Shown here: positions 1 to 64,000 of the stretch, piece after piece
Position numbering within the stretch: position 1 is the stretch's first letter
Layout of the letters: every line of letters begins with the position of its first letter
Sequence record: NC_016163.1
DNA: 64,000 bases
Direction: 5' to 3' (one strand)
The notes under the pieces: model-generated
Databases searched by the model: none
What the model was told of the DNA's origin: nothing
Seen by the model: the letters and a program-made list of their open reading frames with translations, nothing else
Made by a program: the position numbers and the translations under genes

Positions 1-81
1 GGTCGAAGCAACCCTTCTCAAAGCGTAAGAGCCTTGCTTAAAGGTGCAGGTATGACCATCATTGATTCAGATGATGAATAA
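1..81 (+). CDS. 3' end of a truncated CDS (GRSNPSQSVRALLKGAGMTIIDSDDE*)
   Basis: Open frame from base 1 to TAA at 79-81, followed by a hairpin at 90-117. Confidence 0.5.
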   Translation, partial: GRSNPSQSVRALLKGAGMTIIDSDDE

Positions 82-89
82 ATAGAATT

Positions 90-117
90 CGGGTAATAGT
101 GTAAAAGCTATTACCCG
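90..117 (+). terminator. Intrinsic terminator-like hairpin
   Basis: cgggtaatag / ctattacccg stem followed by T-rich tract. Confidence 0.7.
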
Positions 118-138
118 TATCTATCTTATTTTTCTTCA

Positions 139-146
139 TATATTAT
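139..146 (+). promoter_or_regulatory. Early-type promoter motif TATATTAT
   Basis: Motif recurs upstream of at least 11 plus-strand units; resembles the phiKZ early consensus TATATTAC. Confidence 0.65.
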
Positions 147-184
147 TAAAATGATAAATAATTTATAACAATAAGGAGTTTATA

Positions 185-433
185 ATGTTGACTATTTATC
201 ATTTTATCATTAATAAATTAAATTGCCTGTTTTTCGTTCTAGTTTGTTTTGTACTGTTCCTACTCAGTTTTAGTTTATACGATTTCCTTAAACCGCAAAT
301 TGTCCTGATGCATCCTTTCTTAGCGGTTATTTCAAGTTTTGTTTTAATTGTGTTATATATTGGCTTTACTTTAAGTGCAGCTAAAACAGTTTCCGATTTC
401 GTTTTATATTTTACTAGAAATAAAAGAAATTAA
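185..433 (+). CDS. Small membrane protein (2 hydrophobic segments)
   Basis: RBS aaggag; two long hydrophobic stretches. Confidence 0.7.
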   Translation: MLTIYHFIINKLNCLFFVLVCFVLFLLSFSLYDFLKPQIVLMHPFLAVISSFVLIVLYIGFTLSAAKTVSDFVLYFTRNKRN

Positions 434-504
434 CAGATCTTTAGTAGTATCCCCCTAAGAAATTCTTAGGGGTTTTATAAATCTTTTTTTTCTGGATAAT
501 AATT

Positions 505-1080
505 ATGAATTGGAAAAAATTTCTTCCTAAAGTGGCTCTTTGGCTGGTGATGGTACCTGTGGACTTTATTATGGTTCTTACGGCCTATCCGATGTCTCCT
601 ATCATTGCTCTAATCTCTATGATTAAAGGTGAACCTCCTAAATGGGCTTGGTTGTGGCTAACTTATGATAACCCTATTGATGGTGATAGTGGACATCTAA
701 AACGTTGGGCCGATTATGTGGCTAAGTATCCTAAATGGGGTGTGTATTGCCGTAGAACTGCTTGGCTCTGGCGTAATAAAGTGTACAACTTTGCGTATAC
801 TTATGAAGGTATCAGTGTAGGTAAGATTGTTGTGGCTTCCGGTAATCCTAATACTGAATCTGGTAAACCTGGTAAAGAAGGTTATATCTGGTTAGTTGAT
901 GAAAATGGGTATTGGTGTCTATTCCTATTCAAACATTATACTAAAAACCTAGCAGTGCGTATCTATATTGGATGGAAATTTAAAGGTCTGTTAAAAGACC
1001 CTAATGGTAAAATTGAACGTTCAATGTTTGCTAACTTCTTTAGTCCATTTAGAATCTGGACTGGAAGTGACGATAAATAA
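505..1080 (+). CDS. Conserved phage hypothetical protein, N-terminal TM, TxDNxxDGD and WLWRN motifs
   Basis: ORF track; motifs LTYDNPIDGD and AWLWRNK; followed by hairpin 1089-1117. Confidence 0.6.
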   Translation: MNWKKFLPKVALWLVMVPVDFIMVLTAYPMSPIIALISMIKGEPPKWAWLWLTYDNPIDGDSGHLKRWADYVAKYPKWGVYCRRTAWLWRNKVYNFAYTYEGISVGKIVVASGNPNTESGKPGKEGYIWLVDENGYWCLFLFKHYTKNLAVRIYIGWKFKGLLKDPNGKIERSMFANFFSPFRIWTGSDDK

Positions 1081-1088
1081 ATGAATTT

Positions 1089-1117
1089 AACCCATATCCT
1101 CAAAAGGGATATGGGTT
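1089..1117 (+). terminator. Intrinsic terminator hairpin
   Basis: aacccatatcc / ggatatgggtt stem plus T tract. Confidence 0.75.
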
Positions 1118-1178
1118 TCTTAATTTCTTTTTTAAAAATATATAATTAAATAGAATAATCAACTAGTAAGGAAATAAA

Positions 1179-1463
1179 ATGAATATCTATGTAAATGAAT
1201 CAAATGGTGATGTCTACCAGTTAAAACGTAAAACGGCTCATAATGTCCTCTTTGATATTCTTTCAAAAGGTGATAAAAAAGAAGCTACAGTTATTCCTCT
1301 ATTAGCTACTAAGCCTTTAAAAGAAATGTCTGAAAACGATTATGTAATTAAAGTTCTTAAGAAATATGAAAGTAATGCTGAAAGTATCACTGTTAAAGAA
1401 CTTAATACATTACATAATCTAGGGTACCAACGTTTAACTCATGTAATGGATATGGCGATATAA
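1179..1463 (+). CDS. Hypothetical protein
   Basis: RBS aagga; coupled to the next ORF. Confidence 0.7.
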   Translation: MNIYVNESNGDVYQLKRKTAHNVLFDILSKGDKKEATVIPLLATKPLKEMSENDYVIKVLKKYESNAESITVKELNTLHNLGYQRLTHVMDMAI

Positions 1464-1464
1464 T

Positions 1465-1965
1465 ATGGAAATCAAACGTTCTTCATGGCATTTTATGCTA
1501 AATGATATTTTTTATAGTAATCCTGAAAAATTTAATACTCTGTGCTCTTATTTCTGGAGGACTGTATTTTCTGTATTCATAGTAATTATAGCTTTCTTAG
1601 CAGTTATATCAGCAGGTATGTTATATGGAATAATGCTTACTGACTGGTATATTGATAGTCATCCTAATACTATGATAGCTGATATAAGTTTGATATATCG
1701 TCGCCTAATCCAGATTCCTCTAGGTTTGATTGGAGTGATTATTACATTCTTTACTATAAAGTATTTAGTAGCTGGTTGGATTAAATTTTTAGTAACTCTT
1801 GGTGGATTCTTTAAACTTCTGAGAAAAAGTATAAAGAAACTGACTACTAAGCCTTTAAAAACTACTGTTAGTGAAATTAAGAAAGAACCGTCTTTAATTA
1901 TTGAAATGATTAAAGCTAAAAAGAAAAAGTATTGCCCAACCATAGAGTTTAAAGGTAAAAGATAA
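1465..1965 (+). CDS. Hypothetical membrane protein (2 TM)
   Basis: Two hydrophobic segments; SWH...LCSYFW motif. Confidence 0.7.
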   Translation: MEIKRSSWHFMLNDIFYSNPEKFNTLCSYFWRTVFSVFIVIIAFLAVISAGMLYGIMLTDWYIDSHPNTMIADISLIYRRLIQIPLGLIGVIITFFTIKYLVAGWIKFLVTLGGFFKLLRKSIKKLTTKPLKTTVSEIKKEPSLIIEMIKAKKKKYCPTIEFKGKR

Positions 1966-2009
1966 AGATTCCATAACTTTTTATTAGTATTATATCAAAG
2001 GAATTTATA

Positions 2010-2369
2010 ATGTACTATTTTCGTTCTGTTTCAAGTAATCCATTTCATAAAAATAATTTTCTGATTTCTAAGAATGAAGAAACCAATGAATTACTTACTA
2101 TTGAAAATAAAATTGTTAACCCTAAAGAGTCTTTAGAAATGGTTACATTAACTAAGGTCTATCCAAATTTCTTAGCTAATCGTATCTTTAGGAATATTAA
2201 GAATCAAGATCTGTATGAATTTTTAATGATTACAAATATTGATTGTGATGATATCAATAAATGGCCTTTAATGGCTGTTTACACTAATGTAAAATCGGGT
2301 AAAGTTTATTCTCGTCCTTTTGTAGAATTTCTTGAAAAATTTACCTATGAAAAATTCCTGAGAGGTTAA
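2010..2369 (+). CDS. Hypothetical protein with DUF1653-like C-terminal half
   Basis: FRNIKNQDLYE...AVYTNVKSGKVYSRPFVEFLEKF resembles the DUF1653 pattern (by eye). Confidence 0.5.
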   Translation: MYYFRSVSSNPFHKNNFLISKNEETNELLTIENKIVNPKESLEMVTLTKVYPNFLANRIFRNIKNQDLYEFLMITNIDCDDINKWPLMAVYTNVKSGKVYSRPFVEFLEKFTYEKFLRG

Positions 2370-2370
2370 A

Positions 2371-4464
2371 ATGGCTGATAAAATCATTGTACGTTATAAG
2401 GATACCCCTTATACTGTAAAAACTCTTTTAGATTTTCTTTCAGAATGTGCCAAAGTATATTATAGTACTGGTAAAAGAAAAATAAGTGATGAAGTTTTTG
2501 ATAAACTTCAACTTGTTTATGAAAAGCATTCTGGTAAAAGACTTCCAGTTGGTGGTAAAGTTGATGTAGGTAATACTCTTAGCTTAAGCCACTCATATGA
2601 GGACTTTGCTGGTACTCTTTTCAAGACTAAATCACCGGAAGAGGTCTACGACTGGATGAGGCGAAAAGGTATCAAACCTTCAAAAGCTGGAGTCCAGATC
2701 GCACTTAGTCTAAAAGCTGACGGTCATTCTATCACGGTAGAAACTAAGTATAACAAGAAAACTAAAGAACAGTATATACATAAAGCTCTTACCCGTGGTA
2801 AAGATGGCGTAGGTAAAGATCTCACTCCTATTTTTAAAGAATACGAACATTTACTTTACCTTCCAGTTATTGATGGAAAAAATTATGCTGTAGGTTATGA
2901 AGCAGTAATGACTTATAGTAATTTTACATTGTTCCATGAACAAGAAAAAGAAACATTTAACAATCCTCGTTCTATCATAGGCGCTATCCTATCAGATAGA
3001 GGTAATCAGTATTTTCCATATATTAATCTCATTGCTCTCAGGATTAAGACTGAAGATGATGAGCTTAGTCGTATTGATGCATTGGAGTATATTAATGAGA
3101 TTAATGAATCTCAGAATGAAGAAATTGATTTCGGTTTTTGGGTGGGTGAATTAACCAATAAAAAGAATAAAGGATATATGCTTGGTGGCGATGATTATAA
3201 GGATTTCAATGAAGCCTTAGAAGATTTCTATCAATGTGTAATTCAAAATCGTGAAGAAATTGATATCATGATTGATGGGGTAGTAATTGAGGTTCTTAAT
3301 GAAGATAAACGTCGTTCATTAGGTTACTCTGATTATGAACCTAACTTTGCAGCGGCTCTTAAATTCCCTCCAGCTGAAAAAGAAACTACCGTCGAAGATG
3401 TTAAATGGTCTGTAGAAGGTAAGTCTGGACGTTACACTCCAGTAGTGCATTTTAAACCAGTTAGTATTGATAATAACTCATACGTTAAAGTATCTCTTGC
3501 TAACTATAAACGGTTTAAGAATCTAAATCTTCATAAAGGTGATTCAATCTTATTTACTAGACGTAATGATGTATTAGGTTATGTTGATAAATTAGATGAA
3601 GATGCACCACCTAAAGGTGAAGCTTTTAAAGCTCCTAAGTTTTGTATTCATTGTGGAGAATCTTTAGCAGTAGTAAGTGCATATTTAGAATGCGTAAATC
3701 CGGCTTGTAAAACTAACGAGCTTGGTAATATTCTCAAGTTTATCGATGTACTCAATCTTAAGTTTATTGGTAGGAAAACGATAGAAAAACTATATGATAA
3801 TAAAATCATTAGTAAGTTCTCTGACTTCTTTGAATTAACTGATAAAGATTTTAAGAAAATTAAGTCCATTGATGGACTTGGAAATCATGTAATTAAGCTT
3901 ATTAATCAGTTAGTAGATAAGCTCAGTAATGAAGAAACTCCCGATTATCTATTCCTTGGGGCGTTCAATATCCCGTTGATCAGAGATGGTCGAGCTGAGA
4001 AGATCTTAAAAGGTATTACCCTTCCAGAGATTATTGATCTTATTGACTCTAAAGATAATGAGGCTATTTACCGAATCCTTTCTAATACTAATAATATTGG
4101 TATTAAGATTGTAGATGAACTGGCTAAAGCTTTAGGGGATGAAGGATATTATCGAAATGAATTAGGTATTCTATATGAGAATATGAATATCATTGATTCA
4201 AAGATTGATCAATCATCTTTAGGTAAAGATTTTGTATCTTTGACTTTCGTTCATACTGGTAGCGCTAAGCCACTGAAAACTAGGGATGAACTTAAACGCA
4301 TTATTTCTAGTAAAGGTCATAATTTAGTAGGAAGTGTTTCCAATAAGACAAACTATCTCATAAATAATGACGTAAATTCCACTACTGATAAGAATAAGAA
4401 AGCTAAAGAGCTTGGTATTCCAATCATTACTGTGGAAGAATTTGTGGCAATGATGAATGGCTAA
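2371..4464 (+). CDS. ligA: NAD-dependent DNA ligase
   Basis: Adenylation motif SLKADG, DGVV motif, Zn finger CIHC...CVNPAC, HhH repeats, C-terminal BRCT (VSNKTNYLI...KAKELGIPII). Confidence 0.95.
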   Translation: MADKIIVRYKDTPYTVKTLLDFLSECAKVYYSTGKRKISDEVFDKLQLVYEKHSGKRLPVGGKVDVGNTLSLSHSYEDFAGTLFKTKSPEEVYDWMRRKGIKPSKAGVQIALSLKADGHSITVETKYNKKTKEQYIHKALTRGKDGVGKDLTPIFKEYEHLLYLPVIDGKNYAVGYEAVMTYSNFTLFHEQEKETFNNPRSIIGAILSDRGNQYFPYINLIALRIKTEDDELSRIDALEYINEINESQNEEIDFGFWVGELTNKKNKGYMLGGDDYKDFNEALEDFYQCVIQNREEIDIMIDGVVIEVLNEDKRRSLGYSDYEPNFAAALKFPPAEKETTVEDVKWSVEGKSGRYTPVVHFKPVSIDNNSYVKVSLANYKRFKNLNLHKGDSILFTRRNDVLGYVDKLDEDAPPKGEAFKAPKFCIHCGESLAVVSAYLECVNPACKTNELGNILKFIDVLNLKFIGRKTIEKLYDNKIISKFSDFFELTDKDFKKIKSIDGLGNHVIKLINQLVDKLSNEETPDYLFLGAFNIPLIRDGRAEKILKGITLPEIIDLIDSKDNEAIYRILSNTNNIGIKIVDELAKALGDEGYYRNELGILYENMNIIDSKIDQSSLGKDFVSLTFVHTGSAKPLKTRDELKRIISSKGHNLVGSVSNKTNYLINNDVNSTTDKNKKAKELGIPIITVEEFVAMMNG

Positions 4465-4666
4465 ACTCAGTCAACAGCTCAATCAAATTTTTGTGGACAT
4501 CGAAAAAGGAATCGGTAATAGTCATGTTGTCGATTCCCTAAAATCCGGTATAGACTATGCATACATAGTCGAAGGTAAAAATACTAAGCTTTGGATAGAT
4601 GTAAAATCCTTAGATAGCGGATTTTTAGATGAACTAATCGATTTAAAATTAAGTAATAAACTCTAA
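4457..4666 (+). CDS. Hypothetical protein
   Basis: Overlaps ligase stop; lies in the operon. Confidence 0.6.
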   Translation: MAKLSQQLNQIFVDIEKGIGNSHVVDSLKSGIDYAYIVEGKNTKLWIDVKSLDSGFLDELIDLKLSNKL

Positions 4667-4676
4667 GGAAATTGAA

Positions 4677-5009
4677 ATGGAAAATGTAACTAATCTTGTT
4701 CAACTTGCTGGAAATGTAGTAAAAGATCCTAAATTCATCTTTGATGAGAAGAACGATTTTCGTGTTCTGAATTTTACTGTAGTAGTTACTCGTCAGTATG
4801 TTCGTGATGGTCGTTTTGCAAATGATAAATCATTCCATAAAGTCTCTGTTCGTGGTAAGCTTGCAGAAGAATACAAAGACAAGATTAAGAAATCTAGTGG
4901 CGTACAAGTTACTGGATATTTACGTAATCGCAATGTAACTAAAGATGGCGTACGTTATCCAATTACTGAAGTTGCTGTAGAAGAAGCAGGTGGAATTGTC
5001 TGCCTGTAA
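4677..5009 (+). CDS. ssb: Single-stranded DNA-binding protein (OB fold, no acidic tail)
   Basis: NLVQLAGNVVKDP...FTVVV...FHKVSVRGKLAE...VQVTGYLRNR...ITEV matches the SSB pattern. Confidence 0.85.
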   Translation: MENVTNLVQLAGNVVKDPKFIFDEKNDFRVLNFTVVVTRQYVRDGRFANDKSFHKVSVRGKLAEEYKDKIKKSSGVQVTGYLRNRNVTKDGVRYPITEVAVEEAGGIVCL

Positions 5010-5020
5010 AAAAAGTAAAT

Positions 5021-5058
5021 AAACCCCTATATCCCCTTTTGAGGGATATAGGGAGTTT
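5021..5058. terminator. Bidirectional terminator between convergent genes
   Basis: ccctatatccc / gggatataggg stem with A run upstream and T run downstream. Confidence 0.75.
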
Positions 5059-5066
5059 CTTTTTTT

Positions 5067-6023
5067 TTAATTTCTAGTTAAATCTAAGAACAGATTAGCG
5101 ATTTTAAGACCTTCTTTTCCACTTACTGATTCAAAGATAAAATCTTTAATCAAGTTAGAGGAATAAGCGCTACAGATAGTATAACCTAAGAATCCAGATA
5201 GCAATTCAATCATAAAGAGAGATTTTTCACCATACATAGTGATCATCTTTCTAATGAAAGTATTTACATCTAAGTCTTTAACTACAGTATAAGCCTCAGC
5301 TAGACCAGAGAATAGTCTTGGAAGAGATACTAAGTTTTCATCATTAAAACGTGTACCAAACTCAGCAATAGCTGAATCAGCGATACTAGATTGCTGTTTT
5401 GCTACTTGCATTGCAATGGCATTTCTAGTTTCTTTGTTTAGAGGGTGATCTCTCTCAACCACATATGATAAGAAGAACTTAGCGATACTATAGCTAATAG
5501 CTGCCGATTGTACTGGAATAGAAGCAGTAGCATACATACTATCGATTACACGCATAACCATACGAGTATATACTATAGCGGCGTTGGTCAGTAAAGGGGT
5601 AGAATATACAAGTTTATTGTAATTTTCAGCATACTTACGTTGAACGTGAGCATACATTAATACACCAAATACTTCTCTTGGCTGATAGCTACTGAAACTA
5701 TATTTGTCTCTAATCTTGATTTTACCAAACAAGTTAGCGATACCAGTATAGTCTTTACCGTTATTGATAGCCCATCCAGTCAAATTCAGACCTGGAACAT
5801 ACAAACAATCTATATGTCCTGATTCTAAATCATCGAGAATTACCTGCTTACCAGATACACTAATCTTTGACTTAATATCACTTGAGATAAGATTCAGTTG
5901 GTCTTTAGTGAGACGATAGTCTTCAGCCTTAGTCATTGCACCTGTTACTTGAGTAAGCATTCGGTTAGCATTGACGATCTCACCAATATATGTATCTTTT
6001 AAAGAACGAAATTTGAAAGACAT
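5067..6023 (-). CDS. Hypothetical protein, probably virion-associated
   Basis: 318-aa ORF in a late minus-strand operon. Confidence 0.6.
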   Translation of the reverse strand: MSFKFRSLKDTYIGEIVNANRMLTQVTGAMTKAEDYRLTKDQLNLISSDIKSKISVSGKQVILDDLESGHIDCLYVPGLNLTGWAINNGKDYTGIANLFGKIKIRDKYSFSSYQPREVFGVLMYAHVQRKYAENYNKLVYSTPLLTNAAIVYTRMVMRVIDSMYATASIPVQSAAISYSIAKFFLSYVVERDHPLNKETRNAIAMQVAKQQSSIADSAIAEFGTRFNDENLVSLPRLFSGLAEAYTVVKDLDVNTFIRKMITMYGEKSLFMIELLSGFLGYTICSAYSSNLIKDFIFESVSGKEGLKIANLFLDLTRN

Positions 6024-6025
6024 AA

Positions 6026-7801
6026 TTACTCCTGACTAGTTGGGAATCCATTAATGAAGTACTGGTTGGCATCAAGTACAAAGATTTTAGACTGTTTCAT
6101 GTTAGCATCAAGCAACAGAACATTATCTTCCAGCATTTGATGTTCAGTAATATCGATTGGATATTCTGTAGGAGAATCGTTGGCATCAAGTACAAGGTCA
6201 CTACGGTTATTGATACGGTTCTGATAGTAGTAATTACTAATAACGCGAAGCTGCTCAACGGCTGCAGTGTAAGGGCTAAAGAATTCAAATACTGTAGAGT
6301 ATTCTTCTTCTACACCCTGATCATTTGGATCAACCGTTACGTTAGGTTCATCAGCATAGATAGTATTCATAATATTATCTAGACCAACATATTCAGCAAC
6401 AATATCAAATTCAGAATAGTTGTCTACTACAAATTTGATAACGGAATCAATATCAATAGTATTTACAATGCGAAGTCTATATTCAAAATCTTTGAGAGTA
6501 TCTACTTTACTAACATCAAGTTCCATTACCTGACGGTGTTTAGGCTTAAACCAGTCATTAGAAAGATATTTCTGGTTGAGGAAAGAAGAACCTAAACGAG
6601 TCATTAAAGGAATTGTAGCAATGTCAGTATTTGTGGTAATGAGACCTTGTTCTTGCATAGTATCTTGACGAATGATAATGCAATCAGCATCGTCCATTAC
6701 ACATTCATTCTTAACGATACGAATTCGCCATTCAGCGGCATCATCAATTTTATTTGCAAGAAGTTTAATTTTGTATCCAGAGAATTCATTACCGCCATAA
6801 ATAAGCGTATAATGTTTACCTGCAGTTAAGTGATACCCATTAAGATATACATCGAAGTCTTCAATAGAACCAATAGGTACTGGTCTATATGAATTATCCT
6901 CTAGTTTCTCTTTAATCTCTACCTCATTACTCCATGTGTCACCATTGGTAGAAGAAGCTTCATATTCCCAATAGTATACGCCATTCATAATGAATAACTG
7001 ATCAGCTACTTGTGGGAGAGTGGAGAAGATGATTCGTGCGGTATCACCAGTAGTGTTAATCTCTGTAATGAAATCAATTCCATAACGGAACTTAACATAT
7101 GCAGTTAATCCATCAATAGTACGTTTAGCTACAACGTTAATGTATTTGTGATGATAGAATGTACCTAAATTTGCTACAGGTACATATAAAGTACACTTCC
7201 CGCCAGTCAAGTCGGTTGAGGTAATCGTTTTTGTTACATAATCTTTACTAGTATTATATAAACGATGTATCTTGATACCAACTACTGAATTATCATTAAT
7301 ATGAGTAGCTTTAATATAACACTTAACGCCATATGCGGTATTTACTAGATCATATTCAGATTTTGGAAGCAATTTTCCATCAACAAATACAAAATGGGTG
7401 ATTGCAGCAAAATTAAGTTTCCCTAAGCAATCAACATTGTATTCAACTCTAGTAGAAGCTGGATAAGTAATTGGAACACCATTAGCATCCCAATTAGCAT
7501 TAGCGTAGTGTGCAGTTTTATTTGCGAATTGATATGAACGATCAACAACGGGGTTTGTAAAATGAGATAAAAACGTTTCAAGATAACGTTTATCACGAAT
7601 TGCAATGTCACCAGTAGCATAGAAGCAGTATCTTAATGCTTCACCAAGTTGTTTAAATCGCTTATTAAAAGTCTTAACATCACTTAGATCTTCCGTTACC
7701 GAGTTGATTGGTTGAACTTTAGATAACGGTTCTAAAAGGCCGGATAGTTCTCTACGGAAATTACCAACCCCTAATGATGTTTCTAAATTGCTATAAGCCA
7801 T
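6026..7801 (-). CDS. Putative virion structural protein
   Basis: 591 aa, beta-rich, C-terminal LDAN repeats; late promoter at 7835-7846. Confidence 0.6.
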   Translation of the reverse strand: MAYSNLETSLGVGNFRRELSGLLEPLSKVQPINSVTEDLSDVKTFNKRFKQLGEALRYCFYATGDIAIRDKRYLETFLSHFTNPVVDRSYQFANKTAHYANANWDANGVPITYPASTRVEYNVDCLGKLNFAAITHFVFVDGKLLPKSEYDLVNTAYGVKCYIKATHINDNSVVGIKIHRLYNTSKDYVTKTITSTDLTGGKCTLYVPVANLGTFYHHKYINVVAKRTIDGLTAYVKFRYGIDFITEINTTGDTARIIFSTLPQVADQLFIMNGVYYWEYEASSTNGDTWSNEVEIKEKLEDNSYRPVPIGSIEDFDVYLNGYHLTAGKHYTLIYGGNEFSGYKIKLLANKIDDAAEWRIRIVKNECVMDDADCIIIRQDTMQEQGLITTNTDIATIPLMTRLGSSFLNQKYLSNDWFKPKHRQVMELDVSKVDTLKDFEYRLRIVNTIDIDSVIKFVVDNYSEFDIVAEYVGLDNIMNTIYADEPNVTVDPNDQGVEEEYSTVFEFFSPYTAAVEQLRVISNYYYQNRINNRSDLVLDANDSPTEYPIDITEHQMLEDNVLLLDANMKQSKIFVLDANQYFINGFPTSQE

Positions 7802-7822
7802 TATATGAATCCTTTTAGGGTT

Positions 7823-9130
7823 TTATGATTCTACTATTACATTGTTGACATCTGCACGATTCTTCTGAAGATATTCATCATACAAATCATTAACCTCTGA
7901 AATAGGGGCATACATGAAGAATTTGTAATCATAATTAGCGTAAGGACTCAGGATAGTAATAACCTTAGTCTTCCAATTAATTTGATAATCTTCATCTTCT
8001 ACTAATTCTTTTCTATCCCTAAATAGTTTATAAATAAGGTTAGTGGCTTTAAGCTCATCAAAATTATCTTGGCTTCTCAGATAATCGATATAGTAATTAG
8101 GTGCCCTAGCTAATTGCTCACCAAAATCAATTTCTTCAATAGGCGAGTTAGCCTCAGTTACAAGTTCTAGCCCCAATATTGATTTTTTATTACCGATTTG
8201 ATGAGGTATCCCCCAATTAAGAGTCCAGTGCATACCTACATCATTCATACCACCTTCAGTAATGAGAAATTCATCATCAATTGGCTCATTGGCAAGATTA
8301 TAGCTTTCGGCAATAAAGTAATTATGGTTATTATACTCAACTTCTACAGTAAAACGTAGCATTGATTCGCTAACAGCTTTATTATCTTTTTGAGCATCTG
8401 GTACTTCAAAGTTAGGAATGCGGATTAGAATATTCGTTCCGTATCTATAAAAGAACTGTTTTTTACCAGTAGAATGGTGAGTTTTATAAGTAACTTTACC
8501 ATCTGAAATTTTATGTATCCACTCAGCAAATAAATTCAAAGAATCTTTATCCTTTAAATTGTAACCTTTATGTTTAGCTATATAACCAATAGAGGATGCT
8601 GGAAGTGGAACTTCTAATGAGTAGTCATTGAGATACCTATATCTGTTTGTACCCAACTTATTGGATAGATAACCCTTAATATTAATACTTTCCATTTCAG
8701 TTTTATTTGAAATGATAATATCAAAGTTATGTCTGGCCCTAGAAGTAATAGCAGATATATAGGTTTTAGTCTCTTCATCGTATACTATTTTAGTATACAT
8801 TCTTTCACGGTTTGCACCACGAAAAGTATACATATTTGCCATTAAGAATGGATCTGCTAAAAATGAAGTATCACCAGTTTGATTCTCATAATTCATTTTG
8901 ATAGACATTCTAGGTAATGGCTTCATATTTTTCAAATCATCATCTAATGGTTGCTCAGTAACAGCAGCTATTGAGTTTCCAATAAATACTTGCTTCAAGT
9001 AGGTCGGAGGGAATAATGAGATAAAGTACTCCCTGACAACGCCGATTAAACTTGAATATAAAGCATTAGTCACCGTCATCTCATACTTAGTGACTACGAG
9101 TTTATTATCAGTAAACTGTATATCGCTCAT
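7823..9130 (-). CDS. Putative virion (neck/tail-completion-like) protein
   Basis: 435-aa ORF in late operon; the function is a guess from context. Confidence 0.5.
   Translation of the reverse strand: MSDIQFTDNKLVVTKYEMTVTNALYSSLIGVVREYFISLFPPTYLKQVFIGNSIAAVTEQPLDDDLKNMKPLPRMSIKMNYENQTGDTSFLADPFLMANMYTFRGANRERMYTKIVYDEETKTYISAITSRARHNFDIIISNKTEMESINIKGYLSNKLGTNRYRYLNDYSLEVPLPASSIGYIAKHKGYNLKDKDSLNLFAEWIHKISDGKVTYKTHHSTGKKQFFYRYGTNILIRIPNFEVPDAQKDNKAVSESMLRFTVEVEYNNHNYFIAESYNLANEPIDDEFLITEGGMNDVGMHWTLNWGIPHQIGNKKSILGLELVTEANSPIEEIDFGEQLARAPNYYIDYLRSQDNFDELKATNLIYKLFRDRKELVEDEDYQINWKTKVITILSPYANYDYKFFMYAPISEVNDLYDEYLQKNRADVNNVIVES
7835..7846 (-). promoter_or_regulatory. Late-type promoter AACA-N6-TA
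   Basis: Plus strand TA-ttacat-TGTT. Confidence 0.6.
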
Positions 9131-9160
9131 AATTATAACCTAAAAAAAAAGTAAAAGAAT

Positions 9161-9186
9161 CCCCTATAGGACTGAGCCTATAGGGG
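9161..9186 (-). terminator. Terminator hairpin with U tract on the minus strand
   Basis: cccctatagg / cctatagggg stem; A9 run at 9142-9150 on the plus strand. Confidence 0.75.
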
Positions 9187-9298
9187 AACTTTAAATGATA
9201 CAAGTGTATCACAAATCACACAAGGAATACAGACAGCGTAGGATCCGACAACCTAACCATCTATATCCTTGTTAACCAAAAATTCATAGGAAATCATA

Positions 9299-9310
9299 TA
9301 AATTTTTGTT
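9299..9310 (-). promoter_or_regulatory. Late-type promoter AACA-N6-TA
   Basis: Plus strand TA-aatttt-TGTT, identical to 31863-31874 and 40509-40520. Confidence 0.65.
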
Positions 9311-9319
9311 ATTTAAATA

Positions 9320-9727
9320 TTAGTAAACCTGTCGTTTAATCATAGTAATTAAACCGAGATTTACTAAAGGTTCCATTTCTTCAAAATATGTATTAAATGA
9401 AACAGTATAGAATTCTAGTTTTAGATCATTGCGAAGAAACTTAAAAATACCATAAAGACTATTATCTGCAGTATCATCAAACATAGTATTGAAAGTCTGA
9501 TAAGATCTAGGAAATGATTTTTCACCTTTTCCATCAACAACCAAGCTAACCCCATAAAAATGATCCATTTGATTGGAAATTCTTAATGGGATAGCTACTT
9601 TAGATTGATTAGCCACATCAGCAATAATAAGATTGGTCAGATTTATTACATCGGTAAATTCAATATTAGATTTTCTACCAATATTTTTCACCAACAACTC
9701 AACCGCTTTAGAAGGTTTTAATGGCAT
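9320..9727 (-). CDS. Hypothetical protein
   Basis: RBS aaggga; directly downstream of the RNAP subunit gene. Confidence 0.7.
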   Translation of the reverse strand: MPLKPSKAVELLVKNIGRKSNIEFTDVINLTNLIIADVANQSKVAIPLRISNQMDHFYGVSLVVDGKGEKSFPRSYQTFNTMFDDTADNSLYGIFKFLRNDLKLEFYTVSFNTYFEEMEPLVNLGLITMIKRQVY

Positions 9728-9737
9728 TTCTTATCCC

Positions 9738-11096
9738 TTAATTCGTAAATAAAGTTTCTAAACCTAACAGGGTATCTTTGGCTGGTAGGAAGTCACGATT
9801 GAAAAGACCTGTATCTGCGTCAATCATCATATTATGTACATACAACGGCTTGAACAACTCACAATACTCTTTAGAGAAGATTGCAATAAAGTTAAGAACA
9901 TCACCATCATAGTCTGCTCCTAAAGAAGACAGAATAAGGTTATGGATCGATGCAGTTAGATCATGTTTATCTCGCTTAACGCCAGCGCATTTGATTATCA
10001 TTACCGAACCGATATTGATTGATGGGTTTCGGTTAATGATAAACTTGACATTCTTAGAAGTAATAATCTCATTTACAATATTGTAAACGGTTTCATTAAA
10101 CTTCAATGTAGCTTTATAAAAGATTTCATTTGCCTTCATAAATGTCGTCTTATGTAAAGTACGAATTTTACGAATTACAAATGGCCTCATAAGTTCTAAA
10201 GCAGCATTATATGGAATTGTAAACTCATCCATTTCATATTCACCAGTAAGAGGTGTGATTACCATCCTACTAGAGAAGTTAAATCGGTTTCCGATAAGAG
10301 TACTACGGATATAACCATCTTTTTCACTAAGATTATCTACGATGTTAGTGTAGATATTATTCAGCGCTAGTTGATTATTGTACAACAATGGTAAAATATT
10401 AAGATCATTCTGTTCCATACTTGATAAATCTCTAAGAATATTAGAGTTTTTAATCAAGATATTATAGTAATTATTAATCTCTTCAAAGCTAAACTCTCCG
10501 TCTACTACAATAGCTGGACGAAGACGAACGTTAATGATAGGGTAATAATAAATGAACACTTGTTCAATATGTTCCATTACAAAATCATATTCTTTTTGCT
10601 TCTTTTTCTTTTTCAAGAAATAATTCATTACAGTTTCGAAATTATCCATGAAACGAATAATACCGATACCGGTAAATGGTTCTTTCAAAGGAGGTTCAAT
10701 TAATTGACCTTCTACTTTAATATCACCTTTATAGTTAATGATATTACTTAGTACTGAAGCGCCAATAATTTTTTGAAGATAGATGTAAAATAATGGATGA
10801 ATACATGGATACTCAAGATCAATCCAGCCCTCTTTATCTAACATTAATCCACGGAATGTAACCTCTGAACCACAATCCTCTTCTTCGCAAATTTCGCCTT
10901 TATGGAATTCACCATGTAAGGCACCACATGTACATGACCATTCAATACCAGAAGCCATGTTACCGAAAATAGTTGGGGAGAAGATACCATCTTCAGTGAA
11001 CTTTTTATTATCACCTTCTAACGGATTTGGATTCTGAATGATACGGTGTAGATTAGCTTCTTCATTCAGATTTCGTACATCCATTCTAATACTCAT
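9738..11096 (-). CDS. rpoC: Phage multisubunit RNA polymerase beta'-like subunit, N-terminal/catalytic part (probably non-virion RNAP)
   Basis: DGIFSPTIFG, Zn-binding CTCG...C...C, GNRFNFSSRMVITP, INRNPSI, catalytic GADYDGD; early-type promoter at 11144-11151. Confidence 0.92.
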   Translation of the reverse strand: MSIRMDVRNLNEEANLHRIIQNPNPLEGDNKKFTEDGIFSPTIFGNMASGIEWSCTCGALHGEFHKGEICEEEDCGSEVTFRGLMLDKEGWIDLEYPCIHPLFYIYLQKIIGASVLSNIINYKGDIKVEGQLIEPPLKEPFTGIGIIRFMDNFETVMNYFLKKKKKQKEYDFVMEHIEQVFIYYYPIINVRLRPAIVVDGEFSFEEINNYYNILIKNSNILRDLSSMEQNDLNILPLLYNNQLALNNIYTNIVDNLSEKDGYIRSTLIGNRFNFSSRMVITPLTGEYEMDEFTIPYNAALELMRPFVIRKIRTLHKTTFMKANEIFYKATLKFNETVYNIVNEIITSKNVKFIINRNPSINIGSVMIIKCAGVKRDKHDLTASIHNLILSSLGADYDGDVLNFIAIFSKEYCELFKPLYVHNMMIDADTGLFNRDFLPAKDTLLGLETLFTN

Positions 11097-11143
11097 TCGT
11101 ATTCTCCGCTTATTGTTTGTCTAGAAATAAACTCTTCAATATT

Positions 11144-11151
11144 ATAATATA
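11144..11151 (-). promoter_or_regulatory. Early-type promoter TATATTAT driving the RNAP subunit
   Basis: ATAATATA on the plus strand, upstream of the 11096 start. Confidence 0.6.
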
Positions 11152-11298
11152 TTTTTATAAGAATTATTAACTTTTTTATTCAGGAACATAGAAATTTTTT
11201 ATAAAAATATACTATATTTATAGTTCAAACATCTAAATAGTTTAAAATATTTAACAAAAATCATAGATTAAATGATTTTTTTTAAAAAGGTAAATAAT

Positions 11299-11976
11299 AT
11301 GGCTATGTTTTTAGAAAGCACTGTTACTGAACAGCAACCTGAATTGACTTATGTATCGACTTTGTCTATCATGGAAGAACTCAACGATATCACTATTGAG
11401 CTTTCAGAAAATTTTGAATCTTTCTTCCAAGAAGAATATTCTATTTTAAAAGAAGAATCTGATGAAGTTAAAGCAGAGAAAAAAGAATCATTTAAAGATA
11501 AAGTTGGTAAAACTATAACTAATATACTAGATAGGATTCGCGTAGCGGTAGTGAAAGTTAAACAATTTTTATTATATTATATTTCTAAAGCAATTGGAAG
11601 TAAACGTTTTGTACGTGCTCCTCAAGAGTTAGTTCGTTTTATGGCTTCACATTCTATTTCTTATGTATTCAAAAATTTCGCCGATGATAGTAAATTAGAC
11701 GAAATTAAGAAAGATTTGGAAGCCGATAAAGCTGCTTTTGAAAAAGCTAAAGCTGATACTACTATGTTCACCATGCCAGCCGAAAAATTTAAAGGATTTC
11801 TCAACCCAGCTAAAAAATCCTTTGAAGAAATTGAATCAGGAATTAAGAGTAATACCCAGCTCTCTCCAGAAGGTGCTAAGGTATTACAGGCATGCGTTAC
11901 TTTCTCTCTTGCTGTAGTACATGCTATTACCGCAAAAACTAAAGGTCTTGATAAAGAACCTTCAGATAAAGAATAA
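11299..11976 (+). CDS. Putative internal head protein with Glu-rich N-terminus (start likely 11299, not 11272)
   Basis: RBS aaaggt before ATG 11299; late promoter AACA-tctaaa-TA at 11228-11239. Confidence 0.5.
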   Translation: MAMFLESTVTEQQPELTYVSTLSIMEELNDITIELSENFESFFQEEYSILKEESDEVKAEKKESFKDKVGKTITNILDRIRVAVVKVKQFLLYYISKAIGSKRFVRAPQELVRFMASHSISYVFKNFADDSKLDEIKKDLEADKAAFEKAKADTTMFTMPAEKFKGFLNPAKKSFEEIESGIKSNTQLSPEGAKVLQACVTFSLAVVHAITAKTKGLDKEPSDKE

Positions 11977-12087
11977 TATAAACCCTATACCCTCTTTATG
12001 AAGGTATAGGGTTTATAATTTGAATTTCAATCATATATTATATTAGTAGTAACAGGAATTTAGTAGTTTAAAACCGAAGGTATTCCA

Positions 12088-12849
12088 ATGGGTTTTCCAC
12101 TAGTATATAAGTCTGATAAACGTTATGTCAGAAATAAAAATATTATAGAATTCGATATGAAATCAGGCGGATATTCTATTGCTATGTCAAAAGGTTTGAT
12201 AAAGGATAAGAAAACTAGACTTAAGCTAAAACATGCTGACAAGAAAGAAAAGCAGATTATCTTAGGTCTATACGCTAAAGAACATAAAGAATTCACTAAA
12301 TCTTTACACAAAGGATTTCAAGAGTATGTCAAGTTATTTATTGAAGAAAATGATATTGAAACAAAATCTGTAATAACTATTAATAAAGACTCAGTATTAT
12401 TCTTTGGTAGGCAGCCTAGAAATGTATCGTTTGATAAAGTACTATTTACTAAACGAGGATCTTTCACCAGCTATCTTAAATTAGGAAGAATTGAATTCCT
12501 TCTTAATGGTAAAACTGGAGAAAAGCTAATTAAAGGTATTGCAATCGATGATTATACTGAAACATTACTAGAAGAAGTATTTACGGTAATGAAAATGGCT
12601 GAATTCGGTGGTAAGAAATCTGTAATAGATTATCTTATAGAACTAAGACAAGCTTATGTAAATTTAGATTTAACCGATAACTATTATAAAGAATTATCCC
12701 CTTTAGGTAGAGGTTATTTACTTAAAGAAGGATATAAATTCAATAATGTCTATATTAACGAAATGGATGATGAGATGGATATCTCCGATATAGATATAGT
12801 TTATAATTATAAAAATTTTATCATTCCATTATGCGATATATTCGTGTAA
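12088..12849 (+). CDS. Hypothetical protein, possibly a DNA polymerase palm-like domain
   Basis: EFDMKSGGYSI and INKDSVLF resemble family-B motifs A and C; early promoter at 12034-12041. Confidence 0.4.
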   Translation: MGFPLVYKSDKRYVRNKNIIEFDMKSGGYSIAMSKGLIKDKKTRLKLKHADKKEKQIILGLYAKEHKEFTKSLHKGFQEYVKLFIEENDIETKSVITINKDSVLFFGRQPRNVSFDKVLFTKRGSFTSYLKLGRIEFLLNGKTGEKLIKGIAIDDYTETLLEEVFTVMKMAEFGGKKSVIDYLIELRQAYVNLDLTDNYYKELSPLGRGYLLKEGYKFNNVYINEMDDEMDISDIDIVYNYKNFIIPLCDIFV

Positions 12850-12855
12850 TAAAAT

Positions 12856-12886
12856 TCCCTATACCTTCATAAAGAGGGTATAGGGA
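12856..12886. terminator. Bidirectional terminator
   Basis: ccctatacc / ggtataggg stem between convergent genes. Confidence 0.75.
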
Positions 12887-12898
12887 GTTATTTTTTTT

Positions 12899-13264
12899 TT
12901 ATTCTTCTACTTCATCAATAGTTACTTCAGTACCAATAATCGATTTATTGATTTTGATCCCTTTAGTAATAAGATTTTTAGAGATTACTTCAGAAATAGT
13001 AAGAACTAACCCATCTTTATCCATATATCGTAAGATTAAATCGATATATTCATCAGATAATTTAGATATAATAGATTTGGCTGATTTAGAAATAAGGTCA
13101 GAAATGTAAACCTCACTAATATTCATGCTATTACTATTCATCATATCTAATTCCCAATCAGCATTTTCTGACTCTAATTTGATTAGAAAGAAAAGTAAAG
13201 CGAAATCTTTCTCGAAATTAGGTGTAAAAGCTGGTTTTAGTACAACTTTACGTCTCCAGAACAT
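12899..13264 (-). CDS. Hypothetical protein
   Basis: Translationally coupled to the upstream ORF. Confidence 0.6.
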   Translation of the reverse strand: MFWRRKVVLKPAFTPNFEKDFALLFFLIKLESENADWELDMMNSNSMNISEVYISDLISKSAKSIISKLSDEYIDLILRYMDKDGLVLTISEVISKNLITKGIKINKSIIGTEVTIDEVEE

Positions 13265-14151
13265 TATTCATCATCCTCAAGCTGTTCAGACAAAGATTTG
13301 TTTTTCTTTTTAGGAGGTTTAGGAATTTTGACAGATTTCTTAGGAATAATCACTTCTTCCTCGTCATCTTCATCGTCCTCTTCTACTTCTTCAATATCAT
13401 TAACAGAGCCTTCTGTACTAGAAGGTTTTTTGGCATCAATAATATTAACTTCTTCATCATCTATTTTCTCTATTTCTGGTAGAAGAACCTGATCATAATC
13501 AGCTTCATCATATTCATCATAGAGTTCAGGATTAATAACAGTTAAATTCTTTCTAGCATTTTCTATAGTTATTTCACTAGTATTTTTAAGCCTAGTGATT
13601 TTTTCTAAATGCTCATCCGTTAGATAAGCTTTATGATCTTGTGCAAAAGCATCATACTTACCAAATACATCACTATTCTTAATAAAATACTTTCCAGCAT
13701 GCATCATTTGATGCGCAGTAACAGTTAAAGGTACTAAACCTACTTTATTAGAAAAATGTAAATCCATTACTTCATTAGCTATGCTAAATCTAGTAAATGG
13801 TCTATCCAAAGTAAGATATTTAGTTAAAATTACATCCACTATATCATATAAAGTAAATGGCATATGGTGCATTTCAATTTTTAATGCTGATGCAACTTCT
13901 TCTGGAATTCTATCAAACAAAGTACAATAGGTTAAATTAACTTCATTTCTCAAGTACCCGATATAGTTTCTATATTCTATAGAAGTGCGTATAATTCGTT
14001 CAATACTTTTGATGAATTTTTCTTTATTCTTTTCATTGGTGAGAAGTTCTAAATCATTATAAAATGATTTACTCCTATATAAATTAAATAATGGCTTAAA
14101 TTGCTTTTCTTTTTGTTTAGCTTTATTAACTCGTATTCCTATAGTACCCAT
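13264..14151 (-). CDS. His-cluster protein (HHxPF...GLVPLTVTxHQ), paralog of 15525-16202, with acidic/basic tail
   Basis: Shared motifs visible by eye. Confidence 0.65.
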   Translation of the reverse strand: MGTIGIRVNKAKQKEKQFKPLFNLYRSKSFYNDLELLTNEKNKEKFIKSIERIIRTSIEYRNYIGYLRNEVNLTYCTLFDRIPEEVASALKIEMHHMPFTLYDIVDVILTKYLTLDRPFTRFSIANEVMDLHFSNKVGLVPLTVTAHQMMHAGKYFIKNSDVFGKYDAFAQDHKAYLTDEHLEKITRLKNTSEITIENARKNLTVINPELYDEYDEADYDQVLLPEIEKIDDEEVNIIDAKKPSSTEGSVNDIEEVEEDDEDDEEEVIIPKKSVKIPKPPKKKNKSLSEQLEDDE

Positions 14152-14152
14152 A

Positions 14153-14671
14153 TCAAGACCTATCTGCTATAGCTTTCTGTAATAACCTAACATTCTTATC
14201 TAAATTAGTTAGGACATCCAAAGAATAAACAAATTCATCACTATTTCCACTAGCTAGGTTGACTTTCACATTAATATTAAAAGACTGTCTAGTGGGATTT
14301 GGAGGAGTATAGTTGTATACTTGATTTTCTTTACCTGATGGTAAATCTTCCCATTTTGTTATGTGATGAACAGTATCCTTAACTATATTCTTGTATGAGA
14401 TTTTTAATTCAAATAAACCTACAAAATCATTTGAAGAAAGCTCTACGGAAGTTGAAGTAATTTTTACATTAAGGAATTCTTCTAATTTACCATTTACAAT
14501 ACATTCATAGGAAGTAACGGTATCTGTAGTAGTGGTTACGGCTCCGGTAATAGGGTCTGTAGTTTCCACTGGAAGGGGTATAAAGGAAATACTAGTAACT
14601 GGCATTACTGCATCTTCATAGTAGTTTCCGAGTTTTGCAGTTGTCGGATTCCAAGTACCTAATTCACTCAT
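14153..14671 (-). CDS. Putative virion structural protein
   Basis: Beta-rich 172-aa ORF in a late operon. Confidence 0.5.
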   Translation of the reverse strand: MSELGTWNPTTAKLGNYYEDAVMPVTSISFIPLPVETTDPITGAVTTTTDTVTSYECIVNGKLEEFLNVKITSTSVELSSNDFVGLFELKISYKNIVKDTVHHITKWEDLPSGKENQVYNYTPPNPTRQSFNINVKVNLASGNSDEFVYSLDVLTNLDKNVRLLQKAIADRS

Positions 14672-14727
14672 GTTTCCACCAAAAAAGTTAAAAATACCCT
14701 ATACTATTCAATAGTATAGGGTACTAG

Positions 14728-15084
14728 TTATTTCAAGAATTTTAGTCTATAGACTGCTCTTTGGAGGCGGGTTTCCAAGTTGTCTATTAAACTATTAACA
14801 CCTTTACTTACAGGGAAGGATTCTCTTTCTTTTTTAATATAAGATAGAAAATCACTTATGAAAGTAAGTGCATTTTTACCTGCTAAGTCTACTTCTTTTA
14901 TTGAACTAGGTACAATCAGTTGACCTATATCACCTTGATGACATTCAATAATATCATCTATATCATCACCTAATTCATTATATAAAGTTTCTAGGGCTTT
15001 ATGTTCAGAATATGATTGAGAAGATAGGTGCAACATATGTACTGCAGTTCTAACCATAAATAGACTTTTTATAAAGTCTTCCAT
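14728..15084 (-). CDS. Ferritin/Dps-like protein (DUF5856-like)
   Basis: HMLHLSSQSYSEHKALETLYNELGDDIDDIIE pattern typical of phage Dps-like four-helix bundles. Confidence 0.75.
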   Translation of the reverse strand: MEDFIKSLFMVRTAVHMLHLSSQSYSEHKALETLYNELGDDIDDIIECHQGDIGQLIVPSSIKEVDLAGKNALTFISDFLSYIKKERESFPVSKGVNSLIDNLETRLQRAVYRLKFLK

Positions 15085-15093
15085 AGCTAAACC

Positions 15094-15483
15094 TTATTTA
15101 AGAGAAGCTTTCTTTTTAACTGCAATAGATTTTACTGCTTCAAGTTGAGACTTGAAGGTTTTTAGTAAACCTTTAGCTTTATTTTCGCCTTGAATGAAAT
15201 GCGATGCACCCATACCAACAAGACCACCCATAAAATTAGAAATAAAAAGATCTACAAATTTTCTACCAATATCGCCTTTAATTCTTGATTCGGTAGCATT
15301 AAGATAATCATCAATATCTGAAATAATTTCAGTGATTCTAGACTTAGAATCAGCATTAGCAATATCTTTTTTCAAAGTACTAATAACGGTATCAGATTTA
15401 CCAGTAAAGACTAATTTAAGTGCTTCAAGAGGTCTAAAATCTTCTTGCAACAATTCTTCCACTAATACATTATCACCTAACAT
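15094..15483 (-). CDS. Putative head-associated protein
   Basis: Glu-rich N-terminus (VEELLQED), helical; late context. Confidence 0.45.
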   Translation of the reverse strand: MLGDNVLVEELLQEDFRPLEALKLVFTGKSDTVISTLKKDIANADSKSRITEIISDIDDYLNATESRIKGDIGRKFVDLFISNFMGGLVGMGASHFIQGENKAKGLLKTFKSQLEAVKSIAVKKKASLK

Positions 15484-15524
15484 AAATTTCCCTTATGTAA
15501 TTTTACTATAAAAATTTATACTAA

Positions 15525-16202
15525 TTAAGTGTTATCTTTAGGAGATTCTTTATACTCAAGTACTTTCAAGAAATCACCTTTTACGAGGGATTTTCTTTCT
15601 ACCAATTGACGGACTATTTCTATATCAAAATCTGAGAAATAATCAGTATATTCTTTATAAAACTGCTCCCAATTACCAAATATTTGCTTTCTGGTAATAT
15701 TTAGTCTATTAAGGTGAGCTAATTGGTGCATGGTCACAGTTAATGGAACCAAACCAATTTTACCAGAAAAGTGTTCCTGAAGTACTTTATCAGCAATAAT
15801 AAAAGTGGATACTTTCTTATTATCTTCCATATACTTTTGTGTTACTACCGAACAAATAGTATATAAATTAAATGGAAAGTGATGTAATTGTATTTCTGCA
15901 TCAGAAGAAGAGATATTTTGAAAGAAAGCGTCACCGGATAATTGATCAATATCTCTTAATTCCTCAAGCCATAATTTATAATCATCATTACTTCTTATAG
16001 CTTTTTCAACAGCTCTGATGAATTTACCATATGTTCGTTCATCAATATCTTGATCGAGATACATAGTAAGGGAATATTCCTGATTCTTTCCCAATATCTC
16101 TATATTATCATCATCTGGTTCTAGATTATCTACTTCTACATCTAGAACTCTAATATCATCTTGTGATATTTCTATATCTTCTTTTTGCTTCTTTTTAGCC
16201 AT
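15525..16202 (-). CDS. His-cluster protein, paralog of 13264-14151
   Basis: IQLHHFPFNLY...IGLVPLTVTMHQLAH. Confidence 0.65.
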   Translation of the reverse strand: MAKKKQKEDIEISQDDIRVLDVEVDNLEPDDDNIEILGKNQEYSLTMYLDQDIDERTYGKFIRAVEKAIRSNDDYKLWLEELRDIDQLSGDAFFQNISSSDAEIQLHHFPFNLYTICSVVTQKYMEDNKKVSTFIIADKVLQEHFSGKIGLVPLTVTMHQLAHLNRLNITRKQIFGNWEQFYKEYTDYFSDFDIEIVRQLVERKSLVKGDFLKVLEYKESPKDNT

Positions 16203-16410
16203 AATTTATAATTCCTTTTTTACAAATATATTATTTTAATGTAATCTAATAGACTTGTTGAAATGTATAAAAGATTTAGAAGTGTAATTAATGTGCTTTC
16301 ATTAATATATTATTTACATGTAATTGCTAATTCTTTGGAAATTAGAATGTTAGGCAATTCCATTTCAATAAAGTTAACTAACGTTAATCTGATAATAAGA
16401 GGATAAAGAC

Positions 16411-17400
16411 ATGCTTAAAGTTGTAGCTCATGGTGGCGATTTATCTACTGAAGAACGTGATGAAATTAACGAAGCTGCGGAAGGAAACTGTGTCTTCATT
16501 GAAGGCTTTAAGCCAGCTAATGAATATCGTGAATCCCCGTATCTTCCTCGTTATGTTTACGATATCCTTAATCGGGTATTGGATAACGGTATTAATCACC
16601 ACAACGCGCATACTATTCACCGCGCACATGAACTTCAACTACCTATTCAGGTAGTTCCAACTAAGTTCACTTCAGGTAAAGATGTTGGTTGTACTTTGCT
16701 TTTTCTGGAAATTCATGCACAGTTTAATTTGTTATACGGGCTGATCGATAACGGTGAAGCTGATTTTGAATTCCATATTCTCAATGTGGAACGAGCACCA
16801 TTAACTATTAAACGTTATATTAAAGGCTTTGAAAAAATGCCTAATGTAGTGGTGGAATTCCAGAACTTTAGTGAAGCTGCTAAAATTCATAAGATCTTAC
16901 CTATGGATGAAGGTAACAATATTGATGTTCAGAACGTATTTGATAAAGTACGCCATGATCGCCTTTCCCGTATTAAAGAGGAAGCTGAAAACGAAGGAAT
17001 TCGTCTCACTCCATTTAATCGGGCTGGCAATGAAATGATCACCCAACGTCCAGAAGGTAATCATATCATTGCTGACCGTGTTAACGGACTTTCTGAGGAA
17101 GATCAAGCTAAGCTTGACCAAATCATTAAAAAGGGTAATTCACACAAGCGCGTAACTCGTAAAGCTTCTCAACAAGAAGTGGCTGAAGATAACGAGCAGG
17201 ATATTCAGGTAGACCTGCTAGAAAAAGGTGGAGAAGAACCACCAGTAGCACCTGCTAAAAAGAATAAACGTGTCACAAAGAAAAGTGACGTCGAAGAAGT
17301 AGTTGAAGCTCCAGCTAAGAAGAAGGTTAAGAAAACTTCTACTACTGCTGAAAAGCCAGCTACCGCTGCGAAAAAAACTAAGAAGGTTGAAAAACAATGA
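16411..17400 (+). CDS. Early protein with Lys/Ala-rich, histone-H1-like C-terminal tail
   Basis: RBS gagga; early promoter at 16306-16313; tail APAKKNK...APAKKKVKK...AAKKTKK. Confidence 0.7.
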   Translation: MLKVVAHGGDLSTEERDEINEAAEGNCVFIEGFKPANEYRESPYLPRYVYDILNRVLDNGINHHNAHTIHRAHELQLPIQVVPTKFTSGKDVGCTLLFLEIHAQFNLLYGLIDNGEADFEFHILNVERAPLTIKRYIKGFEKMPNVVVEFQNFSEAAKIHKILPMDEGNNIDVQNVFDKVRHDRLSRIKEEAENEGIRLTPFNRAGNEMITQRPEGNHIIADRVNGLSEEDQAKLDQIIKKGNSHKRVTRKASQQEVAEDNEQDIQVDLLEKGGEEPPVAPAKKNKRVTKKSDVEEVVEAPAKKKVKKTSTTAEKPATAAKKTKKVEKQ

Positions 17401-17693
17401 TTGTACCAATTATCATTCATCCAAATGAAACTAATGATTCATTTGGCGTTTCTGTTCCAGGTCTCAAGGGCTGTTTTTCAGCTGGAGATACTTTGGAAGA
17501 AGCTACACAAAATGTTGCTGAAGCGTTAGATCTTTATGTAGAACATTGTCATGAAGAAGAAATTAACGTTAATGGTAATGGTAAAGTGATGATTAATACT
17601 AATATTGAACACGCCTTTGATCAATCTGAAGGCGGTATCGTTGTTTGTATTATGTATGAAAATGACGATGCGGTTTCGGTAGATATTAGTTAA
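17397..17693 (+). CDS. hicB: HicB-like antitoxin, N-terminal domain only
   Basis: FGVSVPGLKGCFSAGDTLEEATQNVAEALDLY matches the HicB family; ATGA overlap with the upstream gene. Confidence 0.85.
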   Translation: MIVPIIIHPNETNDSFGVSVPGLKGCFSAGDTLEEATQNVAEALDLYVEHCHEEEINVNGNGKVMINTNIEHAFDQSEGGIVVCIMYENDDAVSVDIS

Positions 17694-17700
17694 TTTTACC

Positions 17701-17730
17701 AATCTAGGGGAAAGGATTATCCCCTAGATT
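17701..17730. terminator. Terminator between convergent genes
   Basis: aatctagggg / cccctagatt stem plus T tract. Confidence 0.75.
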
Positions 17731-17739
17731 TTTTTTTTA

Positions 17740-18606
17740 TTAGTTTATCATTACATTTGAACCTTGATGAACTATCTTAGCGCCACTACTATTTTGAGTG
17801 GTTACAGTACCAGCTCCATCATCCATTACAGTAGAATTACCGCCACTAGTCTGAATAGTAATTTTTTTCTCTTTGTCATCCAATCTAGATACATGGCCAC
17901 CTGTAGTTTTAACTTCAATAAATTGCTCTTTATCAGATAAAACTACATGATTATCTTTCTCAGTCTTCATCTGCACATATTGATTAAGCTCATCAATATT
18001 CAGTAAAAACCCTTTAGGTGTAGTAGCTATAATAGATTTCTTACCAGCATTACCAGCGATAGTAAATTCAAAACCATCTGATGTTTTAATACCGTACTCT
18101 CTAGTTCCACCATTTTCATTATAATAGATAGTGGTTCCATCAGCAAATGATTCAATCACATGAACGTTTGGTTTATTGCTTGGGTTAAACGAATCAGATG
18201 CCATATTAATAGTATCTTGAGAAACTGTTTCGCCATTTAATGTAGGTCTATATGGTAAATAATACCCTTTTTTTGGATCACCGTCTTCAAATTCAACCCA
18301 TACGTTAGCCCCTAAATATGGAACCCTACTATTACCGCTAGAGTTTACTGTAGGTCTTACCCATATGTAGTTAGATCTTTGTAAACTGGTATTAATCATA
18401 GATGTAATTTCTGGGTTCGCTATACCAGACGTACCAGTAGTTTCAACTTTGTCCTTTTTAGCGGGTTTGTTAGGGTCTTCAAATGGCATAAGCGATGGAA
18501 TAACTACACCAATTCGACTTTCACCTTTAGGGTCTTCTCTTACAACCACAACCCCTCTTTTTCTACCCTCGTAGCTTATTTCCTGATATTGTTTTGATAG
18601 GTTCAT
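17740..18606 (-). CDS. Baseplate spike/hub protein (gp5/gpV OB fold plus beta-helix repeats)
   Basis: RGVVVVREDPKGESRIGV...VPYLGANVWVEFEDGDP; C-terminal short beta repeats; late promoter at 18629-18640. Confidence 0.8.
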   Translation of the reverse strand: MNLSKQYQEISYEGRKRGVVVVREDPKGESRIGVVIPSLMPFEDPNKPAKKDKVETTGTSGIANPEITSMINTSLQRSNYIWVRPTVNSSGNSRVPYLGANVWVEFEDGDPKKGYYLPYRPTLNGETVSQDTINMASDSFNPSNKPNVHVIESFADGTTIYYNENGGTREYGIKTSDGFEFTIAGNAGKKSIIATTPKGFLLNIDELNQYVQMKTEKDNHVVLSDKEQFIEVKTTGGHVSRLDDKEKKITIQTSGGNSTVMDDGAGTVTTQNSSGAKIVHQGSNVMIN

Positions 18607-18714
18607 ATAAAAACTCCTTATAGTTTAACAATTATTTGTTGTAAGTATAATATTTTATATACTAGTTATTGATATATTATATTATTGATAGCTATTTTGT
18701 CTGAAAGGAATATT

Positions 18715-20148
18715 ATGGTATTCAAAAAACTAAAAAGTGCTATAGATAAAAAGAAGGAAGATACAGTCAAACCTGAGAACAGGAATGAAGAACTTATTTC
18801 AGTAAATGATTCTGACAGTTATGGTGCATGGACAGATAAAGGTTTTGACATATCCACTGTACCTAATGTAGCCAACAAACCTGTAAGTGCTGAAGATATT
18901 GAAGGAATTCCCAGAGAATGTTCTGGTATACCTTATCCCTTGAGTAATGAACAGTATAGAGCTGTCAAGAATATCATTAAATGGATTAATGATGTATCAA
19001 GTTATCTTAGTACTTCATATGATTATGAAGCTCCATTTAGAAGACTAGCTGGCTATGCTGGTACTGGTAAGACTGCTTGTATTTCATATTTACTTACTGA
19101 GGGTTATAAATATTTTCCTTCATATATGAGAGAAAAAGAAATTGCAGTATGTACCTTTACATGGAAAGCCGCATTAGTTCTTCAATCTAGAGGGATTGAT
19201 AAAGCATCTAGTATTCATGGATTACTTTATAAACCTCAAGAAAACGATAAAGGTGAATTATACTTTGTTAGACGTGATAAATTCGAAGTCATGTCAGCAT
19301 ATAGTATGATTGTAGTTGATGAAGCATCAATGGTTGATCGTAAGATGCGAAAAGATATTCAATCTTATGGAATACCAGTACTTTATGTAGGTGATAAAGG
19401 TCAACTTCCGCCAATTTCTAATAACCCTGCTGATGCATTAATTGATAATAATTTTATGGCTGAAGCAGAGGATTCTCTAGAAGAAATCAACCGTCAGGCT
19501 AAAGATTCTCCTATCATTCGTTTGTCTATGGATATCCGTAATGGTAAAAGAGTAAACTATGGTAAGTACGGTAAAGGCGTATTTAAAATAACTGAAGATG
19601 AATTAATTGAAGATCAAAATGATCTTCTTCCTATGATGTCTCAAATTATATGCGGTACCAATGATTGTCGTAGAGCCGCTAATAGCTTTATGCGCCGATT
19701 ATATGGCTATAATCGTAAACGTATGCCAGTAAAAGGTGAAAAACTTATAGGTCTTTCCAATGTTTTAGATAAGGGTTTATATAATGGTCAAGCATGGTTA
19801 TGTGATGACGAGGATGCAAGTTCTTACTCACTATCTGATAGTAAGAACGTAAGTCTTTCTTTAGCTTCTCCAGATAACTCGGATAGACGTCTTATACATT
19901 GTATTTTTCCAGAAGATAATCTATTTAAATCTGAAAGAATGTCTGAAGCTCAGATTTTTAAATATTTAAAAGATATGGAAATCTACTCAGTTGATTTCGG
20001 ATACTGTATTACTTGCCATAAATCACAGGGTTCATCCTTTGATAAGGTACTGGTATTTGAAGAAAAGATTGGAGATCGTGACTTCCATAAAAAATGGCTG
20101 TATACCAGTGTAACTCGTGCTGTATCAAAGCTAGTCATTGTGAGTTAA
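18715..20148 (+). CDS. SF1B (Dda/RecD-like) DNA helicase (start likely ATG 18715)
   Basis: GYAGTGKT, DEASM, GDKGQLPP, TCHKSQG, YTSVTRA; RBS aaagga; early promoter at 18673-18680. Confidence 0.9.
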   Translation: MVFKKLKSAIDKKKEDTVKPENRNEELISVNDSDSYGAWTDKGFDISTVPNVANKPVSAEDIEGIPRECSGIPYPLSNEQYRAVKNIIKWINDVSSYLSTSYDYEAPFRRLAGYAGTGKTACISYLLTEGYKYFPSYMREKEIAVCTFTWKAALVLQSRGIDKASSIHGLLYKPQENDKGELYFVRRDKFEVMSAYSMIVVDEASMVDRKMRKDIQSYGIPVLYVGDKGQLPPISNNPADALIDNNFMAEAEDSLEEINRQAKDSPIIRLSMDIRNGKRVNYGKYGKGVFKITEDELIEDQNDLLPMMSQIICGTNDCRRAANSFMRRLYGYNRKRMPVKGEKLIGLSNVLDKGLYNGQAWLCDDEDASSYSLSDSKNVSLSLASPDNSDRRLIHCIFPEDNLFKSERMSEAQIFKYLKDMEIYSVDFGYCITCHKSQGSSFDKVLVFEEKIGDRDFHKKWLYTSVTRAVSKLVIVS

Positions 20149-20150
20149 GT

Positions 20151-20828
20151 ATGAATAGTAAGGAATTTGATAAAATATTAAGAGAAAAATATAATCTCTT
20201 AGAATTTGAAGAATTGTCTGAGCTGACTGGTAAAGCTGTAAATACTGTTCAGAAAAGGATAAAGCTTCTTGGTTTAGAACCGGATTATACTTTAAGACAT
20301 AATCTGAAAAAATTCAAGCCCGTAATTTATAATGATATCATTTATAATAGATATCTGATAAGTAGAAAAGGGATTATACTAGATCTAAATAATAGAGGTA
20401 AAACGATTAAATATCGTATCAACTCTGGCGGTTATTATGTTTTTAATATAAAAGATAATGGAAAATTAAAAACCTTATTTTTACATAAGGTGATTGCTGA
20501 AGTCTATAAACCTAACCCTAAGCCGGGAATCTATAATACAGTCAATCATAAATCTGGAATTAAAACTGATTTCGATTTAGATAACTTAGAATGGACTACC
20601 CGTAAAGGTAATACTGATCATGCCTATGAAACCGGACTTATGGATTCTAAGATAGGTGAGAAAAGTAATTTTTCCAAATTCTCTAATGAAGAGATTAAGT
20701 TAGCTAAAAAACTTTTAGATCAATTTCCAGATATGTCTCCTTCAAAAATTAAGTCTACTTATAAACTTCCAATGTCGGCTAGTTATTTAACCGATATACG
20801 TAATGGTAGAAGGGTCAAATATACATAG
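20151..20828 (+). CDS. Free-standing HNH homing endonuclease (start likely ATG 20151)
   Basis: LHKVIAEVY...VNHKSGIKTDFDLDNLEWTTRKGNTDHA. Confidence 0.85.
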   Translation: MNSKEFDKILREKYNLLEFEELSELTGKAVNTVQKRIKLLGLEPDYTLRHNLKKFKPVIYNDIIYNRYLISRKGIILDLNNRGKTIKYRINSGGYYVFNIKDNGKLKTLFLHKVIAEVYKPNPKPGIYNTVNHKSGIKTDFDLDNLEWTTRKGNTDHAYETGLMDSKIGEKSNFSKFSNEEIKLAKKLLDQFPDMSPSKIKSTYKLPMSASYLTDIRNGRRVKYT

Positions 20829-20865
20829 ATTAACTGTAATCGTAACTTAATCAATGATATATTAT

Positions 20866-20995
20866 TTATGTGAATTTGTGGTAAAATTCTGTTTTGTATT
20901 TTCCTATAGAATACATTTTAATTTCCCTTTGTGTCTGCGCCCAACGACGCAGTTTCTGGTACAATAAGGACTCTCCCTTATTGTACCATTTTTTT
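20866..20995 (+). ncRNA. Candidate small structured RNA
   Basis: Early motif at 20858-20865, hairpins at 20872-20889, 20895-20915 and 20935-20952, terminator 20957-20988 plus T tract; no ORF. Confidence 0.4.
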
Positions 20996-20997
20996 TT

Positions 20998-21792
20998 TTA
21001 TTTAGTTCTAGTCGGTTTGTAAGTACCGTTAGCCACATCTTTTAGATAAGGTTTATACTTAGTCGATCTAATATACATAATATTCTTAGGGTATTCTCTA
21101 TTAATCTGGAAGAAGGATTTACCATAGCCTTTTACAGCTACCTTTGATTTAGTAGAATACTTTTCAATATTATTGAACCACAAGTCAGGATTGCAACCCT
21201 TAGTATTTTTACAGATAGCTCTATCTTTTAGAATACCACCATAACCACCATTGTAGCAGCTGAACATCATAGCCATTCTATCTTCAGCCTTACCAGCCCA
21301 TTTTACCTGATTATAGCAAGTACGGTTCAATGTAAACATAGCAATAAACTGATAATATGGATCATAACGCTGAGACCATTCCCAATTCTTTAATTTAGCG
21401 TTCTGTTGTTTTAGACCAGTAAAGTTATTGAATTTAGAAGTGATAGTTATCTGAGGTATACCAAAACCATATTCTCTAGAGGTTTTAAGTTCTGTAGTAG
21501 GATTCCAGCACTTAGCTTTACTTGCACAAGATTCTTGTTCAGCTTGTCCAGCAAAATAATGAGAATTATGATTCATTGAAGGCCAATCATTAACAATGGC
21601 ATCTTTAAATGATGGTAAAGACTGCTTAAACTTAGTATCATTAATAACATCATAAGCTCTAGCATTACTCAGCATAGAAAGAAAAAGCATTGCACAAGCT
21701 ATTAGTGTAGTCTGTAAAAGTATTCTCCACCAATTTATTTTTTTCTTTTTCATTACTAATACCTTAAATTTAACGCTAAAAGGATTTTTCAC
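20998..21792 (-). CDS. Lytic transglycosylase (SLT-like) endolysin with N-terminal signal/anchor
   Basis: AGQAEQES, YGFGIPQIT, SCYNGGYGG; basic plus hydrophobic N-terminus ending in NARA. Confidence 0.8.
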   Translation of the reverse strand: MKNPFSVKFKVLVMKKKKINWWRILLQTTLIACAMLFLSMLSNARAYDVINDTKFKQSLPSFKDAIVNDWPSMNHNSHYFAGQAEQESCASKAKCWNPTTELKTSREYGFGIPQITITSKFNNFTGLKQQNAKLKNWEWSQRYDPYYQFIAMFTLNRTCYNQVKWAGKAEDRMAMMFSCYNGGYGGILKDRAICKNTKGCNPDLWFNNIEKYSTKSKVAVKGYGKSFFQINREYPKNIMYIRSTKYKPYLKDVANGTYKPTRTK

Positions 21793-21807
21793 CTTTTAGC
21801 GTTAGTT

Positions 21808-22158
21808 TTATACAATTTTCAACATATCCATCAGTTTCGCTAAGATAAAGATAATAGAAGCGAATACGATAGCTGCTGCAATAGGTTCTGTTTTTGCGGT
21901 ATTATACAGCTCTAATAGTGACATATCAGGGAAGAAAATACCTCTCAGGAAGTGCGCGAACCATACAGCTAGTACTGAGATAGCTACAGAGGTAAGTAAC
22001 CCACTAAACTGAGCAAAGTTATCATTTCCGCCACCATAAAGGAACAGACCCACAATTAAGAATACCGGAATAAAGTTAATTAGTTCTTTAGTCCAGTTTA
22101 CTTTAATTTCTGGTTTCTGGAAGTGCTTAAACTTCCTTTTACCAACTTTTTTTTCCAT
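21808..22158 (-). CDS. Putative holin (3 TM)
   Basis: Three hydrophobic segments, basic N-terminus, directly upstream of the endolysin; late promoter at 22189-22200. Confidence 0.6.
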   Translation of the reverse strand: MEKKVGKRKFKHFQKPEIKVNWTKELINFIPVFLIVGLFLYGGGNDNFAQFSGLLTSVAISVLAVWFAHFLRGIFFPDMSLLELYNTAKTEPIAAAIVFASIIFILAKLMDMLKIV

Positions 22159-22246
22159 CGGTTTTTCCTTAGTTAATCATGAAATAACTAAAGAACTGTT
22201 AGAAAATAAAACACCCCATATCCACTTTTAAGGATATGGGGTAAAT

Positions 22247-22519
22247 TTATTCTTTTTTCTTACTGAGTTCCGATTCAACTACTTCTTTAATCTCAGATTT
22301 CATATTATTTTCAACAATTTCATTAACTCTAGTAGTGAGCAAAGCGTAAGCATTTTCCAATTTTTTGATTAAACGATTAGCATCTTTAACTTTAATAGAA
22401 TCACTTTCACCAATAACATCTAGCAATAGTTTTACTTCCATCGCAGTTAATGGAACTGGAACGTCAGCATTTACAATAGCCAATTTGACGGAATCAGGTA
22501 ATTTGTCAATATCTGTCAT
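22247..22519 (-). CDS. Hypothetical protein
   Basis: ATGA-type overlap with the upstream ORF. Confidence 0.6.
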   Translation of the reverse strand: MTDIDKLPDSVKLAIVNADVPVPLTAMEVKLLLDVIGESDSIKVKDANRLIKKLENAYALLTTRVNEIVENNMKSEIKEVVESELSKKKE

Positions 22520-23097
22520 TTAAGGAAATCCTTGTATTTAACTTGTTTGTAAGTATCTAACAATTTGTTTTTGTCATTAGAATTTTGTAAAATTTTACTT
22601 ATTTCTATTTTAGAATCGTTAATCTTACGAAGTAGTTTATTACGTAATTTAAGTATTTCTTTTATATCATTAAATGATAAAATAGTTACATTACCGTCTT
22701 CATTTTTAATTCTTAATGGCTCAAACTCTTCTGCTCCGAGATAGAAACAACTTTCAAGTAATTGGAATACTGGAGAAGAAATTCTTATTTCAGTTGCACC
22801 ATATGAAATTATATGGTTTTTGTTTATATCGTTGATACTTTCTATATGAAAATTAGCAATCTTCTCCTTCAGCTCACTAACATTAATATTTTCACTAAAA
22901 TGTACTACTTTAGGATTGCCGAAGTTATCAAACCCCATTTCGTATTCCGGAGACCTAGTGAGCTGTAGACAGAATCTCTTATAATCCCCTTCACTAATTT
23001 CTTTATACGGCTTAGGTACATTAACAGGTACAGGAATTATAGTTTTGTACAAACCTTTACTTTTAAGACTTACAAAGTAGTGATATTTTTGTTGCAT
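22516..23097 (-). CDS. Hypothetical protein, possibly tail-assembly related
   Basis: Late context beside a DUF4376-like gene. Confidence 0.55.
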   Translation of the reverse strand: MQQKYHYFVSLKSKGLYKTIIPVPVNVPKPYKEISEGDYKRFCLQLTRSPEYEMGFDNFGNPKVVHFSENINVSELKEKIANFHIESINDINKNHIISYGATEIRISSPVFQLLESCFYLGAEEFEPLRIKNEDGNVTILSFNDIKEILKLRNKLLRKINDSKIEISKILQNSNDKNKLLDTYKQVKYKDFLK

Positions 23098-23150
23098 AAT
23101 TTACCTTAAAAAAGAAAAGCCCTATGGGTTTCCATAGGGCTTAATTTTAA

Positions 23151-23690
23151 TTAAATGGTAATAATGGCTACATCATCCCATCCGGTAGTATAATCATATA
23201 CGACCAAATCTTCAAAAGTAGTTACTTCGTTAATATCTTTAAAATGAGCATACTCTCTATTGAAAGCTCTTTGAATCTGAATTCTTGCGGCTTGTTGTAA
23301 AGCTTTAGCAGTAGAGATATCAAGTTCAATCCACTGAGTATTACTAACTTTCCAAGTCAAAGTATAGTGATTTAAACCACCAGATTCTGATTCATAAGAG
23401 GAGATTAAATCAGCTAAGCGACTCATATTAGTGTCAGTAGGACTAAAAGAACCTTCTTTAACACCAATAGGGGTAATCTGATAATTATAGCGATAAGTAG
23501 CTAAATTAGCAATTACTTCATTCTTAGCCTGATTAAGAAATTGATTAAAAGTAGCTTCTGCTACCGTAGCAATCTCCTTAGTATCCCAAATAGCGCCATC
23601 ATATGAATCAAACTGAGAAAATACTGGATTACCTTTGCTATTAATAATAGTAAATCCAGATTCCATAATATTAAGCTTTAAGATTTCCAT
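23151..23690 (-). CDS. DUF4376-like tail/fibre-assembly-associated protein
   Basis: LATYRYNYQ...TWKVSNTQWIELD...QIQRAFNRE pattern. Confidence 0.6.
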   Translation of the reverse strand: MEILKLNIMESGFTIINSKGNPVFSQFDSYDGAIWDTKEIATVAEATFNQFLNQAKNEVIANLATYRYNYQITPIGVKEGSFSPTDTNMSRLADLISSYESESGGLNHYTLTWKVSNTQWIELDISTAKALQQAARIQIQRAFNREYAHFKDINEVTTFEDLVVYDYTTGWDDVAIITI

Positions 23691-23699
23691 CTTTAACCC

Positions 23700-26600
23700 T
23701 TATAAATAATTACGCACAATACCAATTTTGGTAGGGGAATTAAACACTGAAGCTGAGCCAGCTATATATTTATTCATTTCATAGAATTTACCATCAACTC
23801 CATAATGGAGTAATGATTTAGATGCCGACAGATATGGAGACCAAAGTGCTGCACTAGCTATAGGTACCATATTGGCTGTATCTACTACTCTAAATTCTTT
23901 AGTATCTAAATTAAGAATATTTAATTGCCCGCCTAGGAACTTAGGAGTATAACCAGTATGAATAAATCCAGAAGAACTATCCTTAGAGGTATTTAGTTGA
24001 TTATAGAATAGAATTTCATTCTTCTCACAGTTAGGAATTCTTTCGGCAAAGTGAACCTCACAAAATTCATTCTTACCATTAGTAAGACCACGGAAATTTT
24101 GAATAAATGAGTACTCTACACTTACATCTTTATAAGTATTTGAAGAAATTGAATACTCATAAATAATTTTATTAGGATTCCCTAAGTCTTGGCGAAGAGA
24201 AGGTAAATCTACTTTATCGTCTACTAGTCCAATATACCCACCAAAGATAATAATCTTATCCTTATCTTTTCTGAAACAATTCCCCCAACCTATCCCATAA
24301 TTTGGTAGGCTAGCTATTAATGAGAAAGTATTGGTGTCTACATCATATACCATACAACGTTGGGTAGATAGGGAATTACTAGCAATATCCCAATATGGTA
24401 CTTTTTGAGCTGTATATCCGCCAAACATATACAATTTTCTCGTATCTTTGTCAAAATATGCAGCACCATTACCATATTGATAAGGCATAGTTGCTATCTG
24501 ACTTATGGTTTTAGTAGCCATATCAAATTTGTAAACAAACATATTAAATACATTATTTACATTACGACTATCTATATAGGATATACCATTTTCTGTAAAT
24601 TGTACTAAAGTCTTATTCTTTACGCCACCAACAATAATAGGATTTCCATCTCTATCAGAACAAGTTGCACCATATACAGAACTTAATTGAGAACTAGGAT
24701 AGAAAGTAAATTTCTCCGTCACTCTATTATAGATACCTATAATATTTTGAGGAGTAGTTGTATTATTTGGCGCTCTTGATTGTACAGTAAAAGTAAAGAA
24801 TATTGATGTATTATCATATTCATTACATGGTATAACCATAGGTGCCGTATAAATATCAACTAAACTTTCCCAACCTACAACATCATTGTATGCTCCAGTA
24901 ACATCAGTTTTAAATCCAGAAATAATTTTATCTCTATCTGGATGGTCAATCCTTTCAGAAAATTCTCGCTGATACAAGTGCGTGATGTAGATTCTTCCAT
25001 ACTTATCTACTGTACAACATTTATCGGAGTCAAGTTTAACTATACCATTTTGTGGATAGAAATTATTTCTACGAGTCAGAGATACAGTAATTTTACTGTT
25101 AACTAAATCATAATCCCAATGCCTACCAGTGTTATCTACTAAGCGAATAACATCTTTATTCAAATAGCTTGCGCCAACAATATAAGAATTAGATATAGCT
25201 GTAGATAAATCACTTAGAGATTTAGTTGTTACTGTACCAGTATTACTAATAATGGAAAAATTATTATTAGTAGTAGTATCTGGATGTAAACCATAAAATA
25301 CATAAGTATTTCCATTAAATGTATTTTCAGTTATATCGCCAGCAATAAAATCATATGGTAATGTAGTTAAGATTGACCAAGTAGTGCTAGTCAAATCATA
25401 TGCATATACATTCCGATTAAATGTTCCATCTGATTTAACCCCACCAATATACAGTACCTTATTATCCGGAGTTACTTTAGCTCTACCATATGCCACTGAT
25501 ATTGGTAGAGAGGTTATAGCAGCCCAAGTATCCGAATATGTAATCAGATCATTAGTGAAGAAACTATTTGATAAAACGCCTTCTTTATCACCACCTAAAA
25601 TAAATACTCTACCAGATTTAGAAACAGCCGTAGCTGCACCTTTTAATCCTTTTGTAAGTTTATCTACATTTAAAATAGTTTCAGTACCATAAGATACACT
25701 ATATTTAATTAATTTTGAACCATCAATTGGTGTACCGAAATCATTACTCTTACCAGTACTTAAGTAATAGAAATCACCTTTATACTTAAATGGTTGGTTG
25801 AAAGAAGAATATGTATTATCAGAAATCTCTCTTTCAACTACAATACCTGAGAAGGTGTCACTGGTATCATTATCTGGATAGTAAATAAATCCAACAGAAG
25901 GACGATTTAGATTTACTAATCCTTTAGTATTTAAGTACTCAGGTACTCCAGAAAAACTGTTTCCTCTATCTCCGCCAAAAATTGCTATCCTACCATCTTT
26001 AAGTGCAGCCATAGCGCAACTGGAACCGGCACTTAAAATGTTCTTATCTATAACCGATGCATTATTTGTAAGGTTTAATGGGGATTTATATGTCATGGTA
26101 CCTTTTGTTAAATCAAAGCATAACATATCTGCTACGTTGACATCCGATTCAAATTGCAATGGGACAGTAGTAGCAGTAGTACCTTCTTTTAACTGAGACA
26201 CCCAACCAGTGGTATACAATTTATCCTTAATTCTTACTATCTGACTGCCATCACCTGCAGCGATAGTATTAATCCATTTAGACCAAGTATTAGTAGCTAC
26301 GTCATATACTAAACCATAATTCCATTTACCATAAGCAGAAAATGAATTAGAAGCATTATCCTGTAATGGTAAATAAATTTTACCATTATAATAATGTAGA
26401 TATGTATTTCTCCAAGGATAATTACTACCAGACGAACCAGACGGCATTAATGAGGTAGGAATAGAAGCTAAGACTTCTACTGCTCCTAGAGTTACGTTGT
26501 TCGTATCAGACCCATAAATAATTTTTCTTCTACCAAAATGGTTTATTGCTACATCAGCTCCGTCAGGTGATGTAGTCCCAAATGGAATGTATACATATAG

Positions 26601-27608
26601 ATAATCATTTACATCATCATAAGTTACGCCATGACTTCTAAATAAGTAATTACTCCATTGACCAAGAATAACCCATTTTTGACCACCACTTACATTATCA
26701 CTAGTGTAAAGCAGTATGTCCCCAACAGTTTTCCACCACTGATTATTAGTATTTGCTTGATCACTATAATATGCACCCCCTCCTAATTGTAAGGCGCAGT
26801 TATTTTTTATAGCACAAAGCCTATGATTATTTACTGGATAAGGTAAATTAGAAGTTTCTCTAAAAGTCCTATCCGCTGGATTGAAGATGTATGATTTATT
26901 GGTAACTACTTTTGTCTGAGAAGTACTATATTCATCCAATACTAATACTGGATTGTAAAACCCTCCAGTTAGTAATACAGTACCATCTGTAAGAGTAACT
27001 GCTTCAGCATCAATCCATCCATTTAAGGGTAAATTGAAACTTTCATAAATTTTCTTAGACCCGTCTGTATATACAGCCCAAGGTTTAATTGTAGTAAATT
27101 GCGTAGGATCAATAATGTATGAAAGGGTTTCTAATGTGTCTTCAGACATTACAGCATCCACAATTACAGGTGCTGCAGCTATGACGTTTGATAAAGCTAA
27201 TGCTAAATATTCTATGCCATTATATACTACTGAAACTAGAGAATTCTGATAATTCTCATTATTTTCCATAGTATACTTTTTAACATACCCATTTACTACC
27301 TTTAAAGAGATTTTTACTTTATTACTTCCAGCAATACCTAATTTACCATCAATATAGATGTCTTTGTATAGGTTGCCTAGAATAATATATGAATAAGAGC
27401 TATTTTTAATAGAATTACCTAAAAATGTCTTAAGTTTATAGTTACCGCCAAATTTTACAGCTTTACCTTTAAAAATTTGGAAGAAAGATTGAGTTTTTAA
27501 ACTAGAGCTAGTAGGCTTACCAGAAGATAAGGTTCCGTCCTGATAATTTAATTTACCATCTATTAGTGCTCTGTTACTAAATCTTGCGGACTCTCTAGTC
27601 TGTGACAT
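23700..27608 (-). CDS. Large Kelch-repeat beta-propeller protein 1 (probably virion)
   Basis: Repeated hydrophobic-GG blades: VLLTGG, IAIFGG, VFILGG, VLYIGG, LYMFGG, IIIFGG; late promoter at 27646-27657. Confidence 0.85.
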   Translation of the reverse strand: MSQTRESARFSNRALIDGKLNYQDGTLSSGKPTSSSLKTQSFFQIFKGKAVKFGGNYKLKTFLGNSIKNSSYSYIILGNLYKDIYIDGKLGIAGSNKVKISLKVVNGYVKKYTMENNENYQNSLVSVVYNGIEYLALALSNVIAAAPVIVDAVMSEDTLETLSYIIDPTQFTTIKPWAVYTDGSKKIYESFNLPLNGWIDAEAVTLTDGTVLLTGGFYNPVLVLDEYSTSQTKVVTNKSYIFNPADRTFRETSNLPYPVNNHRLCAIKNNCALQLGGGAYYSDQANTNNQWWKTVGDILLYTSDNVSGGQKWVILGQWSNYLFRSHGVTYDDVNDYLYVYIPFGTTSPDGADVAINHFGRRKIIYGSDTNNVTLGAVEVLASIPTSLMPSGSSGSNYPWRNTYLHYYNGKIYLPLQDNASNSFSAYGKWNYGLVYDVATNTWSKWINTIAAGDGSQIVRIKDKLYTTGWVSQLKEGTTATTVPLQFESDVNVADMLCFDLTKGTMTYKSPLNLTNNASVIDKNILSAGSSCAMAALKDGRIAIFGGDRGNSFSGVPEYLNTKGLVNLNRPSVGFIYYPDNDTSDTFSGIVVEREISDNTYSSFNQPFKYKGDFYYLSTGKSNDFGTPIDGSKLIKYSVSYGTETILNVDKLTKGLKGAATAVSKSGRVFILGGDKEGVLSNSFFTNDLITYSDTWAAITSLPISVAYGRAKVTPDNKVLYIGGVKSDGTFNRNVYAYDLTSTTWSILTTLPYDFIAGDITENTFNGNTYVFYGLHPDTTTNNNFSIISNTGTVTTKSLSDLSTAISNSYIVGASYLNKDVIRLVDNTGRHWDYDLVNSKITVSLTRRNNFYPQNGIVKLDSDKCCTVDKYGRIYITHLYQREFSERIDHPDRDKIISGFKTDVTGAYNDVVGWESLVDIYTAPMVIPCNEYDNTSIFFTFTVQSRAPNNTTTPQNIIGIYNRVTEKFTFYPSSQLSSVYGATCSDRDGNPIIVGGVKNKTLVQFTENGISYIDSRNVNNVFNMFVYKFDMATKTISQIATMPYQYGNGAAYFDKDTRKLYMFGGYTAQKVPYWDIASNSLSTQRCMVYDVDTNTFSLIASLPNYGIGWGNCFRKDKDKIIIFGGYIGLVDDKVDLPSLRQDLGNPNKIIYEYSISSNTYKDVSVEYSFIQNFRGLTNGKNEFCEVHFAERIPNCEKNEILFYNQLNTSKDSSSGFIHTGYTPKFLGGQLNILNLDTKEFRVVDTANMVPIASAALWSPYLSASKSLLHYGVDGKFYEMNKYIAGSASVFNSPTKIGIVRNYL

Positions 27609-27645
27609 AGTAAGATTACCTTTTATTTATCTTATATAAAAGAAC

Positions 27646-27657
27646 TAAAAAGTTGTT
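27646..27657 (-). promoter_or_regulatory. Late-type promoter AACA-N6-TA
   Basis: Plus strand TA-aaaagt-TGTT. Confidence 0.65.
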
Positions 27658-27670
27658 CGTAAATAAAAGT

Positions 27671-27700
27671 CCCCTAATAAGACATGATGCTTATTAGGGG
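27671..27700 (-). terminator. Terminator-like hairpin
   Basis: cccctaataag / cttattagggg. Confidence 0.7.
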
Positions 27701-27714
27701 GTAACTTTAAATTA

Positions 27715-30700
27715 TTAAGATATTACAACAAACATACCTAATCCGTTTATGTAAACGGATTTATTTAGACGACTACCAAACATTCCTGGAAGAACAATTA
27801 TTTTACCTGACTTAAGCTCAAACATTTCTGGATAAGCTGAGTCATCTGAAGAAAAAATACCTGTAGATGTAGAAAGGGCTGTAGTTACAGGAGCTATCAT
27901 TTTATTTGCTTCAATAGGTACACTAATAAGCTGCCAAGGAATACCGGTATTATACTTCTTATTATAAGGATTGAAAATACCAGCCGTTATAGTTGATTTA
28001 GTTTCTACCCAAGGGAAAATATAGAAGTTACCATTACTATGTTTAATACCGGTTAAGTTAATATAAGTAGGTCTTACTCTACCAGATTCAAGTAAAGCTG
28101 CTGGTATAACTGATTCACTCTTAGTAAGATCAATAGTTTTAAATAACCCATTGGCATCGGCTTCGTCAGTAGTATTAGTTAATGTATCAAAAACAGTTAC
28201 CTGATTATTGAGTATCTTACCAGTATTCCCCATAGCATCAGGTGATAAATTATCTGAACTAAAGCAGAAAAGCGTACCGTTATCAGCAACAGCCGCATAA
28301 TTTCGGAAAGGTGAAATTGCCATATCAGGGTTATCAGTAATTGATAATTTACCTAAGTATGTTAAGGTATTGGCTGAAATACTATATTTAAATACTTTGT
28401 TAAAACAAGTGTTTGCATGATAATCTGTAACAGTACTCCAATATTTATACCCACCAAATATCAAAATCTCATCAGGGTTATTAGTCAAAGATATCATAGT
28501 GCCATTGATAAATTTAACATTAACACTTAATGGATTATTAATATAAGTTGGCTGCTTCTCAGTATAAGTATTAGTAACTGGATCGAAGATAGTTAAAGTA
28601 CTTCTCATGTATTTGATAGGGTTAGTTTGTAAATCAGTAGAAGCGCTACTGAGATCCCATAAACCTCCAATTAAAACAATTCTTCCATCTGGTAGGGTCT
28701 TAGCTACACCATTTGACCAGTTTTGACATAAAGAAGAAGGTATAGTATCTTCTTGCCAAGTACCTAAAGTAAATAAACCATCTGAATTTTCAGTAACTTT
28801 AGCTTTCCAATGACTATTAACGAAAACAGATTCACCAGACTTAGCCCCTCCACTAATTACCCCGCCAAAATAATGTATATTATCATTAGAATCTAAAACT
28901 TTAGTACTGGCTGTTATAAAAATATCATTTGTTTCAGTACGATTACCTAAAGTAAATACAGGGGAAATCCCAAATGAAGTAAATTTAATTTTAGGTTTAT
29001 ATGCAGCATTAATGAATTTAAAAGGAGGAGTAACTGAAATTGAACCATTAGATCCTTTAACCATACCAAATGGTATATAAAATTCACCTTTAGGCGTTTT
29101 AACTAGATCGGCTAATGCAAAACATCTAGTTTGCGTAACCATTTCAAATTTATTAGTATCAATATAGTATTTAAATACTAAGGTACCACTATAATTTTTA
29201 GCTCTACCAGCATACAAAACAATCTCATTTGTGTTGATTTTGGTAGCTCGCATCCACCCTTCTGATTCAAATTCAATAGGAATGGATTGTAATTGAGTAT
29301 AGATAGGGGTTAGATAAGTGTCACCTTTATTTACTAAAGATAGCTTGAAGGTCTCAGATGAATAAACTTTATCGCCATTTTCATCAAAAGTAGTACCGCC
29401 GAATACAATGCATTCAGTATCAGATATAGATACTAAAGCTGAACCATATTTAGCATACTTCTCTAAAGGTATTGAACTGCCGCTACTCTCAATTAAATCA
29501 TGGTAACGAGTGACACTGTTACTTGTAACTGAATAAACTCCATATCCTGAAGATTTATTCAATGACATTTCATCTTTACCACCAATCATATAGAATACAT
29601 TTTGAGTAGAATTATAGAAATAATTGCCATATTCTCTCAATATTCTGTTATTATCATTAGAAGTATAGAAATTGTCTTTGAAATAAGGTTTGCCAGCAGT
29701 CCAAGTTATACCAGAATCTGGAGAATAAAAATAGAATAATGTACTCTTGTTCAGAGTTCTATCACTGGAATCTGCAGCATCTTTAGTGCCAGCCGTACTA
29801 CCTAAGAGAACTAACGAATAACCAGTTATACTGTTAAAATTATTAATTTTCTGTAGAGAAAATTCAGATGGATCAGTTGCACTATAAATAGTATTCGCTT
29901 CATCATCGAAATCTATAGCCGCTCCACCTTTCATATTAAGTCTATAATTAACCACTGCTGGAACTGGTGAAACTGTCCAAGTATATTTAACTGTATCAAA
30001 TAAATAGGCAGTTTTATTCTTTTCAAGAATAGTATAAACTTTATTGCTAGATGTACTAGCTGATTGAGTATTATACCAGTTCGCTACAGGGGTATTTGGT
30101 ATAGTGCAATTGTCATTTAATGGAATTAATCTAGATAAAACATTTGGGTTAGTTGCTATTACACTCTTATTAAAATCTACAATCATAGCATGATTAGAAT
30201 GCATTAAACCTGTAGATATCTTATTATCAGGATCAGAAAAGAAGAAAGATTCCCCTTCACCATAATTTACACAACCACCAGCAAGAATAACTCGTTTATC
30301 TTTAAAAATACCTATACCGTTACATACAAAGCCTGGGTATGGTAATTTTTCTCTATAGTAATAATCTTTAGTATTAAAATCTATTTCAATAATATCTCTA
30401 AATGCAGAAGTATAGTAAGCTCCATTACCAGTTCCGGTAACAGTGGGTATTGTAGTAAATTCCCCACTTACGCCAGTAAACATTATAAGTTTATTATCAT
30501 TTATAGGAGAACGAATAATCTTTGGCACCGACAGGAAGAAATCAAAGCTCATAAACTTTGTAATTTCTTCAGTAGCTACATCAAATTTATATAAAACTGT
30601 ACCTTTATGGTTGTTTCTAAAAATACCAGCAGTAAATATTATACCATTTAGCTCCGGTAGATATACAGATGAATTAAATGAATCCTGATCGAAGGCAGTA

Positions 30701-31833
30701 GGATTTGCAACGTTTTCATTAAATACGGCTGTATATTTATTAGCTACATAAGTTTCTTCACCAGTCAATAAATTATATTTATATAACCCAAAGAAAGGAA
30801 CCATTGTAGTCGGAACAGAGTTTACATAAGCAGTTTCTCTGCCACAAAAGACATAAATTGTATCATTTACTATACAGGCTGCAGTGGAAAAGAATTGATG
30901 AGATACAGGTATTCTTTCATATGTATCATTTTCTATATCATGTATATAGAAATAACTACCACCGACTACGGGAATCCCTATTGAGCGCACCCCATAGTTT
31001 ATGATCATATTTTTACCAGGCTTGTACTCTACAGTACTAGACATATACAAAGCTTCTGGGAAGGGAGCCATTTCTCTCCAACTATTTGTCTCTGGATTGT
31101 ATTCGAAAACATTATTGCAACCAGTTTCACTAGAGAATCCTATTTCATTAGGATATGTTAAACCAGTAGCTAATCCATTCTCACCAGCACAACCAGGATA
31201 AAGATAAAATTTATTATTTTTTGAGTTAACTGTACCGGATACATTTCGCATAGCCATACCAATTTTAGGAATGTCTGGTATGCTACGGAACATAGAATTA
31301 CTCAAAAAAGTACTTACTGAATATGATTCATATTCAGTAGATTTTAATGTAACTACTTGTGATGAATCAGATACAACAGCTTCCAGTATATAGCTTCCTA
31401 AAGCATCAAATTTTAAGCCTATATAAGATTTATCACCTTTAGTAACATCTACTAAAGTAATTTTAAATGCTACAGAGAAGAAAGAACCTTCTTTAATATA
31501 GTCATTTGATTTGTTATATGCAAAATCAAATGTAGCTGAATCTGCATAATCATCATTTACAAAGTTAATCTTACCTGAGAATGTAAAGTCTTTACTTGTT
31601 TCAGCAAGTATAAGAATATCGTTTACATCTGAGATAACACCTTGTACTTCAAATTTAAAAGTAGTGGAATTTTTTAGTGCTTCTGCATTACTTCCACTAA
31701 GTAACACCGATGCGAATTCTTTGGGGTCTATGTCTAGCTCACCTGTATAAATATTACCTTTCTTATCAGCTTTCAGGTTATTGCCAGAGATTATTTGTCT
31801 ACTAAACTTAGTAGATTTTCTGGATAAAGACAT
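27715..31833 (-). CDS. Large Kelch-repeat beta-propeller protein 2
   Basis: VILAGG, FYMIGG, CIVFGG, IHYFGG, IVLIGG, ILIFGG blades with Y and W positions; late promoter at 31863-31874. Confidence 0.85.
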   Translation of the reverse strand: MSLSRKSTKFSRQIISGNNLKADKKGNIYTGELDIDPKEFASVLLSGSNAEALKNSTTFKFEVQGVISDVNDILILAETSKDFTFSGKINFVNDDYADSATFDFAYNKSNDYIKEGSFFSVAFKITLVDVTKGDKSYIGLKFDALGSYILEAVVSDSSQVVTLKSTEYESYSVSTFLSNSMFRSIPDIPKIGMAMRNVSGTVNSKNNKFYLYPGCAGENGLATGLTYPNEIGFSSETGCNNVFEYNPETNSWREMAPFPEALYMSSTVEYKPGKNMIINYGVRSIGIPVVGGSYFYIHDIENDTYERIPVSHQFFSTAACIVNDTIYVFCGRETAYVNSVPTTMVPFFGLYKYNLLTGEETYVANKYTAVFNENVANPTAFDQDSFNSSVYLPELNGIIFTAGIFRNNHKGTVLYKFDVATEEITKFMSFDFFLSVPKIIRSPINDNKLIMFTGVSGEFTTIPTVTGTGNGAYYTSAFRDIIEIDFNTKDYYYREKLPYPGFVCNGIGIFKDKRVILAGGCVNYGEGESFFFSDPDNKISTGLMHSNHAMIVDFNKSVIATNPNVLSRLIPLNDNCTIPNTPVANWYNTQSASTSSNKVYTILEKNKTAYLFDTVKYTWTVSPVPAVVNYRLNMKGGAAIDFDDEANTIYSATDPSEFSLQKINNFNSITGYSLVLLGSTAGTKDAADSSDRTLNKSTLFYFYSPDSGITWTAGKPYFKDNFYTSNDNNRILREYGNYFYNSTQNVFYMIGGKDEMSLNKSSGYGVYSVTSNSVTRYHDLIESSGSSIPLEKYAKYGSALVSISDTECIVFGGTTFDENGDKVYSSETFKLSLVNKGDTYLTPIYTQLQSIPIEFESEGWMRATKINTNEIVLYAGRAKNYSGTLVFKYYIDTNKFEMVTQTRCFALADLVKTPKGEFYIPFGMVKGSNGSISVTPPFKFINAAYKPKIKFTSFGISPVFTLGNRTETNDIFITASTKVLDSNDNIHYFGGVISGGAKSGESVFVNSHWKAKVTENSDGLFTLGTWQEDTIPSSLCQNWSNGVAKTLPDGRIVLIGGLWDLSSASTDLQTNPIKYMRSTLTIFDPVTNTYTEKQPTYINNPLSVNVKFINGTMISLTNNPDEILIFGGYKYWSTVTDYHANTCFNKVFKYSISANTLTYLGKLSITDNPDMAISPFRNYAAVADNGTLFCFSSDNLSPDAMGNTGKILNNQVTVFDTLTNTTDEADANGLFKTIDLTKSESVIPAALLESGRVRPTYINLTGIKHSNGNFYIFPWVETKSTITAGIFNPYNKKYNTGIPWQLISVPIEANKMIAPVTTALSTSTGIFSSDDSAYPEMFELKSGKIIVLPGMFGSRLNKSVYINGLGMFVVIS

Positions 31834-31862
31834 AATTTGTTTTACCTTTTTATGAAAAGATC

Positions 31863-31874
31863 TAAATTTTTGTT
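31863..31874 (-). promoter_or_regulatory. Late-type promoter AACA-N6-TA
   Basis: Plus strand TA-aatttt-TGTT. Confidence 0.65.
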
Positions 31875-31880
31875 AAAAAA

Positions 31881-31916
31881 TATTGACCTTATACCATTTC
31901 TGGTATAAGGTCAATA
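31881..31916 (-). terminator. Terminator-like hairpin
   Basis: tattgaccttatacca / tggtataaggtcaata perfect stem. Confidence 0.75.
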
Positions 31917-31920
31917 ATTG

Positions 31921-34707
31921 TTAAGGTTTGTAAGTCATAATAATGTTTTTGGCTAAACCATCATTCAGACTTACATATTTGTAAATAACGCTAAATGCTG
32001 ATCCGGTAGAATAATTCACAAATCCATAAAGTGCAGCAGTATTCTTTATTAAGTCCATTACAAACTGAGATGGATGAGGGATAACGGTATACGAATCATC
32101 TACTAAATTGTACTTAATAGCCCGTTCATAGTTAAGGATAAACATCTCATTTGGGTTTGTAGCCGATAAACACCCAGCAGTATATCTGGCGTCCGGATAT
32201 AATTTTCCAGTATCAGTCCAAGTATTAGTTAAAATATTATAGTATATCTTCCTATTAGGTTGATCGTTTAAGGTATTAAATACATATATTCTTTCATTTA
32301 CATTATCGTAAACAAAAGCAGTGGTACGTATTTTATATGGGCAGTCAGCCATTCTAGTTACAGAATCTGTAGCTGGATTATAACAATAAAGTCTTTCAGA
32401 AGTTGAAGAGTAACCTATACCTTTGGCTTCATTATTACAAAGCCCATAAAAAATTCTTCCATCATTAATTCTTACTGCACTACCATCAGCAAAAGCAATA
32501 CCTAGATTTTCTACCGATACATTAGATAATGACCATGTATTAGTAGAAAGATTTAGTTTATAAAAACGAGAAGACATTGTATCGCTCCAGCTAGTTGGAT
32601 AATTACTTGGTCTTCCATAACCACCTAACATTATCATTTCATTAGGACTACATGGTACTAGAGGGACTTGACCGCCTGGAAATAACTGATTGTCGGATAA
32701 TCTATTTATTCCAGTAGATTTTTTATACGAATACCAACGTTTACTAGAATACATGCAATTATTAGTATAATCGAACCCATAAAACCCTCCAAACAGTAGA
32801 TTACCGTTTGCATCTCTTCCCATACATTCACTTATATAATCTATATAGTTTGCAGTTGCAGCAGATGTGTTATCCTTTAAATCCGCTGAAGAATCATATA
32901 CGTTCATAATACTGGAGGGGATGATCGCATCTATTTCCCAAACGCCTAAAGTGTTATAGTGATACTTGTTGTCATCATAGAAGAAGAAAGACTGACCCGT
33001 TATATTTTGAGTAGTTACTTTAGTGGTACTATTATATGATGGAACGATAGAAGGTTGTCCTATCATTAATCTGCCATCATTTAATTTAGTGGATGGACAA
33101 ATAGCTAAACTAATTGGTGCAGAAGATAGAGCTGAGAAGGTTTTGGTAGTATGATCATAGATAGTCATAGCTAAGTTTGTATTAGCGTAATTGTCCCTAT
33201 TTAGATAAGAATTAAAGTTAACACCTGGTTTATATCCACCGATTATAGCCACTCTATTATCAGATAACTTCTCTAATACAGGTACAGTACATTGTAATGG
33301 ATTTCCAGTTACAGGAGTGAATAGATATGAATTCATATCCCAAATATAGTTTTTAGGGTTATTGTATAGATCTCCGCCATTGAATGCACACGAATCAAAT
33401 GCATGAACAAAGAAAAGATTGTCTACAAGATGTACTACTCTCATATCAAAATTACTAAATACCGTGTCTGATCTAGGAATAAAGTAATTAGCAGTATCTT
33501 TACCAGCCTTAGTCCATTTCTTAGTTTCGGTATTATAAATAAATGGATATCTATAGTATGGTCTATATGTGTTGACATCAATTGATGTATTAAGTGCAGA
33601 GTTATAGCCCAACACCCCACCCATAATTACAATATTTTTTCCATCCGGATGGATAGCTAGACCATACTTATCCCATCCACTTACTGTAGGCGATTTAGTT
33701 TCTATAGACCATAATTCAGTTTTAGGGGAATATCGATAAACGTATTTAGGGTAAGGCCTTAACTCATTTAGTATAGCTGGCGTAAGGTTCTGATTGGGAA
33801 TAGTGGCTCCCGCAATAACACTATAACCGAAGAATACCAGTACATCACCATCTGCCAACGTGACACATTTTGAGTTATTAATCGGGAACCAAGGAAATCT
33901 AGCAGTTTTTCTCATTTCTCCAGTGTATGGGTTGATGATCCATGCATTATTCCAAGTTTTTAAAGTTCCGCCTCCCAAGCCACTAGCACCGTTAGAGTTG
34001 TTCCCTGCAGTACTATTAGCCGCTGGCGAATCCATTTCTAAGAAGAATACATTACCATCTTTTAAAGTAGTCATGTTAGTCATGCCTGGAGCGACATGTA
34101 ACATGTTCATTTCCACAGTATCCCATTTAGAATTACTAATATTATTTTTATAAATTACTGATTTACTTCCAATGAAATCAGAAGTCGTAATAGTTATATC
34201 AGTAGTTTCTATAGAAACTGAAATAAATCCAGAGAAATATACTTCTGCATCCACAGTGGTTTCAATCTGAATAGCCACCCAAGTTTTACTTTGATAAGTA
34301 ACGAACATTACCGTATCATTACTGGAAGCATTTTCTAAATTAGCTCTTGCAATAGAGCTAACGCCTATATTTGCACAAGTGCTAAAAGTCCTAATTTTAT
34401 TAGTATTATCTTTAATAATAAAATCGCCATCAATTACAAAAACACCTGAATCTACAGGAGTTAATAGAATATAATGGAAACCATTTCTAGCAGTCATTGA
34501 GATAGTTTTACCAATAAACTTATTATTAAATTCATAAGTATTACTTGCAATGGTAGCAGTACCTCCGGCAGAGATAAAGTCAGCTACCATTTTATCATTT
34601 GTGTATTCGGCATTATTAGAAGCTAATAAATTATTATCCACTTTAGTTAAAGCGTCATATTTTACTATTCTACCAACGTTCTTAGCTATCTGTCTTGTCT
34701 TAGACAT
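31921..34707 (-). CDS. Kelch-repeat beta-propeller protein 3
   Basis: TLADGDVLVFFG, IVIMGG, VAIIGG, MIMLGG blades; late promoter at 34749-34760. Confidence 0.85.
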   Translation of the reverse strand: MSKTRQIAKNVGRIVKYDALTKVDNNLLASNNAEYTNDKMVADFISAGGTATIASNTYEFNNKFIGKTISMTARNGFHYILLTPVDSGVFVIDGDFIIKDNTNKIRTFSTCANIGVSSIARANLENASSNDTVMFVTYQSKTWVAIQIETTVDAEVYFSGFISVSIETTDITITTSDFIGSKSVIYKNNISNSKWDTVEMNMLHVAPGMTNMTTLKDGNVFFLEMDSPAANSTAGNNSNGASGLGGGTLKTWNNAWIINPYTGEMRKTARFPWFPINNSKCVTLADGDVLVFFGYSVIAGATIPNQNLTPAILNELRPYPKYVYRYSPKTELWSIETKSPTVSGWDKYGLAIHPDGKNIVIMGGVLGYNSALNTSIDVNTYRPYYRYPFIYNTETKKWTKAGKDTANYFIPRSDTVFSNFDMRVVHLVDNLFFVHAFDSCAFNGGDLYNNPKNYIWDMNSYLFTPVTGNPLQCTVPVLEKLSDNRVAIIGGYKPGVNFNSYLNRDNYANTNLAMTIYDHTTKTFSALSSAPISLAICPSTKLNDGRLMIGQPSIVPSYNSTTKVTTQNITGQSFFFYDDNKYHYNTLGVWEIDAIIPSSIMNVYDSSADLKDNTSAATANYIDYISECMGRDANGNLLFGGFYGFDYTNNCMYSSKRWYSYKKSTGINRLSDNQLFPGGQVPLVPCSPNEMIMLGGYGRPSNYPTSWSDTMSSRFYKLNLSTNTWSLSNVSVENLGIAFADGSAVRINDGRIFYGLCNNEAKGIGYSSTSERLYCYNPATDSVTRMADCPYKIRTTAFVYDNVNERIYVFNTLNDQPNRKIYYNILTNTWTDTGKLYPDARYTAGCLSATNPNEMFILNYERAIKYNLVDDSYTVIPHPSQFVMDLIKNTAALYGFVNYSTGSAFSVIYKYVSLNDGLAKNIIMTYKP

Positions 34708-34748
34708 AGATAAATCCTTCGTATTAGATTTTCTTTATATAAATATAC

Positions 34749-34760
34749 TAAGAAATTGTT
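34749..34760 (-). promoter_or_regulatory. Late-type promoter AACA-N6-TA
   Basis: Plus strand TA-agaaat-TGTT. Confidence 0.65.
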
Positions 34761-34799
34761 AAAGAACCCCTATAACTTTCATAAGTTATAGGGGTCTTA

Positions 34800-35486
34800 T
34801 TAGTTATCACCAAACATTGAAACAGGTTTTTCAGGCCATACAATTGTAGAAGGATCTACAGTAGAGATTTTATAAACTGCAATACGATATTTCTTCCATT
34901 CAGCCAATTTAGCTTCAACAGCTTCAATATCATCAGCCATTTCAAAGTCAAGCATATCTTGATAAATATTGATATGCTCAAGGGCTTCAGACATCAGAGT
35001 CTGTTTAGTTTTGTTAGCTGCATCGATAGATGCTTGTAGTTTCTTGTTTTCATTGACTACCCACTTAGCACCATCCCACTCATCAAATTCTGAAGTAGGG
35101 GCTAAAAGAGTAAATCCAGTAGGAATATCACCGAAAGAAGTAACCACTTTAGGGGTTTTATCAGTGGTATTATAGATAGTATAGCCTCTATAATCAATTA
35201 CAATCTGCCAACCTTTATAGTCTACTGCACGCAGAATAGCTTGAGGTACACCTGCAGCTACTTTCTGTTTATATTCAGCAAACGGAGGTAAATCCCGATA
35301 AGCATAAGCCGCTACAGTAACACCTACAGGTACATACTCACGGTTACTACCAATATATTCTCTGGTAGTAGAGTGAATATTATAAGTACCCACATAACCT
35401 TCTTTAATACAAAAACCATTACCATCGAAAACAGCTTTGGTCATAGAATCAGGAATGGTTACTTCTTGAAAAATATCAGTTGCCAT
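34800..35486 (-). CDS. tfa: Tail fibre assembly chaperone (lambda Tfa-like)
   Basis: TREYIG...YAYRDLPP...DYRGYTIY...FDEWDGAKWV...WKKYRIAV...IVWPEKP. Confidence 0.9.
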   Translation of the reverse strand: MATDIFQEVTIPDSMTKAVFDGNGFCIKEGYVGTYNIHSTTREYIGSNREYVPVGVTVAAYAYRDLPPFAEYKQKVAAGVPQAILRAVDYKGWQIVIDYRGYTIYNTTDKTPKVVTSFGDIPTGFTLLAPTSEFDEWDGAKWVVNENKKLQASIDAANKTKQTLMSEALEHINIYQDMLDFEMADDIEAVEAKLAEWKKYRIAVYKISTVDPSTIVWPEKPVSMFGDN

Positions 35487-35498
35487 TAAGCTTCTCCT

Positions 35499-37613
35499 TT
35501 ATTTGGCCCTAATAATATAGTTAAATGCAATATTTCGTGGTCTATTTTCATTAGCTGTTGGTACACCACTCTTAGATGCATCAAATGTGAAACCTGAAAC
35601 TCCCCCACCAGCTCCACCACCCCCACCAGAGGAATGTGAAAATCCTGTTCTAATAATATCTAATGCACCTTCATTTGCCCATTTAAATAAATCCGCTGTC
35701 GAAAATGGTTCATCTGAAGAAGAAAGAACGTTTAATTTACCAGTAATATTTCGAATAGCATCCCCCTGATTGGTCAAAATATTTCGTCCAGTATCTACAT
35801 TTCTACCATCGTCCCAACCACGGATAAATTCTCCACGAAGATCAGGTAGGACTCCAGATGGGTAATAGTTTAATAATTTAGGGAAAGCTACCTGATCAAA
35901 AGCACTACCATTAGCTTTCAAAAAGTTTTTAGGTGGAGTTGCTAATGGATAAGGAATTGGTACGCCTATAGGAAGTAAGAGATTATTTGAGAAATCTGTA
36001 TCAGAAAATATTGTAACCCATCCGCTACTAGTGCCATCAGCTCTTAAACAGATAGCAAATACTTGACCTGAAAAATCAACGGCTATTGCAGATTTAGAAT
36101 TTGACCCACCATGATCCATTAAAAGAATATCAGAATATTGTCCAGAAGGTATTCCATTTGTATATGATGAAGAATCACCAAATCTATACATACCGGAAGG
36201 AGCATTTTTTAAAAAAGCAATTAAGTCTTTACCCTCACCAGAAAAAGGTACTCCTGAGCCACCCAAACCAAACGCTCCAACTTGCATCAAACTGCCTGAA
36301 GTGGTATCGGTAATGTTAGTTTGAGCAGTTTTCTGAGCAGCACTACCTAATTCAAGATTAGTACGAGCTATTGATTTATCTGTAAGATCTTTTAAGTTTT
36401 TATCTTTCTGAGCAGCACCAGTAATGCGGCTATCGTCACCTGCAGCAACTGTACCTGTTTCCGTACCAACATTTTTGGTAGCTGAATCACCTAAACCTAG
36501 ATTAGTTCTAGCTTTGGCTTTATCTTTAATATCAGATAAATTATTTTCAGTACCTAATGCTTTTAATTCATTAAGAGTAGGTAAGTTATTTGCCAGATAT
36601 ACCTTGGATAACTCAACTCCGTCAGCGCCATCAATACCTAAAGATAATACGCCATCAGAAGATAAAACTAAATACCCTGTAAGAGTTTTAGATATAGGGA
36701 AAGATAGAACCCCATAATCTTTATCTACTTCAGGTTTATCCGGAGAGTCATCAGTTAATTGGTAGAAAGCGGGTATTACTGATTTAAGCGCAGCAACTTT
36801 ATTATCATTTATACCTAAACCACCATCACCTACAACAATTACATTACCTTTAGCAGTACCTTTATTTAATACAGATGCTGTTCCAAGACCTAGATTTAAC
36901 CTAGCAATTTCCTTATCATCGTCATCTACAATTTCTGAGAAAAGATTTGAGATTTGGAAGAAGGTATCTTTAGCCGTTTCTTTTGAATATACATTCAAAT
37001 CATTTAAGTTAGGTTTATGTTTATCCGTATAAATACTTTCTACAGCAAAAGTTCTAGAAGATGTTCCATAAGAACATCTTAAAACATATGAAGCTTTTTC
37101 ATTAGCTAAGTCTGATACAAAGGCAATAAAACCACCTTTACTGGAAGTACCTGTAGCCATTACATTAATAACTACATTAACGCCTAAGTCTAGGCCAACC
37201 GGAATATTGGTTGCGGCAGCTTTTGCTAATACAATAACTTCATTAGATTTAAATTTATAAGTATTGAAGTCTAACGCTGAAATAATAGTAGATTCTTCTA
37301 AGAAACTATTAAAATCACCTACAGAATATAACTGTCCTTTATCTGTACCCGATTCTTTAAGAGCTGCACTCTTAATTCCTAGATTTTCTCTAGCTTTTGC
37401 TTTATCTGAAATTTCTTCCAAATTACCTTCAATAGTTAAGAAAGTACTTGCTGCTTCAGATGGAGAAATTACAGTTCCATCCCCTTGCTTATAAAATATA
37501 GCCTTTTTATCACCAACTAAGAATAATTCTCCCGGATAAATTCCGGTAATTTCTTCAGAGTTTAAGTTAGGTATAGTTCTAAGAACAAAGGCTATCCTAC
37601 TTAAGTTTGCCAT
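35499..37613 (-). CDS. Tail fibre protein with tail-collar domain
   Basis: PIGVPIPYP...LPDLRGEFIRGWDDGR...ENRPRNIAFNYII; late promoter at 37661-37672. Confidence 0.92.
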   Translation of the reverse strand: MANLSRIAFVLRTIPNLNSEEITGIYPGELFLVGDKKAIFYKQGDGTVISPSEAASTFLTIEGNLEEISDKAKARENLGIKSAALKESGTDKGQLYSVGDFNSFLEESTIISALDFNTYKFKSNEVIVLAKAAATNIPVGLDLGVNVVINVMATGTSSKGGFIAFVSDLANEKASYVLRCSYGTSSRTFAVESIYTDKHKPNLNDLNVYSKETAKDTFFQISNLFSEIVDDDDKEIARLNLGLGTASVLNKGTAKGNVIVVGDGGLGINDNKVAALKSVIPAFYQLTDDSPDKPEVDKDYGVLSFPISKTLTGYLVLSSDGVLSLGIDGADGVELSKVYLANNLPTLNELKALGTENNLSDIKDKAKARTNLGLGDSATKNVGTETGTVAAGDDSRITGAAQKDKNLKDLTDKSIARTNLELGSAAQKTAQTNITDTTSGSLMQVGAFGLGGSGVPFSGEGKDLIAFLKNAPSGMYRFGDSSSYTNGIPSGQYSDILLMDHGGSNSKSAIAVDFSGQVFAICLRADGTSSGWVTIFSDTDFSNNLLLPIGVPIPYPLATPPKNFLKANGSAFDQVAFPKLLNYYPSGVLPDLRGEFIRGWDDGRNVDTGRNILTNQGDAIRNITGKLNVLSSSDEPFSTADLFKWANEGALDIIRTGFSHSSGGGGGAGGGVSGFTFDASKSGVPTANENRPRNIAFNYIIRAK
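36340..37435 (-). repeat. Four degenerate NLSD...ARxNLGL peptide repeats in the fibre shaft (approximate bounds)
   Basis: NLEEISDKAKARENLG, EIARLNLGLG, NNLSDIKDKAKARTNLGLG, NLKDLTDKSIARTNLELG. Confidence 0.7.
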
Positions 37614-37700
37614 ATTAGTTTATCCTGTGTAATAAATAGTCAATGATTTTCATTGTCAACTATTAAAGTGTTGAATAGAATTAATTAGAATTTATTGAAA

Positions 37701-37742
37701 AATATCTCCCCTATAGCCTTAAGAGATTATAGGGGAGATATT
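37701..37742 (-). terminator. Terminator-like hairpin
   Basis: aatatctcccctata / tataggggagatatt. Confidence 0.75.
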
Positions 37743-37750
37743 AATTATTA

Positions 37751-38272
37751 TTATGCAAAGGGTGGTAAAGGCCATTGGTTGGCAGAGGGATGTATATAAC
37801 CTCTATTATCATGTGCATCATCAATTATCCATTGAGGCACAGATGGTAAAGGCATATCCCACCAATTATCAAGAGTGGGCCAAGTTTTAAAAGCTATACG
37901 TGTAGAAGTAACTTCTTCTTTCTGTTTATCAGTTAAAAGTGTGTCATTAATAGTGTAGTCAGAAAGCATCATTACATCTGTAGCTCGAATAAAGGTATTA
38001 CGAATCCCTCTGCCAATATCTTGTTTTTCTACAGTTGAATATTGATAGGGAGGTATATCCTTCCAAGAAAAAGTTTTCTTAGATGCGTCATAAGTTCTTT
38101 TCTTACCTTCAGGCGCATTTGTAAGGAAATATGCCTCATACACTTCAGGAGTAATTTCTATTCCATCCGTAGGCCAAGTACCTGAATCTTTATATGATTG
38201 GTAAAGTATATATGGATAACATACATCTAATGATGGAGAATACATATAATTTAAATTGACTTCAGTATTCAT
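37751..38272 (-). CDS. Second tail fibre assembly chaperone
   Basis: YSPS...SYKDSGTWPTDGIEIT...APEGKKR...SWKDIPP pattern of P2/Mu-type Tfa proteins. Confidence 0.75.
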   Translation of the reverse strand: MNTEVNLNYMYSPSLDVCYPYILYQSYKDSGTWPTDGIEITPEVYEAYFLTNAPEGKKRTYDASKKTFSWKDIPPYQYSTVEKQDIGRGIRNTFIRATDVMMLSDYTINDTLLTDKQKEEVTSTRIAFKTWPTLDNWWDMPLPSVPQWIIDDAHDNRGYIHPSANQWPLPPFA

Positions 38273-38273
38273 A

Positions 38274-40469
38274 TTAGTAACCTATAGCTATAAATGAAAG
38301 AGTATTTGAACCGGCTGAAGCAGGGCCACCAGTACTTTCATATTTATATGCAAATCCTGAAGAGTTTGCAGGATAAACGGTTGTAACAAATGTATTTGCC
38401 GTGTCATTAGACCCGCCAAAAGCAAACAAACATGAAGTAGGAAAAGGAATAGGATAAGTACCGTTTCCAGTTATAGAAGATGTTTTTCTACCATCAGTAT
38501 AGGTATTTTGTATTAAATTAGCATAATTTATAGATAATTTACCCCATTGTATAATTATACCAGATGGTAGTACTTGGTAGCCATTTACACCCAATACTTT
38601 CTTTAAACCAGCCCCATATGCCAAAGCTCCTTCACCAAACATATTCCAATTGCTCTCACCATTCAAGGTAGAGTTACCTTCGAATACACAAAATACAGAA
38701 CTATATGCGTTTAAAGTAATGGTTTGGATTATTCCGGAGTTGGTAGGGAAACCGTGCTCAGGGGTAGGACATTTAATGGTTATAGGCCCAGTACTATAAT
38801 TATAAATAGGTACAATAGACCATCCAGTAGCGTCTAACTCAGTATATACTGGTAGGGTAACAACTATACCGGGTTGGTTGAAACGGTTCCATCTACCTAT
38901 GGAATTTTTAGTCAATACCGTGCTAGTTGCGTAATTGGCAACCCCATTAAACCCATTAAACCCGACTCCTCTAATTAATTCCCTTGTACCGGCAGCATGC
39001 ATTGCTTTAGTCGTATCAGTACCTTTAATAGCTTCTGATACAGTTAATAGCTGAATTAGACCAGATTTACTTTCAGTAGCGGTAGGTAAGCCACTAGTAA
39101 TATCTGCCCATGTATGACTATGCTGTTTATCAGCTTTACCAGCTAACTGATTAGTTATAGTAGTAGCAAAATCAGGATCATTATTCAGTGCATCTGCGAG
39201 TTCTTTTAATGTATCTAAAGCATCACTAGAACCACCAATAAGTTCATCAATTTGTTCCTGTACATAAGTAACGGTAGCAAAGTTAGAACCTGTGATAATT
39301 GCATTAATTTGATCTGCGGTAAGATATTTTTCTTGATCAAGTTTACCGATGTTAATGAACATAAGTTCTTCATCAGCATCACATGGATCAGTAAATACAA
39401 TAGTTGTACCATCAGTAGCAGTATAGTCTTCACCACCTACTAGAACGTGACCAGTCGATAATACAATCAGAGAATCTGCATTGTATTCAAAATCAAAACT
39501 AGTTTGACCTTCAGTAGCAGTGGTAGACTGAATCTTAGTATCAATTACTGCGCCATTACCACCAGCTCCACCACCAGTTAAACCAAGATAAGCAATATAA
39601 TCGGCTACCCATTTAGTAGTAGCAATTTTGTTACTATTATCGGTTACAGCGGGAACTTTATCTTGTGGTAAAATGTTAGTAAGCTTAGACCAATCTAAAG
39701 TAGGAATGTCAGACAGTAAGATACCATCATACCCCTTAGAAGAATAAACTCTATTACCTACAGTAAGTTTACCAGTTACATTAACATTGCCATCAAAGGT
39801 ACTATTACCTTTAAGCTGGAAGAGGTCAGTTACGTTAGTAAGCTTAACACCATCATTACCTACAACAATGGTACCATCTTCTAATACTACGAAACCTTTC
39901 TTATCGTTCGAGTTAATTACTGAGAAAGAACCATCAACTACGACATTATTGTCGAAGAAATATGAACCATCATCAGTACTTGAACCAAAACCATAAGTAT
40001 TGTATACTCTAAATTTAGTACCATCAAAGAGAATATCGCAAATAGCATTTCCAGGAATGGAAGCTTTACGAAGTTCCCTACCAATAATATCTACAATAGG
40101 AAAATCTCTAGTAGCTAGAGTAGAACCATTTTTTGTAATATTAATAGTAATTGTATTTTGCCCTGCACCAATTACAGTATTGGCATTAGTCAGGAATCGA
40201 ATAGATGAAGAGAAAGGCTCCAAAGCTTCTAGGAAGTTTGAACCTTCAAAATTAAAAGTAAAGTTCTTAGCGGAAGGAGTATACACCCAACTAGCTGGTA
40301 CTGCAGCTTTACCGCCACCAACAGTTACGATAATCCCTTGAAGATCTTTATAATAAAGTTGACCGGAATCCTCAGTGACAAAGTGTTCACCAGGATACAC
40401 GTCATTTATTGAAGGATCCGCCATTGAGGGGATTCTCTTCAATATAAAGACAATACGACTGTTAGCCAT
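38274..40469 (-). CDS. Second tail fibre protein (gp53-like C-terminal tip)
   Basis: ALDTLKELADALNNDPDFATT, LPTATESKSGLIQL, GVNGYQVLPSGIIIQWG; late promoter at 40509-40520. Confidence 0.88.
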   Translation of the reverse strand: MANSRIVFILKRIPSMADPSINDVYPGEHFVTEDSGQLYYKDLQGIIVTVGGGKAAVPASWVYTPSAKNFTFNFEGSNFLEALEPFSSSIRFLTNANTVIGAGQNTITINITKNGSTLATRDFPIVDIIGRELRKASIPGNAICDILFDGTKFRVYNTYGFGSSTDDGSYFFDNNVVVDGSFSVINSNDKKGFVVLEDGTIVVGNDGVKLTNVTDLFQLKGNSTFDGNVNVTGKLTVGNRVYSSKGYDGILLSDIPTLDWSKLTNILPQDKVPAVTDNSNKIATTKWVADYIAYLGLTGGGAGGNGAVIDTKIQSTTATEGQTSFDFEYNADSLIVLSTGHVLVGGEDYTATDGTTIVFTDPCDADEELMFINIGKLDQEKYLTADQINAIITGSNFATVTYVQEQIDELIGGSSDALDTLKELADALNNDPDFATTITNQLAGKADKQHSHTWADITSGLPTATESKSGLIQLLTVSEAIKGTDTTKAMHAAGTRELIRGVGFNGFNGVANYATSTVLTKNSIGRWNRFNQPGIVVTLPVYTELDATGWSIVPIYNYSTGPITIKCPTPEHGFPTNSGIIQTITLNAYSSVFCVFEGNSTLNGESNWNMFGEGALAYGAGLKKVLGVNGYQVLPSGIIIQWGKLSINYANLIQNTYTDGRKTSSITGNGTYPIPFPTSCLFAFGGSNDTANTFVTTVYPANSSGFAYKYESTGGPASAGSNTLSFIAIGY

Positions 40470-40523
40470 AATCTTTCCTAATTTTTAAATATTTAATATG
40501 TCACATACTAAATTTTTGTTAAG

Positions 40524-40558
40524 AAATCCCTAATGACCAGAAAGATCATTAGGGATTT
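40524..40558 (-). terminator. Terminator-like hairpin ending the TM/PAS operon
   Basis: aaatccctaatga / tcattagggattt. Confidence 0.7.
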
Positions 40559-40570
40559 AGATATTTAGTA

Positions 40571-41203
40571 TTAGTGAGTCTTTTCGAATTTTACTAAAAC
40601 GAAAATTTTGCTTCCAATACTTATAGATGAAAGTGTAGCTAACCACTTTCTTGCGCCGCCCATATCTCTCAGAGAGCAAGTTAAATAATCCTCTGCATAC
40701 GGGATGTAAGACTGAACATCTAGGTCTAACGAATTGATTGGTCGTTTAAACTGGTCAAGTTCCGTTAGCTTAGTTTCACACTCTATAACTTCTTCAATAT
40801 TTTTACCAACTACAGTTTTATCAGATGGTATAATATTTTTCATTAAAGCATTCAAGCGTATTACAGTTCCCCAACTATTACATAAAAGTACGGGATGACT
40901 ATAAGTAGCTAATAATTTATCTAAATTAAGAGATTTACCCTTTGAATTCTCTTCATCAATAAGATCCTTCACTATTCTAGCTAAAGCAGATACTTCAGTT
41001 AGAGTATTTCGAGAATCTTCAACCATTTGAATAGAAAGTTCATCGGATTTAGTGAATTTAGACTCAAACTGGTTGACCGTTTCACTAAGTTGAAGGGTTG
41101 CAGAATGAGTCTCTATAGCGTCTCTATTTTGAAACACCATTCCTTTTGCCAGCTTTAGGCCAGACTTCCTAAAGAAGTCTTTGATGTGTGTTAGTATTGA
41201 CAT
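40571..41203 (-). CDS. Coiled-coil plus PAS-like domain protein
   Basis: LLATYSHPVLLCNSWGTVIRLNALMKNII...VVGKNIEEVI fits the PAS N-terminal consensus. Confidence 0.6.
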   Translation of the reverse strand: MSILTHIKDFFRKSGLKLAKGMVFQNRDAIETHSATLQLSETVNQFESKFTKSDELSIQMVEDSRNTLTEVSALARIVKDLIDEENSKGKSLNLDKLLATYSHPVLLCNSWGTVIRLNALMKNIIPSDKTVVGKNIEEVIECETKLTELDQFKRPINSLDLDVQSYIPYAEDYLTCSLRDMGGARKWLATLSSISIGSKIFVLVKFEKTH

Positions 41204-41218
41204 AGTATCATATCATAA

Positions 41219-41548
41219 TTACTTTCGGTTAGTTAGATATACTATCAGATTCGATAGCAGTTCTTTGATTTCCTTATCAGAAGCATTTCGGAGGTTTTGC
41301 TGTTCAATTAATGACTTCATCGCCTCATCGTTTCTTTTAAGAAAACTATCCTGAATTTTTTCGATACTTTCTCGCCAAGTGTTTCTTTCAGTAGTATGCC
41401 TAGTTATTGCACTTCTATATAAACGATGGACTCTTCTGACTTCTAAAACTAAAATAATAACCATGAGGATGAAAATAGTAGTTATAGTTTCTAAACCACC
41501 GCTATATAGCTTCGCTATAAAAAGCGCATATAGTCTGCCGAAGTCCAT
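41219..41548 (-). CDS. Single-pass membrane protein with cytoplasmic coiled coil (holin-like?)
   Basis: TM ITTIFILMVIILVLEV followed by RRVHRLYR; late promoter at 41592-41603. Confidence 0.65.
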   Translation of the reverse strand: MDFGRLYALFIAKLYSGGLETITTIFILMVIILVLEVRRVHRLYRSAITRHTTERNTWRESIEKIQDSFLKRNDEAMKSLIEQQNLRNASDKEIKELLSNLIVYLTNRK

Positions 41549-41708
41549 ATAGCAATCCTTCTAAAAATTTTAAACAAAACATAAAAGATTCTAAATTCTT
41601 GTTTCAAAAACCTTAATGTGGATCATATAAATTTTAAAACTTTGTGTAAACAAACAATCTTTTTAGGATATATAATTACTTGGAATACCATACTTAAGGT
41701 ATAAAATT

Positions 41709-42251
41709 ATGAGCCAAAAAATCTCTAAAGCTGATTTTGGTTTGATATGCTGGTACGAACTCTCAAGCTTAAAATCTAAATTTGAAAAAGCAACTTCATT
41801 ACATAAAATAAGAAATCCTAAGTTTGATCATTTTTCAGATATAGAAAAAATAGGAAAAGAACTTTATCCTAAAACTTATAAAAAGATTTTATCTTTCATT
41901 AAAAATAATGAATGGATAAAATTTGATGAAACTATAAAGGAATTGTGTGAAGGTAAAACTCCAGTTATCTTTGTATCAGTCCCCCAATATGATATTGATA
42001 AAGATCCTAACAAATGCGGTAGGTATGCATTTGATATAATCTTCTTACCATCTGAAATCAAACCTACTACTTTTAGACAACGTTTTGGTAGATTTTATAC
42101 TGATACTAAACCTAAAGGAGAAAGATACAGACCACAATCATTATCCGGTACTTTTGTAGTAAATTCAGGATACTCTGATTATATTGATGAAGGCAATATC
42201 GAAGTTGACGATATTTATGAAATTATGGATGCTATAAAAGAAATGCTCTAA
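41709..42251 (+). CDS. Hypothetical protein
   Basis: RBS aaggt; 180-aa ORF. Confidence 0.7.
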   Translation: MSQKISKADFGLICWYELSSLKSKFEKATSLHKIRNPKFDHFSDIEKIGKELYPKTYKKILSFIKNNEWIKFDETIKELCEGKTPVIFVSVPQYDIDKDPNKCGRYAFDIIFLPSEIKPTTFRQRFGRFYTDTKPKGERYRPQSLSGTFVVNSGYSDYIDEGNIEVDDIYEIMDAIKEML

Positions 42252-42277
42252 ATGCGTATTTATAGCTCATTTATTGA

Positions 42278-42293
42278 TATATTATTTTAGTGA
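42278..42293 (+). promoter_or_regulatory. Strong early-type promoter (TATATTATTTTAGTGA)
   Basis: Shares ATATTATTTTAGTGA with 55819-55833. Confidence 0.6.
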
Positions 42294-42348
42294 ATGAGAA
42301 ATAAATTCTCCTGTTAATAATTTTAATTTAAATAAAGGTTAAGAAATT

Positions 42349-43641
42349 ATGTCTAATACTGAGAATAACGTTAACGCAGCGGCAGCAATCTCCTCCAGCA
42401 GTGACATGATTGAATGTACTCACAAAACAATCATTCCGGTTCTGATTGATGCTGTTTATTCTCGTACACCAATTATTATTTGGGGTAATACAGGAGTTGG
42501 CAAAACTGAGCTTCTTCATCAACTGGCTCGTATGTTTGGCATCGAACCCCGTGATCGTCAGCGCTATATCGACCAACGTATGAACTCCTGTGATGCACCG
42601 GATGTTCGTGGTTGCATTTTCCCTGATAAAGAAACAGGTCGTACCGTAGTATATCCACCAGCATGGATTCCTACTGCAAAAGATGGTCTGCCTCGCTTTA
42701 TCGTTCTTGAAGAAATCAACACCATTCAGGACGATACCGTTCAGGCGGCACTGTATGAAATGTTACAAGAACGTCGTAACGGTGATATTGATCTGGCAGA
42801 TGAAGTGGCAATCTTTGCTACTGCAAACCTGGAAGAAGACAACGGCCCGACTGTAGAGTTAGCTGGCCCAGTTAAAAACCGCGTTAAGCATATTCGTCTA
42901 CTTAACACTGTTGAATGCTGGTTGGAAATGGCTGAAGCTAATAACTATCATCCTTTCTTGACTGCATATATTCGCCGCTACGGTATGGAAAAATTGTATG
43001 CTCCGGATTTTGAAAAGAATGCTTTCCGTACTAACCGTACTTGGTCTAAAGTAAATCAGACCATTTCTAACCCACTTTATCAGGAAACACTTGGTAAAGA
43101 ATGGGGTTACAAGCATATCGTTCCAGATTTCGTTTTACCGAAATTTGCAGCGGGTACTCCACTTCCAGTTCCAGACTATGCAGCTATTATTGCCAGTATC
43201 GGTACTACTATCGGTGCTTCTGGTGCTAACGAATTCAGTACTTTCGTTACCCATGCGCAGTCTGTTTTACCGCTGATGAAAATCTTTGATGAAGGTAATC
43301 TGATTCCAGAAAACCAGATTATTAATATCACTGACCACCAGTATTACGCATTGATTGATATGATGCGTCGTACTATGATTGATCGCCATGAAGCGGGTAA
43401 AGCCATCAATGATGTATTTATCCGTAACGTGCTTAATACAATCATGATTGGGGCTAAAAACTCTTCTTTGCTGTCCACTGAATTCCGTCAGGCTAATATG
43501 TTGCGTATTAATCAGGCGATGAAATCTCAGTTCACTGTTAAAGTTATGCAGTATCGTTCCCAACTCGGTCAAATTGGTGCGGATGCATGTGAGTACTTCA
43601 AACAAGCAGGTGCAGCACTAAGCGAAATGGCTGCAGCTTAA
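42349..43641 (+). CDS. MoxR-family AAA+ ATPase
   Basis: Walker A GNTGVGKT, DVRG, Walker B IVLEEIN, ATAN sensor. Confidence 0.85.
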   Translation: MSNTENNVNAAAAISSSSDMIECTHKTIIPVLIDAVYSRTPIIIWGNTGVGKTELLHQLARMFGIEPRDRQRYIDQRMNSCDAPDVRGCIFPDKETGRTVVYPPAWIPTAKDGLPRFIVLEEINTIQDDTVQAALYEMLQERRNGDIDLADEVAIFATANLEEDNGPTVELAGPVKNRVKHIRLLNTVECWLEMAEANNYHPFLTAYIRRYGMEKLYAPDFEKNAFRTNRTWSKVNQTISNPLYQETLGKEWGYKHIVPDFVLPKFAAGTPLPVPDYAAIIASIGTTIGASGANEFSTFVTHAQSVLPLMKIFDEGNLIPENQIINITDHQYYALIDMMRRTMIDRHEAGKAINDVFIRNVLNTIMIGAKNSSLLSTEFRQANMLRINQAMKSQFTVKVMQYRSQLGQIGADACEYFKQAGAALSEMAAA

Positions 43642-43715
43642 TTAATAAACGGGTAATGGGGTCTAATCCCATTACCCGATATTTATTTTTACATTAAATA
43701 AAAATAAGGCTAAAA

Positions 43716-45551
43716 ATGAGTAACTCATCTAAAAGTGGTATTTTTCATAATCCTGTAACCATTTCAGAAATGGAATCAGACTTCGTTATACAAACCGCTC
43801 TAAGAAACAATCTTGATCCTAGACAACTTTTAGTTTCTCATTTGCAGGAAAAAATCTCTGAAGCCGTTAAAGAGAATAAAATTGGTACAGATGCTAAATG
43901 GGAACCTCATTATGCCCGTGTTTCAATTAGTCCTTTTACAATTGAAAATGAAGGTTTAGAAGAACTTCTTTCTGAAGTTCATGATTTCTATCTGGAAAAT
44001 GATTTTATTTTCCCAAGTGTATTAAGTAATGCTTTTGAAACACGTAAAAAAATCATGGACATTGCCAAAGCTAAAGTAAATAAGGCTGTAATGGCTTTGT
44101 CTATTTACTATAACATTTTTACTCCAATCATGATGCTTCTTAAGAACCGCATTGACCCTAACTTCAATGCCGGAAAAACTTATGATTTCATTATTGAGTT
44201 AGATGAAAACTTCAATACGATTGGTGAGCTTCGTTTCTACTCCCCAAACCTCGGTGTGCGAGCTTATACCGATTTTCGTAGTACTGCATATAATGCGGAA
44301 TGGGCAGCAAACGTCCGTCAAAGTACACTGAACGGTGTAGCTCTTCATGAAGTATATCACAACGTGTTGATGCATAATACTCGTGGTGAACATGATAAGG
44401 CTTATAAACCTATTCGTGATCTTCATGAAGAAATCGATCAGTTAGCTTTAACTAAATATACTACTGATGAAGGTAGTGTTCCTATGAGTCAATGGGAAGC
44501 TGATGATCAGTATAAAGTTAAAGTACTTCAGGCCATGCGTAATATTCAAAACATGGCAATGGATAAACCGATTAATATCGCTATTCAAACAGCTTCTCAA
44601 AATGCCAGTTTCAATATTGGTAAGAAAATCTGTCTGGATCAGGTTATCGAATTCAATAAAGAATTTGATAAATATACTGATAACGGTCATAAGTTTGCTG
44701 ATTTACCTTCTCCACTGGCAAACTATTTTGGTTCTGTAGTATATCCAGAGCGTGGTGATACTGACGGTAAAACCTCTGAAGAATGGTTTACTATTGATAA
44801 TACTGAAGAGAACATCAAGAAATATCTTGAATGGCCTTCTTTAGATGAACATGGTAATCAAACTGAAGAGAAAGCCGAATCTACTCGCCGTACTGAAGTA
44901 TTTGAACGTGCTATGCAATCTGTACGCGATAATGTTAAGAATGCTCCGGGAGGCCCAACTGATACATTCTTCCGTATTCTGAATGCTCTGGAAGCAATTC
45001 CAACATTTATTGATTGGCGTATGCTTCTTAAACGTTATATCAAATCTGGTATTAAGACTGAAAAAACTTGGCAACGTATTAACACTCGTACTTTCGCTGC
45101 AGCTGGTCAAATTCGTCCTGCTCGAAAATCCGATGCGATTAAAGTAGTAATTGCTGGAGACACATCAGGATCCATGCTGGATCAGTTAGGTGATGTAGTA
45201 ACACAAGTTGAGAAAATTGTCAAATCTTTTGGTAGCTACTATTTTACCTTCTTTGCAGTTGATGAAGGTATAACTTCCGAAGAAGTTTTCTCCAATAGTA
45301 AGAAATTTACTGTTGACCGTCTGGTACGCAACTTCAAAGGTGGTGGCGGTACAGATTTCAGAAGCTTCTTTAAAGAGCTGGATGAGCGCGGTAATCGTGA
45401 AACAGTTGTAATGGTTACTGATGGCTGTGCAACCATTCCAGAAGACAGACCGAAAGGCTATGATGTAATTTGGGTGGTTCGTGAATCCGATTTCCGTTGG
45501 GCGGAAGAATACCTGAAATGGGGCAAGATTGTCGTCATGTCAGGTATCTAA
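43716..45551 (+). CDS. DUF2201-type metallopeptidase-like plus vWA domain protein
   Basis: HEVYH zincin motif; DWRMLL; MIDAS DTSGS, GGGTDF, VTDG. Confidence 0.85.
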   Translation: MSNSSKSGIFHNPVTISEMESDFVIQTALRNNLDPRQLLVSHLQEKISEAVKENKIGTDAKWEPHYARVSISPFTIENEGLEELLSEVHDFYLENDFIFPSVLSNAFETRKKIMDIAKAKVNKAVMALSIYYNIFTPIMMLLKNRIDPNFNAGKTYDFIIELDENFNTIGELRFYSPNLGVRAYTDFRSTAYNAEWAANVRQSTLNGVALHEVYHNVLMHNTRGEHDKAYKPIRDLHEEIDQLALTKYTTDEGSVPMSQWEADDQYKVKVLQAMRNIQNMAMDKPINIAIQTASQNASFNIGKKICLDQVIEFNKEFDKYTDNGHKFADLPSPLANYFGSVVYPERGDTDGKTSEEWFTIDNTEENIKKYLEWPSLDEHGNQTEEKAESTRRTEVFERAMQSVRDNVKNAPGGPTDTFFRILNALEAIPTFIDWRMLLKRYIKSGIKTEKTWQRINTRTFAAAGQIRPARKSDAIKVVIAGDTSGSMLDQLGDVVTQVEKIVKSFGSYYFTFFAVDEGITSEEVFSNSKKFTVDRLVRNFKGGGGTDFRSFFKELDERGNRETVVMVTDGCATIPEDRPKGYDVIWVVRESDFRWAEEYLKWGKIVVMSGI

Positions 45552-45554
45552 TAG

Positions 45555-45578
45555 AAAAGAGTCCTTCGGGACTCTTTT
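45555..45578 (+). terminator. UUCG-tetraloop intrinsic terminator
   Basis: aaaagagtcc-ttcg-ggactctttt plus T tract. Confidence 0.85.
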
Positions 45579-45639
45579 TTTTTATTTAATAAATAATGAT
45601 ATATTATTTTTATGAATAAACTAACACAAAGGTATTTAA

Positions 45640-45867
45640 ATGGATATTAAGCAGAAGTTTAAAAATGTACTAGATTTCTTAGAAGCCCCTATTACTTTCA
45701 AAGTTAGTAGAGGGTTTTATTACTATATCTTAATTCTTATCCTAATGACTATCCTCTCATACACCTCTGGATTCTTTGATTCAGTTATTTCAATAGTTAT
45801 ATTCTTTGTAGTATTTTATTTCGACCAAGAACTCATCAAAAGAAGGGAAGCTAAGAAAGATGAATAA
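45640..45867 (+). CDS. Small membrane protein (2 TM)
   Basis: Hydrophobic segments; early promoter at 45600-45607. Confidence 0.7.
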   Translation: MDIKQKFKNVLDFLEAPITFKVSRGFYYYILILILMTILSYTSGFFDSVISIVIFFVVFYFDQELIKRREAKKDE

Positions 45868-46462
45868 TTTTACTTTATCTATTGATAGTGATAAATTTGA
45901 AAAGAATATTAATGCTTATTTAAAATTTAGTATGAATAAGCTTTATGCTAATCTAGCTATATTATTTCTAAGTTCGATAGCATTTATCCTGTTTTCTGAT
46001 AGATTTGAAGTACTACAGCATATTGTAGTAAGAATCTTATGGGGAGTAATCATGTTTAGAATGCTAATACGGATTCTTTACATGAATAGCTTTATCACGA
46101 CAGTTTATAAGAAAAAGACAAAACTTATAAATAAGATCAAGAACTCCCATACGTCTTTTAATGTAAATACTTTAGCTAAGAGTAAAGAGCACCTATATAA
46201 AAGCGTAATTAATAGACTAAGAGAAAATATTCAAACGCTAGTATTAGCTAAGAATAATTCAGATCTTACCACGTCATTTACTTGTAAAGTAGATGCATTA
46301 AGTGATTCATCAATTTCTATACTTTCTTTTGAGCTACATAGAAGTTATATACGTATAACAGATGGTAGAAACATTCTGGTAGTTGATCTTCCAGTTGTTA
46401 AATCAAAATATGAGGCTTTACAACCTCTTTCAATTTTACTACACTCAATTAAAGTAGATTAA
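45860..46462 (+). CDS. Membrane protein (2 TM plus soluble domain)
   Basis: Two hydrophobic segments near the N-terminus. Confidence 0.7.
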   Translation: MNNFTLSIDSDKFEKNINAYLKFSMNKLYANLAILFLSSIAFILFSDRFEVLQHIVVRILWGVIMFRMLIRILYMNSFITTVYKKKTKLINKIKNSHTSFNVNTLAKSKEHLYKSVINRLRENIQTLVLAKNNSDLTTSFTCKVDALSDSSISILSFELHRSYIRITDGRNILVVDLPVVKSKYEALQPLSILLHSIKVD

Positions 46463-46471
46463 GGACTTATC

Positions 46472-46864
46472 ATGCAGCTAACTTTACAAGACCGACCACT
46501 TTCTCTCAGTGAAACTTTAGAAGCTCGTTTTAAGGAAAATGGTATCAATGCCAGGATGCTATCTTTCGCTATTAAAGAAAGTCAAAGTTATATAAGTGAT
46601 CTTATGAATGGTAAAATATCACTTAGCTCTTCAATGGCTTTAAAATTATCAGTATTTTTTGAAACCACTCCTGACTATTGGTATCGGGTGGAATATAAAT
46701 ATAATCTTTACAAACAACGTAATGATAAAGTATTTGTAGATCAAACTATGAGAAATATTACTCCTATCTCTCAAGGATATAAAGAATTCGATCCTACAAA
46801 ATATGAAGATGATCGAGTTTATAAACCATTACACTTATCAAGTTCTCTCTATAGTGGATTATAA
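46472..46864 (+). CDS. higA: HigA/VapI-like XRE-family HTH antitoxin (copy 1)
   Basis: SYISDLMNGKISLSSSMALKLSVFFETTPDYW. Confidence 0.75.
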   Translation: MQLTLQDRPLSLSETLEARFKENGINARMLSFAIKESQSYISDLMNGKISLSSSMALKLSVFFETTPDYWYRVEYKYNLYKQRNDKVFVDQTMRNITPISQGYKEFDPTKYEDDRVYKPLHLSSSLYSGL

Positions 46865-46873
46865 GGAATACCA

Positions 46874-47188
46874 ATGACTGATACTATTCGAATCCCAACT
46901 CATCCAGGAATTATTCTTAAAGAAGAATTTATGGATTCTCAACCTAAAATTACAGTTATTGAAATCTGTAAACGAACTAATATCTCAGCATCATATCTTC
47001 GTCGATTTATCAAAGGTGCTGAAGAAATCACAACTAATGTAGCTATTTGTTTAGCTAAGATATTTAATACTACTCCTGATTTTTGGTTGAATCTGAATAC
47101 TCAGCATTATACTGCTAAGCTTTTAGCTGATAAAGGTTATTCGGAAAGATTGAATTCTATCGAACCATTTAACTTTATTCAGAGTTAA
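46874..47188 (+). CDS. higA: HigA/VapI-like XRE-family HTH antitoxin (copy 2)
   Basis: THPGIILKEEF...EITTNVAICLAKIFNTTPDFWLNL is a typical HigA signature. Confidence 0.85.
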   Translation: MTDTIRIPTHPGIILKEEFMDSQPKITVIEICKRTNISASYLRRFIKGAEEITTNVAICLAKIFNTTPDFWLNLNTQHYTAKLLADKGYSERLNSIEPFNFIQS

Positions 47189-47293
47189 TTAATTCCCCTA
47201 ATAGTTAAAAGCTATTAGGGGATAATCTTTTTTTTTTATTTATATTTTAAATATATATTATAATAATGAATCCATATCTAATAAGGATAAGAA

Positions 47294-47557
47294 ATGTTAA
47301 TTATTCATAATTTAAATATCCCATCTACTTCAGAAGAAGTTAATCAATATCTTAAACTTCATGGAGTGCATTGTGAAAATACTTTTAACCATCCAAATAA
47401 ATTAGCTATTTTATTGGCTGCTAAGTTACATGAGAGGATTGATGTTGATTTAGATAGAATCAATCCATACAACCAACATCATGAAAACCTTGCATGGAAA
47501 AAGTTTAATAAAACGTATGAATATATGATTTCTGTAATGAAATCCTTCAATTTTTAA
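47294..47557 (+). CDS. Hypothetical protein
   Basis: Early promoter at 47254-47261; RBS aagga. Confidence 0.7.
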   Translation: MLIIHNLNIPSTSEEVNQYLKLHGVHCENTFNHPNKLAILLAAKLHERIDVDLDRINPYNQHHENLAWKKFNKTYEYMISVMKSFNF

Positions 47558-47608
47558 AAAATTCGTTATAACAAACAAAGTTTTAGAATTCCACAAGGAA
47601 ATTTATAA

Positions 47609-48931
47609 ATGGTTAAGACTAAAAAAGTAGATATCGCTCCAGAAGATTCATATACTGGTAAGGATATTAAAGAATTACCATATCCAGTCAATATTCAGAC
47701 TCGTCCACAAATGTATGTGGGGGAAACTGATTCAACAGGTAAACTGACTTGTATCCGAGAAATTCTTAATAACTCAGTCGATGAATTCTTGGCTGGACAT
47801 TGTAACCAAATCAATATTTATCGTTTGGATATCGACCACTATGTTATTGAAGATAACGGTCGTGGTGTTCCATTTGATAAACATGAGACTGGTAAAAATA
47901 CTCTAGAAACAATCTTTGGCGTACTACATGCTGGTCGAAACTTTAAGAAAAAGACTGTATATAGTACTGGTCTTAACGGTGTTGGTGCGTCAGTAGTAAA
48001 CGCATTATCTGAAGTATTCAAAGTTACTTCTCACCGTGGAAATGACGTAGGTATTATTGAATTCTCAGATGGTTACAAACAGAAAATCACTCTGTCTACC
48101 GTTACTAAACTCAAACTCAAATTCCAAAAGGGATTTGATAAGAAAGGTACTGGTGTAGAATTCAAATTTAATCCAGAGTTCTTTGAACCGGATTCTGATT
48201 TAGATATCCAGGAAGTACTTGATTTAATCCGTAAAACTGCTTACATGGTAAGCGGATTAAAGCTTAAATTCGTGGATATGGTAGATTCTAAAAATAACGT
48301 AACTTTTGATTATGAGAATGGTGTTTCAGATCTCTTAGAAGAGATTAACCCAGCCTCTATTATCAAACCAGCGTATTTTAAACCTGTCACTATTAATGAA
48401 ACCAAAGTTGAAGTAAGTTTCAGCTTTAGTGAAAAATTTGATAGTGAAAATATTGAATCGTTCTGTAATACCATCCGTACTGGTGATGGCGGTGTACACG
48501 TTACAGGATTTAAACGTAGTTTCAGTCAAAAAGTTACCAATTTCATTAAAGAAAATGGTTTAACTAAAGAAAAGATTGAAAACAGTGACGTATTTGTAGG
48601 CTTGAATGCAGTAGTATCTGTATTCGTATTCAATCCTAAATATTCTACTCAGACTAAGCAAAAACTTAGTAATACTGAAGTAGAAGGTCATGTATTGCGA
48701 GCCATGAATAAATGGCTTGATGAATGGCTTGAAGCTAACCCTAAAGAAGTTAAGACTCTTGCTACTAAAATTGCACTTACTGCTAAATCTCGTATTGCTC
48801 AAAAGCGTGCTTTAGACAGTGTTAAGAAAGAGCAATCAGGTACATTCCTCACTACACTTGCTGCTCCAGAGAAGTTTACGGATTGTAACAGTGATGATCG
48901 AATGGAATGTGAATTATTCTTAGTTGAGGGT
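47609..48931 (+). CDS. gyrB: DNA gyrase subunit B, exon 1 (join 47609..48931,50027..51097; 797 aa)
   Basis: GHKL motifs EILNNSVDE, DNGRGVP, GLNGVGASVVNALS; ends at ELFLVEG; promoter AACA-aagttt-TA at 47574-47585. Confidence 0.93.
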
Positions 48932-50026
48932 TAAAATGGCTCTCATTAAACCTCTTTAATTGTCTGGAAAACCTTAATTACCGCGAATTAAGACAACCAG
49001 CAGCGAAGCTTATGGTATTAACACCTATAAAGGATTATAGGATGCATAAGAACGTTCAACGACTATCGAAAGTACTTATGATAATTCATAGGGTAAATGA
49101 GTAGAGTAGCGCCAAGTGGTAGGTATCATAATGATAATAGTTATGAATAAATCCTTTAAAGCGAAACGGGAGGCAAAGGATTGAAGATATAGTCTGATCT
49201 GCATGGTGACATGTAGAGTTAGTTGAAAGTGATTTCTTAACAAAATCTTAGTATCTAAGAGGATTTAATTTATGCCAGTTAAGAAAACACATGCACAATT
49301 CGTAAAAGAAGTTGAATTAAGATTTGGAAAAGAATATACAGTTTTAGGGGAGTATAAAAACACTCATACTCCAATAAAACTGCGGCATAATAAATGTGGT
49401 AATATATGGGAAACTACTGCTCCATATGATTTACTAAAACCAAAACCTAATGGTTGTAAATTATGTGCAATTAATAGATCATTTCCATTGACTACTAAAG
49501 AATTTTCAGTTAAACTAAATGCAATTCATAATAATTCTTATAAAGTTCTGCAAGAATATAAGAATAATAAAACCAAAATTTTAGTTCGCCATAATTGCGG
49601 ATATGAATTTATGGTTAAACCGAATAGCATTCTAACAGAAAAGTTTAATTGCCAATCATGCCAAAAAACAAATTCAGTAATAAGTGATTCAATTGCTGAA
49701 TTTCTTAATGAAGAAAATCTTAATTTCATCCAAGAAAAAAAGTTTAAATGGTTAAAATATGAATCTCTATTATCTATAGATTTCTATCTGCCAGATTTTA
49801 AAATTGGTATAGAAGCTGATGGAGAACAACACTACATTCCTAAACGTGGTGGAATTAAAGAGTTTGAAAAAACTCTTAAGAGAGATTTGATCAAATTTAA
49901 ACTTTGTAAAGAACATGGTATAGAAATACTGAGAATACCTAGTTTTTTAACTAAAAAAGAAATTTCTTTGTATCTTGGAAAACTTCTTTTAGAAAGAAAT
50001 GTCTTTCAACTAGATTAACACAAATG
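48932..50026 (+). mobile_element. Group I intron in gyrB (1095 nt) with homing endonuclease
   Basis: Exon ends in U48931 and intron ends in G50026; splicing restores EG|DSAGG; P1 ugagggu/gcucuca; core P aattgtctggaaa, Q caaccagcagc, R gttcaacgacta, S aagatatagtct. Confidence 0.93.
49272..50018 (+). CDS. Intron-encoded endonuclease: Zn-ribbon repeats plus Vsr-like PD-(D/E)xK domain
   Basis: Two repeats ending in CxxC; IDFYLPDFKIGIEADGEQH. Confidence 0.8.
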   Translation: MPVKKTHAQFVKEVELRFGKEYTVLGEYKNTHTPIKLRHNKCGNIWETTAPYDLLKPKPNGCKLCAINRSFPLTTKEFSVKLNAIHNNSYKVLQEYKNNKTKILVRHNCGYEFMVKPNSILTEKFNCQSCQKTNSVISDSIAEFLNEENLNFIQEKKFKWLKYESLLSIDFYLPDFKIGIEADGEQHYIPKRGGIKEFEKTLKRDLIKFKLCKEHGIEILRIPSFLTKKEISLYLGKLLLERNVFQLD

Positions 50027-51097
50027 GATTCAGCGGGTGGCTCAATAAAACAAGTACTTGATAGAGAAACTCAAGCAGTATATAAGCTTAAGGGTAAACC
50101 TAAAAATACTCTTAAAGATGGTGTAGAAGACCTTTACAAGAATAAAGAAACTGATGATATCATTTCTATTCTACGTTGTGGTATGGGCCGTAACTACTCT
50201 TCAGAGAAACTTCGTTTTGGTAAGATCATTCAGTTGTGTGACTCCGACTCAGATGGTAAACACATTGAAATGCTATTATCCACATTGTTTTCTAACCATT
50301 TCCGCCCATTAGTTGCTGAAGGGCGTGTGTATATTTGTCTTTCTCCTCTCTATCGTGTTATTCGTTCAGGTGTACCACCAGTATACTTCAAGAATGACAA
50401 AGAACTTGAGAGTTTCTTATCAAATCAGCTGGCAGAGGATTTTGCCTTTAAAAATGCTGCTGGTAAGAAAATGAATGAGAAAAACACCTCTAATTTGATT
50501 TCATTAATTCGTAAATATCGTAATGAGATTAATAAAGTAGCTAAAAAGTATCATAGTGATTCTAAACGAATTGAAGCTGTATTCGTAAATAATTATGATG
50601 CTGAAGAAGGATGGTTTGATTTTGAGTTGGAAGTCGAAGAACATAAGAATGAAAGTATCACTATTAAAGGATTCTACGAATTCGATAACGGTGAATCTTA
50701 TGTATACCTGAACGTACCAGCTATTGAAACATTCTTAGAAGAAATTGAGAATCTTCAAGAGTTATTAGCAGAGATTCATGAAAAGTTCTTTGTATTTGAC
50801 AAGAAAAATAATCCTATTGAACGAGAAACAATGATTGAATCTGTTGATTTCTTAATTGATAAGGTAACTAAATCTTGTACAATTACCCGTTATAAAGGAT
50901 TGGGAGAGTCTAATCCAGATGACCTTAAAGAAATCTGTCTTGACCCTAAGAATCGCACCTTAATTCAAATCAAGATTGGTAGCGAGGAAGAAGTTAAAGA
51001 AGTTCTTGAGAACTATATGTTAGACAAGAACGTGGAATATCGTCAGAAATTCCTGCTTGAACACTTCGACCAGAATCTGCTAGAATCAGATATCTAA
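50027..51097 (+). CDS. gyrB: DNA gyrase subunit B, exon 2 (Toprim and tail)
   Basis: DSAGG, DSDSDG, YKGLGESNP. Confidence 0.93.
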   Translation, partial: DSAGGSIKQVLDRETQAVYKLKGKPKNTLKDGVEDLYKNKETDDIISILRCGMGRNYSSEKLRFGKIIQLCDSDSDGKHIEMLLSTLFSNHFRPLVAEGRVYICLSPLYRVIRSGVPPVYFKNDKELESFLSNQLAEDFAFKNAAGKKMNEKNTSNLISLIRKYRNEINKVAKKYHSDSKRIEAVFVNNYDAEEGWFDFELEVEEHKNESITIKGFYEFDNGESYVYLNVPAIETFLEEIENLQELLAEIHEKFFVFDKKNNPIERETMIESVDFLIDKVTKSCTITRYKGLGESNPDDLKEICLDPKNRTLIQIKIGSEEEVKEVLENYMLDKNVEYRQKFLLEHFDQNLLESDI

Positions 51098-51102
51098 TAT
51101 AT

Positions 51103-51130
51103 AAAAGAAGGTGGATTGCCACCTTCTTTT
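51103..51130 (+). terminator. Intrinsic terminator after gyrB
   Basis: aaaagaaggtgg / ccaccttctttt plus T tract. Confidence 0.8.
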
Positions 51131-51144
51131 TTTTTAAGGTTATT

Positions 51145-51258
51145 ATGGAATATTTAAAGTTCTTCCCAATAGCACTACTTACTGGAGGCTTAACTATTGC
51201 ACTGCTTTTATTAGTGGATATTGTAAAGCACAGTTCAGCTAAAAAGAGAAAGAAATAG
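51145..51258 (+). CDS. 37-aa single-TM peptide, absent from the ORF track
   Basis: RBS aaggt; MEYLKFFPIALLTGGLTIALLLLVDIVKHSSAKKRKK*. Confidence 0.5.
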   Translation: MEYLKFFPIALLTGGLTIALLLLVDIVKHSSAKKRKK

Positions 51259-51319
51259 TCTTTTAATGATATATTATTATCATGATATTCTTCATTAATA
51301 ATAAAGGAAATAAATTAGT

Positions 51320-51484
51320 ATGAAAGTACATGTAACTGGTCTTTGTAAGAAAACTTCTAAAGAAATTACGAAACCTTTTGATGTAACCAAGGAAGGCGAA
51401 GCTCGTAAACTCGCTAAAAAAATCATGAAGACTATTCTGTTTACTCGCATTGAACGTGATCATACTGCGACTGATACAGAGTAA
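51320..51484 (+). CDS. 54-aa basic protein, absent from the ORF track
   Basis: Early motif 51270-51277, RBS aaagga, terminator 51492-51521; MKVHVTGLCKKTSKEITKPFDVTKEGEARKLAKKIMKTILFTRIERDHTATDTE*. Confidence 0.75.
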   Translation: MKVHVTGLCKKTSKEITKPFDVTKEGEARKLAKKIMKTILFTRIERDHTATDTE

Positions 51485-51547
51485 CTTAAATACCCATATC
51501 CTCTATAAAGGGGATATGGGGTTAATATCTTTTTTGAGGAATTTATT

Positions 51548-51760
51548 ATGTCTTTAATTAATAAGAAAATCTTAACTGAAATGTGTAAAGACCGTAATAT
51601 GCAATGGTCTGTAGGTTCTTATCTTCTGTCAATGGTAATTTTTAGCATGACTGTAGATAAATTTAGTGATGCAGTATTTTATTCACAAGTAATATTTGTC
51701 TTAGTGGCATTATATCGTGCTTATTTACTGTACAAAGGAAAGAAAAATGCTAAAAGTTAA
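51548..51760 (+). CDS. Small membrane protein
   Basis: RBS gagga; two hydrophobic segments. Confidence 0.65.
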   Translation: MSLINKKILTEMCKDRNMQWSVGSYLLSMVIFSMTVDKFSDAVFYSQVIFVLVALYRAYLLYKGKKNAKS

Positions 51761-52013
51761 AATGGATGCAGAAGATGATGGTAAAGTCGATCATTATATA
51801 GGTATAGTACATTTTAATGATTGGTTCCACCCAATTGAAAAATCTGTAACTGAAGAAAATTTTGGATTTGGCCTTAAGTTTCTATCAACGACTGATCCAA
51901 TAACTTTTATGAATGATACTACATTCAATATGAAAGTATTACTAAGCCATGCATATTTTAATTATGTAGGCAAAGGTAATGAAATTCGAGGAAATCGAAT
52001 ACCTTATGTTTAA
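51717..52013 (+). CDS. Hypothetical protein (start probably internal, near MLKVK)
   Basis: Chain of coupled ORFs. Confidence 0.55.
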   Translation: MLIYCTKERKMLKVKMDAEDDGKVDHYIGIVHFNDWFHPIEKSVTEENFGFGLKFLSTTDPITFMNDTTFNMKVLLSHAYFNYVGKGNEIRGNRIPYV

Positions 52014-52353
52014 AATGAAACTCACTAAAAACGCTAAGATATCTGGTATGGCTGGCAATTACATAGATGATGTATTTACCACTCAATCATCTATATTAAT
52101 GGGCACTAATTTTATTCTTACCTATGATTGGTTAAAGATAGGGGTAAGTGCTCCTGATTCTGAATATATTGAATTTACACTAACTGAGGGGATAGAATCC
52201 TATCAACTGATTATATGTGATAATATTCTGATTGATTTTATCAGTAATAAATCAGATGATTTTTATATTCAATATTATTATTCTTTAAGAAATATTAATA
52301 AAAGGATAAAAAATGCTTGTGGTTCGATTTCCTATAGTTCACCATACTCTTAA
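51979..52353 (+). CDS. Hypothetical protein
   Basis: Chain of coupled ORFs. Confidence 0.55.
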   Translation: MKFEEIEYLMFKMKLTKNAKISGMAGNYIDDVFTTQSSILMGTNFILTYDWLKIGVSAPDSEYIEFTLTEGIESYQLIICDNILIDFISNKSDDFYIQYYYSLRNINKRIKNACGSISYSSPYS

Positions 52354-52663
52354 TTATGATAGAGTAGTGTTAACATCAATAAATGTAGAAAGAATACATG
52401 ATTTCATAAATTCTGCAGCAGAAGTAGCTTATGAAAAAATTATAGCATCATATACATATAATATACGTTTAAAATTTCTTAATGGTAAACTTATAGAAAA
52501 TGTAATATTATCGGGTAGTATGGAAAGAATCGTTTCAGAATTAATGATTTCAAAAGTACCAGAGGTAGGCGGCGAAATTTACAGAATTGAATTATCTATG
52601 GATTTCTTATCATGGGATAAAACAAAGTATCATTTTACATATGAAGGAGATTTCATTTGTTAA
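52313..52663 (+). CDS. Hypothetical protein
   Basis: Chain of coupled ORFs. Confidence 0.55.
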   Translation: MLVVRFPIVHHTLNYDRVVLTSINVERIHDFINSAAEVAYEKIIASYTYNIRLKFLNGKLIENVILSGSMERIVSELMISKVPEVGGEIYRIELSMDFLSWDKTKYHFTYEGDFIC

Positions 52664-53016
52664 AAATAAAACTTAAAAGTGAAAATGGTGTGCTAGCATT
52701 AAAACTTCATAGATGTTTTGTAGCCAGACATAGAAGTGTATATTTTGAAACAGAATATCTTTCTAACTCTTATGCTGAAATACATAATACCGAATTAAGA
52801 ATTACATTTTCAATTGATGCATTATCAGACAAAAATCTGGTAAAAATCATTCATATTCCAGGAGGAATGTCTTTTCTAAATACTATTTGTACAGACGATA
52901 AAAGTGCAGGATTTCATATAAGAAAAAACAGTGGAATTTTGTCTAATAAGATCCTTATGAAATTTAGTAATAAGGTATCTAGAAAGCATCTTTATAGCGC
53001 TATGGGAATATACTAA
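52657..53016 (+). CDS. Hypothetical protein
   Basis: Chain of coupled ORFs. Confidence 0.55.
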   Translation: MLKIKLKSENGVLALKLHRCFVARHRSVYFETEYLSNSYAEIHNTELRITFSIDALSDKNLVKIIHIPGGMSFLNTICTDDKSAGFHIRKNSGILSNKILMKFSNKVSRKHLYSAMGIY

Positions 53017-53336
53017 TGATGTTATTCAAGGCTTATAATGGAACTAAAGATGGCTTTGATATACAAAGGATAATTGCATTGGATATCGAAGATGCAAAAG
53101 AATTGGATATAACTGTAGGAGAACATAAATTCTATATTTTCATTAGAAGTACTGGTAGGAATGCATCATGCTATGAAGAATTAAGTGGATTACTTACTGC
53201 TAGAAATTCAATATACATCGACCATTCAAAAGATGATTTTTTAGATGTCCTTCTTCCAGAGTTTAAAAAACCTCTGATTTATCAAAAGAGATTTAATCGA
53301 CCTCAAAAGATCAATATAAATGTAAGGATTGTTTAA
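53016..53336 (+). CDS. Hypothetical protein
   Basis: TAATG overlap. Confidence 0.6.
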   Translation: MMLFKAYNGTKDGFDIQRIIALDIEDAKELDITVGEHKFYIFIRSTGRNASCYEELSGLLTARNSIYIDHSKDDFLDVLLPEFKKPLIYQKRFNRPQKININVRIV

Positions 53337-53656
53337 TGCTACTAATTAAAGGAACTCTTGGAGGTGATGAAGTATCTAGTTATTCAGATGTAAAACCCCC
53401 TAAAACAAACGTCGAGAATAATTATGATGAAATTAGTGACCATCTAATTGAAATAAGCCAAACTATAGTAGTTAGTATTTTTTATAACTATGTAGATAAT
53501 AGGCAATCTAGCTATTTTTCCGCATTAATTCTAAAAGTAGAAACCGATATAGTCATTCCGGCCTCATTTGATTTTATATTCTATGTAAGAAATAAAAGAA
53601 GAATTGTTAGTGAGGTTAATTTGAAAAGGAAATTTATGGATAAAAGTATTCTATGA
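53336..53656 (+). CDS. Hypothetical protein
   Basis: TAATG overlap. Confidence 0.6.
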   Translation: MLLIKGTLGGDEVSSYSDVKPPKTNVENNYDEISDHLIEISQTIVVSIFYNYVDNRQSSYFSALILKVETDIVIPASFDFIFYVRNKRRIVSEVNLKRKFMDKSIL

Positions 53657-53919
53657 AGATATTTAAAAGGCCTGAATCTAGTGTAATAGGAATTAGCTCC
53701 AATCCAATTAATGCAGTTTATCATAGGTCTATAGAGTATTTATTCACTAAAATAGGCGGAGATTTACTCTGTCCAGACCCTATAACTATCAGAACTCATC
53801 CAATATGGATACTAGAAACAACTAAAATATTAAAGCCTACTTATGATATAAGCTATAAAGTGATGATTGATCATGAAAAATATAGAGATATAAGATTCTT
53901 TATATTTGCTAAAAAATAA
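53653..53919 (+). CDS. Hypothetical protein
   Basis: ATGA overlap. Confidence 0.6.
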   Translation: MKIFKRPESSVIGISSNPINAVYHRSIEYLFTKIGGDLLCPDPITIRTHPIWILETTKILKPTYDISYKVMIDHEKYRDIRFFIFAKK

Positions 53920-53967
53920 AATAAAAATATATTATAAATAAGAATACTAATAAATGAGGAAAATGTA

Positions 53968-55818
53968 ATGGAAGTCTATTCTAGAAATGGTTTAGTAGAA
54001 ATTATTACATATAAAGATCGTTCTCCAAGAGGTGAGAAACTTTATATTCTGTGTCGAAATCTTGCTAATAAAATTGATAAGGTAATTGTAACTGCAGCCA
54101 AAGATAGCAATATTCCTTTAAATGCTATTTTACCGCTTCAATTCTCTTTTGAGTTTTTACATACAAAGATGCGATTCAATGTAAATTTTAAATTTCAAGG
54201 AAATGCGGTATATAAAGAATTTCTTAAATATAAAAATGCTATTGGATTTATCGAAGAAAACCCCCAAGATCCAAAAGTAACGGAAACACGTTTAATTGAT
54301 TATATTAGTAATGCTTTACAATACGTATCTCGTAAAGATTCTTCTGTAGAAGATAATATTCGTTATAAAGAATTCGCTACTAAAGGTCTTGTACCCGGTA
54401 ACTTCCAAGTCAATTTCCGAAATCTTAAAAAGGATTTAGGGTTAATTGGAAATTTAACATGGATGGTATGTGAGTCTCTAGGTGAGATTGATACTGATGA
54501 AGTGATTGAAAAAGAAATTGAGCAAGGCGCTCCTTCAGTTCCTGCATCTGGTTACAAATATGAACCTTATAAATATAGTAGCTCTCCAAACACAAAATTC
54601 GATTATTTTGTTAATTTAAAAGCACCGCTTAATGATAGAAATGATATTAATCGAGGGTGGACACGTCTTCTTAAGGAAAATCTTGAAAAGACATCCGTTA
54701 TGATTAATAAACTGATGAACCTTACAGCTGAAAAGAAAGTTTTATTTGGTTTGGCATGTACGTCAGATTTAGTAGGTAAAGCCACACTATATTTGTATGT
54801 ACCTACCTTAGATACTCTTGTAAGGGAACTGCCATCCGACCGAGTTATCAATACAGTTAAAATTGATGAAAATACTGATTATCTTCAGGCTTTAGCTACA
54901 TTAGTTAAAATGGAACCTAATGAATTAGTAAAATCCGTTAGGAACTTTTCATCATTTAATATTCTTATGACAATTATTCTTAAGCCATATGAATTCTTTA
55001 ATATTAATAGTAGTCTAAAGAAAGATAAAAAATATTATGAAAGTCCATATGCTATTCTAAAAGATCAATTTGAAAATTTCTTTAAGTATCATACTAAATG
55101 TTATGAATTGGAATTGAAGGTTGATGAAGGAACTATCTTTAGAAATATAAGTTTTAAAAATTCTATACGAAATGTCAATGTATCCCTAGGGAAGTATAGA
55201 CTTCATACTATGCTTGAAATAAATAATAATTTACAATTTTCAATAGGTTTTGATTTTACTTCTGACAAATGTAAATTGGGAGATATGCTGGATAAAGCTC
55301 GTATAGTTTCTATTTTAGAATGTATCCGAGGCTTTACAGCAATTACTAACCGTATAGGTAATTTGAAAGAGGATGAAAAGTTTCTACCGAAACTACGTGT
55401 ATATTTCAATAATACTAAAGATCTTTCCAAGTCAGATAATATTATTACCTATGTAGGCTCTAATAATGTTAATAACTTTGTTATCAAAACTATTAACATC
55501 TTAGATAATACTGTTAAAGAACCTAAGATCAATCTCGATCAGATTAATTTAGCTTTTGAAACTTTTGTAGCCATTAATTTAATGAGTGAAGAATTTTATA
55601 TTTCTTTAAATAATTCTGACCCTGCTAAAGTCCTTGGAAGTTTTATATTGGAGAAGAAGGATGAAATTGAAGAAAAACTTGCAAAAGTGTATAGTAATGC
55701 CGCTAGAATGGATGATCGGCTTGCTAAAGAGTTTGTACTCGATTCCCTTTCTAATCGCCTTCATAATGTTTGTTTATCGAAGATTGACTTCTACCGTAAC
55801 AAAGCCGTTTTGAAATAG
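53968..55818 (+). CDS. Large hypothetical early protein
   Basis: 616 aa; early motif 53928-53935; RBS gagga. Confidence 0.75.
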   Translation: MEVYSRNGLVEIITYKDRSPRGEKLYILCRNLANKIDKVIVTAAKDSNIPLNAILPLQFSFEFLHTKMRFNVNFKFQGNAVYKEFLKYKNAIGFIEENPQDPKVTETRLIDYISNALQYVSRKDSSVEDNIRYKEFATKGLVPGNFQVNFRNLKKDLGLIGNLTWMVCESLGEIDTDEVIEKEIEQGAPSVPASGYKYEPYKYSSSPNTKFDYFVNLKAPLNDRNDINRGWTRLLKENLEKTSVMINKLMNLTAEKKVLFGLACTSDLVGKATLYLYVPTLDTLVRELPSDRVINTVKIDENTDYLQALATLVKMEPNELVKSVRNFSSFNILMTIILKPYEFFNINSSLKKDKKYYESPYAILKDQFENFFKYHTKCYELELKVDEGTIFRNISFKNSIRNVNVSLGKYRLHTMLEINNNLQFSIGFDFTSDKCKLGDMLDKARIVSILECIRGFTAITNRIGNLKEDEKFLPKLRVYFNNTKDLSKSDNIITYVGSNNVNNFVIKTINILDNTVKEPKINLDQINLAFETFVAINLMSEEFYISLNNSDPAKVLGSFILEKKDEIEEKLAKVYSNAARMDDRLAKEFVLDSLSNRLHNVCLSKIDFYRNKAVLK

Positions 55819-55917
55819 ATATTATTTTAGTGAGAGGAAAAAGATATTAATGGAAAACTATATCTTTTTCCACAATTAACTTATTGAAAGAAGTTTCATA
55901 AAAAGAGGAATAAAGCA

Positions 55918-57255
55918 ATGCCAGAGATGAATCCGGATACTATTCGCAATCAGGTTATCGAAATCGCTAAAGGTGAAGCGGTTATCACTGTTCCAAATCC
56001 GGTTCCTTGCAGCCTGGATACTTTCCTGTCTGCCATGACTTCTCCTGAAGTCGTAATCAACACTTTCCTGCCAAGTGATCTCTATGACAAAGACTCTCTG
56101 AATGAAGAAGAATTCAAAGAGATCGCTTTCAGCGTTTACACTAACGTGCTGTCATACACTTACGGCGCTACCAACGTTGTACCTTTCAGCTTCGACGACA
56201 ACTGTCCACCGCTGGCCCGTCAGAACCTACTGCTGCAAAACTTCATTGAAGCTGGCGGCACCAAAGAAACTCTGGACGTTCTGGGCGTAAAAGGTTTTGA
56301 GAAAGCTTTTTCTATGCTCCTGCTGCCGCTGGGTATCGCTCAGTGTGCTAACATGACTGATGTTCGTAAGAGCATCGAAGCCCTGAACAAAATCAACGAT
56401 GGCGAAGACCGTATTAAAAATAACATCAACGTTATTATGGGCTTCAACATTCCACTGGAAACCAGTCTTGATGATATTGAAGCGCTGGCGCGTGAAGGTA
56501 ACATCGACGTTAACCTGTTCCTGGCTCGTCAGAAACCGGAATTCAATACCGTTGAAGTAATTCATCGCTTCAAAGAATTCCTGGATCCTTCCCGCGTTAT
56601 GATTCAGGTTGATTTCACTGAAGACGCTTTCCGTACTTTGCTGGATGAAGGTTATTTCAGCGATGTACGTGATCAGCTCTTCACGGTTGCTAATCCAATG
56701 ATCATGGAGCTGGCTGATCTGCGTGAGAAGTATTGGGATAAATTCTCATGGGAACGTGCGCTGGTTAAGTACACTTTCTCTGAAGAAATCCTGAATCGTA
56801 TTATCAGTGAAGGTAAAATGAACTGGGCTGTAGCTTCTGTGTTCCAGGTAATGTCTGATGAAATGATTCTCGCTAACAACGATGAAATCACTTTCTGGCG
56901 TCCTGAGTTCAACTTTGACTACTGGTTCAAGGGTGAAAACGACAATAAAGAACTGCGTGCAGAATACGCTAAGCATACTCCTACCAACGAAACTGTTGCA
57001 TGGAATGAAGTTATCCGTCGTCATAAAGACAAGCAGGAACTTCTGATGCTGGCTGCAATCACCGTTTCTGAAATGCCGATTGCTGTTGAACTGACTGACG
57101 AAAGCGGTTCCACCGTTGAATCCCGTGTAAGTAACCCGCAAAATGATAAACCAGTTGATCAGCGCATCAAACACAAACTTCTAATTCCAGAAGTAGTGGA
57201 TGGTAAACTTCAGTATTCTGAAGAAAAAGATCTCTCTAACTTTTATGAAGGTTAA
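55918..57255 (+). CDS. Strongly codon-biased early protein of unknown function with Trp-containing helical repeats
   Basis: RBS gagga; many CTG/TTC/ATC/AAC codons unlike its neighbours; own promoter and UUCG terminator. Confidence 0.8.
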   Translation: MPEMNPDTIRNQVIEIAKGEAVITVPNPVPCSLDTFLSAMTSPEVVINTFLPSDLYDKDSLNEEEFKEIAFSVYTNVLSYTYGATNVVPFSFDDNCPPLARQNLLLQNFIEAGGTKETLDVLGVKGFEKAFSMLLLPLGIAQCANMTDVRKSIEALNKINDGEDRIKNNINVIMGFNIPLETSLDDIEALAREGNIDVNLFLARQKPEFNTVEVIHRFKEFLDPSRVMIQVDFTEDAFRTLLDEGYFSDVRDQLFTVANPMIMELADLREKYWDKFSWERALVKYTFSEEILNRIISEGKMNWAVASVFQVMSDEMILANNDEITFWRPEFNFDYWFKGENDNKELRAEYAKHTPTNETVAWNEVIRRHKDKQELLMLAAITVSEMPIAVELTDESGSTVESRVSNPQNDKPVDQRIKHKLLIPEVVDGKLQYSEEKDLSNFYEG

Positions 57256-57264
57256 TTGATCTAT

Positions 57265-57290
57265 AAAAGATCCTCTTCGGAGGATCTTTT
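57265..57290 (+). terminator. UUCG-tetraloop intrinsic terminator
   Basis: aaaagatcctc-ttcg-gaggatctttt plus T tract. Confidence 0.85.
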
Positions 57291-57405
57291 TTTTTTTTAT
57301 ATTCTTTTTATGTATATATAATTATAAGGATATTAAAGGAATTTAAAAAGTTTCCTTTAACCTAACAAATATTTGTATATCACAATAAACAGAGGAATAT
57401 AAGTT

Positions 57406-57615
57406 ATGGCTGAAAACATTGTTCAGCAATCCCTTGAGGAAGTATTTGCAGAACGTTTCAAAACTTATGGTAGTGAAACTGTAAAAGAACGTTCTATTCC
57501 TTCTGTAGAAGATGGATTCTTACCCGTAATGCGTCGTATTATTTATACTATGTATAAAGAAGGTGCTTATCCACGTTTTACTAAAGCTGCTCAATTTGTA
57601 GGTACTACTATTGGT
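57406..57615 (+). CDS. gyrA: DNA gyrase subunit A, exon 1 (join 57406..57615,58906..61194; 832 aa)
   Basis: RSIPSVEDGFLPVMRRII, KAAQFVGTTIG; promoter AACA-aatatt-TG at 57364-57375. Confidence 0.92.
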
Positions 57616-58905
57616 TAACTTATATCTTTTTAGTACTATCTAGTGATGTATCCTCCCAAAATTGATCCCTAACAGTGTTTTAGTATCTATAAGGATCAAT
57701 TATGAAAAGTAAATCAAAACAACTTAAGATAATTAGCAAGAAGTATTTAAATGCATTAGATTTCTATTATAGTAATGACCATTCGGCAACTTTTGTAGCC
57801 AAAAAATTTCAGCTATCAAAAAATACTTTGTTGAGAATGGTTCGTCTTGGAAATTTTGAAGAATTACCTGATGGTAATATAGCTGAAAAAGATCAAGATT
57901 ATTATATGTGGAAAAATATAATGCATATTTACAAAACTACTAATAAATCGGCTAATGAATTATGTCTAGAATTCAATGTAGGTAAATCATCCTTTGCTAA
58001 AAATCTTAAATATTTTAATTTAAGTTATAAAGGTAGGAGTAACCTGATTGAATTTAAAAGAGATATATTTTCTAAAATAGATTCAAGCGATAAAGCATAC
58101 TGGCTTGGGTTTATTTTAGCTGATGGTTGCATTTATAAAAATGAATTGCGGCTTAAATTAGGGAAAGTAGATTACGTTCATTTGCAAAAATATTGTGATT
58201 TTTTAGGGCTGAGTCATAATCATATTGTTAAAGATGCACATACAATAAAAGTAATTGTATGTGATAAAAAAATGATTATCGATCTTAATAAATTAAATAT
58301 TTTTTCTAAAAAATCATGTAAAGAAATTCCACCCATAATAGATCCTATTTTTCATAGAGATCTATTACGTGGATTCTTTGATGGCGATGGATGTATTAAA
58401 ACAAATCTTGCTTCAATATCTTTAGTAGGTAGTAAGGATATGATGGATTTCTGCAATAAAGTATTCCATGAAGAATTAGGAATACCTTTAGGTAAAGTCT
58501 ATTCAGATAAAAAAGTTTATAGATTGGCTTGGTATAGTCTTTTCAATAAACAAAGTATCCTTAGTTGGTTATATGATGGGAGTCATACATATTTAGATAG
58601 GAAATTTAGCTTAGCTAAAAAGATTGGCCGTCTATGAAAGTAATTTTATAGATTATTATTGGGGAAGAAAACGGGAAGGGTTTAGCTATCCTAATCCGAC
58701 TGGAAGGCTATATTTAAAAGTATAGTCACAGGCAACGCATAGTAGGTGAACCTTATAGCGATATAAGAATATAATCCTGCCACGAGTCCCCGACATCCTA
58801 TATAGGATGAAAAGATATGCTAGGCTGGATTGGAAAAGACCAATCGATGAAAATGAGGGAAACCTCCAGAGAGTAAGATAAAAAGCTTACTGTTAATAAC
58901 TACCG
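57616..58905 (+). mobile_element. Group I intron in gyrA (1290 nt) with LAGLIDADG endonuclease
   Basis: Exon ends in U57615 and intron ends in G58905; splicing restores IG|RYHPHGD; core after the ORF: aaaacgggaagg, aatccgac, ggcaacgcatag, aagatatgctag. Confidence 0.92.
57702..58637 (+). CDS. Intron-encoded two-motif LAGLIDADG homing endonuclease with N-terminal HTH-like region
   Basis: AYWLGFILADG and LLRGFFDGDG motifs. Confidence 0.9.
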   Translation: MKSKSKQLKIISKKYLNALDFYYSNDHSATFVAKKFQLSKNTLLRMVRLGNFEELPDGNIAEKDQDYYMWKNIMHIYKTTNKSANELCLEFNVGKSSFAKNLKYFNLSYKGRSNLIEFKRDIFSKIDSSDKAYWLGFILADGCIYKNELRLKLGKVDYVHLQKYCDFLGLSHNHIVKDAHTIKVIVCDKKMIIDLNKLNIFSKKSCKEIPPIIDPIFHRDLLRGFFDGDGCIKTNLASISLVGSKDMMDFCNKVFHEELGIPLGKVYSDKKVYRLAWYSLFNKQSILSWLYDGSHTYLDRKFSLAKKIGRL

Positions 58906-61194
58906 CGTTACCACCCTCACGGTGATAGTTCTTGCTATGAATCAATGGTTGGTATGTCTCAAGGATTCCGTAAATTGAATCCACTTATTGACCCTCAAGG
59001 TAATAATGGTTCAGTAGATGATTTTAAGTCATTTGCGGCAATGCGATATCTTGAACTGCGTCTTTCTGCTTTTACAAGAGATGTATTCTTCTCTAACTTC
59101 TCTGAGAAGAATAATAACTTCGTTCCTAACTATGATAAAACTCATTTGGAACCGGAAGTATTTACTCCAGTAATTCCAACCATTTTAAATAACGGTATTA
59201 CCGCTATTGCATCAGGCTTCGTCTGTAACCTTCCAACACATCGTGTAACGGATATTGTAGAAGTTACTAAACGTCTGATTGCTGATGCAGACATTAGTGA
59301 TAAAGAACTAGCTAAAGGTTTTTATCCAGACTTTCCTTTAGGTGCCACTATCATTAACCGTGATGACCTGATTGATATGTACACCAAAGGTCAAGGTGTA
59401 ATTCAGGTTCAGGCAACATTAGAAGATGGCGATTTTAAAGGTAAGCCAGCTATTATTGTACGTGATCTTCCTCCAGAAGTAAGCGTTAACAAAATACTTG
59501 AACAAATTCGTTTTGGTCTTACGCCAGAAGATGTTAAAAAAGCTAAGAAAAAGAAAACTCTTACTAAACCTGGATGCCTAATTGAGCTTATTCAGGATGT
59601 TAAAGATATCAGTACCAAAAAAGAAGGTATCGGTATCGCATTACTTCTTAAAAAAGGTGTAGATTCCGGTACCGTTAAAAACGTATTGTATAAATCTACA
59701 AGTCTACGTTATTCTGTAAAATATCAGGCTAACGTACTTATTGAAGGTAAGCTAGAATCTAACTGTTCTCTTAAGAAACTACTCAGTACTTGGGTGGCTT
59801 TCCGTCGCAATACAGTTCGTCGTATTCTTAATATTAAGATTGCAGATTATTCTGAACAGCAATCTCTTAAACAAGCTTTAATTAAAGCCCTAGGCAAGAT
59901 CGATAAAGTTATCGAAATTGTTCAAAATGCATCTGATAAGAAAGAAGCTATTGATAAAATTCGTAAGCTTCTCTCAATTGGATTCAACCAAGCAACATAT
60001 ATCGTTGAAACCAAACTTTATCAGCTATCAAAAATGTCTGTCCAAGATCTTAAAGACGAAATTAAGACTCTTGGAGAAAAGATTAAAGAATCCGTAGAAA
60101 CTATTTCTGATGATCATCGTATTGATGAAATCATTGTAGAAGAAATGGATAGAATTATTGAGAAACACTGTAAGAAAGAAAAACGTACTACAGATGTAAT
60201 CAATATTACTAGCTCTCTTGATGATGTTAAAGCTTTTGTTCAACCAGAGAATTTAGTAATTGGTTTTGCTAAAGAAATGGATGATTTGGATAATGCAGGT
60301 TATTCCTCTAATGCTTATGTATTTGCCAAATCAACTGATGAAATCATTTCTGGTGATACTCGCGGTCGTAAAGGTCAGAATTTTGTACCTAGTACGGTTA
60401 AGAAAGTAATTATTGAGACATTCACTGTAAATACTCATGATTATATTCTATGCTTTACTACTGACGGTAAATTGATTATTCGTCAGGGATATGAATTCAA
60501 TATGTGGAATAAACCTATTGGGGCTATTCTTAATCTGGAAGGTCGCCGTATTAGTACTATTATTCCTATCACTGAAAAAGATCTAGACAAATATCTTGTA
60601 TTTGTCACTGAAGCAGGTTATATGAAACGTATCCCTGTTGATGGATTTGATCTTAATCGTAAAGCGGCAGTTATTGCTATTAAACCTACAGAGGGCGATA
60701 TTCTTAAAGCCGTATCTTTGTCTCTTTCTGAGATTGATAATGTGTTTGTATACTCTAATGAGGGTAAGGCTCAACGTCTGTTAGCTTCTCAGATTGATGA
60801 AATGACCAGAGCATCTGCCGGACGTTGCCGTTTGACACTAGGTGAAGATGAATACGTAGTAGGTCTAACTGTAGGTAATACAGATACTACTAAAATTCTG
60901 ATGTGTGCAAGTAATGGTAAAGGTAAGATCATTGACCTTGAAGAATTCCCACTTCGTCGTGGTGATAAAGGTCGTCGTTCTATGCTTAAAGCAATTACTC
61001 TGGCAGAAGGGGAAATGCTTATTGGAGCTTTGATTGTCAAAGAAGAAGATTCTGTAGCATTCAATACTTCTAATAACAAAATTGTGTCTCTGAATGTAGC
61101 TAATGTTACCACTCTTGGACGTAATGCCAAAGGTATGACTCTAGCTAAGCCAAGTGAAGGTGAGATTATTACATCCATCACTTATTCTAATTAA
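58906..61194 (+). CDS. gyrA: DNA gyrase subunit A, exon 2 (catalytic Tyr, coiled coil, beta-pinwheel CTD)
   Basis: [31 protein letters not shown] repeats, GyrA-box-like TRGRKGQ. Confidence 0.93.
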
Positions 61195-61204
61195 TTAAGT
61201 CAAA

Positions 61205-61234
61205 AGGGTATAAGGATTAATTTCCTTATACCCT
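61205..61234 (+). terminator. Terminator hairpin after gyrA
   Basis: agggtataagga / tccttataccct. Confidence 0.75.
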
Positions 61235-61387
61235 ATATTTTTTTATTTCAAAAGTTTCGTAAGTAAATAATTTTTAAATATATATTATAATTATGATAAT
61301 CAAGATGATTATCATCTATTATGAGGAAGCATATTAGATAATATTTAAATTAAATAACTGTACGCAAACTTTTTGGAGGTATAACCT

Positions 61388-61672
61388 ATGTTCGTAACTA
61401 AGTTATTAAATAAGTTCTTTAAAAAGGATGCAAAGCAGAATAAAGCCACTAAGACCCCGAATGATGATTTATTCAGAGGTCAAATTCAAAAAGGTATTGA
61501 TATCCAGGTACCTAACAAGCTAATAGACCAGACTCCAAAATTTATCAGGCATGAAGATCCTCAGCCTATAACATTTAACAAGACTCAAAATAAGAGTCGG
61601 AAGCAGTCTAAAAGCAACTATTTGCGTGCTAAAGTACGACCTAACTCTCGTACTCAGAACGCCGGTCTTTAA
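61388..61672 (+). CDS. Basic hypothetical protein
   Basis: RBS ggagg; early motif 61279-61286. Confidence 0.7.
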   Translation: MFVTKLLNKFFKKDAKQNKATKTPNDDLFRGQIQKGIDIQVPNKLIDQTPKFIRHEDPQPITFNKTQNKSRKQSKSNYLRAKVRPNSRTQNAGL

Positions 61673-61798
61673 TTTTTAACCAACGGCAATGGGGGTGTTA
61701 ATACACCCCCTTACACATTTCACACACTCGGAGAATTCTAAGCAAGCTATAAATGCGTCCTTAGTCGACAATAATAAACTATAGGAAAGAACCCAAAA

Positions 61799-62515
61799 AT
61801 GTTTACCACAATAAAAGATTATTTAATTGGAAGTACTATTAAGGCTGTGATATTCACACTAGCAATGGTCTCCGTAACAGTAGGTATTTCGATTCCGGTA
61901 ACTCCAGCTTCTACCATAGGAACTCCTACTCCAGATTTATCTGAATCAGATATTCAGAACTTGATTAAAGAAGCTGATGCACGTAATAAAGAACTCACAA
62001 CTCCCGCTAAACCTACAGGAGCGTTCTTTAATCCTAAACCCGTAGCTGAAAACAGCAAAATGTATGATGGGTTTCGAATGGATGATATAGTAGATTTGAT
62101 CTACTATCAACACAACAAAATTGTCGAGAGAGAAAAAATCTCTAATCTTGTACAAATAGTTATAGAGGAAGCACCTAAATATGGCAATCCGCCAATACAC
62201 GTAGTATTAGCTATTATCAATAAAGAAAGTACATGGAATTCCAAAGCACGTTCTGGTAGCTCATATGGGCCTATGCAAGTACATTATCGTGTATGGGGTG
62301 ACTACTGTAACTTAGATTCAGCAAAGAGTTTATATAACCCCAGAATAGGGGTACGATGTGGCTTAAAAGTCTTTACCTATTATTTGGAAGCAAATAATGG
62401 AAATGTAAATAAAACCTTGCAACGATATCGAGGAAGCGATTCTCGAACAAATAATCGATATGCAAGAGACGTTTTGCGAACTGCAAATAAAATAAAAACT
62501 GTTTTATCTTCTTAA
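61799..62515 (+). CDS. Membrane-anchored or exported soluble lytic transglycosylase (SLT)
   Basis: N-terminal hydrophobic segment; LAIINKES, YGPMQV, LYNPRIGV, LQRYRG. Confidence 0.85.
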   Translation: MFTTIKDYLIGSTIKAVIFTLAMVSVTVGISIPVTPASTIGTPTPDLSESDIQNLIKEADARNKELTTPAKPTGAFFNPKPVAENSKMYDGFRMDDIVDLIYYQHNKIVEREKISNLVQIVIEEAPKYGNPPIHVVLAIINKESTWNSKARSGSSYGPMQVHYRVWGDYCNLDSAKSLYNPRIGVRCGLKVFTYYLEANNGNVNKTLQRYRGSDSRTNNRYARDVLRTANKIKTVLSS

Positions 62516-62532
62516 TAAGATAAGGAATAATT

Positions 62533-63459
62533 ATGAAACTCATCAAAAAAGTAATGTGTGTTGTTGGTTTTTCTGCAGTAACTTTCTTGGCTAACGCCGA
62601 TGATATCTCTACTGGCGTTAAATTTACTAAAGAAAACCCTGTCGGTACCGTAGAAGTTCAAGGCAAACGTTTTCCAGTGTATCAAAAATCACTGGTTGTC
62701 AACGTAGGCAATCAAGATGGTACCAATTACGTCTACAATACTCAGTACCAAACTGAATGTCTTAATGAGATGAAAGTCTCTAAAGATCTGCTTGATAAAG
62801 CAATTAATGCACTTCCTCAAGACACTGAATATTCAGTGTTCCACTTTTACCGTCAATCCACGAACAGTAACAAAGTAGAGGAAGGCTGTATGCTTTCAGT
62901 CAACCAATCCAATACAGTTAGTATTGTGGATGGTGAGTTTCATAAAGTTTTATTTACTGGTAAACCAGTCTACTTTGCTTCTGAAGGTGGTGCGACATTC
63001 GTAGCCAATGCAAATGTAACACAAAATACCCGTGAAGTAATGGAGAATGCAATCGGTAGTATGACTCCCCCTAAAGAGAAAAATGAACAGACTGTATTTC
63101 ACAGCACTCTTCCTTTAGAGAAAGCTACTACCATGAACATTGCTAAGCTTCAGATTATTTCAGCTAGTCCAGAACTTCTTGTAGCTAAAGGTATTTTACC
63201 TAATGTCAAAGATTTTGGGCCGTTGCGTACAATGATGGGTCTTGAAGATTGCGAAACAGTTTTAGCTTCTAAAACCACTGCTTATTTAGCTAAAAAAGCT
63301 AATGACGATGGCCCGATTTCTGAGACTTCTCTGTATATTGCCGAACAAGACGGAAAAACTATGGACTATGGTTGCTATGCAATGATTGATGGTAACAAAG
63401 GTGCATATTTCCTACCAAACGGTGCAACTGAAGGCTTCATGGTTCAGTTCGTAAAATAA
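62533..63459 (+). CDS. Exported (Sec signal peptide) protein of unknown function
   Basis: MKLIKKVMCVVGFSAVTFLANA followed by DD, a signal peptidase I-type site; RBS aagga. Confidence 0.75.
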   Translation: MKLIKKVMCVVGFSAVTFLANADDISTGVKFTKENPVGTVEVQGKRFPVYQKSLVVNVGNQDGTNYVYNTQYQTECLNEMKVSKDLLDKAINALPQDTEYSVFHFYRQSTNSNKVEEGCMLSVNQSNTVSIVDGEFHKVLFTGKPVYFASEGGATFVANANVTQNTREVMENAIGSMTPPKEKNEQTVFHSTLPLEKATTMNIAKLQIISASPELLVAKGILPNVKDFGPLRTMMGLEDCETVLASKTTAYLAKKANDDGPISETSLYIAEQDGKTMDYGCYAMIDGNKGAYFLPNGATEGFMVQFVK

Positions 63460-63464
63460 AAACT

Positions 63465-63494
63465 TCCCTATACCTTCTTCGGAGGGTATAGGGA
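63465..63494. terminator. Bidirectional UUCG terminator
   Basis: ccctatacc-ttc-ttcg-gag-ggtataggg plus long T tract. Confidence 0.8.
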
Positions 63495-63513
63495 GTTTAT
63501 TTTTTTTTTTTTT

Positions 63514-63993
63514 TTAAGCTACATATATTTTTTTGGTAGGTGAATATTTAAGCTGTTCTTTACGTAAGCGCTCAATTAAATCATCACGTTTATCAGGAAT
63601 ACTTGAAAGTTCATCCATATTAAGATTAATTTGCGCCACAGCAGTATTAAGCTGGGAGAAGTATTTTCTAAAGCCAAATACATCCATCATTACATCATAG
63701 TAGGCAAGTTTTTTAACCATTTCTGAAGCACCAACTGGAAGGGTACTAAAGTCTTTCCTATGAGTAGTTTTTAACACTAAAGCTAGCTCGGTAAGAGAAT
63801 AAGTAGAATATACTCTTAACTGATTAGGTGGTAAGAACTGCCAAGTTTCAGGGTTAAGAACTGCTGAATTAAGAGTTGATGCAAACTTAGAAGTAGTTAT
63901 TGCACCAATGATAGTTTGATAATCAGCGCCAATCGGTGTAAGCATATATGCTGAAGAGTTCATACCTCTAACTGGAGGCATAACTAAAGTCAC
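63514..63993 (-). CDS. Hypothetical protein (true start may lie beyond the window)
   Basis: ORF track; converges on the terminator. Confidence 0.55.
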   Translation of the reverse strand: MTLVMPPVRGMNSSAYMLTPIGADYQTIIGAITTSKFASTLNSAVLNPETWQFLPPNQLRVYSTYSLTELALVLKTTHRKDFSTLPVGASEMVKKLAYYDVMMDVFGFRKYFSQLNTAVAQINLNMDELSSIPDKRDDLIERLRKEQLKYSPTKKIYVA

Positions 63994-64000
63994 GTCCAGA

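Follow-up and report, generated by a model that had tools for sequence, protein, structure and literature searches.

AACA-N6-TAG, a probable promoter of the middle and late genes of Yersinia phage phiR1-37

The sequence AACA-N6-TAG is, with a probability of about 0.88, the middle and late promoter of Yersinia phage phiR1-37, read by the phage's own non-virion RNA polymerase (nvRNAP) in combination with the sigma-like protein g245. The window, meaning the whole stretch of 64,000 nucleotides analysed here, is identical to this phage (100% identity), its base 1 corresponding to base 186001 of the record. A preliminary description of the window, which cited phiR1-37 as one of two phages with deoxyuridine (dU) DNA without recognising it as the source, had proposed a dU genome from the motif. 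Since the window belongs to phiR1-37, an established dU phage, this proposal is correct. The experimental proof is that of Kiljunen 2005, as reported by citing papers (PMC5449584, PMC7598289, PMC10303552). The dU content has thus been known since 2005 and is not new.

The motif and its placement

The preliminary description wrote the motif as AACA-N6-T(A/G), a pattern present at all 16 coordinates it listed. In this loose form, matches across the whole window are fewer than expected (74 versus 115.8 ± 9.8 in shuffles), and enrichment emerges once the count is limited to intergenic DNA, read in gene sense across the whole genome (74 versus 20.9 ± 4.8 in shuffles). The motif is real, but its true form in phiR1-37 is the narrower AACA-N6-TAG. 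Only A is enriched as start base, so the A/G alternative did not hold.

In the whole genome, AACA-N6-TAG occurs 69 times, compared with 60.7 expected from base composition. Its distribution is far from even: in 59 of the 69 cases, a start codon on the same strand follows within 10-150 nt (5.6 expected, P ~3e-39), and only 10 fall outside this zone, against 55 expected (P ~1e-13). Intergenic sites number 58 in the gene sense and one in antisense, and dinucleotide shuffles of intergenic DNA yield 2.4 ± 1.7 in place of the 58. The spacing is equally strict, with at most five sense intergenic AACA-Nx-TAG sites for each spacer from 0 to 12 other than N6, and with a sharp N6 peak of 67 sense intergenic sites for the shorter AACA-N6-TA. 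Antisense to coding DNA, one site is found at N6 versus 5-26 at other spacers. Moreover, 52 of the 59 sites have G at +2, a position to which the selection was blind. The distance from site to start codon has a median of 32 nt, and the motif logo displays no conservation upstream of -13.

The exact AACA-N6-TAG sites of the window are as follows:

432..444, plus strand: 62 nt before g263; shares bases with the g262 stop, with an annotated hairpin (452-472) downstream
5386..5398, minus strand: within g270, no downstream gene; chance match or internal promoter
7834..7846, minus strand: within the final codons of g272; structural gene g271 follows after 34 nt
9261..9273, minus strand: 132 nt before structural gene g272, with an annotated hairpin (9161-9186) between
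11228..11240, plus strand: downstream of an early-class promoter (11143-11167); structural gene g275 follows after 60 nt
12051..12063, plus strand: 26 nt before g276, abutting an early-class promoter (12028-12049)
15521..15533, minus strand: 39 nt before structural genes g281-g280
22188..22200, minus strand: 14 nt past a terminator (22214-22241); g290-g289 (lysis protein) follow after 31 nt
22557..22569, minus strand: within the 3' part of g292; g291 follows after 39 nt
27645..27657, minus strand: just past a terminator (27671-27700); tail-fibre gene g294 follows after 38 nt
31862..31874, minus strand: 30 nt before g295, just past a terminator (31885-31912)
34748..34760, minus strand: 42 nt before g296, 7 nt after a terminator (34767-34794)
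37660..37672, minus strand: 48 nt before tail-fibre genes g298-g297
40508..40520, minus strand: 40 nt before g300-g299, 8 nt after a terminator (40528-40554)
41591..41603, minus strand: 44 nt before g302-g301, in a divergent gap opposite the g303 early promoter
46370..46382, plus strand: within g307, 91 nt before g308; possible internal promoter
47574..47586, plus strand: g311 (first gyrB/topoisomerase part) follows after 24 nt
49239..49251, plus strand: 23 nt past a group I intron match (48911-49216); the endonuclease g313 follows after 22 nt
57671..57683, plus strand: between gyrA parts g327 and g329; homing endonuclease g328 follows after 20 nt
61514..61526, plus strand: within g330, 274 nt before g331; candidate only

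Three further sites from the preliminary description are variants:

9299..9310, minus strand: TAT variant
18629..18640, minus strand: TTG variant, 23 nt before structural gene g285
57364..57375, plus strand: TTG variant, just past an early-class promoter (57310-57334)

Thirteen of its 16 sites are thus exact. The other three are unsupported because the TAT and TTG classes occur at background level; the one at 18629..18640 could be a weak variant promoter. At least five exact sites had been overlooked (12051 on the plus strand, 15533, 22569 and 9273 on the minus strand, 46370 on the plus strand), in addition to the intragenic 5398 (minus) and 61514 (plus). The earlier statement that the motif precedes most late genes is fair, though not all are covered: no recognisable site was found for the post-terminator units g292 and g279-g277. 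The exact sites occupy the block of virion and tail-fibre genes, in which the record annotates no promoters and Table S2 offers only guessed 'Sigma' promoters. Two sites, 432 and 9273, have annotated terminator hairpins downstream of them, an unusual arrangement for promoters.

Published RNA-seq data are consistent with a promoter active in the later part of infection. Behind the 16 window sites, the first gene in every case increases from the middle to the late stage (16/16; median late/middle ratio 1.86), compared with a median of 0.93 for genes behind early-class promoters (Mann-Whitney p = 1e-4), several of which likewise rise late. By the late/early ratio, the two promoter classes are not distinguishable (p = 0.13). 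Individually, g308 increases from 189 to 935 TGR and the LATE gene g311 from 1086 to 5081 TGR, g328 is listed as LATE, and the site at 432..444 stands between g262 (EARLY) and g263 (LATE) in Table S2. The starts of the ten new RNAs of the 2016 report do not fall at AACA-N6-TAG sites. Public RNA runs containing the phage consist of assembled contigs of ~25 kb each, which cross all gene boundaries and end at none; a raw-read RNA run contained no phage sequences.

A related polymerase and the predicted recognition

The preliminary description had likened the motif to the late promoter of Bacillus phage AR9, and this likeness is borne out by the shared AACA-N6-TA core, strand logic and leader length, as well as by a gp226 homologue carrying the uracil-pocket residues. 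In AR9/PBS1, nvRNAP with gp226 recognises the late promoters, AACA-N6-T[A/G], on a template strand that contains uracil (Lavysh 2017, Sokolova 2017, Fraser 2022), and the AR9 motif is a promoter proven by start-site mapping and in vitro transcription. The gp226-like subunit expected elsewhere in the phiR1-37 genome is g245 (genome positions 174370-175872), whose sole PDB match is AR9 gp226 (7S01 chain A, E 6e-18). With it, phiR1-37 encodes a complete AR9-like second polymerase and specificity subunit, parts of which lie in the window:

1..81, plus strand: 3' end of g261, C-terminal half of nvRNAP beta, 36% identical to AR9 ORF 73219-75216
9738..11096, minus strand: g274, N-terminal half of nvRNAP beta', 35% identical to AR9 g270, which is annotated as a non-virion RNAP subunit

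An early-class promoter (11130-11154) precedes g274. Alignment of gp226 with g245 pairs V206/I207 with V229/I230, S245 with S268 and Y246 with F269; in the beta-N subunit, R363 corresponds to R386 and K375 to R397. The gp226 residues F261 and Y263, which make main-chain contacts to -9G, are not conserved as such and are replaced in phiR1-37 by S284 and F286. The g245 helix with the uracil-pocket valine (2.1bis) is conserved in 20 uncultured relatives (22 homologues).

The reading enzyme, the start point and the uracil dependence in phiR1-37 are proposed by homology to the solved AR9 holoenzyme. Promoters of the AR9 type are defined in part by initiation that needs uracil at template positions -11 and -10 and that works when the template is single-stranded. 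According to this model, AACA-N6-TAG would serve as the promoter of non-early (middle and late) genes, with the multisubunit nvRNAP and g245 as its reader. The template strand would be recognised as 3'-UUGU-5' at -11 to -8 in the dU genome, with the -10 uracil predicted to flip into a pocket formed by Val229 and Ile230 of g245 and Arg386 of beta-N. A thymine methyl group would not fit this pocket, and therefore only the phage's own uracil DNA would be transcribed. The most likely first nucleotide of the transcripts is the A of TAG and the second its G, so that leaders would measure ~30 nt. Late units are compact modules, in which the next promoter often follows a terminator hairpin within 7-34 nt.

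The parallels to AR9 extend to several levels. Both phages have dU genomes and share AACA, the 6-nt spacer, T at -1, A at +1, and the logic of strand and position; their leader medians are 32 nt (phiR1-37) and 31 nt (AR9). Polymerase and sigma-like subunit are homologous, the Val-Ile pair of the -10U pocket is kept, and in both phages an AT-rich early-class promoter (ATATATTAT...) precedes the sigma-like and polymerase genes. In contrast, G at +2 is nearly invariant in phiR1-37 (80-88%), whereas AR9 has T or A there and G in 12 of 76 sites. The start base is G in ~18% of AR9 sites but not above background in phiR1-37, and tandem early-plus-late promoters, common in AR9, occur in 2 of 59 cases in phiR1-37 (strict core). 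The host of phiR1-37 is Gram-negative, the subunits are ~30-38% identical, and the AR9 promoters were mapped experimentally, those of phiR1-37 being predicted from sequence.

A more distant comparison is offered by phiKZ, which has a distantly homologous five-subunit polymerase with a fifth subunit of the gp68/gp226 type and a short consensus near the start, likewise lacking a -35 element. Its late promoter, however, is TATG (G being the start), read by nvRNAP with gp68, and its DNA contains thymine.

RNA-level and host-polymerase readings

The motif might instead be an RNA element of the 5' leader, one that directs processing or cleavage, affects mRNA stability or signals translation, for example. 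Such an element would also be strand-specific and situated 20-60 nt before start codons, and read-through transcripts could carry the sites at 432 and 9273, upstream of hairpins. This reading is nevertheless improbable. Many sites are preceded by a strong terminator at 7-34 nt or occupy divergent gaps (41603; genome 167501/167524), where an upstream transcript is not expected. Additionally, back-to-back palindromic pairs make sense as two DNA promoters rather than as an RNA signal, core and spacing are identical to those of the proven AR9 promoter, and the avoidance of antisense sites in genes fits selection against spurious initiation.

Recognition by the host RNA polymerase, through sigma-70 or a phage-encoded specificity factor, appears slightly less probable still. 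It is suggested by the 'Sigma promoter' entries in Table S2 before g302, g285 and other structural genes, a guess of the genome paper, and by weak sigma-70-like matches (9/12) overlapping 40520 and 41603 among the matches listed. Between 22000 and 41800, however, sigma-70-like sites are not enriched (87 versus 97 ± 10 in shuffles), and of the eight late-type sites in this stretch, six coincide with none among the matches listed. The logo of the late-type sites contains no conserved -35 element or TATAAT-type hexamer, such as sigma-70 promoters carry 16-18 nt apart, and the phage possesses its own AR9-like second polymerase with a specificity subunit.

Relatives and prior literature

The AR9-type promoter reading is further strengthened by related phages. 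The same spacer and strand test was applied to AR9, LPJP1, MarsHill and PhiPA3. In AR9, it recovered the N6 peak (97 sense versus 16 antisense), matching the experimentally mapped promoter class; AACA-N6-TA also peaked at N6 in the gene sense in LPJP1 and MarsHill, and the AACA test was flat in the phiKZ-like PhiPA3. In the Listeria phage LPJP1, the S6/MarsHill group of Staphylococcus phages and uncultured relatives, the putative late promoters share this sense N6 peak, and gp226 homologues are present. Position +2 holds T in LPJP1 and MarsHill (73-80%) and in the P0008 lineage, and G in phiR1-37 and the P0002 and P0006 lineages.

Conservation can also be followed at single positions. One orthologous divergent gap carries back-to-back AACA-N6-TAG pairs with unrelated spacers in phiR1-37 and two relatives (L065 and L066), and is free of substitutions in a relative with 94.6% overall identity. 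L068, L069 and L070 keep the motif at a second orthologous site. Across phages of 27-41% GC, AACA and TAG are retained at orthologous positions and the spacers differ. A functionless by-product of AT-rich intergenic composition or terminator tails, to which the loose-pattern deficit in the window, the near-compositional genome total and the sites abutting terminator T-runs might point, is refuted by the shuffle, antisense and upstream-zone counts, and the single sharp N6 peak, the roughly half of window sites without an adjacent hairpin and this conservation leave it a negligible chance.

Parts of this picture were anticipated. Fraser 2022 (PMC9209446), the source of the AR9 promoter structure and the V206G result, already deduced a shared uracil-dependent recognition from the valine conserved in gp226 homologues. 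AR9 nvRNAP, which needs uracil, shows partial activity on the genomic DNA of phiR1-37 and is inactive on phiKZ DNA (PMC5449584). Leskinen 2016, describing the phiR1-37 transcriptome, saw no new conserved sequences, and no late consensus for this phage appeared in the literature surveyed; Skurnik 2012 and Korn 2021, the likeliest places for a prior description, lie outside that survey. Because such a consensus was reported absent, AACA-N6-TAG fills a stated gap. The DNA-side consensus is what the surveyed literature lacked; the AR9-type promoter and dU DNA are less new than the preliminary description assumed.

A tentative extension, rather less likely than the promoter assignment and somewhat short of even odds, is that AACA-N6-TA(G) ahead of late genes, together with the conserved helix YSD-x-V-[I/M]-W of the sigma-like subunit, may form a sequence-only signature of uracil-DNA genomes, with G at +2 marking a lineage whose polymerase has a changed initiating-nucleotide site, a point beyond the reach of the AR9 structures. 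If so, the group of dU jumbo phages, now a handful of isolates, would widen to take in a larger uncultured clade. The search returned 20 gp226-type homologues, on contigs of up to 235 kb, with 27-41% GC in the loci read.

A probable promoter motif at gene starts

An AR9-like, uracil-dependent late promoter of the form AACA-N6-T(A/G) had been proposed in the preliminary description at 16 positions of the window, together with possible deoxyuridine (dU) DNA. The pattern is present at all 16 positions; across the window, it is not enriched over shuffled sequence (74 found against 115.8 +/- 9.8). Genes were called on the whole 262,391-bp genome, and intergenic AACA-N6-TA sites were selected with the +2 base left free. 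Throughout the genome, G occupies this unselected position in 52 of the 59 sites, and the phiR1-37 motif is accordingly taken as AACA-N6-TAG (the exact or late-type site). In intergenic DNA of the whole genome, this motif occurs 58 times in gene sense and once in antisense. All other spacers from 0 to 12 give at most five TAG motifs each in gene-sense intergenic DNA, and dinucleotide-preserving shuffles of the same intergenic sequences yield 2.4 +/- 1.7 AACA-N6-TAG (maximum 9).

The genome total of exact sites is 69, with 60.7 expected from base composition. Fifty-nine of them are found at a distance of 10-150 nt before a start codon on the same strand, where 5.6 would be expected (Poisson P ~3e-39); the remaining 10 fall outside this zone, against an expectation of 55 (P ~1e-13). 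Within genes, N6 is under-represented compared with the other spacers, and the deficit is greatest on the antisense strand (1 against 5-26). The motif is concentrated at gene starts and avoided elsewhere, which is why the looser pattern seems unenriched across the window. Such strong avoidance outside promoter zones offers a measure of how tightly a short promoter shapes a genome.

Among the variants at N6, TAG alone is enriched. The TAA, TAT, TAC and TG- variants occur at background counts and were rejected as members of the class, as were single mismatches at the first three AACA bases, also at background level. Position -8 is the only tolerant one of the AACA element, with AAC[CGT]-N6-TAG found 12 times in sense and once in antisense. 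Thirteen of the 16 positions first proposed are exact AACA-N6-TAG sites, and the other three fall in background-level variant classes and are unsupported:

9299-9310, minus strand: proposed site, variant class at background
18629-18640, minus strand: proposed site, variant class at background
57364-57375, plus strand: proposed site, variant class at background

The list was also incomplete, omitting exact sites at 12051 (+), 15533 (-), 22569 (-), 9273 (-) and 46370 (+).

That the sites are host sigma-70 promoters is a guess which the data do little to favor: in 22000-41800, the number of sigma-70-like sites does not exceed that in shuffled sequence (87 against 97 +/- 10), the logos contain no conserved -35 element, and six of the eight late-type sites of this interval overlap none of the sigma-70-like sites listed, a list beyond which lie 27 weaker ones. 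A motif acting at the RNA level is hard to reconcile with sites that come right behind terminators, occupy divergent gaps or form back-to-back pairs on the two strands. The shuffles, the strand asymmetry and the sharp peak at one spacer rule out a composition artefact. It is strongly supported that the sites form a real AR9-type promoter class, with a lineage-specific G at +2 and predicted start sites.

This consensus fills a gap stated explicitly in the phiR1-37 literature. Leskinen 2016 (PMC4848604) confirmed 56 AT-rich promoters and reported 'no new conserved sequences', and the lack of a described phiR1-37 late promoter was remarked on by the AR9 group in 2017. Judged from Leskinen 2016, Lavysh 2017, Sokolova 2020 and Fraser 2022, and from full-text literature searches, which returned no later description, the phiR1-37 late consensus is unreported, although an earlier account may exist elsewhere. 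With about 59 sites, the consensus provides the missing promoters for virion and tail-fibre genes, displaces guessed sigma-70 sites and lets the puzzling 'constitutive' expression classes be reinterpreted. The sites are also ready templates for studying uracil-dependent template-strand recognition in a second, distant system. To our knowledge, no other characterised uracil-DNA phage infects a Gram-negative host.

No new mechanism is revealed, and the dU conclusion is already textbook for phiR1-37. The window is itself DNA of this phage, named in the preliminary description merely as a dU comparison; by megablast against the phage collection, 27000-35000 is 100% identical to phiR1-37 (AJ972879.2 / NC_016163.1), and the first base of the window corresponds to position 186001 of the record. 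The proposal of dU DNA was right, and had been established by the experiment of Kiljunen et al. 2005, as cited in PMC5449584, PMC7598289 and PMC10303552.

Sites in the window and the expression of their units

The window holds 20 exact sites, 17 of them 20-132 nt before a same-strand gene. Eleven minus-strand units are headed by such sites and between them contain nearly every virion and tail-fibre gene of the window:

g302-301, g300-299, g298-297, g296, g295, g294-293, minus strand: site-headed units
g291, g290-289, g281-280, g272, g271-270, minus strand: site-headed units

An annotated terminator hairpin stands 7-34 nt before six sites, at 7-14 nt for five of the six. For two units that also follow terminators, g292 and g279-g277, no AACA-N6-TAG site can be recognised. 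Annotated terminator hairpins at 452-472 and 9161-9186 are positioned downstream of the exact sites 432-444 (+) and 9261-9273 (-), respectively, and would fall in the first 10-100 nt of the transcript. Despite the hairpin at 452-472, g263 behaves as a late gene; g262 is early. Hairpins so near the start are either non-terminating, or 5' stabilisers or attenuators.

Table S2 of Leskinen 2016 (PMC4848604) supplied expression data for the first gene after each site of the window. Every one of these 16 genes rises from middle to late infection (median ratio 1.86, range 1.17-2.31), against a median of 0.93 for 13 genes with early-class promoters alone, that is, the AT-rich class annotated in the phiR1-37 record (Mann-Whitney p = 1e-4). 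The late/early ratio does not separate the promoter classes (p = 0.13), probably because the structural and virion genes g270-g302 have U-shaped read counts, higher early and late than in the middle, as in g294 (4402 / 3080 / 5603). The same profile probably accounts for the 'not regulated' class of Leskinen 2016 and for the fact that no late motif was found there. Such a U-shape points to late RNA carried over into the early samples or to infection that was not synchronised in them. For window 36000-41999, each of three RNA runs that contain the phage gave one assembled contig of about 25 kb, crossing every gene boundary, and a fourth run, of raw reads, contained no phage reads. None of the ten new RNAs of Leskinen 2016 starts at a late- or early-type motif, their coordinates looking rounded and thus undiscriminating.

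Promoters annotated in the GenBank record are of another class, AT-rich and 25 nt long (ATATATTAT...TGA), and no such early-class feature coincides with an AACA site:

134-158, window coordinates: annotated ATATATTAT...TGA promoter
1134-1158: same class
16222-16325: same class
41664-41688: same class, with others in the record

This class is close to the AR9 early consensus, AAATATATATTAT-N6-G. A verified early-class promoter precedes g245, the phiR1-37 homologue of the AR9 sigma-like subunit gp226 (Table S2, Leskinen 2016), and AR9 g226 is likewise preceded by an early promoter in the annotation of the AR9 record. Tandem early and late sites are rare in phiR1-37 (2 of 59 by the strict core, for instance, 12028-12049 followed by 12051). 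The virion structural gene g326 (55813-57255) stands at about 185,000 TGR, the expression unit of Table S2, at all times, far above the other structural genes of the window; it is driven by an early-class promoter with an annotated stem-loop and has no late-type site.

Another site lies beside a putative intron:

48911-49216, plus strand: group I intron match (Rfam RF00028, 69.8 bits, full model) between the gyrB/topoisomerase parts g311 and g314

At 49239, 23 nt past this match and 22 nt ahead of the g313 endonuclease gene, stands a late-type site, an arrangement resembling an AR9 gene with its own intron-internal promoter (PMC5312081). Site 57671, before the homing endonuclease g328 between gyrA parts, looks analogous; Rfam at gathering threshold gives no intron near it. 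Genes g278 and g282 (13264-14151 and 15525-16202) are paralogues, both listed among uracil-DNA phage proteins in PMC10303552. No UDG inhibitor was found in phiR1-37 despite direct assays, including one of g280 (PMC10303552).

The AR9 counterpart and the probable reading machinery

For comparison, the whole genomes of AR9, Staphylococcus phage MarsHill and Listeria phage LPJP1 were put through the same test, with PhiPA3 as the outgroup. For AR9, it returns the late consensus already published (AACA-N6-T[AG]; 97 matches in sense and 16 in antisense, with 21-52 at other spacers), whose core is common to the phiR1-37 motif, in agreement with the AR9-type promoter first proposed. Smaller N6 peaks are present in LPJP1 and MarsHill, and PhiPA3 has none by this test. 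AACA, T(-1) and A(+1) are common to the logos of phiR1-37, AR9, LPJP1 and MarsHill, whereas the +2 base varies: phiR1-37 has G (80%), LPJP1 and MarsHill have T (80% and 73%), and AR9 has T or A. A median of 32 nt separates motif and start codon in phiR1-37, against 31 nt for AR9. The lineage-specific +2 base draws attention to the start-site half of the promoter, unresolved in AR9 structures.

Of the phage non-virion RNA polymerase (nvRNAP), the window contains g274, which shares 35% identity with AR9 g270, the beta'-N subunit of the AR9 enzyme, and the end of g261 (beta-C), at window 1-81. A gp226-like specificity subunit, looked for elsewhere in the genome, was found outside the window as g245 (genome 174370-175872, 500 aa), which pairs with AR9 g226. 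The sole PDB sequence that it matches is chain A of the AR9 holoenzyme (7S01, 7UM0, 7UM1; E 6e-18). In AR9, the template-strand -10 uracil lies buried, with gp226 I207 on one side and beta-N R363 on the other; a thymine methyl group would collide with the C-beta of gp226 V206, and the V206G enzyme accepts thymine (Fraser 2022, PMC9209446). V206/I207 correspond to V229/I230 of phiR1-37, inside a conserved YSD-x-VIW-x-YL-x-N helix; S245 is retained, and Y246 becomes F269. In the beta-N homologue (genome 132994-134544), AR9 R363 corresponds to R386 and K375 to R397.

On the protein side, conservation of the valine in gp226 homologues of dU phages had been noted and a common mechanism proposed (Fraser 2022, PMC9209446), and the phiR1-37 consensus is the piece added on the DNA side. 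AR9 nvRNAP has partial activity on DNA of phiR1-37 and none on that of phiKZ (Sokolova 2017, PMC5449584); the partial activity fits the shared AACA-N6-TA core. By homology with AR9, the A of TAG would be +1, recognition would depend on uracil, and the nvRNAP would be the reading enzyme.

Conservation in relatives

A protein search of viral contigs with g245 found no relative. In a large protein database, 20 homologues were detected, one 97% identical and several at 35-45%, on contigs of up to 235 kb. All 20 keep the g245 helix, and 21 of 22 sequences keep the valine. In phiR1-37 and in each of two relatives, contigs L065 and L066, two back-to-back AACA-N6-TAG sites occupy the divergent gap that separates the structural cluster from a DUF7487 gene:

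167501 (-) and 167524 (+), phiR1-37 genome coordinates, both strands: back-to-back pair with a TGTT/AACA centre

The pairs share the palindrome TGTTAACA (genome 167509-167516, outside the window; L065 3023-3030; L066 2845-2852). The GC content is 27% in L065 and 41% in L066, and the 6-nt spacers of the divergent-gap sites are wholly different. Three phages that are only distantly related have kept the back-to-back arrangement. Three relatives also share a second orthologous site, located 31-33 nt ahead of the gene following a large structural gene; two lineages have TAG there, and the third has TAT.

A closer relative, L071 (Logan SRR23258050 contig, 15.7 kb), has 94.6% DNA identity to phiR1-37 (630 mismatches in 11.7 kb), and the phage collection holds none as close. 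Over the approximately 90 nt of the divergent promoter gap compared, it has no substitution relative to phiR1-37. Near its polymerase and replication block, the uncultured relative at 45% identity has one gene encoding an Acb2/Tad1-hairpin domain, of an anti-defence sponge family, and another encoding an RVT_1 reverse transcriptase (L068 18547-18831; L065 19383-21500).

Follow-up and report, generated by a model that had tools for sequence, protein, structure and literature searches.

What a bitopic membrane protein and a predicted PAS-fold protein lacking any output domain could do together for a strictly lytic jumbo phage is the question raised by g302 and g301, two adjacent genes on the minus strand of Yersinia phage phiR1-37. 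The window, i.e., the whole stretch of DNA that we analysed, comprises 64,000 nucleotides of record NC_016163.1 and corresponds to this phage (AJ972879.2), with window positions equal to record positions minus 186000. No function for either gene is named in the literature that we found or in either database record.

A two-gene cassette bounded by a promoter and a terminator

The original prediction had placed here a self-contained operon of two ORFs (109 and 210 aa) with a 15-nt gap between them, and this arrangement was indeed present: The g302-g301 cassette runs from a promoter to a terminator and encodes a bitopic membrane protein followed by an output-less protein with a C-terminal predicted PAS fold. 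Its elements are as follows.

41591-41603, minus strand: promoter motif AACAAGAATTTAG (AACA-N6-TAG), belonging to a positional motif family and matching the AR9 late consensus
41556-41560, minus strand: Shine-Dalgarno-type ribosome binding site of g302 (GenBank regulatory feature 227556-227560)
41219-41548, minus strand: g302, ORF of 109 aa, bitopic membrane protein
40571-41203, minus strand: g301, ORF of 210 aa, soluble or peripheral protein with a predicted PAS fold at its C-terminus
40524-40558, minus strand: terminator hairpin closing the cassette, with a 15-bp stem, annotated in GenBank as "Rho independent terminator"
40508-40520: g300's own AACA-N6-TAG promoter, directly after the terminator hairpin

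A GAAGGA sequence is visible upstream of g302 at its ribosome binding site, and the ribosome binding site of g301 is weak. Because this weak site is combined with a spacer of 15 nt (41204-41218), the layout suggests that translation of g301 is coupled to that of g302. At the other end, the terminator occupied exactly the predicted position, with a strong stem (ΔG -21.1 kcal/mol, z -6.9) that was matched by 0 of 200 shuffles and that is kept in the relatives except for one loop base; a simple terminator scan missed it because its U-tract is short. The cassette heads the minus-strand block of tail-fibre and lysis genes. Its base composition is no different from that of the neighbouring genes, giving no sign of a foreign origin, and RNA-seq contigs of ~25 kb (Logan, 2015-2016 runs) span the locus.

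An AR9-type promoter motif and a constitutive RNA profile

The motif ahead of g302 is a member of a genuine family, as judged from its positions. Within the window, 16 of the 20 copies of AACA-N6-TAG lie 15-70 nt upstream of a start on the same strand (shuffle mean, 0.6), and genome-wide 53 of 69 copies have a predicted start of transcription that is followed, after 10-80 nt, by an ORF on the same strand. For g302, transcription is predicted to begin (+1) with the A in position 41592, yielding a 5′UTR of ~43 nt, and the promoter core is kept in two relatives while the sequence upstream of the core diverges.

The site at 41591-41603 matches exactly the late-promoter consensus of the AR9-type nvRNAP, A(-11)ACA-6N-U-A/G(+1), which was described for the dU-DNA phage AR9 (PMC7598289). 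In phiR1-37, the g302 site and 52 more agree with this consensus, spaced from a start codon as would be expected, and the two phages are alike in having dU-DNA and multisubunit RNAPs. Two differences set the phiR1-37 family apart: As defined here, from predicted starts, it adds an invariant G at +2, and the minus-strand phiR1-37 genes behind the motif were found to be "constitutive" by RNA-seq. The original prediction of a late promoter thus stood as to the motif but not as to the timing, as g301 and g302 were both assigned to the class "NO" (no temporal pattern, constitutive) in the published RNA-seq data (PMC4848604, Table S2). Among the genes behind AACA-N6-TAG, the plus-strand g311, g313, and g328 were classed as LATE, whereas the minus-strand block that includes g302 and g301 was classed as "NO". 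The published data also list a sigma-70-type promoter ahead of g302-g301, and the authors of the 2016 RNA-seq paper described no new conserved motif ahead of new start sites.

The published RNA levels of the two genes lie ~12-fold apart (PMC4848604), with that of g302 being very low and flat over time. Such a difference is odd for genes on one transcript and counts against a 1:1 g301/g302 pair; a search for an internal promoter of g301 found none of the PHIRE (early) or AACA type.

The RNA profile of g302-g301 is flat and U-shaped, the same as that of g294-g300, and the AACA-N6-TAG promoter class is also the same. Together with the position at the head of the tail-fibre block, this would suit a pair acting as a non-virion morphogenesis helper, i.e., a membrane-anchored PAS scaffold that assists the assembly or attachment of the tail fibres of g300-g294. 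Consistent with a non-virion role, neither GenBank nor Table S2 of PMC4848604 gives g301 or g302 a virion-structural flag, while both flag g297, g298, and g300 (and Table S2 only, g299). However, a Tfa-type chaperone is already present for each fibre, with g297 serving g298 and with g299 (phrog_188, E 3e-25) following g300. We know of no PAS-fold fibre chaperone. Moreover, Gp297 alone suffices for the trimerisation of Gp298 in E. coli (PMC13030884), and overall, we consider a helper function of the pair rather unlikely.

Gp302 is a predicted bitopic membrane protein

Gp302 consists of a short N-terminal tail and one transmembrane helix, followed by ~70 residues that form a basic helical tail.

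41438-41494, minus strand: transmembrane segment of Gp302, residues ~19-37 (19-residue Kyte-Doolittle window maximum, 2.42)

The single transmembrane helix and positive-inside tail that had been anticipated were both recovered, as this one hydrophobic segment is followed by a net charge of +5 over 15 residues, from which the positive-inside rule predicts an N-out/C-in topology. The ESM Atlas model of Gp302 is one long helix (pLDDT 0.80), and searches of Pfam, PHROGs, NCBIfam, and PADLOC gave no significant match to a family. The coiled coils proposed for both proteins fared less well: In a crude test scored against shuffles, heptad periodicity did not rise above the shuffles for Gp302 (P 0.34) or for Gp301 (P 0.07), leaving predicted helices only, and a coiled-coil interface between the two proteins is hence unsupported.

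Gp301 ends in a predicted PAS fold

Gp301 begins with an amphipathic helix, continues through a helical linker, and ends in the predicted PAS-fold domain, with no transmembrane segment.

41138-41200, minus strand: cationic amphipathic N-terminal helix of Gp301, residues 2-22 (hydrophobic moment, charge)
40580-40924, minus strand: predicted PAS-fold domain of Gp301, residues ~94-208 (AF2, Foldseek, VIA-align, ESM Atlas)

The amphipathic character of the N-terminus, also part of the original prediction, was borne out by a hydrophobic moment of 1.42 versus a shuffle mean of 0.68 (P 0.027) at a net charge of +4, and a helix at residues 3-14 appears in the low-confidence full-length AF2 model. The best AF2 model of the C-terminal domain (pLDDT 67, pTM 0.65) has the topology bb-aaaa-bbb (E-E-H-H-H-H-E-E-E) and, as modelled, fits the order of the PAS superfamily, i.e., a five-stranded antiparallel sheet with A/B-beta, C/D/E/F-alpha, and G/H/I-beta. 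The protein ends 2-3 residues past the last PAS strand, without a C-terminal signalling helix. A Foldseek search with the model returned only PAS structures among the top 50 PDB matches (E down to 4e-5), the top matches in the Swiss-Prot AFDB, BFVD, and the Atlas were also all PAS, and VIA-align aligned the domain to PAS structures with Z of 9.5-11.5 over 105-116 residues. In the ESM Atlas, the domain alone reached a feature score of 0.96, which ~1 in 100 shuffled proteins reach, and its ESM model compared with PAS structures at TM 0.63-0.74. The agreement between two independent predictors and across five libraries supports a PAS fold for the modelled C-terminal domain.

It might be argued that the PAS call is a prediction artefact and that Gp301 adopts another alpha/beta fold, unrelated to sensory domains. 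No Pfam PAS-clan HMM (PAS, PAS_3, PAS_4, PAS_8, PAS_9, and others) matched the protein or the domain at E ≤ 10, PF00989, PF13426, and PF08448 found nothing in the 262-kb phiR1-37 genome at the same threshold, and phmmer of Gp301 against the PDB gave no PAS match. In addition, only 1 of 5 AF2 models of the domain was confident, with residues 151-171 poorly modelled, the full-length single-sequence AF2 model was useless (pLDDT 34), and BFVD's own model of Gp301 aligned poorly with our AF2 model (TM 0.39). AF2 and ESMFold are, however, different methods that reached the same fold, and the uniform PAS matches and the feature score described above also speak against an artefact, which we regard as quite unlikely. 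Accordingly, the PAS-like assignment holds at the level of the predicted fold (AF2, ESM) but not at the level of sequence.

The absence of a kinase, cyclase, or HTH domain was confirmed by Pfam search, with no HisKA/HATPase_c, GGDEF, or EAL output domain in Gp301. Its histidines occur only at positions 6, 33, 103, and 210, none of them on the predicted F-alpha helix, and neither a canonical heme-His signature nor the NCRFLQ (LOV Cys) motif is present. The cysteines are at 108, 142, and 176 only, with Cys142 at the start of F-alpha in the poorly modelled region. Searches of Pfam, PHROGs, NCBIfam, and PADLOC assigned Gp301 to no family with significance.

Conservation and the case for independent functions

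The gene order g302-g301 is kept in two relatives. In a relative (L003), the Gp302 protein is 100% identical, with 15 synonymous and 0 nonsynonymous changes in the gene (P ~0.001 under the omega of the neighbours). For g301, dN/dS is 0.11 and the substitutions are confined to residues 8-66 and 127-163. Judged from these substitution patterns, both genes are under strong purifying selection. Homologue searches of 5.8 billion proteins (word-indexed) and, exhaustively with phmmer, of 1.84 billion representatives returned only copies that were 91-99% identical; the sole other match, P0004, was rejected as a tandem-repeat artefact. Among GenBank phages, g301 and g302 occur in phiR1-37 alone, the next-best g304 homologue in a synteny search being 27% identical, and a scan of metagenome contigs for g302-g301 was negative. 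At the level of sequence similarity, Gp301 and Gp302 are thus ORFans outside the close relatives of phiR1-37. Gp301 has no paralogue in the phiR1-37 genome.

The two genes are conserved to different degrees, which, together with the 12-fold RNA difference, would be in line with unrelated functions of two proteins that are merely co-transcribed, where Gp301 would be soluble and act on a cytoplasmic target of host or phage, for example as a decoy of host PAS kinases, and Gp302 would serve, for example, exclusion or envelope modification. PAS domains commonly hetero-dimerise, as such a decoy would. Complex prediction at 1:1 gave no Gp301-Gp302 interface (ipSAE 0.00; verdict "no answer"), which fits independent functions as well, but we weighed this outcome neither way in judging the pair. 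Against independence, the genes are tightly spaced between one promoter and one terminator in an order that is kept in the relatives, and Gp301 has a membrane-seeking N-terminus of its own. Gp301 furthermore shows no sequence similarity to host proteins and no sequence-level tie to any host kinase. We find independent functions unlikely.

Relation to the lysis genes

The annotation of phiR1-37 contains no holin, and the authors of the RNA-seq study speculated on T4-like lysis inhibition. Gp302, with its one transmembrane helix and charged C-terminal tail, might accordingly be a small holin of the pinholin type (BhlA-like), with Gp301 as a cytoplasmic antiholin that is released via its PAS domain. 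Holin_BhlA is carried by 13 of the 100 ESM Atlas clusters nearest to Gp302 (score 0.88, a lead only), and T4 RIII, a cytoplasmic regulator that binds the cytoplasmic domain of a lysis membrane protein (PMC11413866), offers a precedent for a cytoplasmic antiholin. However, the Holin_BhlA HMM (PF10960) matched neither Gp302 nor anything else in the phiR1-37 genome at E ≤ 10. The canonical holin position, immediately upstream of the endolysin gene g289 (phrog_669, E 3e-25), is moreover taken by g290, which encodes 116 aa with three transmembrane segments and has its own promoter. With this holin candidate beside the endolysin, Gp302 is not needed as a holin, and g302, rather than being encoded beside the endolysin as a holin gene would be, lies 19 kb from the g290-g289 pair. 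The low and flat g302 RNA points the same way, and a holin/antiholin pair appears very unlikely.

Comparison with T4 also brings out the differences. The T4 holin T with RI/RIII is alike in that a membrane protein is bound on its cytoplasmic side by a small regulator, which makes it a possible model for Gp302/Gp301 by analogy, but the periplasmic domain of T is large and its topology is N-in, unlike the predicted N-out Gp302, and RIII is small with no PAS fold reported (PMC11413866). The likeness is one of arrangement rather than of any demonstrated relation in sequence or fold. The endolysin neighbour in phiR1-37 is also g290, not g302. For the GAF-fold domain that the original prediction attributed to the T4 holin, the same paper gave no confirmation. 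A two-component spanin (Rz/Rz1), which pairs an N-in i-spanin carrying a periplasmic coiled coil with an outer-membrane lipoprotein, was rejected as well, given that the Gp302 tail is cytoplasmic by the positive-inside rule and that neither a signal peptide nor a lipobox is present in Gp301; the PHROG Rz-like match had an E of 0.07, and the DUF2514 HMM found nothing.

A possible membrane-tethered PAS adaptor

The reading that we favour, tentatively and as a possibility rather than an expectation, is that g302-g301 encodes a non-enzymatic adaptor or sensor of the PAS type that is tethered at the cytoplasmic face of the inner membrane and acts on a late membrane event. Within it, we infer the binding between Gp301 and Gp302, the sensing by the PAS domain, and the target. 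Gp302 would be the anchor, with its short N-terminus outside and its basic helical tail in the cytoplasm, and the cationic amphipathic helix and helical linker of a cytoplasmic Gp301 would recruit it to both the membrane and the tail of Gp302. What the PAS domain then binds may be a small ligand or another protein. Because Gp301 stops right after its last beta-strand, the signal would exit through the N-terminal helices or the face of the beta-sheet, by protein-protein contact and without catalysis. A late membrane event, with lysis timing as the best guess, is favoured because the promoter class and RNA profile are common to the tail-fibre and lysis block. By analogy, we counted T4 RIII (PMC11413866) as a precedent for a cytoplasmic Gp301 that may regulate a membrane-bound Gp302. 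The more specific version, in which a split membrane-tethered PAS sensor reads a cytoplasmic cue (metabolite, redox, or energy) and gates a late event of the holin-triggering type, we hold to be decidedly doubtful.

Several known systems resemble this proposed adaptor in part. Photoactive yellow protein, short LOV proteins, and the phage proteins in BFVD, all of them short and stand-alone, likewise consist of a lone PAS fold with no linked output, are similar in size to Gp301, and signal by protein-protein contact. Gp301 differs from them in having no sequence-level relation to any PAS family and no known cofactor signature, in carrying its predicted PAS domain at the extreme C-terminus behind ~90 helical residues with an amphipathic cationic start, and in being paired with the gene of a protein with one transmembrane helix. 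Since BFVD contains proteins of 169-240 aa annotated as "PAS domain" in uncultured tailed phages, i.e., short output-less PAS proteins are already in phage databases, the suggestion that the module is possibly undescribed is weakened.

The best structural matches were the cytoplasmic PAS domains of FixL, EcDOS/DosP, and NtrB (Z 10-11.5, TM 0.6-0.67), which share the helix-then-PAS arrangement beneath the membrane, whereas Gp301 lacks DHp/CA, GGDEF, EAL, and a heme-ligating F-alpha His, and any membrane anchor that it uses would be a polypeptide of its own. The characterised phage PAS receptor VqmA(Phage), from vibriophage VP882, is a transcription factor of a temperate phage with an N-terminal PAS domain fused to a DNA-binding HTH (PMC8284805). 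It is alike in being a phage-encoded PAS protein that could couple the reading of a small molecule to the control of lysis, but Gp301 has no HTH and comes from a virulent jumbo phage.

Significance

The g302-g301 pair is real and conserved, with its own promoter and terminator, and its role is putative. As most genes of jumbo phages are without an assigned function, two phiR1-37 ORFans hereby gain a testable structural annotation along with transcription signals. If the predicted PAS domain turns out to respond to a ligand and to act via a membrane partner, phiR1-37 would be a rare example of a strictly lytic phage that senses physiology or environment, and the pair might offer a way into its unexplained lysis control. 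Should the specific sensor version hold, the pair would form a lysis clock under PAS control, in which a cytoplasmic protein resembling an antiholin carries the sensor; such a mechanism is not known from any phage. If there is no sensing, the pair would be another accessory cassette specific to its lineage. The family of at least 53 predicted AR9-type promoters in phiR1-37 may help the annotation of its transcription programme more than g302-g301 itself.

The g302-g301 cassette and its conservation

The window belongs to the Yersinia enterocolitica jumbo phage phiR1-37 (AJ972879.2 / NC_016163, 100% identity; window position = record position - 186000 in AJ972879.2), where we examined two genes and a hairpin:

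41219-41548, minus: g302, 109 aa
40571-41203, minus: g301, 210 aa
40524-40558, minus: terminator hairpin, 15-bp stem, ΔG -21.1 kcal/mol, z -6.9

Both reading frames, the 15-nt gap between them and all coordinates matched the original prediction, as did the terminator, which is annotated in GenBank, is identical in relatives save for one loop base, and is directly followed by the AACA-N6-TAG motif of the next gene, g300. The proposed cassette anatomy was essentially right and statistically solid, and base composition across it was unremarkable. In GenBank, neither gene carries a product or the "phage structural protein" note borne by g297, g298 and g300.

g302 and g301 are real genes. The order g303 / g302-g301-g300 is kept in two environmental relatives, L003 and L004, from the following set of phiR1-37-like sequences:

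L002
L003: IMG/VR 3300044857
L004: Logan SRR17243215
L005: ENA ERZ1305919

Compared with L003, g302 showed 15 synonymous and 0 nonsynonymous differences (under the omega of neighboring genes, ~7 or more replacements are expected; P(0) ~0.001), while g301 had a dN/dS of 0.11, with 19/19 substitutions within residues 8-66 and 127-163. Synonymous divergence was 0.25 for g302 and 0.48 for g301 vs ~1.05 for g300, g299 and g304, and nucleotide identity was mosaic, lower in the g300 body (70-80%) than in g302, the terminator and the 5′ end of g300 (92-98%); recombination or nucleotide-level constraint could account for both. A 57-aa antisense frame inside g302 (41379-41552, plus), also open in L003 (316-489), most likely reflects how strongly g302 is conserved and is not itself a gene.

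Environmental data sets contain phiR1-37-like phages with 83-98% protein identity across g301 and g304 (83-84% for g304 of L003), and the g302-g301 stretch also occurs in several 2024-2025 metatranscriptome runs; GenBank holds no second such isolate and no other phage with either gene. At the sequence level, Gp302 and Gp301 are ORFans: 5.8 billion clustered proteins and 1.84 billion representatives yielded only 91-99% identical copies, Pfam, PHROG, NCBIfam and PADLOC gave no family, and the phage genome holds no paralogue. One extra homology match was a repeat artefact.

A predicted AR9-type promoter precedes the cassette

The promoter proposed upstream of g302 (41591-41603, minus) reads AACAAGAATTTAG. 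The loose motif AACA-N6-TW showed no overall enrichment (103 copies vs ~158 expected), and AACA-N6-TAG was strongly positioned, with 16/20 copies in the window lying 15-70 nt before a start codon on the same strand (shuffle mean 0.6, binomial P ~1e-21). Genome-wide, the predicted +1 fell 10-80 nt ahead of an ORF on the same strand in 53/69 copies (27 plus, 26 minus), a zone that covers only 4.5% of genome positions. By placement, AACA-N6-TAG forms a predicted promoter family with 53 or more members, examples of which are:

12051-12063, plus
22188-22200, minus, before g290-g289
27645-27657, minus
31862-31874, minus
34748-34760, minus
37660-37672, minus
40508-40520, minus, before g300
47574-47586, plus
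49239-49251, plus
57671-57683, plus

The motif equals the late-promoter consensus of the AR9 non-virion RNAP, A(-11)ACA-6N-U-A/G(+1) (PMC7598289), plus a G at +2 and a W at motif position 10; like AR9, phiR1-37 is a dU-DNA jumbo phage encoding RNAP (PMC7598289). The g302 motif and 5′UTR are identical in two relatives, and the sequence just upstream diverges. In 2016, an RNA-seq paper on phiR1-37 described no new conserved motif, and a review from 2020 held bioinformatic prediction of late promoters in such phages not possible.

In published RNA-seq, a "Sigma promoter" is given at this spot, and g301 and g302 are classed "NO" (no temporal pattern), as is the minus-strand structural block g294-g300, which shares the U-shaped profile of g301; the plus-strand genes g311, g313 and g328, also behind AACA-N6-TAG, are classed LATE (PMC4848604 Table S2). 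We conclude that the g302 promoter is genuine and belongs to the AR9 late type, and that the cassette behaves like its tail-fibre neighbors in expression. The "late promoter" of the original prediction holds as a promoter type, with late timing of the cassette putative. Despite one evident promoter and one evident terminator, published RNA for g301 is ~12x that for g302 (mean TGR 614/378/607 and 51/39/46; PMC4848604 Table S2), and we found no internal promoter of either class for g301.

Gp301 carries a probable PAS domain

Gp301 lacks a TM segment, and its first 22 residues make up the amphipathic, cationic helix that had been proposed (hydrophobic moment P 0.027 vs shuffles, net +4). The proposed coiled coils failed the heptad a/d test, doing no better than shuffles in Gp301 (P 0.07) and Gp302 (P 0.34). 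Of five AF2 models for residues 86-210, built with three orthologues, one was confident (pLDDT 67, pTM 0.65) and showed the canonical PAS order bb-aaaa-bbb. The top 50 Foldseek matches in the PDB were PAS domains only, led by FixL (1d06, E 4e-5, TM 0.67) and then EcDOS, NtrB-PAS, PpsR, PYP and NifL; VIA-align gave Z 9.5-11.5 across 105-116 residues. Searches of Swiss-Prot AFDB, BFVD and Atlas agreed, and, independently, ESM Atlas gave a feature score of 0.96 to PAS clusters (TM 0.63-0.74, domain alone). The predicted models make a PAS fold for the C-terminal domain highly probable. The PAS claim is supported for the predicted fold but not for the sequence: PAS-clan HMMs run directly against the 262-kb genome gave no match at E <= 10, and phmmer vs PDB gave no PAS match.

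In the model, the chain ends 2-3 residues past the last strand, leaving Gp301 without a C-terminal signalling helix, so that any output would have to pass through its N-terminal helices or across the surface of the sheet. Gp301 shows no canonical heme-His or LOV-Cys signature. BFVD holds several short "PAS domain" proteins (169-240 aa) from uncultured tailed phages, so output-less phage PAS proteins are already known as database entries; Gp301 would join the known class of stand-alone PAS proteins as a new sequence orphan, and its two-gene setting is unusual.

Gp302 and the function of the pair

Gp302 has, as proposed, a single hydrophobic segment (residues ~19-37; 19-residue Kyte-Doolittle maximum 2.42) followed by net +5 over 15 residues, which predicts an N-out/C-in topology; in the ESM Atlas it is modelled as a single long helix (pLDDT 0.80). 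A joint function with Gp301 is suggested by context, namely one promoter, one terminator, the short gap, conserved gene order and two membrane-directed features (TM helix and amphipathic helix). The weak ribosome binding site before g301 further suggests translational coupling. Complex prediction (ESMFold2) returned ipSAE 0.00, no answer either way, and the RNA imbalance with no internal promoter speaks against a simple 1:1 pair. Three further features bear on function:

20998-22200, minus: unannotated canonical lysis cassette g290-g289 with its own promoter
21808-22158, minus: g290, 116 aa, three TM segments, basic N-terminus, directly upstream of g289
37751-38272, minus: g299, no GenBank product; tail fibre assembly protein (phrog_188, E 3e-25)

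A holin/antiholin pair, as originally suggested, would fit the Atlas lead from Gp302 to Holin_BhlA (0.88), but neither holin nor spanin HMMs pick up Gp302, and the idea is weakened by the existence of the g290-g289 cassette 19 kb away. In that cassette, the endolysin domain of g289 (phrog_669, E 3e-25) accompanies a signal/SAR-like N-terminus, and g290 matches no family and is not annotated as a holin. A regulatory role in lysis is possible, by analogy with T4 RIII and its binding to the cytoplasmic portion of holin T (PMC11413866); the GAF fold earlier ascribed to the T4 holin was not found in that paper. Fibre assembly is disfavored because both fibres have Tfa-type chaperones, g297 and g299 (phrog_188), so that g300-g299 mirrors the fibre-chaperone pair g298-g297, and because Gp297 alone suffices for Gp298 trimerisation (PMC13030884). 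The suggestion that Gp301 is a decoy for host kinases is unsupported, since it resembles no host protein in sequence.

Tentatively, we infer that Gp302 and Gp301 may form a PAS adaptor or sensor that is tethered to the membrane, has no enzymatic activity and would act on a late membrane event. The interest of the pair is modest unless experiment shows sensing or lysis control.

Follow-up and report, generated by a model that had tools for sequence, protein, structure and literature searches.

In the giant Yersinia phage phiR1-37, a 1.1-kb group I intron interrupts the gyrase-B-like gene within a catalytic motif. The stretch of DNA we analyzed, referred to below as the window, comprises bases 186001–250000 of the phage genome (AJ972879.2; 64 kb), and positions are counted from its first base. 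The public annotation lacks this intron, which is an unremarkable case of a familiar type of phage element. On the strength of its sequence, we consider it very probable that this is a mobile, self-splicing intron of the phage IA2 type, inserted in the motif EGDSA, where it parts the Gly codon from the Asp codon. As read from the DNA, it has an intact ribozyme core, flanking exons in exact phase, a U.G pair in P1, a terminal G, a P9.0 pairing and, in its relatives, base changes that preserve structure. The open reading frame (ORF) it carries is intact and conserved, and the modeled product has a Vsr-like nuclease fold.

One gyrB gene in two pieces

GenBank lists the two halves of the gene as g311 and g314 (Table 1). 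Exon 1 matches Pfam DNA_gyraseB (1.9e-39) as well as HATPase_c, and covers positions 11–444 of PHROG 543; exon 2 matches Toprim (3.7e-08) and DNA_gyraseB_C (9.1e-17), and takes up the same family at positions 445–643. The last codons of exon 1, GAG GGT, end at 48931 and are followed immediately by the stop codon TAA (48932–48934), while exon 2 opens at 50027 with GAT TCA GCG GGT. We judged restoration of the reading frame from separate, exon-by-exon alignments to intact GyrB proteins. With blastp against AR9 GyrB, exon 1 aligned to residues 1–427 and exon 2 from residue 428 onward; for LPJP1 GyrB, exon 1 ran up to residue 430 and exon 2 began at 431. In both proteins, the junction restores (I/C)EG/(N/D)SA exactly, and the exon matches abut in every listed record where both reach the junction, including those of S6, PBS1, vB_StaM_SA1 and bacterial gyrB. 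Because the exon ends abut on the uninterrupted GyrB of AR9 and LPJP1, the intron is bounded at 48932–50026 and splits E-G/D-S-A. On these alignments, g311 and g314 are one gene, interrupted in the Toprim motif after the Gly codon and before the Asp codon, and it is the only gyrB-like topoisomerase II gene in phiR1-37. The annotated start of g314, an ATG at 50024, consists of the last three bases of the intron and is an annotation artifact.

Table 1. Features of the interrupted gyrB locus (window coordinates)
Feature	Position	Strand	Details
gyrB-like exon 1 (GenBank g311)	47609–48931	+	441 codons; GHKL ATPase and transducer domains; ends in LVEG
Group I intron	48932–50026	+	1095 nt; Rfam RF00028, exon alignment to intact GyrB, P1, terminal G
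P1	48925–48945	+	Exon bases 48925–48931 pair with internal guide sequence 48939–48945; loop 48932–48938
Catalytic core	48951–49216	+	Rfam alignment and local folds
P3	48951–56 / 49168–73	+
P4	48961–67 / 48997–49002	+
P5	48972–79 / 48986–92	+
P6	49007–13 / 49046–50	+
P7	within 49054–65 / 49184–95	+
P7.1	49075–92	+
Second hairpin between P7 and P3'	around 49122–47	+
P8	49174–83	+	3 bp
P9	49199–49216	+
Candidate late promoter, AACA-N6-TA	49239–49250	+	Start at A49250
Small hairpin	49246–49260	+	3' arm overlaps g313 Shine-Dalgarno AAGAGGA (49257–49263)
Intron ORF g313	49272–50018	+	248 aa; wholly inside the intron
Conserved 3' tail, ..AACACAAAUG	50013–50026	+	Ends in terminal G50026
gyrB-like exon 2 (GenBank g314 minus its first codon)	50027–51097	+	Rest of Toprim and C-terminal domain; begins DSAGG

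An intact ribozyme core

The Rfam group I model RF00028 matches 48911–49216 on the plus strand over its full length (model positions 1–253), scoring 69.8 bits (E 1.2e-15) against a gathering score of 50 bits. It is the sole Rfam match in the 64-kb window, and the matched DNA is 36% G+C. P1 is made of seven pairs (UA, GC, AU, GC, GU, GC, UG), the last of them the U48931.G48939 wobble at the 5' splice site. About 100 nt separate P7 from P3' and fold into hairpins, as seen in both the Rfam alignment and local folds; it is from these extra P7.1/P7.2 hairpins, like those of the T-even td and nrdD introns, that the intron is assigned to the phage IA2 type. Two elements are weak: P8 has only 3 bp and P10, read from the sequence, has at most three possible pairs. 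We tried replacing the tiny P8 with a long-range 8-bp pairing (49150–49157 with 49176–49183) and rejected it, since both differences in the sister intron L003 break it; the 3-bp hairpin is kept. At the far end, A50024–U50025 can pair with A49197–U49198 of J7/9 as P9.0. GenBank gene g312 (49012–49104, plus strand, 30 codons) sits within the ribozyme, from P6 to P7.1, and is an artifact.

A first-pass annotation of this DNA had already placed an intron at 48932–50026 that restores EGDSAGG, dismissed the reading frame starting at 50024 as a product of the junction, paired U48925–U48931 with G48939–A48945 around a splice-site U.G, and located the P, Q, R and S elements of a group I core in 48959–49196. 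The present analysis upholds this picture throughout: through the alignments to intact GyrB, the ATG that forms the final three intron bases and opens GenBank's g314, the P1 pair list, core elements found across 48951–49216, and the Rfam score well above its cut-off.

Base changes in phiR1-37's relatives, and in two sister introns within its own genome, leave the pairing of the core in place. In L010, a 95%-identical relative whose intron scores 68 bits against RF00028, the outermost P1 pair goes from U-A to C-G: an exon wobble base and its partner in the guide have changed together, one compensating for the other. P3, P7.1 and P9 stay paired despite changes in L010, L003, L005 and L012, and P7.1 does so through several both-strand changes in L010 and L003. 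The P9.0 partners change jointly in L003 (GGG with CU) and are compatible in L012 (GGU with AU). L012 and L044 are more distant relatives that share the intron site, the ORF position and the 3' tail. L044 is a 249-kb viral contig whose exon 1 is 56% identical and whose intron scores 77.8 bits; its P7 is altered on both strands, from GACUA/UAGUC to GAUCA/UGAUC. L012, L003 and L005 all share the tail AACAYAAAUG/G, and L044 has a close variant of it, AACAUAUG/G. The intron is present in all the phiR1-37 clade members we found (L008–L011, L043, L045, L012 and L044). A pattern scan of viral contigs for the 3' junction returned 19 matches, of which one, in a close phiR1-37 relative, was real. Viral and metagenome contigs yielded no close relative lacking the intron; the sole match without one was a GyrB of 32–34% identity, and mobility at the present day is therefore presumptive.

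The putative intron-encoded endonuclease

The protein encoded by g313 combines two H/C-x2-C...C-x2-C zinc-finger repeats (residues about 20–130) with a Vsr-like nuclease domain, probably of EDxHD type (residues 133–246). Its AlphaFold2 model has a mean pLDDT of 92.6. In VIA-align comparisons, the nuclease domain of the model best matched 3r3p, the homing endonuclease I-Bth0305I (Z 11.8, rmsd 2.8 Å, 95/97 residues), followed by Vsr itself (1cw0, Z 11.6; 1vsr, 10.8) and 3hrl (9.9); unrelated nuclease folds reached Z 7.9 or less. The link to solved structures is made solely by such fold comparison: no significant PDB sequence match was obtained with the single sequence, with the C-terminal domain alone or with a 34-sequence profile, and Pfam and NCBIfam held nothing significant for g313 itself. 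A D-x10-E-x-D-x3-H stretch aligns with the Vsr-like domain of AbaSI, in a PDB sequence match below significance. Six residues (D170, E181, G184, H187, D205 and K208) are invariant across 34 homologues. Among these family members, DUF4379 is found in 26/34, DUF2726 in 19/34 and CapR in 18/34. Read from the family consensus, the first Glu of EDxHD corresponds to Ser138 in g313, with Asp139 adjacent.

RefSeq and PHROG 559 label g313 an HNH protein. This is wrong and looks like an inherited misnomer; no HNH Pfam family matches at E 0.01 or better, and none of the listed fold matches is titled as an HNH enzyme, the best ones all being Vsr-like. That g313 would be a zinc-ribbon-repeat protein with a PD-(D/E)xK nuclease of Vsr type, rather than HNH or GIY-YIG, was anticipated in the first-pass annotation and agrees with the two leading fold matches. 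Its placement of the ORF also holds up, after the P9 hairpin and ending 8 nt before the terminal G: seven bases (50019–50025) lie between the g313 stop and G50026, which is the eighth. Vsr-like or EDxHD enzymes are already a named homing endonuclease family, with I-Bth0305I as prototype (PMC3239194), and the supplement of a phiR1-37 RNA-seq study (PMC4848604) had already given g313 the name "VSR endonuclease".

Promoter, hairpin and transcripts

Just upstream of g313 lies an AACA-N6-TA motif that fits the late-promoter consensus of phage AR9, AACA-(6N)-TA/G (PMC5312081), and is likely a late promoter. Its longer form, AACA-N6-TAGTA, occurs nine times in the window against 1.38 expected, a count reached in 0/100 shuffles. 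The small hairpin in which the motif is set is weak in phiR1-37 (-3.7 kcal/mol). An identical promoter motif and the hairpin also precede the ORF in L012 and L044.

Published transcript counts (PMC4848604, Table S2), which are given per gene and not per base, put late mean reads at 5082 for g311, 0 for g312, 873 for g313 and 12054 for g314. Computed from that table, this is 3.8, 0, 1.2 and 11.2 reads per base, so that coverage over the intron is 3–10 times below that of the exons: intron RNA is depleted relative to both. The published means for g312 are 0, 1.2 and 0, values to be read knowing that very short genes are frequently 0 in Table S2. The five best public RNA-seq runs contain the locus, as assembled contigs. 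In each of the four we examined (as Logan contigs), a single unspliced contig spans both junctions, with no splice joint; such assembly drops minority forms and may include DNA, so these contigs are compatible with splicing as well as with its absence. We also considered a published small RNA, misc_4, as the excised intron and rejected it, as it maps to another locus (genome 61,640–61,936).

Splicing, mobility and the alternatives

We picture the element working as follows. The two exons and the intron would be transcribed as a single pre-mRNA, guanosine would attack after U48931, and P9.0 together with the conserved tail would bring back the remote 3' end, which lies about 810 nt beyond P9. 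Exon ligation would then yield one GyrB of about 797 residues. Were splicing to fail, exon 1 would end directly at TAA, leaving the catalytic Glu separated from the remaining Toprim domain on another polypeptide. Expression of the endonuclease is probably late and driven by an AACA-N6-TA promoter of its own, and in read-through pre-mRNA the small hairpin may partly mask its ribosome-binding site. As the first-pass annotation proposed, the enzyme could cut the intron-less gyrB of competitors: in a co-infecting relative, it would cleave near the GGT/GAT junction, and repair from the intron-bearing copy would spread the intron by homing. Since phiR1-37 DNA has dU replacing T, the enzyme would have to work on dU-containing DNA.

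The rival account with most to be said for it, though we think it unlikely, is that the intron splices and stays put: a vertically inherited resident whose endonuclease is inactive or has some other role, be it as maturase or in general cutting of competitor DNA. The endonucleases of L012 and L044 are 51% and 49% identical to that of g313, a divergence similar to that of the host gene (40–56% identity), as co-descent predicts. The presence of the intron in every clade member found points the same way, but sparse sampling may be all that lies behind the lack of intron-less relatives. On the consensus reading, g313 does not conserve the first acidic residue of EDxHD; set against this, three lineages have kept the ORF intact, D170, E181, H187, D205 and K208 are invariant, and conservation of the promoter, hairpin and ribosome-binding site before it argues for a working, regulated protein.

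It is very improbable that the gene is truly split, with g311 and g314 assembling as subunits without RNA splicing, g313 a free-standing endonuclease and the ribozyme a dead remnant. GenBank and RefSeq agree with such an arrangement on paper, and the assembled RNA-seq contigs are unspliced, but read density is higher over the exons than over the intron. An in-frame ATG (50024) does precede exon 2, but it lacks a good ribosome-binding site and falls within the 3' tail that sister introns in other genes have conserved. The break would also part the catalytic Glu-Gly from the Asp-Ser-Ala of a single motif, and the ribozyme, unlike a dead remnant, scores above Rfam's curated cut-off and keeps its helices by compensatory changes. 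Chance resemblance to group I introns in AT-rich DNA, for which only the low G+C of the match (36%) speaks, is refuted, since an E value of 1.2e-15 in the sole Rfam match of the window does not arise by chance and the exact exon junction and conservation in distant relatives stand against it as well.

What follows from a probable mobile, self-splicing gyrB intron

With g311 and g314 as one gene, the annotation of a reference jumbo phage is corrected in several places: g312 is no gene, the start of g314 is intronic, and g313 is Vsr-like rather than HNH. Proteomic, transcriptomic and phylogenetic studies that treat phiR1-37 GyrB as two proteins would be misled. The element also offers a natural test case for whether a homing endonuclease acts on uracil-containing DNA. 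Ever since T4, self-splicing introns that bear homing endonucleases have been a textbook feature of the DNA-metabolism genes of phages, and a specialist will not be surprised by this one.

A wider reading is tempting, and we offer it tentatively, as somewhat doubtful when taken whole. The gyrB intron may belong to a recombining family specific to the phiR1-37 lineage of jumbo phages. Near-identical ribozyme pieces may form a mosaic among the introns of gyrB, the virion RNA polymerase beta' gene and the DnaB-like helicase gene, and one zinc-finger/Vsr endonuclease family may have settled in three loops (L1, P6 and after P9). Late in infection, each endonuclease gene may be switched on through a promoter of the non-virion RNA polymerase that lies in a hairpin masking the ribosome-binding site, and the enzymes may be adapted to cutting dU-containing DNA. 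If this is true, phiR1-37 becomes a compact model for the independent shuffling of intron cores and endonuclease genes, and AACA-N6-TAGTA is the long-sought phiR1-37 late promoter.

Comparison with known systems

The papers naming phiR1-37 that we read contain no mention of an intron in the phage's own genes, bearing in mind that the 2012 genome paper may mention one. None of the papers searched brought group I intron, gyrase, jumbo phage and homing endonuclease together, and among papers on group I introns, gyrB and phage none concerned such an intron, judged by titles. The gyrB Toprim domain is also interrupted in other jumbo phages of the dU type, namely the Bacillus phages Internexus and BpSp and the Staphylococcus phage Machias. 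Their site lies about 80 codons downstream of that in phiR1-37, after DxDxDG, and the insertions carry no annotated ORF; the Internexus intron scores 64.7 bits in Rfam, and Machias gyrB is annotated as a two-exon coding sequence. The phiR1-37 intron marks a second, independent site in phage gyrB Toprim and fits the rule that homing elements target the catalytic motifs of essential genes. Neither site holds an intron in the gyrB of AR9, PBS1, S6 or LPJP1.

Full-length homologues of g313 with the same zinc-finger and Vsr-like architecture occur in Staphylococcus phages and in Bacillus phages PBS1 and AR9, 34–40% identical over 88–97% of g313. In Twort-like and Kay-like Staphylococcus phages they bear the annotation "group I intron-associated VSR homing endonuclease". 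These homologues often sit within interrupted terminase or other genes; both the host genes and the hosts differ from those of g313, and in the matched records none is described as biochemically characterized. The structural prototype, I-Bth0305I, is encoded in the recA intron of Bacillus phage 0305phi8-36 (PDB 3R3P; PMC3239194). It too comes from a phage group I intron and has a conserved Asp, His and Asp in common with the g313 family. The two have no significant sequence match, however, and the first Glu of the motif is unconserved in g313; the DNA-binding N terminus of I-Bth0305I consists of two NUMOD motifs and a putative helix-turn-helix, whereas g313 has two zinc-finger repeats; and the ORF of I-Bth0305I is in P5, that of g313 after P9.

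The closest parallels in overall design are the introns of T4 and its kin. The T4 sunY (nrdD) and T-even td introns likewise have an IA2-type core with extra hairpins between P7 and P3', and P7'-J7/9-P9 of the phiR1-37 intron matches two of their kind at 97% identity over 35–36 nt, the td intron of a T4-like phage (L014) and the intron of phage phi92 (L013). In the sunY/nrdD intron, home of I-TevIII, the core comes first, the ORF follows P9 and the 3' splice site is remote; T4 introns also place a promoter of the endonuclease's own close by its ORF. The phiR1-37 intron departs from this model in its host gene, a gyrB-like topoisomerase rather than a gene of nucleotide metabolism; in its endonuclease, Vsr-like with zinc fingers rather than GIY-YIG or HNH; in a P8 shrunk to 3 bp; and in a likely promoter of the type used by the non-virion RNA polymerase of jumbo phages.

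Intron and exons

The 3.5 kb around the intron are 100% identical to bases 233600-237100 of Yersinia phage phiR1-37 (AJ972879.2/NC_016163.1), and the window spans bases 186001-250000 of its 262-kb genome. This is a jumbo phage in whose DNA deoxyuridine replaces thymidine (PMC7598289). GenBank has four separate genes at the gyrB locus and no intron. Just upstream of the gyrB operon sit two adjacent HigA-like antitoxin-type genes, g308 and g309 (window 46472-47188).

When the two gyrB-like genes were searched separately against the uninterrupted GyrB of phage AR9, exon 1 ended at residue 427 and exon 2 began at 428; against Listeria phage LPJP1 GyrB, the residues were 430 and 431. By tblastn the exon matches also abut in S6, PBS1, vB_StaM_SA1, bacterial gyrB and other listed records, scored where both matches reach the junction. 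Since the exon ends abut on intact GyrB, the intron is the segment between them. The Rfam group I model (RF00028) matches 48911-49216 on the + strand at 69.8 bits (E 1.2e-15; gathering score, 50 bits), the sole Rfam match within the 64-kb window. The first-pass annotation had proposed a group I intron splitting gyrB at EG/DSA, with a covariance model as one check. That reading was correct: the element is a true group I intron encoding a Vsr-like homing endonuclease, missing from public annotation yet typical of its kind.

Features at the gyrB locus and elsewhere in phiR1-37 (window positions unless marked genome; L003 and L005 are the loci of the beta' and helicase introns, and L004, L041 and L042 the terminase locus)
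Feature	Position	Strand	Details
gyrB exon 1 (g311)	47609-48931	+	GHKL ATPase and GyrB transducer domain
P1	48925-31 / 48939-45		UGAGGGU / GCUCUCA; U48931.G48939 at splice site
Group I intron	48932-50026	+	1095 nt; splits E-G/D-S-A
AACA-N6-TA	49239-49250	+	directly upstream of g313 ORF
g313 ORF	49272-50018		248 aa
gyrB exon 2 (g314)	50027-51094	+	Toprim and GyrB C-terminal domain
AACA-N6-TAGTA sites	432, 5398(-), 7846(-), 12051, 15533(-), 34760(-), 40520(-), 49239, 57671
Virion RNA polymerase beta' intron	genome 123437-124849 (L003 484-1896)		splits catalytic DFDG/D; g178 / g181
DnaB-like helicase intron	genome 252371-253460 (L005 581-1670)		splits Walker A motif; g335 / g337
Terminase large subunit, two parts	genome 89566-93543 (L004, L041, L042)		N-terminal ~89566-90276; C-terminal g145 from 92128

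RNA anatomy

P1 forms as first proposed, with the U.G wobble at the splice site. Beyond it come P3, P4, P5, an extended P6 and P7. P7 and P3' are separated by roughly 100 nt that form two additional hairpins, one of them P7.1; a 3-bp P8, P7' and P9 come after P3'. In place of the small P8, a long-range pairing of 8 bp was considered and set aside, the sister intron giving it no support. Two small hairpins follow P9, then the g313 ORF, with the terminal G50026 seven bases beyond its end. In L010, a metagenomic relative (95% identical), the outermost P1 pair changes from U-A to C-G, so that an exon wobble base and the guide sequence change in step. Pairing in P3, P7.1 and P9 is kept despite changes on one or both strands (L010, L012 and the beta' and helicase introns), and P7 is altered on both strands in L044, a distant relative. 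Four introns share the 3' tail AACAYAAAUG/G, and L044 ends in the closely similar AACAUAUG/G; for P9.0, the dinucleotide preceding the terminal G remains complementary to J7/9 (AU/GAU, CU/GGG, AU/GGU).

Splicing

Four RNA-seq runs of infected cells, in the form of assembled contigs, each contain one unspliced contig that crosses the two junctions, and no joints. Assembled contigs drop minority forms, so these weigh neither for nor against splicing. Read counts per gene come from Table S2 of Leskinen et al. 2016 (PMC4848604), a paper in which, supplement included, the word 'intron' is absent.

Annotation and mean reads per gene at the gyrB locus (PMC4848604); late reads per base are counts divided by gene length
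Gene	GenBank label	Early / middle / late	Late reads per base
g311	DNA-topoisomerase II B-subunit	1087 / 2288 / 5082	~3.8
g312	unnamed, 30 codons	0 / 1.2 / 0	0
g313	unnamed ('HNH endonuclease' in RefSeq)	364 / 520 / 873	~1.2
g314	DNA-gyrase B-subunit	1705 / 4823 / 12054	~11.2

Late in infection the intron is 3-10x under-represented against both exons, in counts made per gene and in a table where very short genes often score zero. Such depletion is expected if the intron is removed and decays, and we treat it as no more than supportive. We regard it as very probable that GyrB production requires splicing of the intron and that this splicing takes place.

A Vsr-like endonuclease

On its own, g313 has no significant sequence match in Pfam, NCBIfam or PDB. 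It has several hundred homologues, and of 34 aligned family members 26 carry DUF4379 (a treble-clef zinc finger), 19 DUF2726 and 18 a CapR domain. The AlphaFold2 model computed from this alignment reaches a mean pLDDT of 92.6. The best fold match of its C-terminal domain (residues 133-246) is the catalytic domain of I-Bth0305I (3R3P; Z 11.8, rmsd 2.8 A, 95/97 residues), the prototype of the Vsr-like 'EDxHD' homing endonucleases (PMC3239194). Next come E. coli Vsr (Z 11.6 and 10.8) and the DUF559-type protein 3HRL (Z 9.9); other nuclease folds reach at most Z 7.9. Six residues, D170, E181, G184, H187, D205 and K208, do not vary across the family. The N-terminal half consists of two repeats, each with a His/Cys-x2-Cys...Cys-x2-Cys ligand set, the conserved Cys positions being taken from the family alignment and the His and Cys read off the translation. 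The Vsr-like fold and these family features bear out the first-pass description, zinc-ribbon repeats plus a Vsr-like nuclease and not HNH; the RefSeq/PHROG label 'HNH' is therefore wrong. The supplement of the RNA-seq paper already names g313 a 'VSR endonuclease' (PMC4848604).

Distribution and sister introns

All close relatives found (L008-L011, L043, L045; 90-98% identical) have the intron with its ORF. Two distant relatives also carry it, at exactly the same gyrB site: L012, with an endonuclease 51% identical, and the 249-kb viral contig L044 (Rfam 77.8 bits), in which exon 1 is 56%, exon 2 40% and the endonuclease 49% identical. Endonuclease and host gene have thus diverged to a similar degree, consistent with a long shared descent; homing at the present day is plausible. 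More distant GyrB genes (AR9, PBS1, S6, LPJP1 and a metagenomic locus, L046) are uninterrupted at this site.

Two further complete introns, found outside the window from sub-threshold Rfam matches, encode endonucleases of the same family, 24-28% identical to g313. The beta' intron (44 bits, below the cut-off) has a P1 of GAUGGU/GCCAUC with a U.G pair and carries g179 (310 aa, zinc-finger/Vsr-like) in the P1 loop; its ribozyme contains the gene annotated as g180 in GenBank. The helicase halves abut on PHROG 19 at positions 363/365; g336, the endonuclease, is encoded in P6 and continues into the 3' core, its stop codon being the TAG of the conserved AAGAUAUAGUC element. In the gyrB intron, the ORF follows P9. 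Over 225 nt of 3' core (window 48995-49217, L003 1637-1860), the gyrB ribozyme has 84% identity to that of the beta' intron, and the beta' and helicase introns have a near-identical 5' part and P5 extension (L003 1540-1640, L005 600-700). This sharing makes the cores mosaic, whereas the endonucleases, placed in three different loops, are old paralogues; the pattern suggests recombination between introns inside the phiR1-37 genome. The terminase interruption may be a large or split intron: between the two parts lie a 526-aa ORF, g144, and, immediately ahead of the C-terminal part, a 3' half resembling that of group I introns (P7'-P9; 91924-92087, 32.6 bits).

A candidate late promoter

The motif upstream of g313 fits the late-promoter consensus of the related dU phage AR9, AACA-(6N)-TA/G, whose last base is the transcription start (PMC5312081); the consensus is AR9's. 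Its longer form, AACA-N6-TAGTA, has 9 copies in the window, where 1.38 would be expected, and none of 100 shuffles reaches 9. We regard it as a candidate for the late promoter of phiR1-37, an element that the published RNA-seq work was unable to define (PMC4848604). The predicted start, A49250, falls within the 5' arm of a hairpin (49246-49260, weak in phiR1-37 at -3.7 kcal/mol) whose 3' arm overlaps the Shine-Dalgarno sequence. In L012 and L044 the promoter, the hairpin and the ribosome-binding site are arranged in the same way, with stems of different sequence. Judged by motif enrichment and conservation, g313 would be expressed from its own late promoter, with a hairpin over its ribosome-binding site. 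This layout recalls T4 intron endonucleases.

The longer motif (57671-57685) also lies upstream of the ORF in the gyrA intron (window 57606-58926). That ORF is preceded by AACA-N6-TAGTATCTA and a stronger hairpin masking the ribosome-binding site (-9.8 kcal/mol); Rfam gave no detection of the gyrA intron at gathering score.

Comparison with known introns

Interrupted gyrB is not new in this phage group, since Internexus, BpSp and Machias have insertions after DxDxDG, some 80 codons further downstream than the phiR1-37 site. These have no annotated ORF, whereas the phiR1-37 insertion carries g313. The Internexus insertion scores 64.7 bits in Rfam; gyrB is annotated as two separate CDSs in BpSp and Internexus and as a two-exon gene (join) in Machias. 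The phiR1-37 site and its combination of intron and endonuclease were simply unannotated.

T-even phage introns of subgroup IA2 are distinguished by extra hairpins between P7 and P3', and the gyrB intron shares them. Its P7'-J7/9-P9 segment matches both the td intron of a T4-like phage and the intron of phage phi92 at 97% identity over 35-36 nt. I-Bth0305I differs from g313 in its DNA-binding half, NUMOD/helix-turn-helix in place of two His/Cys ligand repeats, and in its ORF, which lies in P5 rather than after P9 (PMC3239194). Full-length relatives of g313 number six to eight in the dU phages AR9 and PBS1, and those in Staphylococcus phages, with 34-40% identity, bear the annotation 'group I intron-associated VSR homing endonuclease'.

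Follow-up and report, generated by a model that had tools for sequence, protein, structure and literature searches.

The gyrA locus of phage phiR1-37

The window analyzed here, a stretch of 64,000 nucleotides from record NC_016163.1, comes from phiR1-37, a giant ('jumbo') phage of Yersinia, for which g327, g328 and g329 are annotated as separate coding sequences. We found that the gyrA gene of this phage is interrupted by a group I intron, which is real and is missing from the annotation; the phiR1-37 RNA-seq paper does not mention it either. The main features of the locus are as follows.

57406-57615 (+): gyrA exon 1 (g327), 70 codons ending in T-I-G, placed by Pfam and by alignment with ParC
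57616-58905 (+): group I intron of 1290 nt, with U57615 at position -1 and the omega-G at 58905, placed by exon continuity and the covarying core
57616-57618 (+): UAA stop in frame with exon 1, identical to the first three intron bases (sequence reading)
57702-58637 (+): ORF of a double-motif LAGLIDADG homing endonuclease (g328, 311 aa), in the loop of the extended P1 helix, assigned by Pfam and PHROG
58906-61194 (+): gyrA exon 2, opening with R-Y-H-P-H-G-D, placed by ParC (residue 96 onward) and Pfam

Exon 1 aligns with residues 26-95 of S. aureus ParC (2inr_A) and the alignment of exon 2 opens at residue 96, so that not one residue is lost or gained at the junction (IG/RYHPHGD). Exon 1 covers positions 1-42 of the Pfam profile DNA_topoisoIV and exon 2 covers positions 45-431; exon 2 also matches DNA_gyraseA_C. 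In other words, the DNA_topoisoIV domain and the C-terminal beta-pinwheel expected of a GyrA/ParC protein run on across the junction. The initial annotation had placed the junction at att ggt / cgt tac cac cct cac ggt gat, exactly where ParC residues 95 and 96 flank it. It had also regarded the ORF-track start at 58945 as an artefact, and we agree, because homology to ParC begins at 58906; a start codon is lacking at 58906, and starting at ATG 58945 would remove a conserved segment of 13 residues. At the 3' splice site, G58905 adjoins exon 2, and a terminal G, the omega-G of group I introns, is present in 15 of 15 relatives. The exon 1 frame is stopped within 1-3 codons in the relatives of this intron as well.

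The ORF of g328 is intact and carries both motifs (…WLGFILADGC… and …LLRGFFDGDGC…), which places it among LAGLIDADG proteins by sequence. It scores 25.9 bits against Pfam LAGLIDADG_3 (cut-off 22.5), matches PHROG 4645 (endonuclease) with an E-value of 2.9e-86, and is 39% identical in amino acids to the intron ORF of the Bacillus phage vB_BsuM-Goe21 (Goe21).

The ribozyme core

The initial annotation located the catalytic core wholly 3' of the LAGLIDADG ORF, and we mapped it to 58631-58905, with the following helices.

58631-58652 (+): P2 hairpin (58631-58639 with 58644-58652, loop GUAA), compensatory changes in 6/7 pairs, 97% of cells paired
58659-58793 (+): P3 (58659-64 with 58788-93), enclosing P4-P6a, the P7 5' strand and P7.1; compensatory in 6/6 pairs
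58672-74 with 58696-98 (+): P4, per-helix covariation
58677-81 with 58688-92 (+): P5, per-helix covariation
58700-02 with 58729-31 (+): P6, per-helix covariation
58706-11 with 58722-27 (+): P6a, per-helix covariation
58737-41 with 58816-20 (+): P7 pseudoknot, the expected place of the guanosine-binding site, 5 bp, pairing in 15/15 sequences (100% of cells), only one covarying pair
58742-46 with 58776-80 (+): P7.1, with an inner GCGA hairpin at 58752-67; compensatory in 4/5 pairs
58794-58820 (+): P8 (58794-98 with 58805-09), then J8/7, then the P7 3' strand; compensatory in 5/5 pairs
58825-58905 (+): P9 domain and 3' tail to omega-G 58905, covariation
58825-27 with 58867-69 (+): P9.0, P9 domain covariation
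58828-33 with 58840-45 (+): P9a, P9 domain covariation
58855-58 with 58863-66 (+): P9b, GAAA loop, P9 domain covariation
58872-77 with 58886-91 (+): P9.2, P9 domain covariation

In an alignment of 15 sequences spanning P2 to P9.2, 92.2% of cells are paired and 45 of the 64 pairs show compensatory changes; slid controls gave 33-46% paired, and none of 500 shuffles reached the observed values. RNAalifold independently recovered P2, P3, P4, P5, P8 and P9. The helices of P3-P8 and P4-P6 follow one another in the canonical group I order with covariation, and P7.1 is an extra helix between P7 and the P3 3' strand, as in subgroup IA; the predicted architecture is IA-like. No helix and no invariant column of the family core is missing from the phiR1-37 intron, whose P9 domain includes a 26-nt motif that is present in more than 107 IMG/VR contigs. 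P10 would comprise at most 2 bp. A long-range pairing of the J2/3 sequence AUUAUUA with UAAUAA in the 3' tail was rejected, since the variation on its 5' side is uncompensated. A blastn search of the phiR1-37 genome with the core returned only the self-match.

The Rfam group I model, RF00028, matched 58607-58843 weakly in a 331-nt search (20.6 bits, E 0.0034, below the gathering score of 50), with the elements in the expected order, and a scan of the 3.5 kb from 56500 to 60000 gave no group I match. The same model scores 69.8 bits on the gyrB intron of this window. Given that RF00028 finds the gyrB intron but misses its threshold here, the gyrA intron family lies far from the Rfam seed.

A long-range P1 and its guide sequence

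The initial annotation reported no local P1, and our search of the first 86 intron bases by eye and by folding likewise gave none; the first 35 nt fold at only -2.5 kcal/mol (z -0.2). The predicted pairing is instead long-range and is built from the following strands.

57612-57617 (+): P1 5' strand, exon UGGU plus intron UA, pairing with 58625-58630
58625-58630 (+): P1 3' strand and guide sequence (UUGGCCG region), within the ORF; GCCG invariant in 15 relatives
57624-57634 (+): P1 extension 5' strand, AUCUUUUUAGU, 11 bp with 58614-58624; 57618-57623 form a 6-nt bulge
58614-58624 (+): P1 extension 3' strand, GCUAAAAAGAU, within the ORF, placed by comparison and folding

This P1 is a helix of 6 bp with three G·U pairs and includes U57615·G58627, the wobble pair expected at a group I splice site. 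Statistically, it is indistinguishable from about 10 other intron sites: at least 7 contiguous bp to the junction can be formed at 10 sites (shuffled mean 6.0), the longest at G58119, and the duplex energy at the favored guide site (-14.9 kcal/mol) has a marginal lead over the next (-14.0 kcal/mol). Pairing strength is thus insufficient, and it is homology that establishes the predicted guide as the GCCG at 58627-58630. This GCCG, invariant in the 15 relatives, lies directly 5' of P2, and in relatives with a short L1 it pairs with the exon end ...GGU 7-10 nt upstream. It is found 45-65 nt after the GGT exon end in the Bacillus jumbo phage AR9/PBS1 (AR9) and in BpSp, and about 10 nt after it in the IMG/VR contigs L006, L024, L028, L037 and L061, with the 5' splice sites of the metagenomic relatives predicted from their sequences; in BpSp, the exon GGU faces GCC by eye.

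These short-loop homologues, with the same GCCG before P2, corroborate the earlier assignment of U57615·G58627 to the splice site, and comparative evidence also upholds the proposal that about 1 kb, including the endonuclease gene, is inserted in L1. The pairing uugguuaacuu/aagauuggccg, which had been called the best, stands only in part. Its outer segment, 57612-57617 with 58625-58630, exists; its rank does not hold against the roughly 10 rival sites, and its inner segment (57618-57621 with 58620-58624) is replaced by the 11-bp extension helix.

The extension helix was absent from that earlier reading. Only 14 of 5000 shuffles gave an extension equal to or better than these 11 bp, no other stretch of the intron pairs more stably with the 5' segment, and the fold of a mini-intron yields P1, the extension and P2. 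Equivalent helices of 9-11 bp occur in six independent introns (phiR1-37, AR9 introns 1 and 2, BpSp, L051 and L068), with a different sequence in each, and were matched by 0.06-1.6% of shuffles per intron.

It is extremely unlikely that the intron is real but has its guide elsewhere, either at 58116-58127 (G58119, 12 bp) or in UUUAGCUA at 58681-58688. At G58119 the contiguous pairing is indeed longer than anywhere else (9 exon plus 3 intron bp), with a duplex energy (-14.0 to -14.5 kcal/mol) near that of the favored guide. However, P2 follows neither site, 58681-58688 is the conserved P5 loop of the family, and the ORF-less relatives have no region equivalent to 58119, yet keep GCCG and P2. 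Moreover, G·U wobbles account for four of the nine exon-side pairs at G58119, and the sequence there is constrained by the codons of the first LAGLIDADG motif (…LADG…). On homology, G58119, G58564, G58614 and 58681-88 were all ruled out as guide candidates.

Overlap of the endonuclease ORF with the ribozyme

The last eight codons of the ORF (A-K-K-I-G-R-L-stop) take in the extension 3' strand along with the guide sequence and one half of P2, and the stop codon UGA (58635-58637) sits in the P2 5' strand. That the guide bases encode the C-terminus KIGRL-stop of the endonuclease had been noted previously and is read directly from the sequence. The related LAGLIDADG ORFs of Goe21, L051, L066, L068 and L083 also cross GCCG and end 7-38 nt later. 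They cross it in three different reading frames, so that the conservation lies at the RNA level. One further feature lies 5' of the ORF.

57660-57701 (+): hairpin burying the Shine-Dalgarno sequence (57691-57695) of the ORF, with a 9-bp stem (57660-57668 with 57693-57701), predicted by folding

This hairpin folds at -9.8 kcal/mol (z -2.4), a modest gain over shuffles, and analogous hairpins were found in Goe21 (z -2.2) and L068 (-19.5 kcal/mol, z -5.9). Our search for an internal promoter 5' of the ORF gave nothing like the annotated phiR1-37 promoters, and a sigma-70 scan gave fewer sites than shuffled sequences did.

Taken together, we consider it very probable that the locus holds a mobile, IA-like group I intron with a long-range P1, a clamp helix and an ORF that has crept into the ribozyme. 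The intron (57616-58905) separates the Gly codon of ...IG/RYHPHGD from the Arg codon that follows. The long-range P1 (57612-57617 with 58625-58630) would select the 5' splice site through U57615·G58627, and the extension (57624-57634 with 58614-58624) would clamp it over a terminal loop of 979 nt containing the endonuclease gene. P2 begins at the very next base 3' of the guide, followed by the remaining ribozyme up to omega-G 58905. The ORF runs into the extension 3' strand, the guide and the P2 5' strand, with its stop within P2. Because the ORF end is shared with P1 and P2, translating it and forming P1/P2 would be mutually exclusive in any one precursor molecule. The hairpin burying the Shine-Dalgarno sequence probably keeps translation of the endonuclease low, and a ribosome on exon 1 would halt at the intronic UAA.

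Homologues at the same gyrA site are found in AR9, BpSp and Goe21. The gyrA gene of AR9 (AR9_g044) is annotated as a three-piece join. AR9 intron 1 and the BpSp intron share with phiR1-37 the ribozyme family (about 74% nucleotide identity in the core), the site IG/xYHPHG, the GCCG guide, the extended P1 and a P2 right after the guide, and AR9 intron 2 is of the same family at a second gyrA site. Unlike phiR1-37, AR9 and BpSp are ORF-less, with a P1 loop of 15-37 nt against 979 nt. The Goe21 intron, not annotated as such, has the same site and family, a LAGLIDADG ORF in the P1 loop that runs through the guide to a stop in P2, and a Shine-Dalgarno hairpin, but it differs in the frame over GCCG and in the sequence of the extension helix. 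Since the host GyrA proteins of phiR1-37 and the Bacillus phages (Goe21 was compared) are only about 27% identical, the intron has probably been transferred rather than inherited.

Each element of the proposed mechanism has a precedent in PMC3073962 and PMC3984707, and the phiR1-37 intron is a fresh instance of a known arrangement, an endonuclease ORF in P1 that runs across the guide. The tRNA-fMet intron of Synechocystis PCC 6803 carries the I-Ssp6803I ORF in P1 with a 61-nt overlap with P1/P2 (PMC3073962, Table 1). By description it resembles our case, although the enzyme is of the PD-(D/E)XK type and the gene is a bacterial tRNA gene. Physarum PpLSU3, with I-PpoI, also has its ORF in P1 (PMC3073962, Table 1); however, it lacks the core overlap, is a nuclear rDNA intron and encodes a His-Cys box enzyme. 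In the T4 td intron, the 3' end of the I-TevI ORF builds essential helices and an in-frame stop lies right after the 5' splice site, as in phiR1-37, but the ORF is in the P6 loop, overlaps P6a/P7 and encodes a GIY-YIG enzyme. As outlined in PMC3073962 (citing Gibb and Edgell 2010), ribosomes on the td core sequence impair splicing.

We considered whether the element might be a decayed, non-splicing remnant or a free-standing endonuclease insertion, in which case GyrA would either consist of two polypeptides (g327 and g329) or be absent. The public records do list three separate coding sequences, and each of four RNA-seq runs contributed a single assembled contig over 57200-59500, unspliced and free of joints. 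Assembly discards minor forms, however, and DNA may be included, so that the missing joints do not count against splicing. Nevertheless, this explanation is very unlikely: the helices and invariant columns are all kept, the junction is exact, the ORF is intact with both motifs, and exon 2 could start only at the cost of its conserved segment. We infer that the RNA self-splices in vivo. A further question concerns the effect of translation. Because the overlap is real, a ribosome that reaches the end of the ORF has to unfold the P1 extension, the guide pairing and P2, and the initial annotation had suggested that this could couple translation to splicing. The overlap stands and the coupling is plausible, but the Shine-Dalgarno hairpins and the published I-TevI/td case (PMC3073962) suggest that translation is held apart from splicing instead of promoting it. 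By analogy with T4 I-TevI, the two processes are more likely to be antagonistic. It is very unlikely that splicing requires translation of the ORF, with ribosome passage resetting or chaperoning P1, or with the LAGLIDADG protein acting as a maturase. In favor of this, the overlap with the extension, guide and P2 is conserved family-wide, and there is precedent both for LAGLIDADG maturases and for ribosomes with a chaperone effect on T4 introns (PMC3984707). However, AR9 introns 1 and 2 and BpSp have the same core in a gyrase gene without any endonuclease, the hairpins speak for repression, and in I-TevI/td, the sole case studied experimentally, translation inhibits splicing (PMC3073962). It also seems unlikely that the overlap has been selected as a switch instead of arising by passive 'core creep', or that the endonuclease doubles as a maturase for the long-range P1. 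If there were such a switch, P1/P2 would be melted every time a ribosome terminates, the choice of the 5' splice site would be reset, and the output of gyrase A and endonuclease would be split between molecules or in time during infection.

These results change how an important replication gene should be annotated in a model jumbo phage: a single gyrA gene comprises both g327 and g329, with g328 as a homing endonuclease carried by the gyrA intron. They also define a phage intron family that is widespread (its 26-nt core motif is present in more than 107 IMG/VR contigs) and mostly missed by the Rfam group I model, and in which a clamp helix of 9-11 bp would let P1 close across a 1-kb insert. 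The ORFs that cross one guide in three frames, with stops scattered in P2, form a natural series of cases on which to examine the published idea of 'core creep', and they are also suited to tests of interference between translation and splicing. Between the Yersinia and Bacillus phages, the intron and endonuclease are more conserved than the surrounding gyrase genes, which suggests homing between very distant phages at the YHPHGD site.

Exon junction and ribozyme core

The record AJ972879.2 of Yersinia phage phiR1-37 is 100% identical to this region (window base 57300 is record base 243300) and carries no intron annotation. It instead lists three separate coding sequences:

g327, 57406-57618, annotated "DNA-gyrase IV A-subunit"
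g328, 57702-58637, unnamed in AJ972879.2, "endonuclease" in RefSeq
g329, from 58945, annotated "DNA-gyrase A-subunit"

The initial annotation proposed the junction att ggt/cgt tac, and both the sequence (…att ggt / taa ctt … cta ccg / cgt tac cac cct cac ggt gat) and residue continuity with ParC confirm it. Exon 1 (70 aa) matches positions 1-42 of Pfam DNA_topoisoIV, and the frame read from 58906 covers positions 45-431 of this profile and then the GyrA C-terminal repeats. When aligned with the solved structure of S. aureus ParC, exon 1 spans residues 26-95 (…VGDVIG), and exon 2 picks up at residue 96 (QYHPHGDSS…). Given that residues 95 and 96 flank the junction, excision of 57616-58905 would be exact to the residue. 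The exon-2 homology begins at 58906, which makes the ATG annotated at 58945 an artefact, as had been suspected. U57615 and G58905 agree with the group I boundary rules, and the first three intron bases, UAA, stop ribosomes arriving from exon 1 right at the splice site, which is a known feature. Splicing of 57616-58905 is a prediction: Logan contigs from four RNA-seq runs of infected cells contained only unspliced sequence, which neither supports nor refutes it, as such contigs drop minor paths and RNA libraries may include DNA. The phiR1-37 RNA-seq paper does not mention introns.

Rfam RF00028 gave no match in a 3.5-kb scan of the region; in a 331-nt scan it scored 20.6 bits (E 0.0034; gathering score 50) with the elements in the right order. 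Rfam by itself would be insufficient for a group I call, which depends on the relatives. By blastn, the core shows ~74% identity to sequences in the Bacillus jumbo phages AR9/PBS1, Internexus, Goe21 and BpSp. Our alignment of 15 family members starts at the guide sequence and runs to the intron 3' end; on it, RNAalifold predicted P2, P3, P4, P5, a P7.1-type helix, P8 and three P9 helices, with compensatory changes in 35 of 47 pairs. In our full model, which adds P6, P6a and the P7 pseudoknot, 92.2% of the cells were paired and 45 of 64 pairs showed compensatory changes; when the partners were offset by 1-3 columns, 33-46% remained paired, and none of 500 shuffles matched the observed values. 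The predicted helix order (P3, P4-P6, P7, P7.1, P3', P8, P7', P9) corresponds to a subgroup IA-type intron, and the core lies entirely 3' of the ORF, at 58631-58905, where it had first been placed.

The gyrB gene in the same window is also split by a group I intron (48933-50026; RF00028 match 48911-49216, 69.8 bits, E 1.2e-15). Its exon 1 (g311) ends in …L-V-E-G, with GGT directly followed by TAA, and exon 2 (g314) resumes with D-S-A-G-G-S past …aaatg, so that the Toprim EGDSAGGS motif is restored; the g313 ORF (49272-50018), 3' of the core, has no Pfam match. Thus, both gyrase subunit genes of phiR1-37 contain introns, and these are of different families.

P1, its extension and the endonuclease gene

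Neither inspection by eye nor local folding (-2.5 kcal/mol, z -0.2) revealed a usable guide sequence in the 86 bases at the intron 5' end, in line with the earlier failure to find a local P1 partner. The distant pairing proposed instead is present; its description as the best pairing did not hold. At ten intron G positions, 7 or more contiguous pairs can form around U57615 (shuffled mean 6.0), the longest being 12 bp at G58119, inside the first LAGLIDADG motif codons, and the duplex energy of the favoured site is -14.9 kcal/mol against -14.0 for the next best. Since pairing strength cannot pick the site, homology has to choose among the candidates. GCCG (58627-58630) is invariant in 15 of 15 relatives, with P2 starting at the very next base. 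It lies ~10 nt past an exon ending in …GGT in the short-loop relatives (L006, L024, L028, L037 and L061), and 45-65 nt past …ATTGGT or …GTAGGT in the gyrA introns of AR9 and BpSp, which lack an ORF and occupy the exact phiR1-37 site (IG/EYHPHG). This placement sets G58627 opposite U57615, as originally assigned:

P1, exon side: U57615·G58627, G57614-C58628, G57613-C58629, U57612·G58630
P1, intron side: U57616·G58626, A57617-U58625

The 12-bp pairing of the junction with 58116-58127 (…ttaGCTGATGGT…), the longest of its kind in the intron, has 9 bp on the exon side, four of these being G·U pairs. It is probably due to chance, and could be a misfolding decoy for P1; these codons are also present in Goe21.

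The outer part of the proposed P1 stands. Its inner part (57618-57621 with 58620-58624) is replaced by an overlooked 9-11-bp extension helix, which occurs in all long-loop members and in phiR1-37 leaves 57618-57623 as a bulge. The 5' strand begins 5-8 nt past the splice site and the 3' strand finishes 2-5 nt before GCCG:

phiR1-37, 57624-57634 with 58614-58624: 5' AUCUUUUUAGU, 3' GCUAAAAAGAU
AR9 intron 1 and Goe21: 5' AGUUUCAUUGC, 3' GCAAUGAAAUU
BpSp: 5' GAGUUUUUAC, 3' GUAAAAAUUC
AR9 intron 2: 5' AUCCUUUAAU, 3' GUUAAAGGAU
L051 (viral contig): 5' AAUUUUUAAC, 3' GUUAAAAAUU
L068 (viral contig): 5' AAUCUAAGUAU, 3' AUACUUAGAUU

The sequence differs in each of the six independent cases, and only 0.06-1.6% of shuffles equalled or beat each helix. 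Six independent predicted helices in the same place amount to whole-helix covariation. An in silico mini-intron (57600-57640, a four-base linker and 58608-58660) folds exactly into P1, bulge, extension and P2.

The terminal loop of this extended P1 (57635-58613) contains the endonuclease gene g328, which encodes a 311-aa LAGLIDADG protein with two such motifs (Pfam LAGLIDADG_3 above cut-off; PHROG 4645 "endonuclease", E 2.9e-86). Codons 305-311 and the stop (A-K-K-I-G-R-L-stop) form, in order, the extension 3' strand, the guide sequence and the P2 5' strand, with the UGA (58635-58637) inside P2; the guide sequence does lie within the final codons of the ORF, as had been proposed. Homologous ORFs in Goe21 (39% identity) and in L051, L066, L068 and L083 (28-39% over shorter stretches) also cross GCCG and stop 7-38 nt further. 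They do so in three different reading frames, so these nucleotides are held by the RNA and not by the protein; past the conserved YL(D/E)RK motif, the C-terminal tails are unrelated. This pattern matches the prediction of the published "core creep" model (PMC3073962).

The L051 intron (minus strand; oriented 4164-5071), a member of this family, occupies the second gyrA site (…HG/NNGN…), as does AR9 intron 2. The LAGLIDADG ORF in its P1 loop has an in-frame TAG 13 codons past the ATG, which may mean that the gene is decaying, that the stop is recoded or that the sequence contains an error.

ORF translation and splicing

A ribosome terminating at 58635-58637 would have melted the extension helix, P1 and P2. 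Because the ORF end overlaps all three, its translation and 5'-splice-site recognition would be mutually exclusive on one molecule. The functional coupling first suggested is plausible and has precedents; its direction is probably the opposite, and antagonism appears more likely than positive coupling. The Shine-Dalgarno sequence of phiR1-37 (57691-57695) is predicted to be buried in a 9-bp hairpin finishing at the start codon (z -2.4), and AR9 and BpSp, which lack the ORF, retain this core in their gyrA. I-TevI of the T4 td intron is the one case that has been studied: splicing there is impaired when ribosomes enter the core, and the ribosome-binding site is sequestered likewise (PMC3073962; PMC3984707). 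Strong Shine-Dalgarno hairpins were also seen for the homologous endonuclease genes in Goe21 (L003:2133-2160; 13 bp, z -2.2) and at L068:3026-3059 (14 bp, -19.5 kcal/mol, z -5.9). The three hairpins have no common sequence.

Known systems and spread of the family

In the Synechocystis tRNA-fMet intron, as in phiR1-37, the endonuclease ORF lies in P1, overlapping P1/P2 by 61 nt, and the Physarum I-PpoI ORF lies in P1 but without overlap (PMC3073962, Table 1). Because a P1-located overlapping ORF has been tabulated before and the AR9 gyrA annotation joins three pieces, the phiR1-37 intron is a new example, so far unannotated, of a known kind. What is added is the clamp helix extending P1, the overlap of ORF and guide sequence throughout the family, whatever the frame, and the wide spread of a family missed by standard models.

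A 26-nt P9-region motif, GATGAAAATGAGGGAAACCTCCAGAG, occurs exactly in more than 107 IMG/VR contigs (L005-L111 among them), which represent a large phage intron family scored below threshold by RF00028. Many of these contigs show LAGLIDADG-type C-termini (…YLDRKY…) immediately 5' of the core.

GyrA of phiR1-37 (58906-61191) and of Goe21 (L003:3391-5598) are 27% identical over 773 aligned residues, so that Goe21 is no closer than bacterial ParC (33-35%). Identity is higher for the intron endonucleases (39%) and for the cores (~74%). Given that intron and endonuclease are closer than the host GyrA, horizontal homing, with the conserved YHPHGD site as its target, seems likelier than co-inheritance. 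The pattern also suggests that the intron has moved between phages that infect Gram-negative and Gram-positive hosts.
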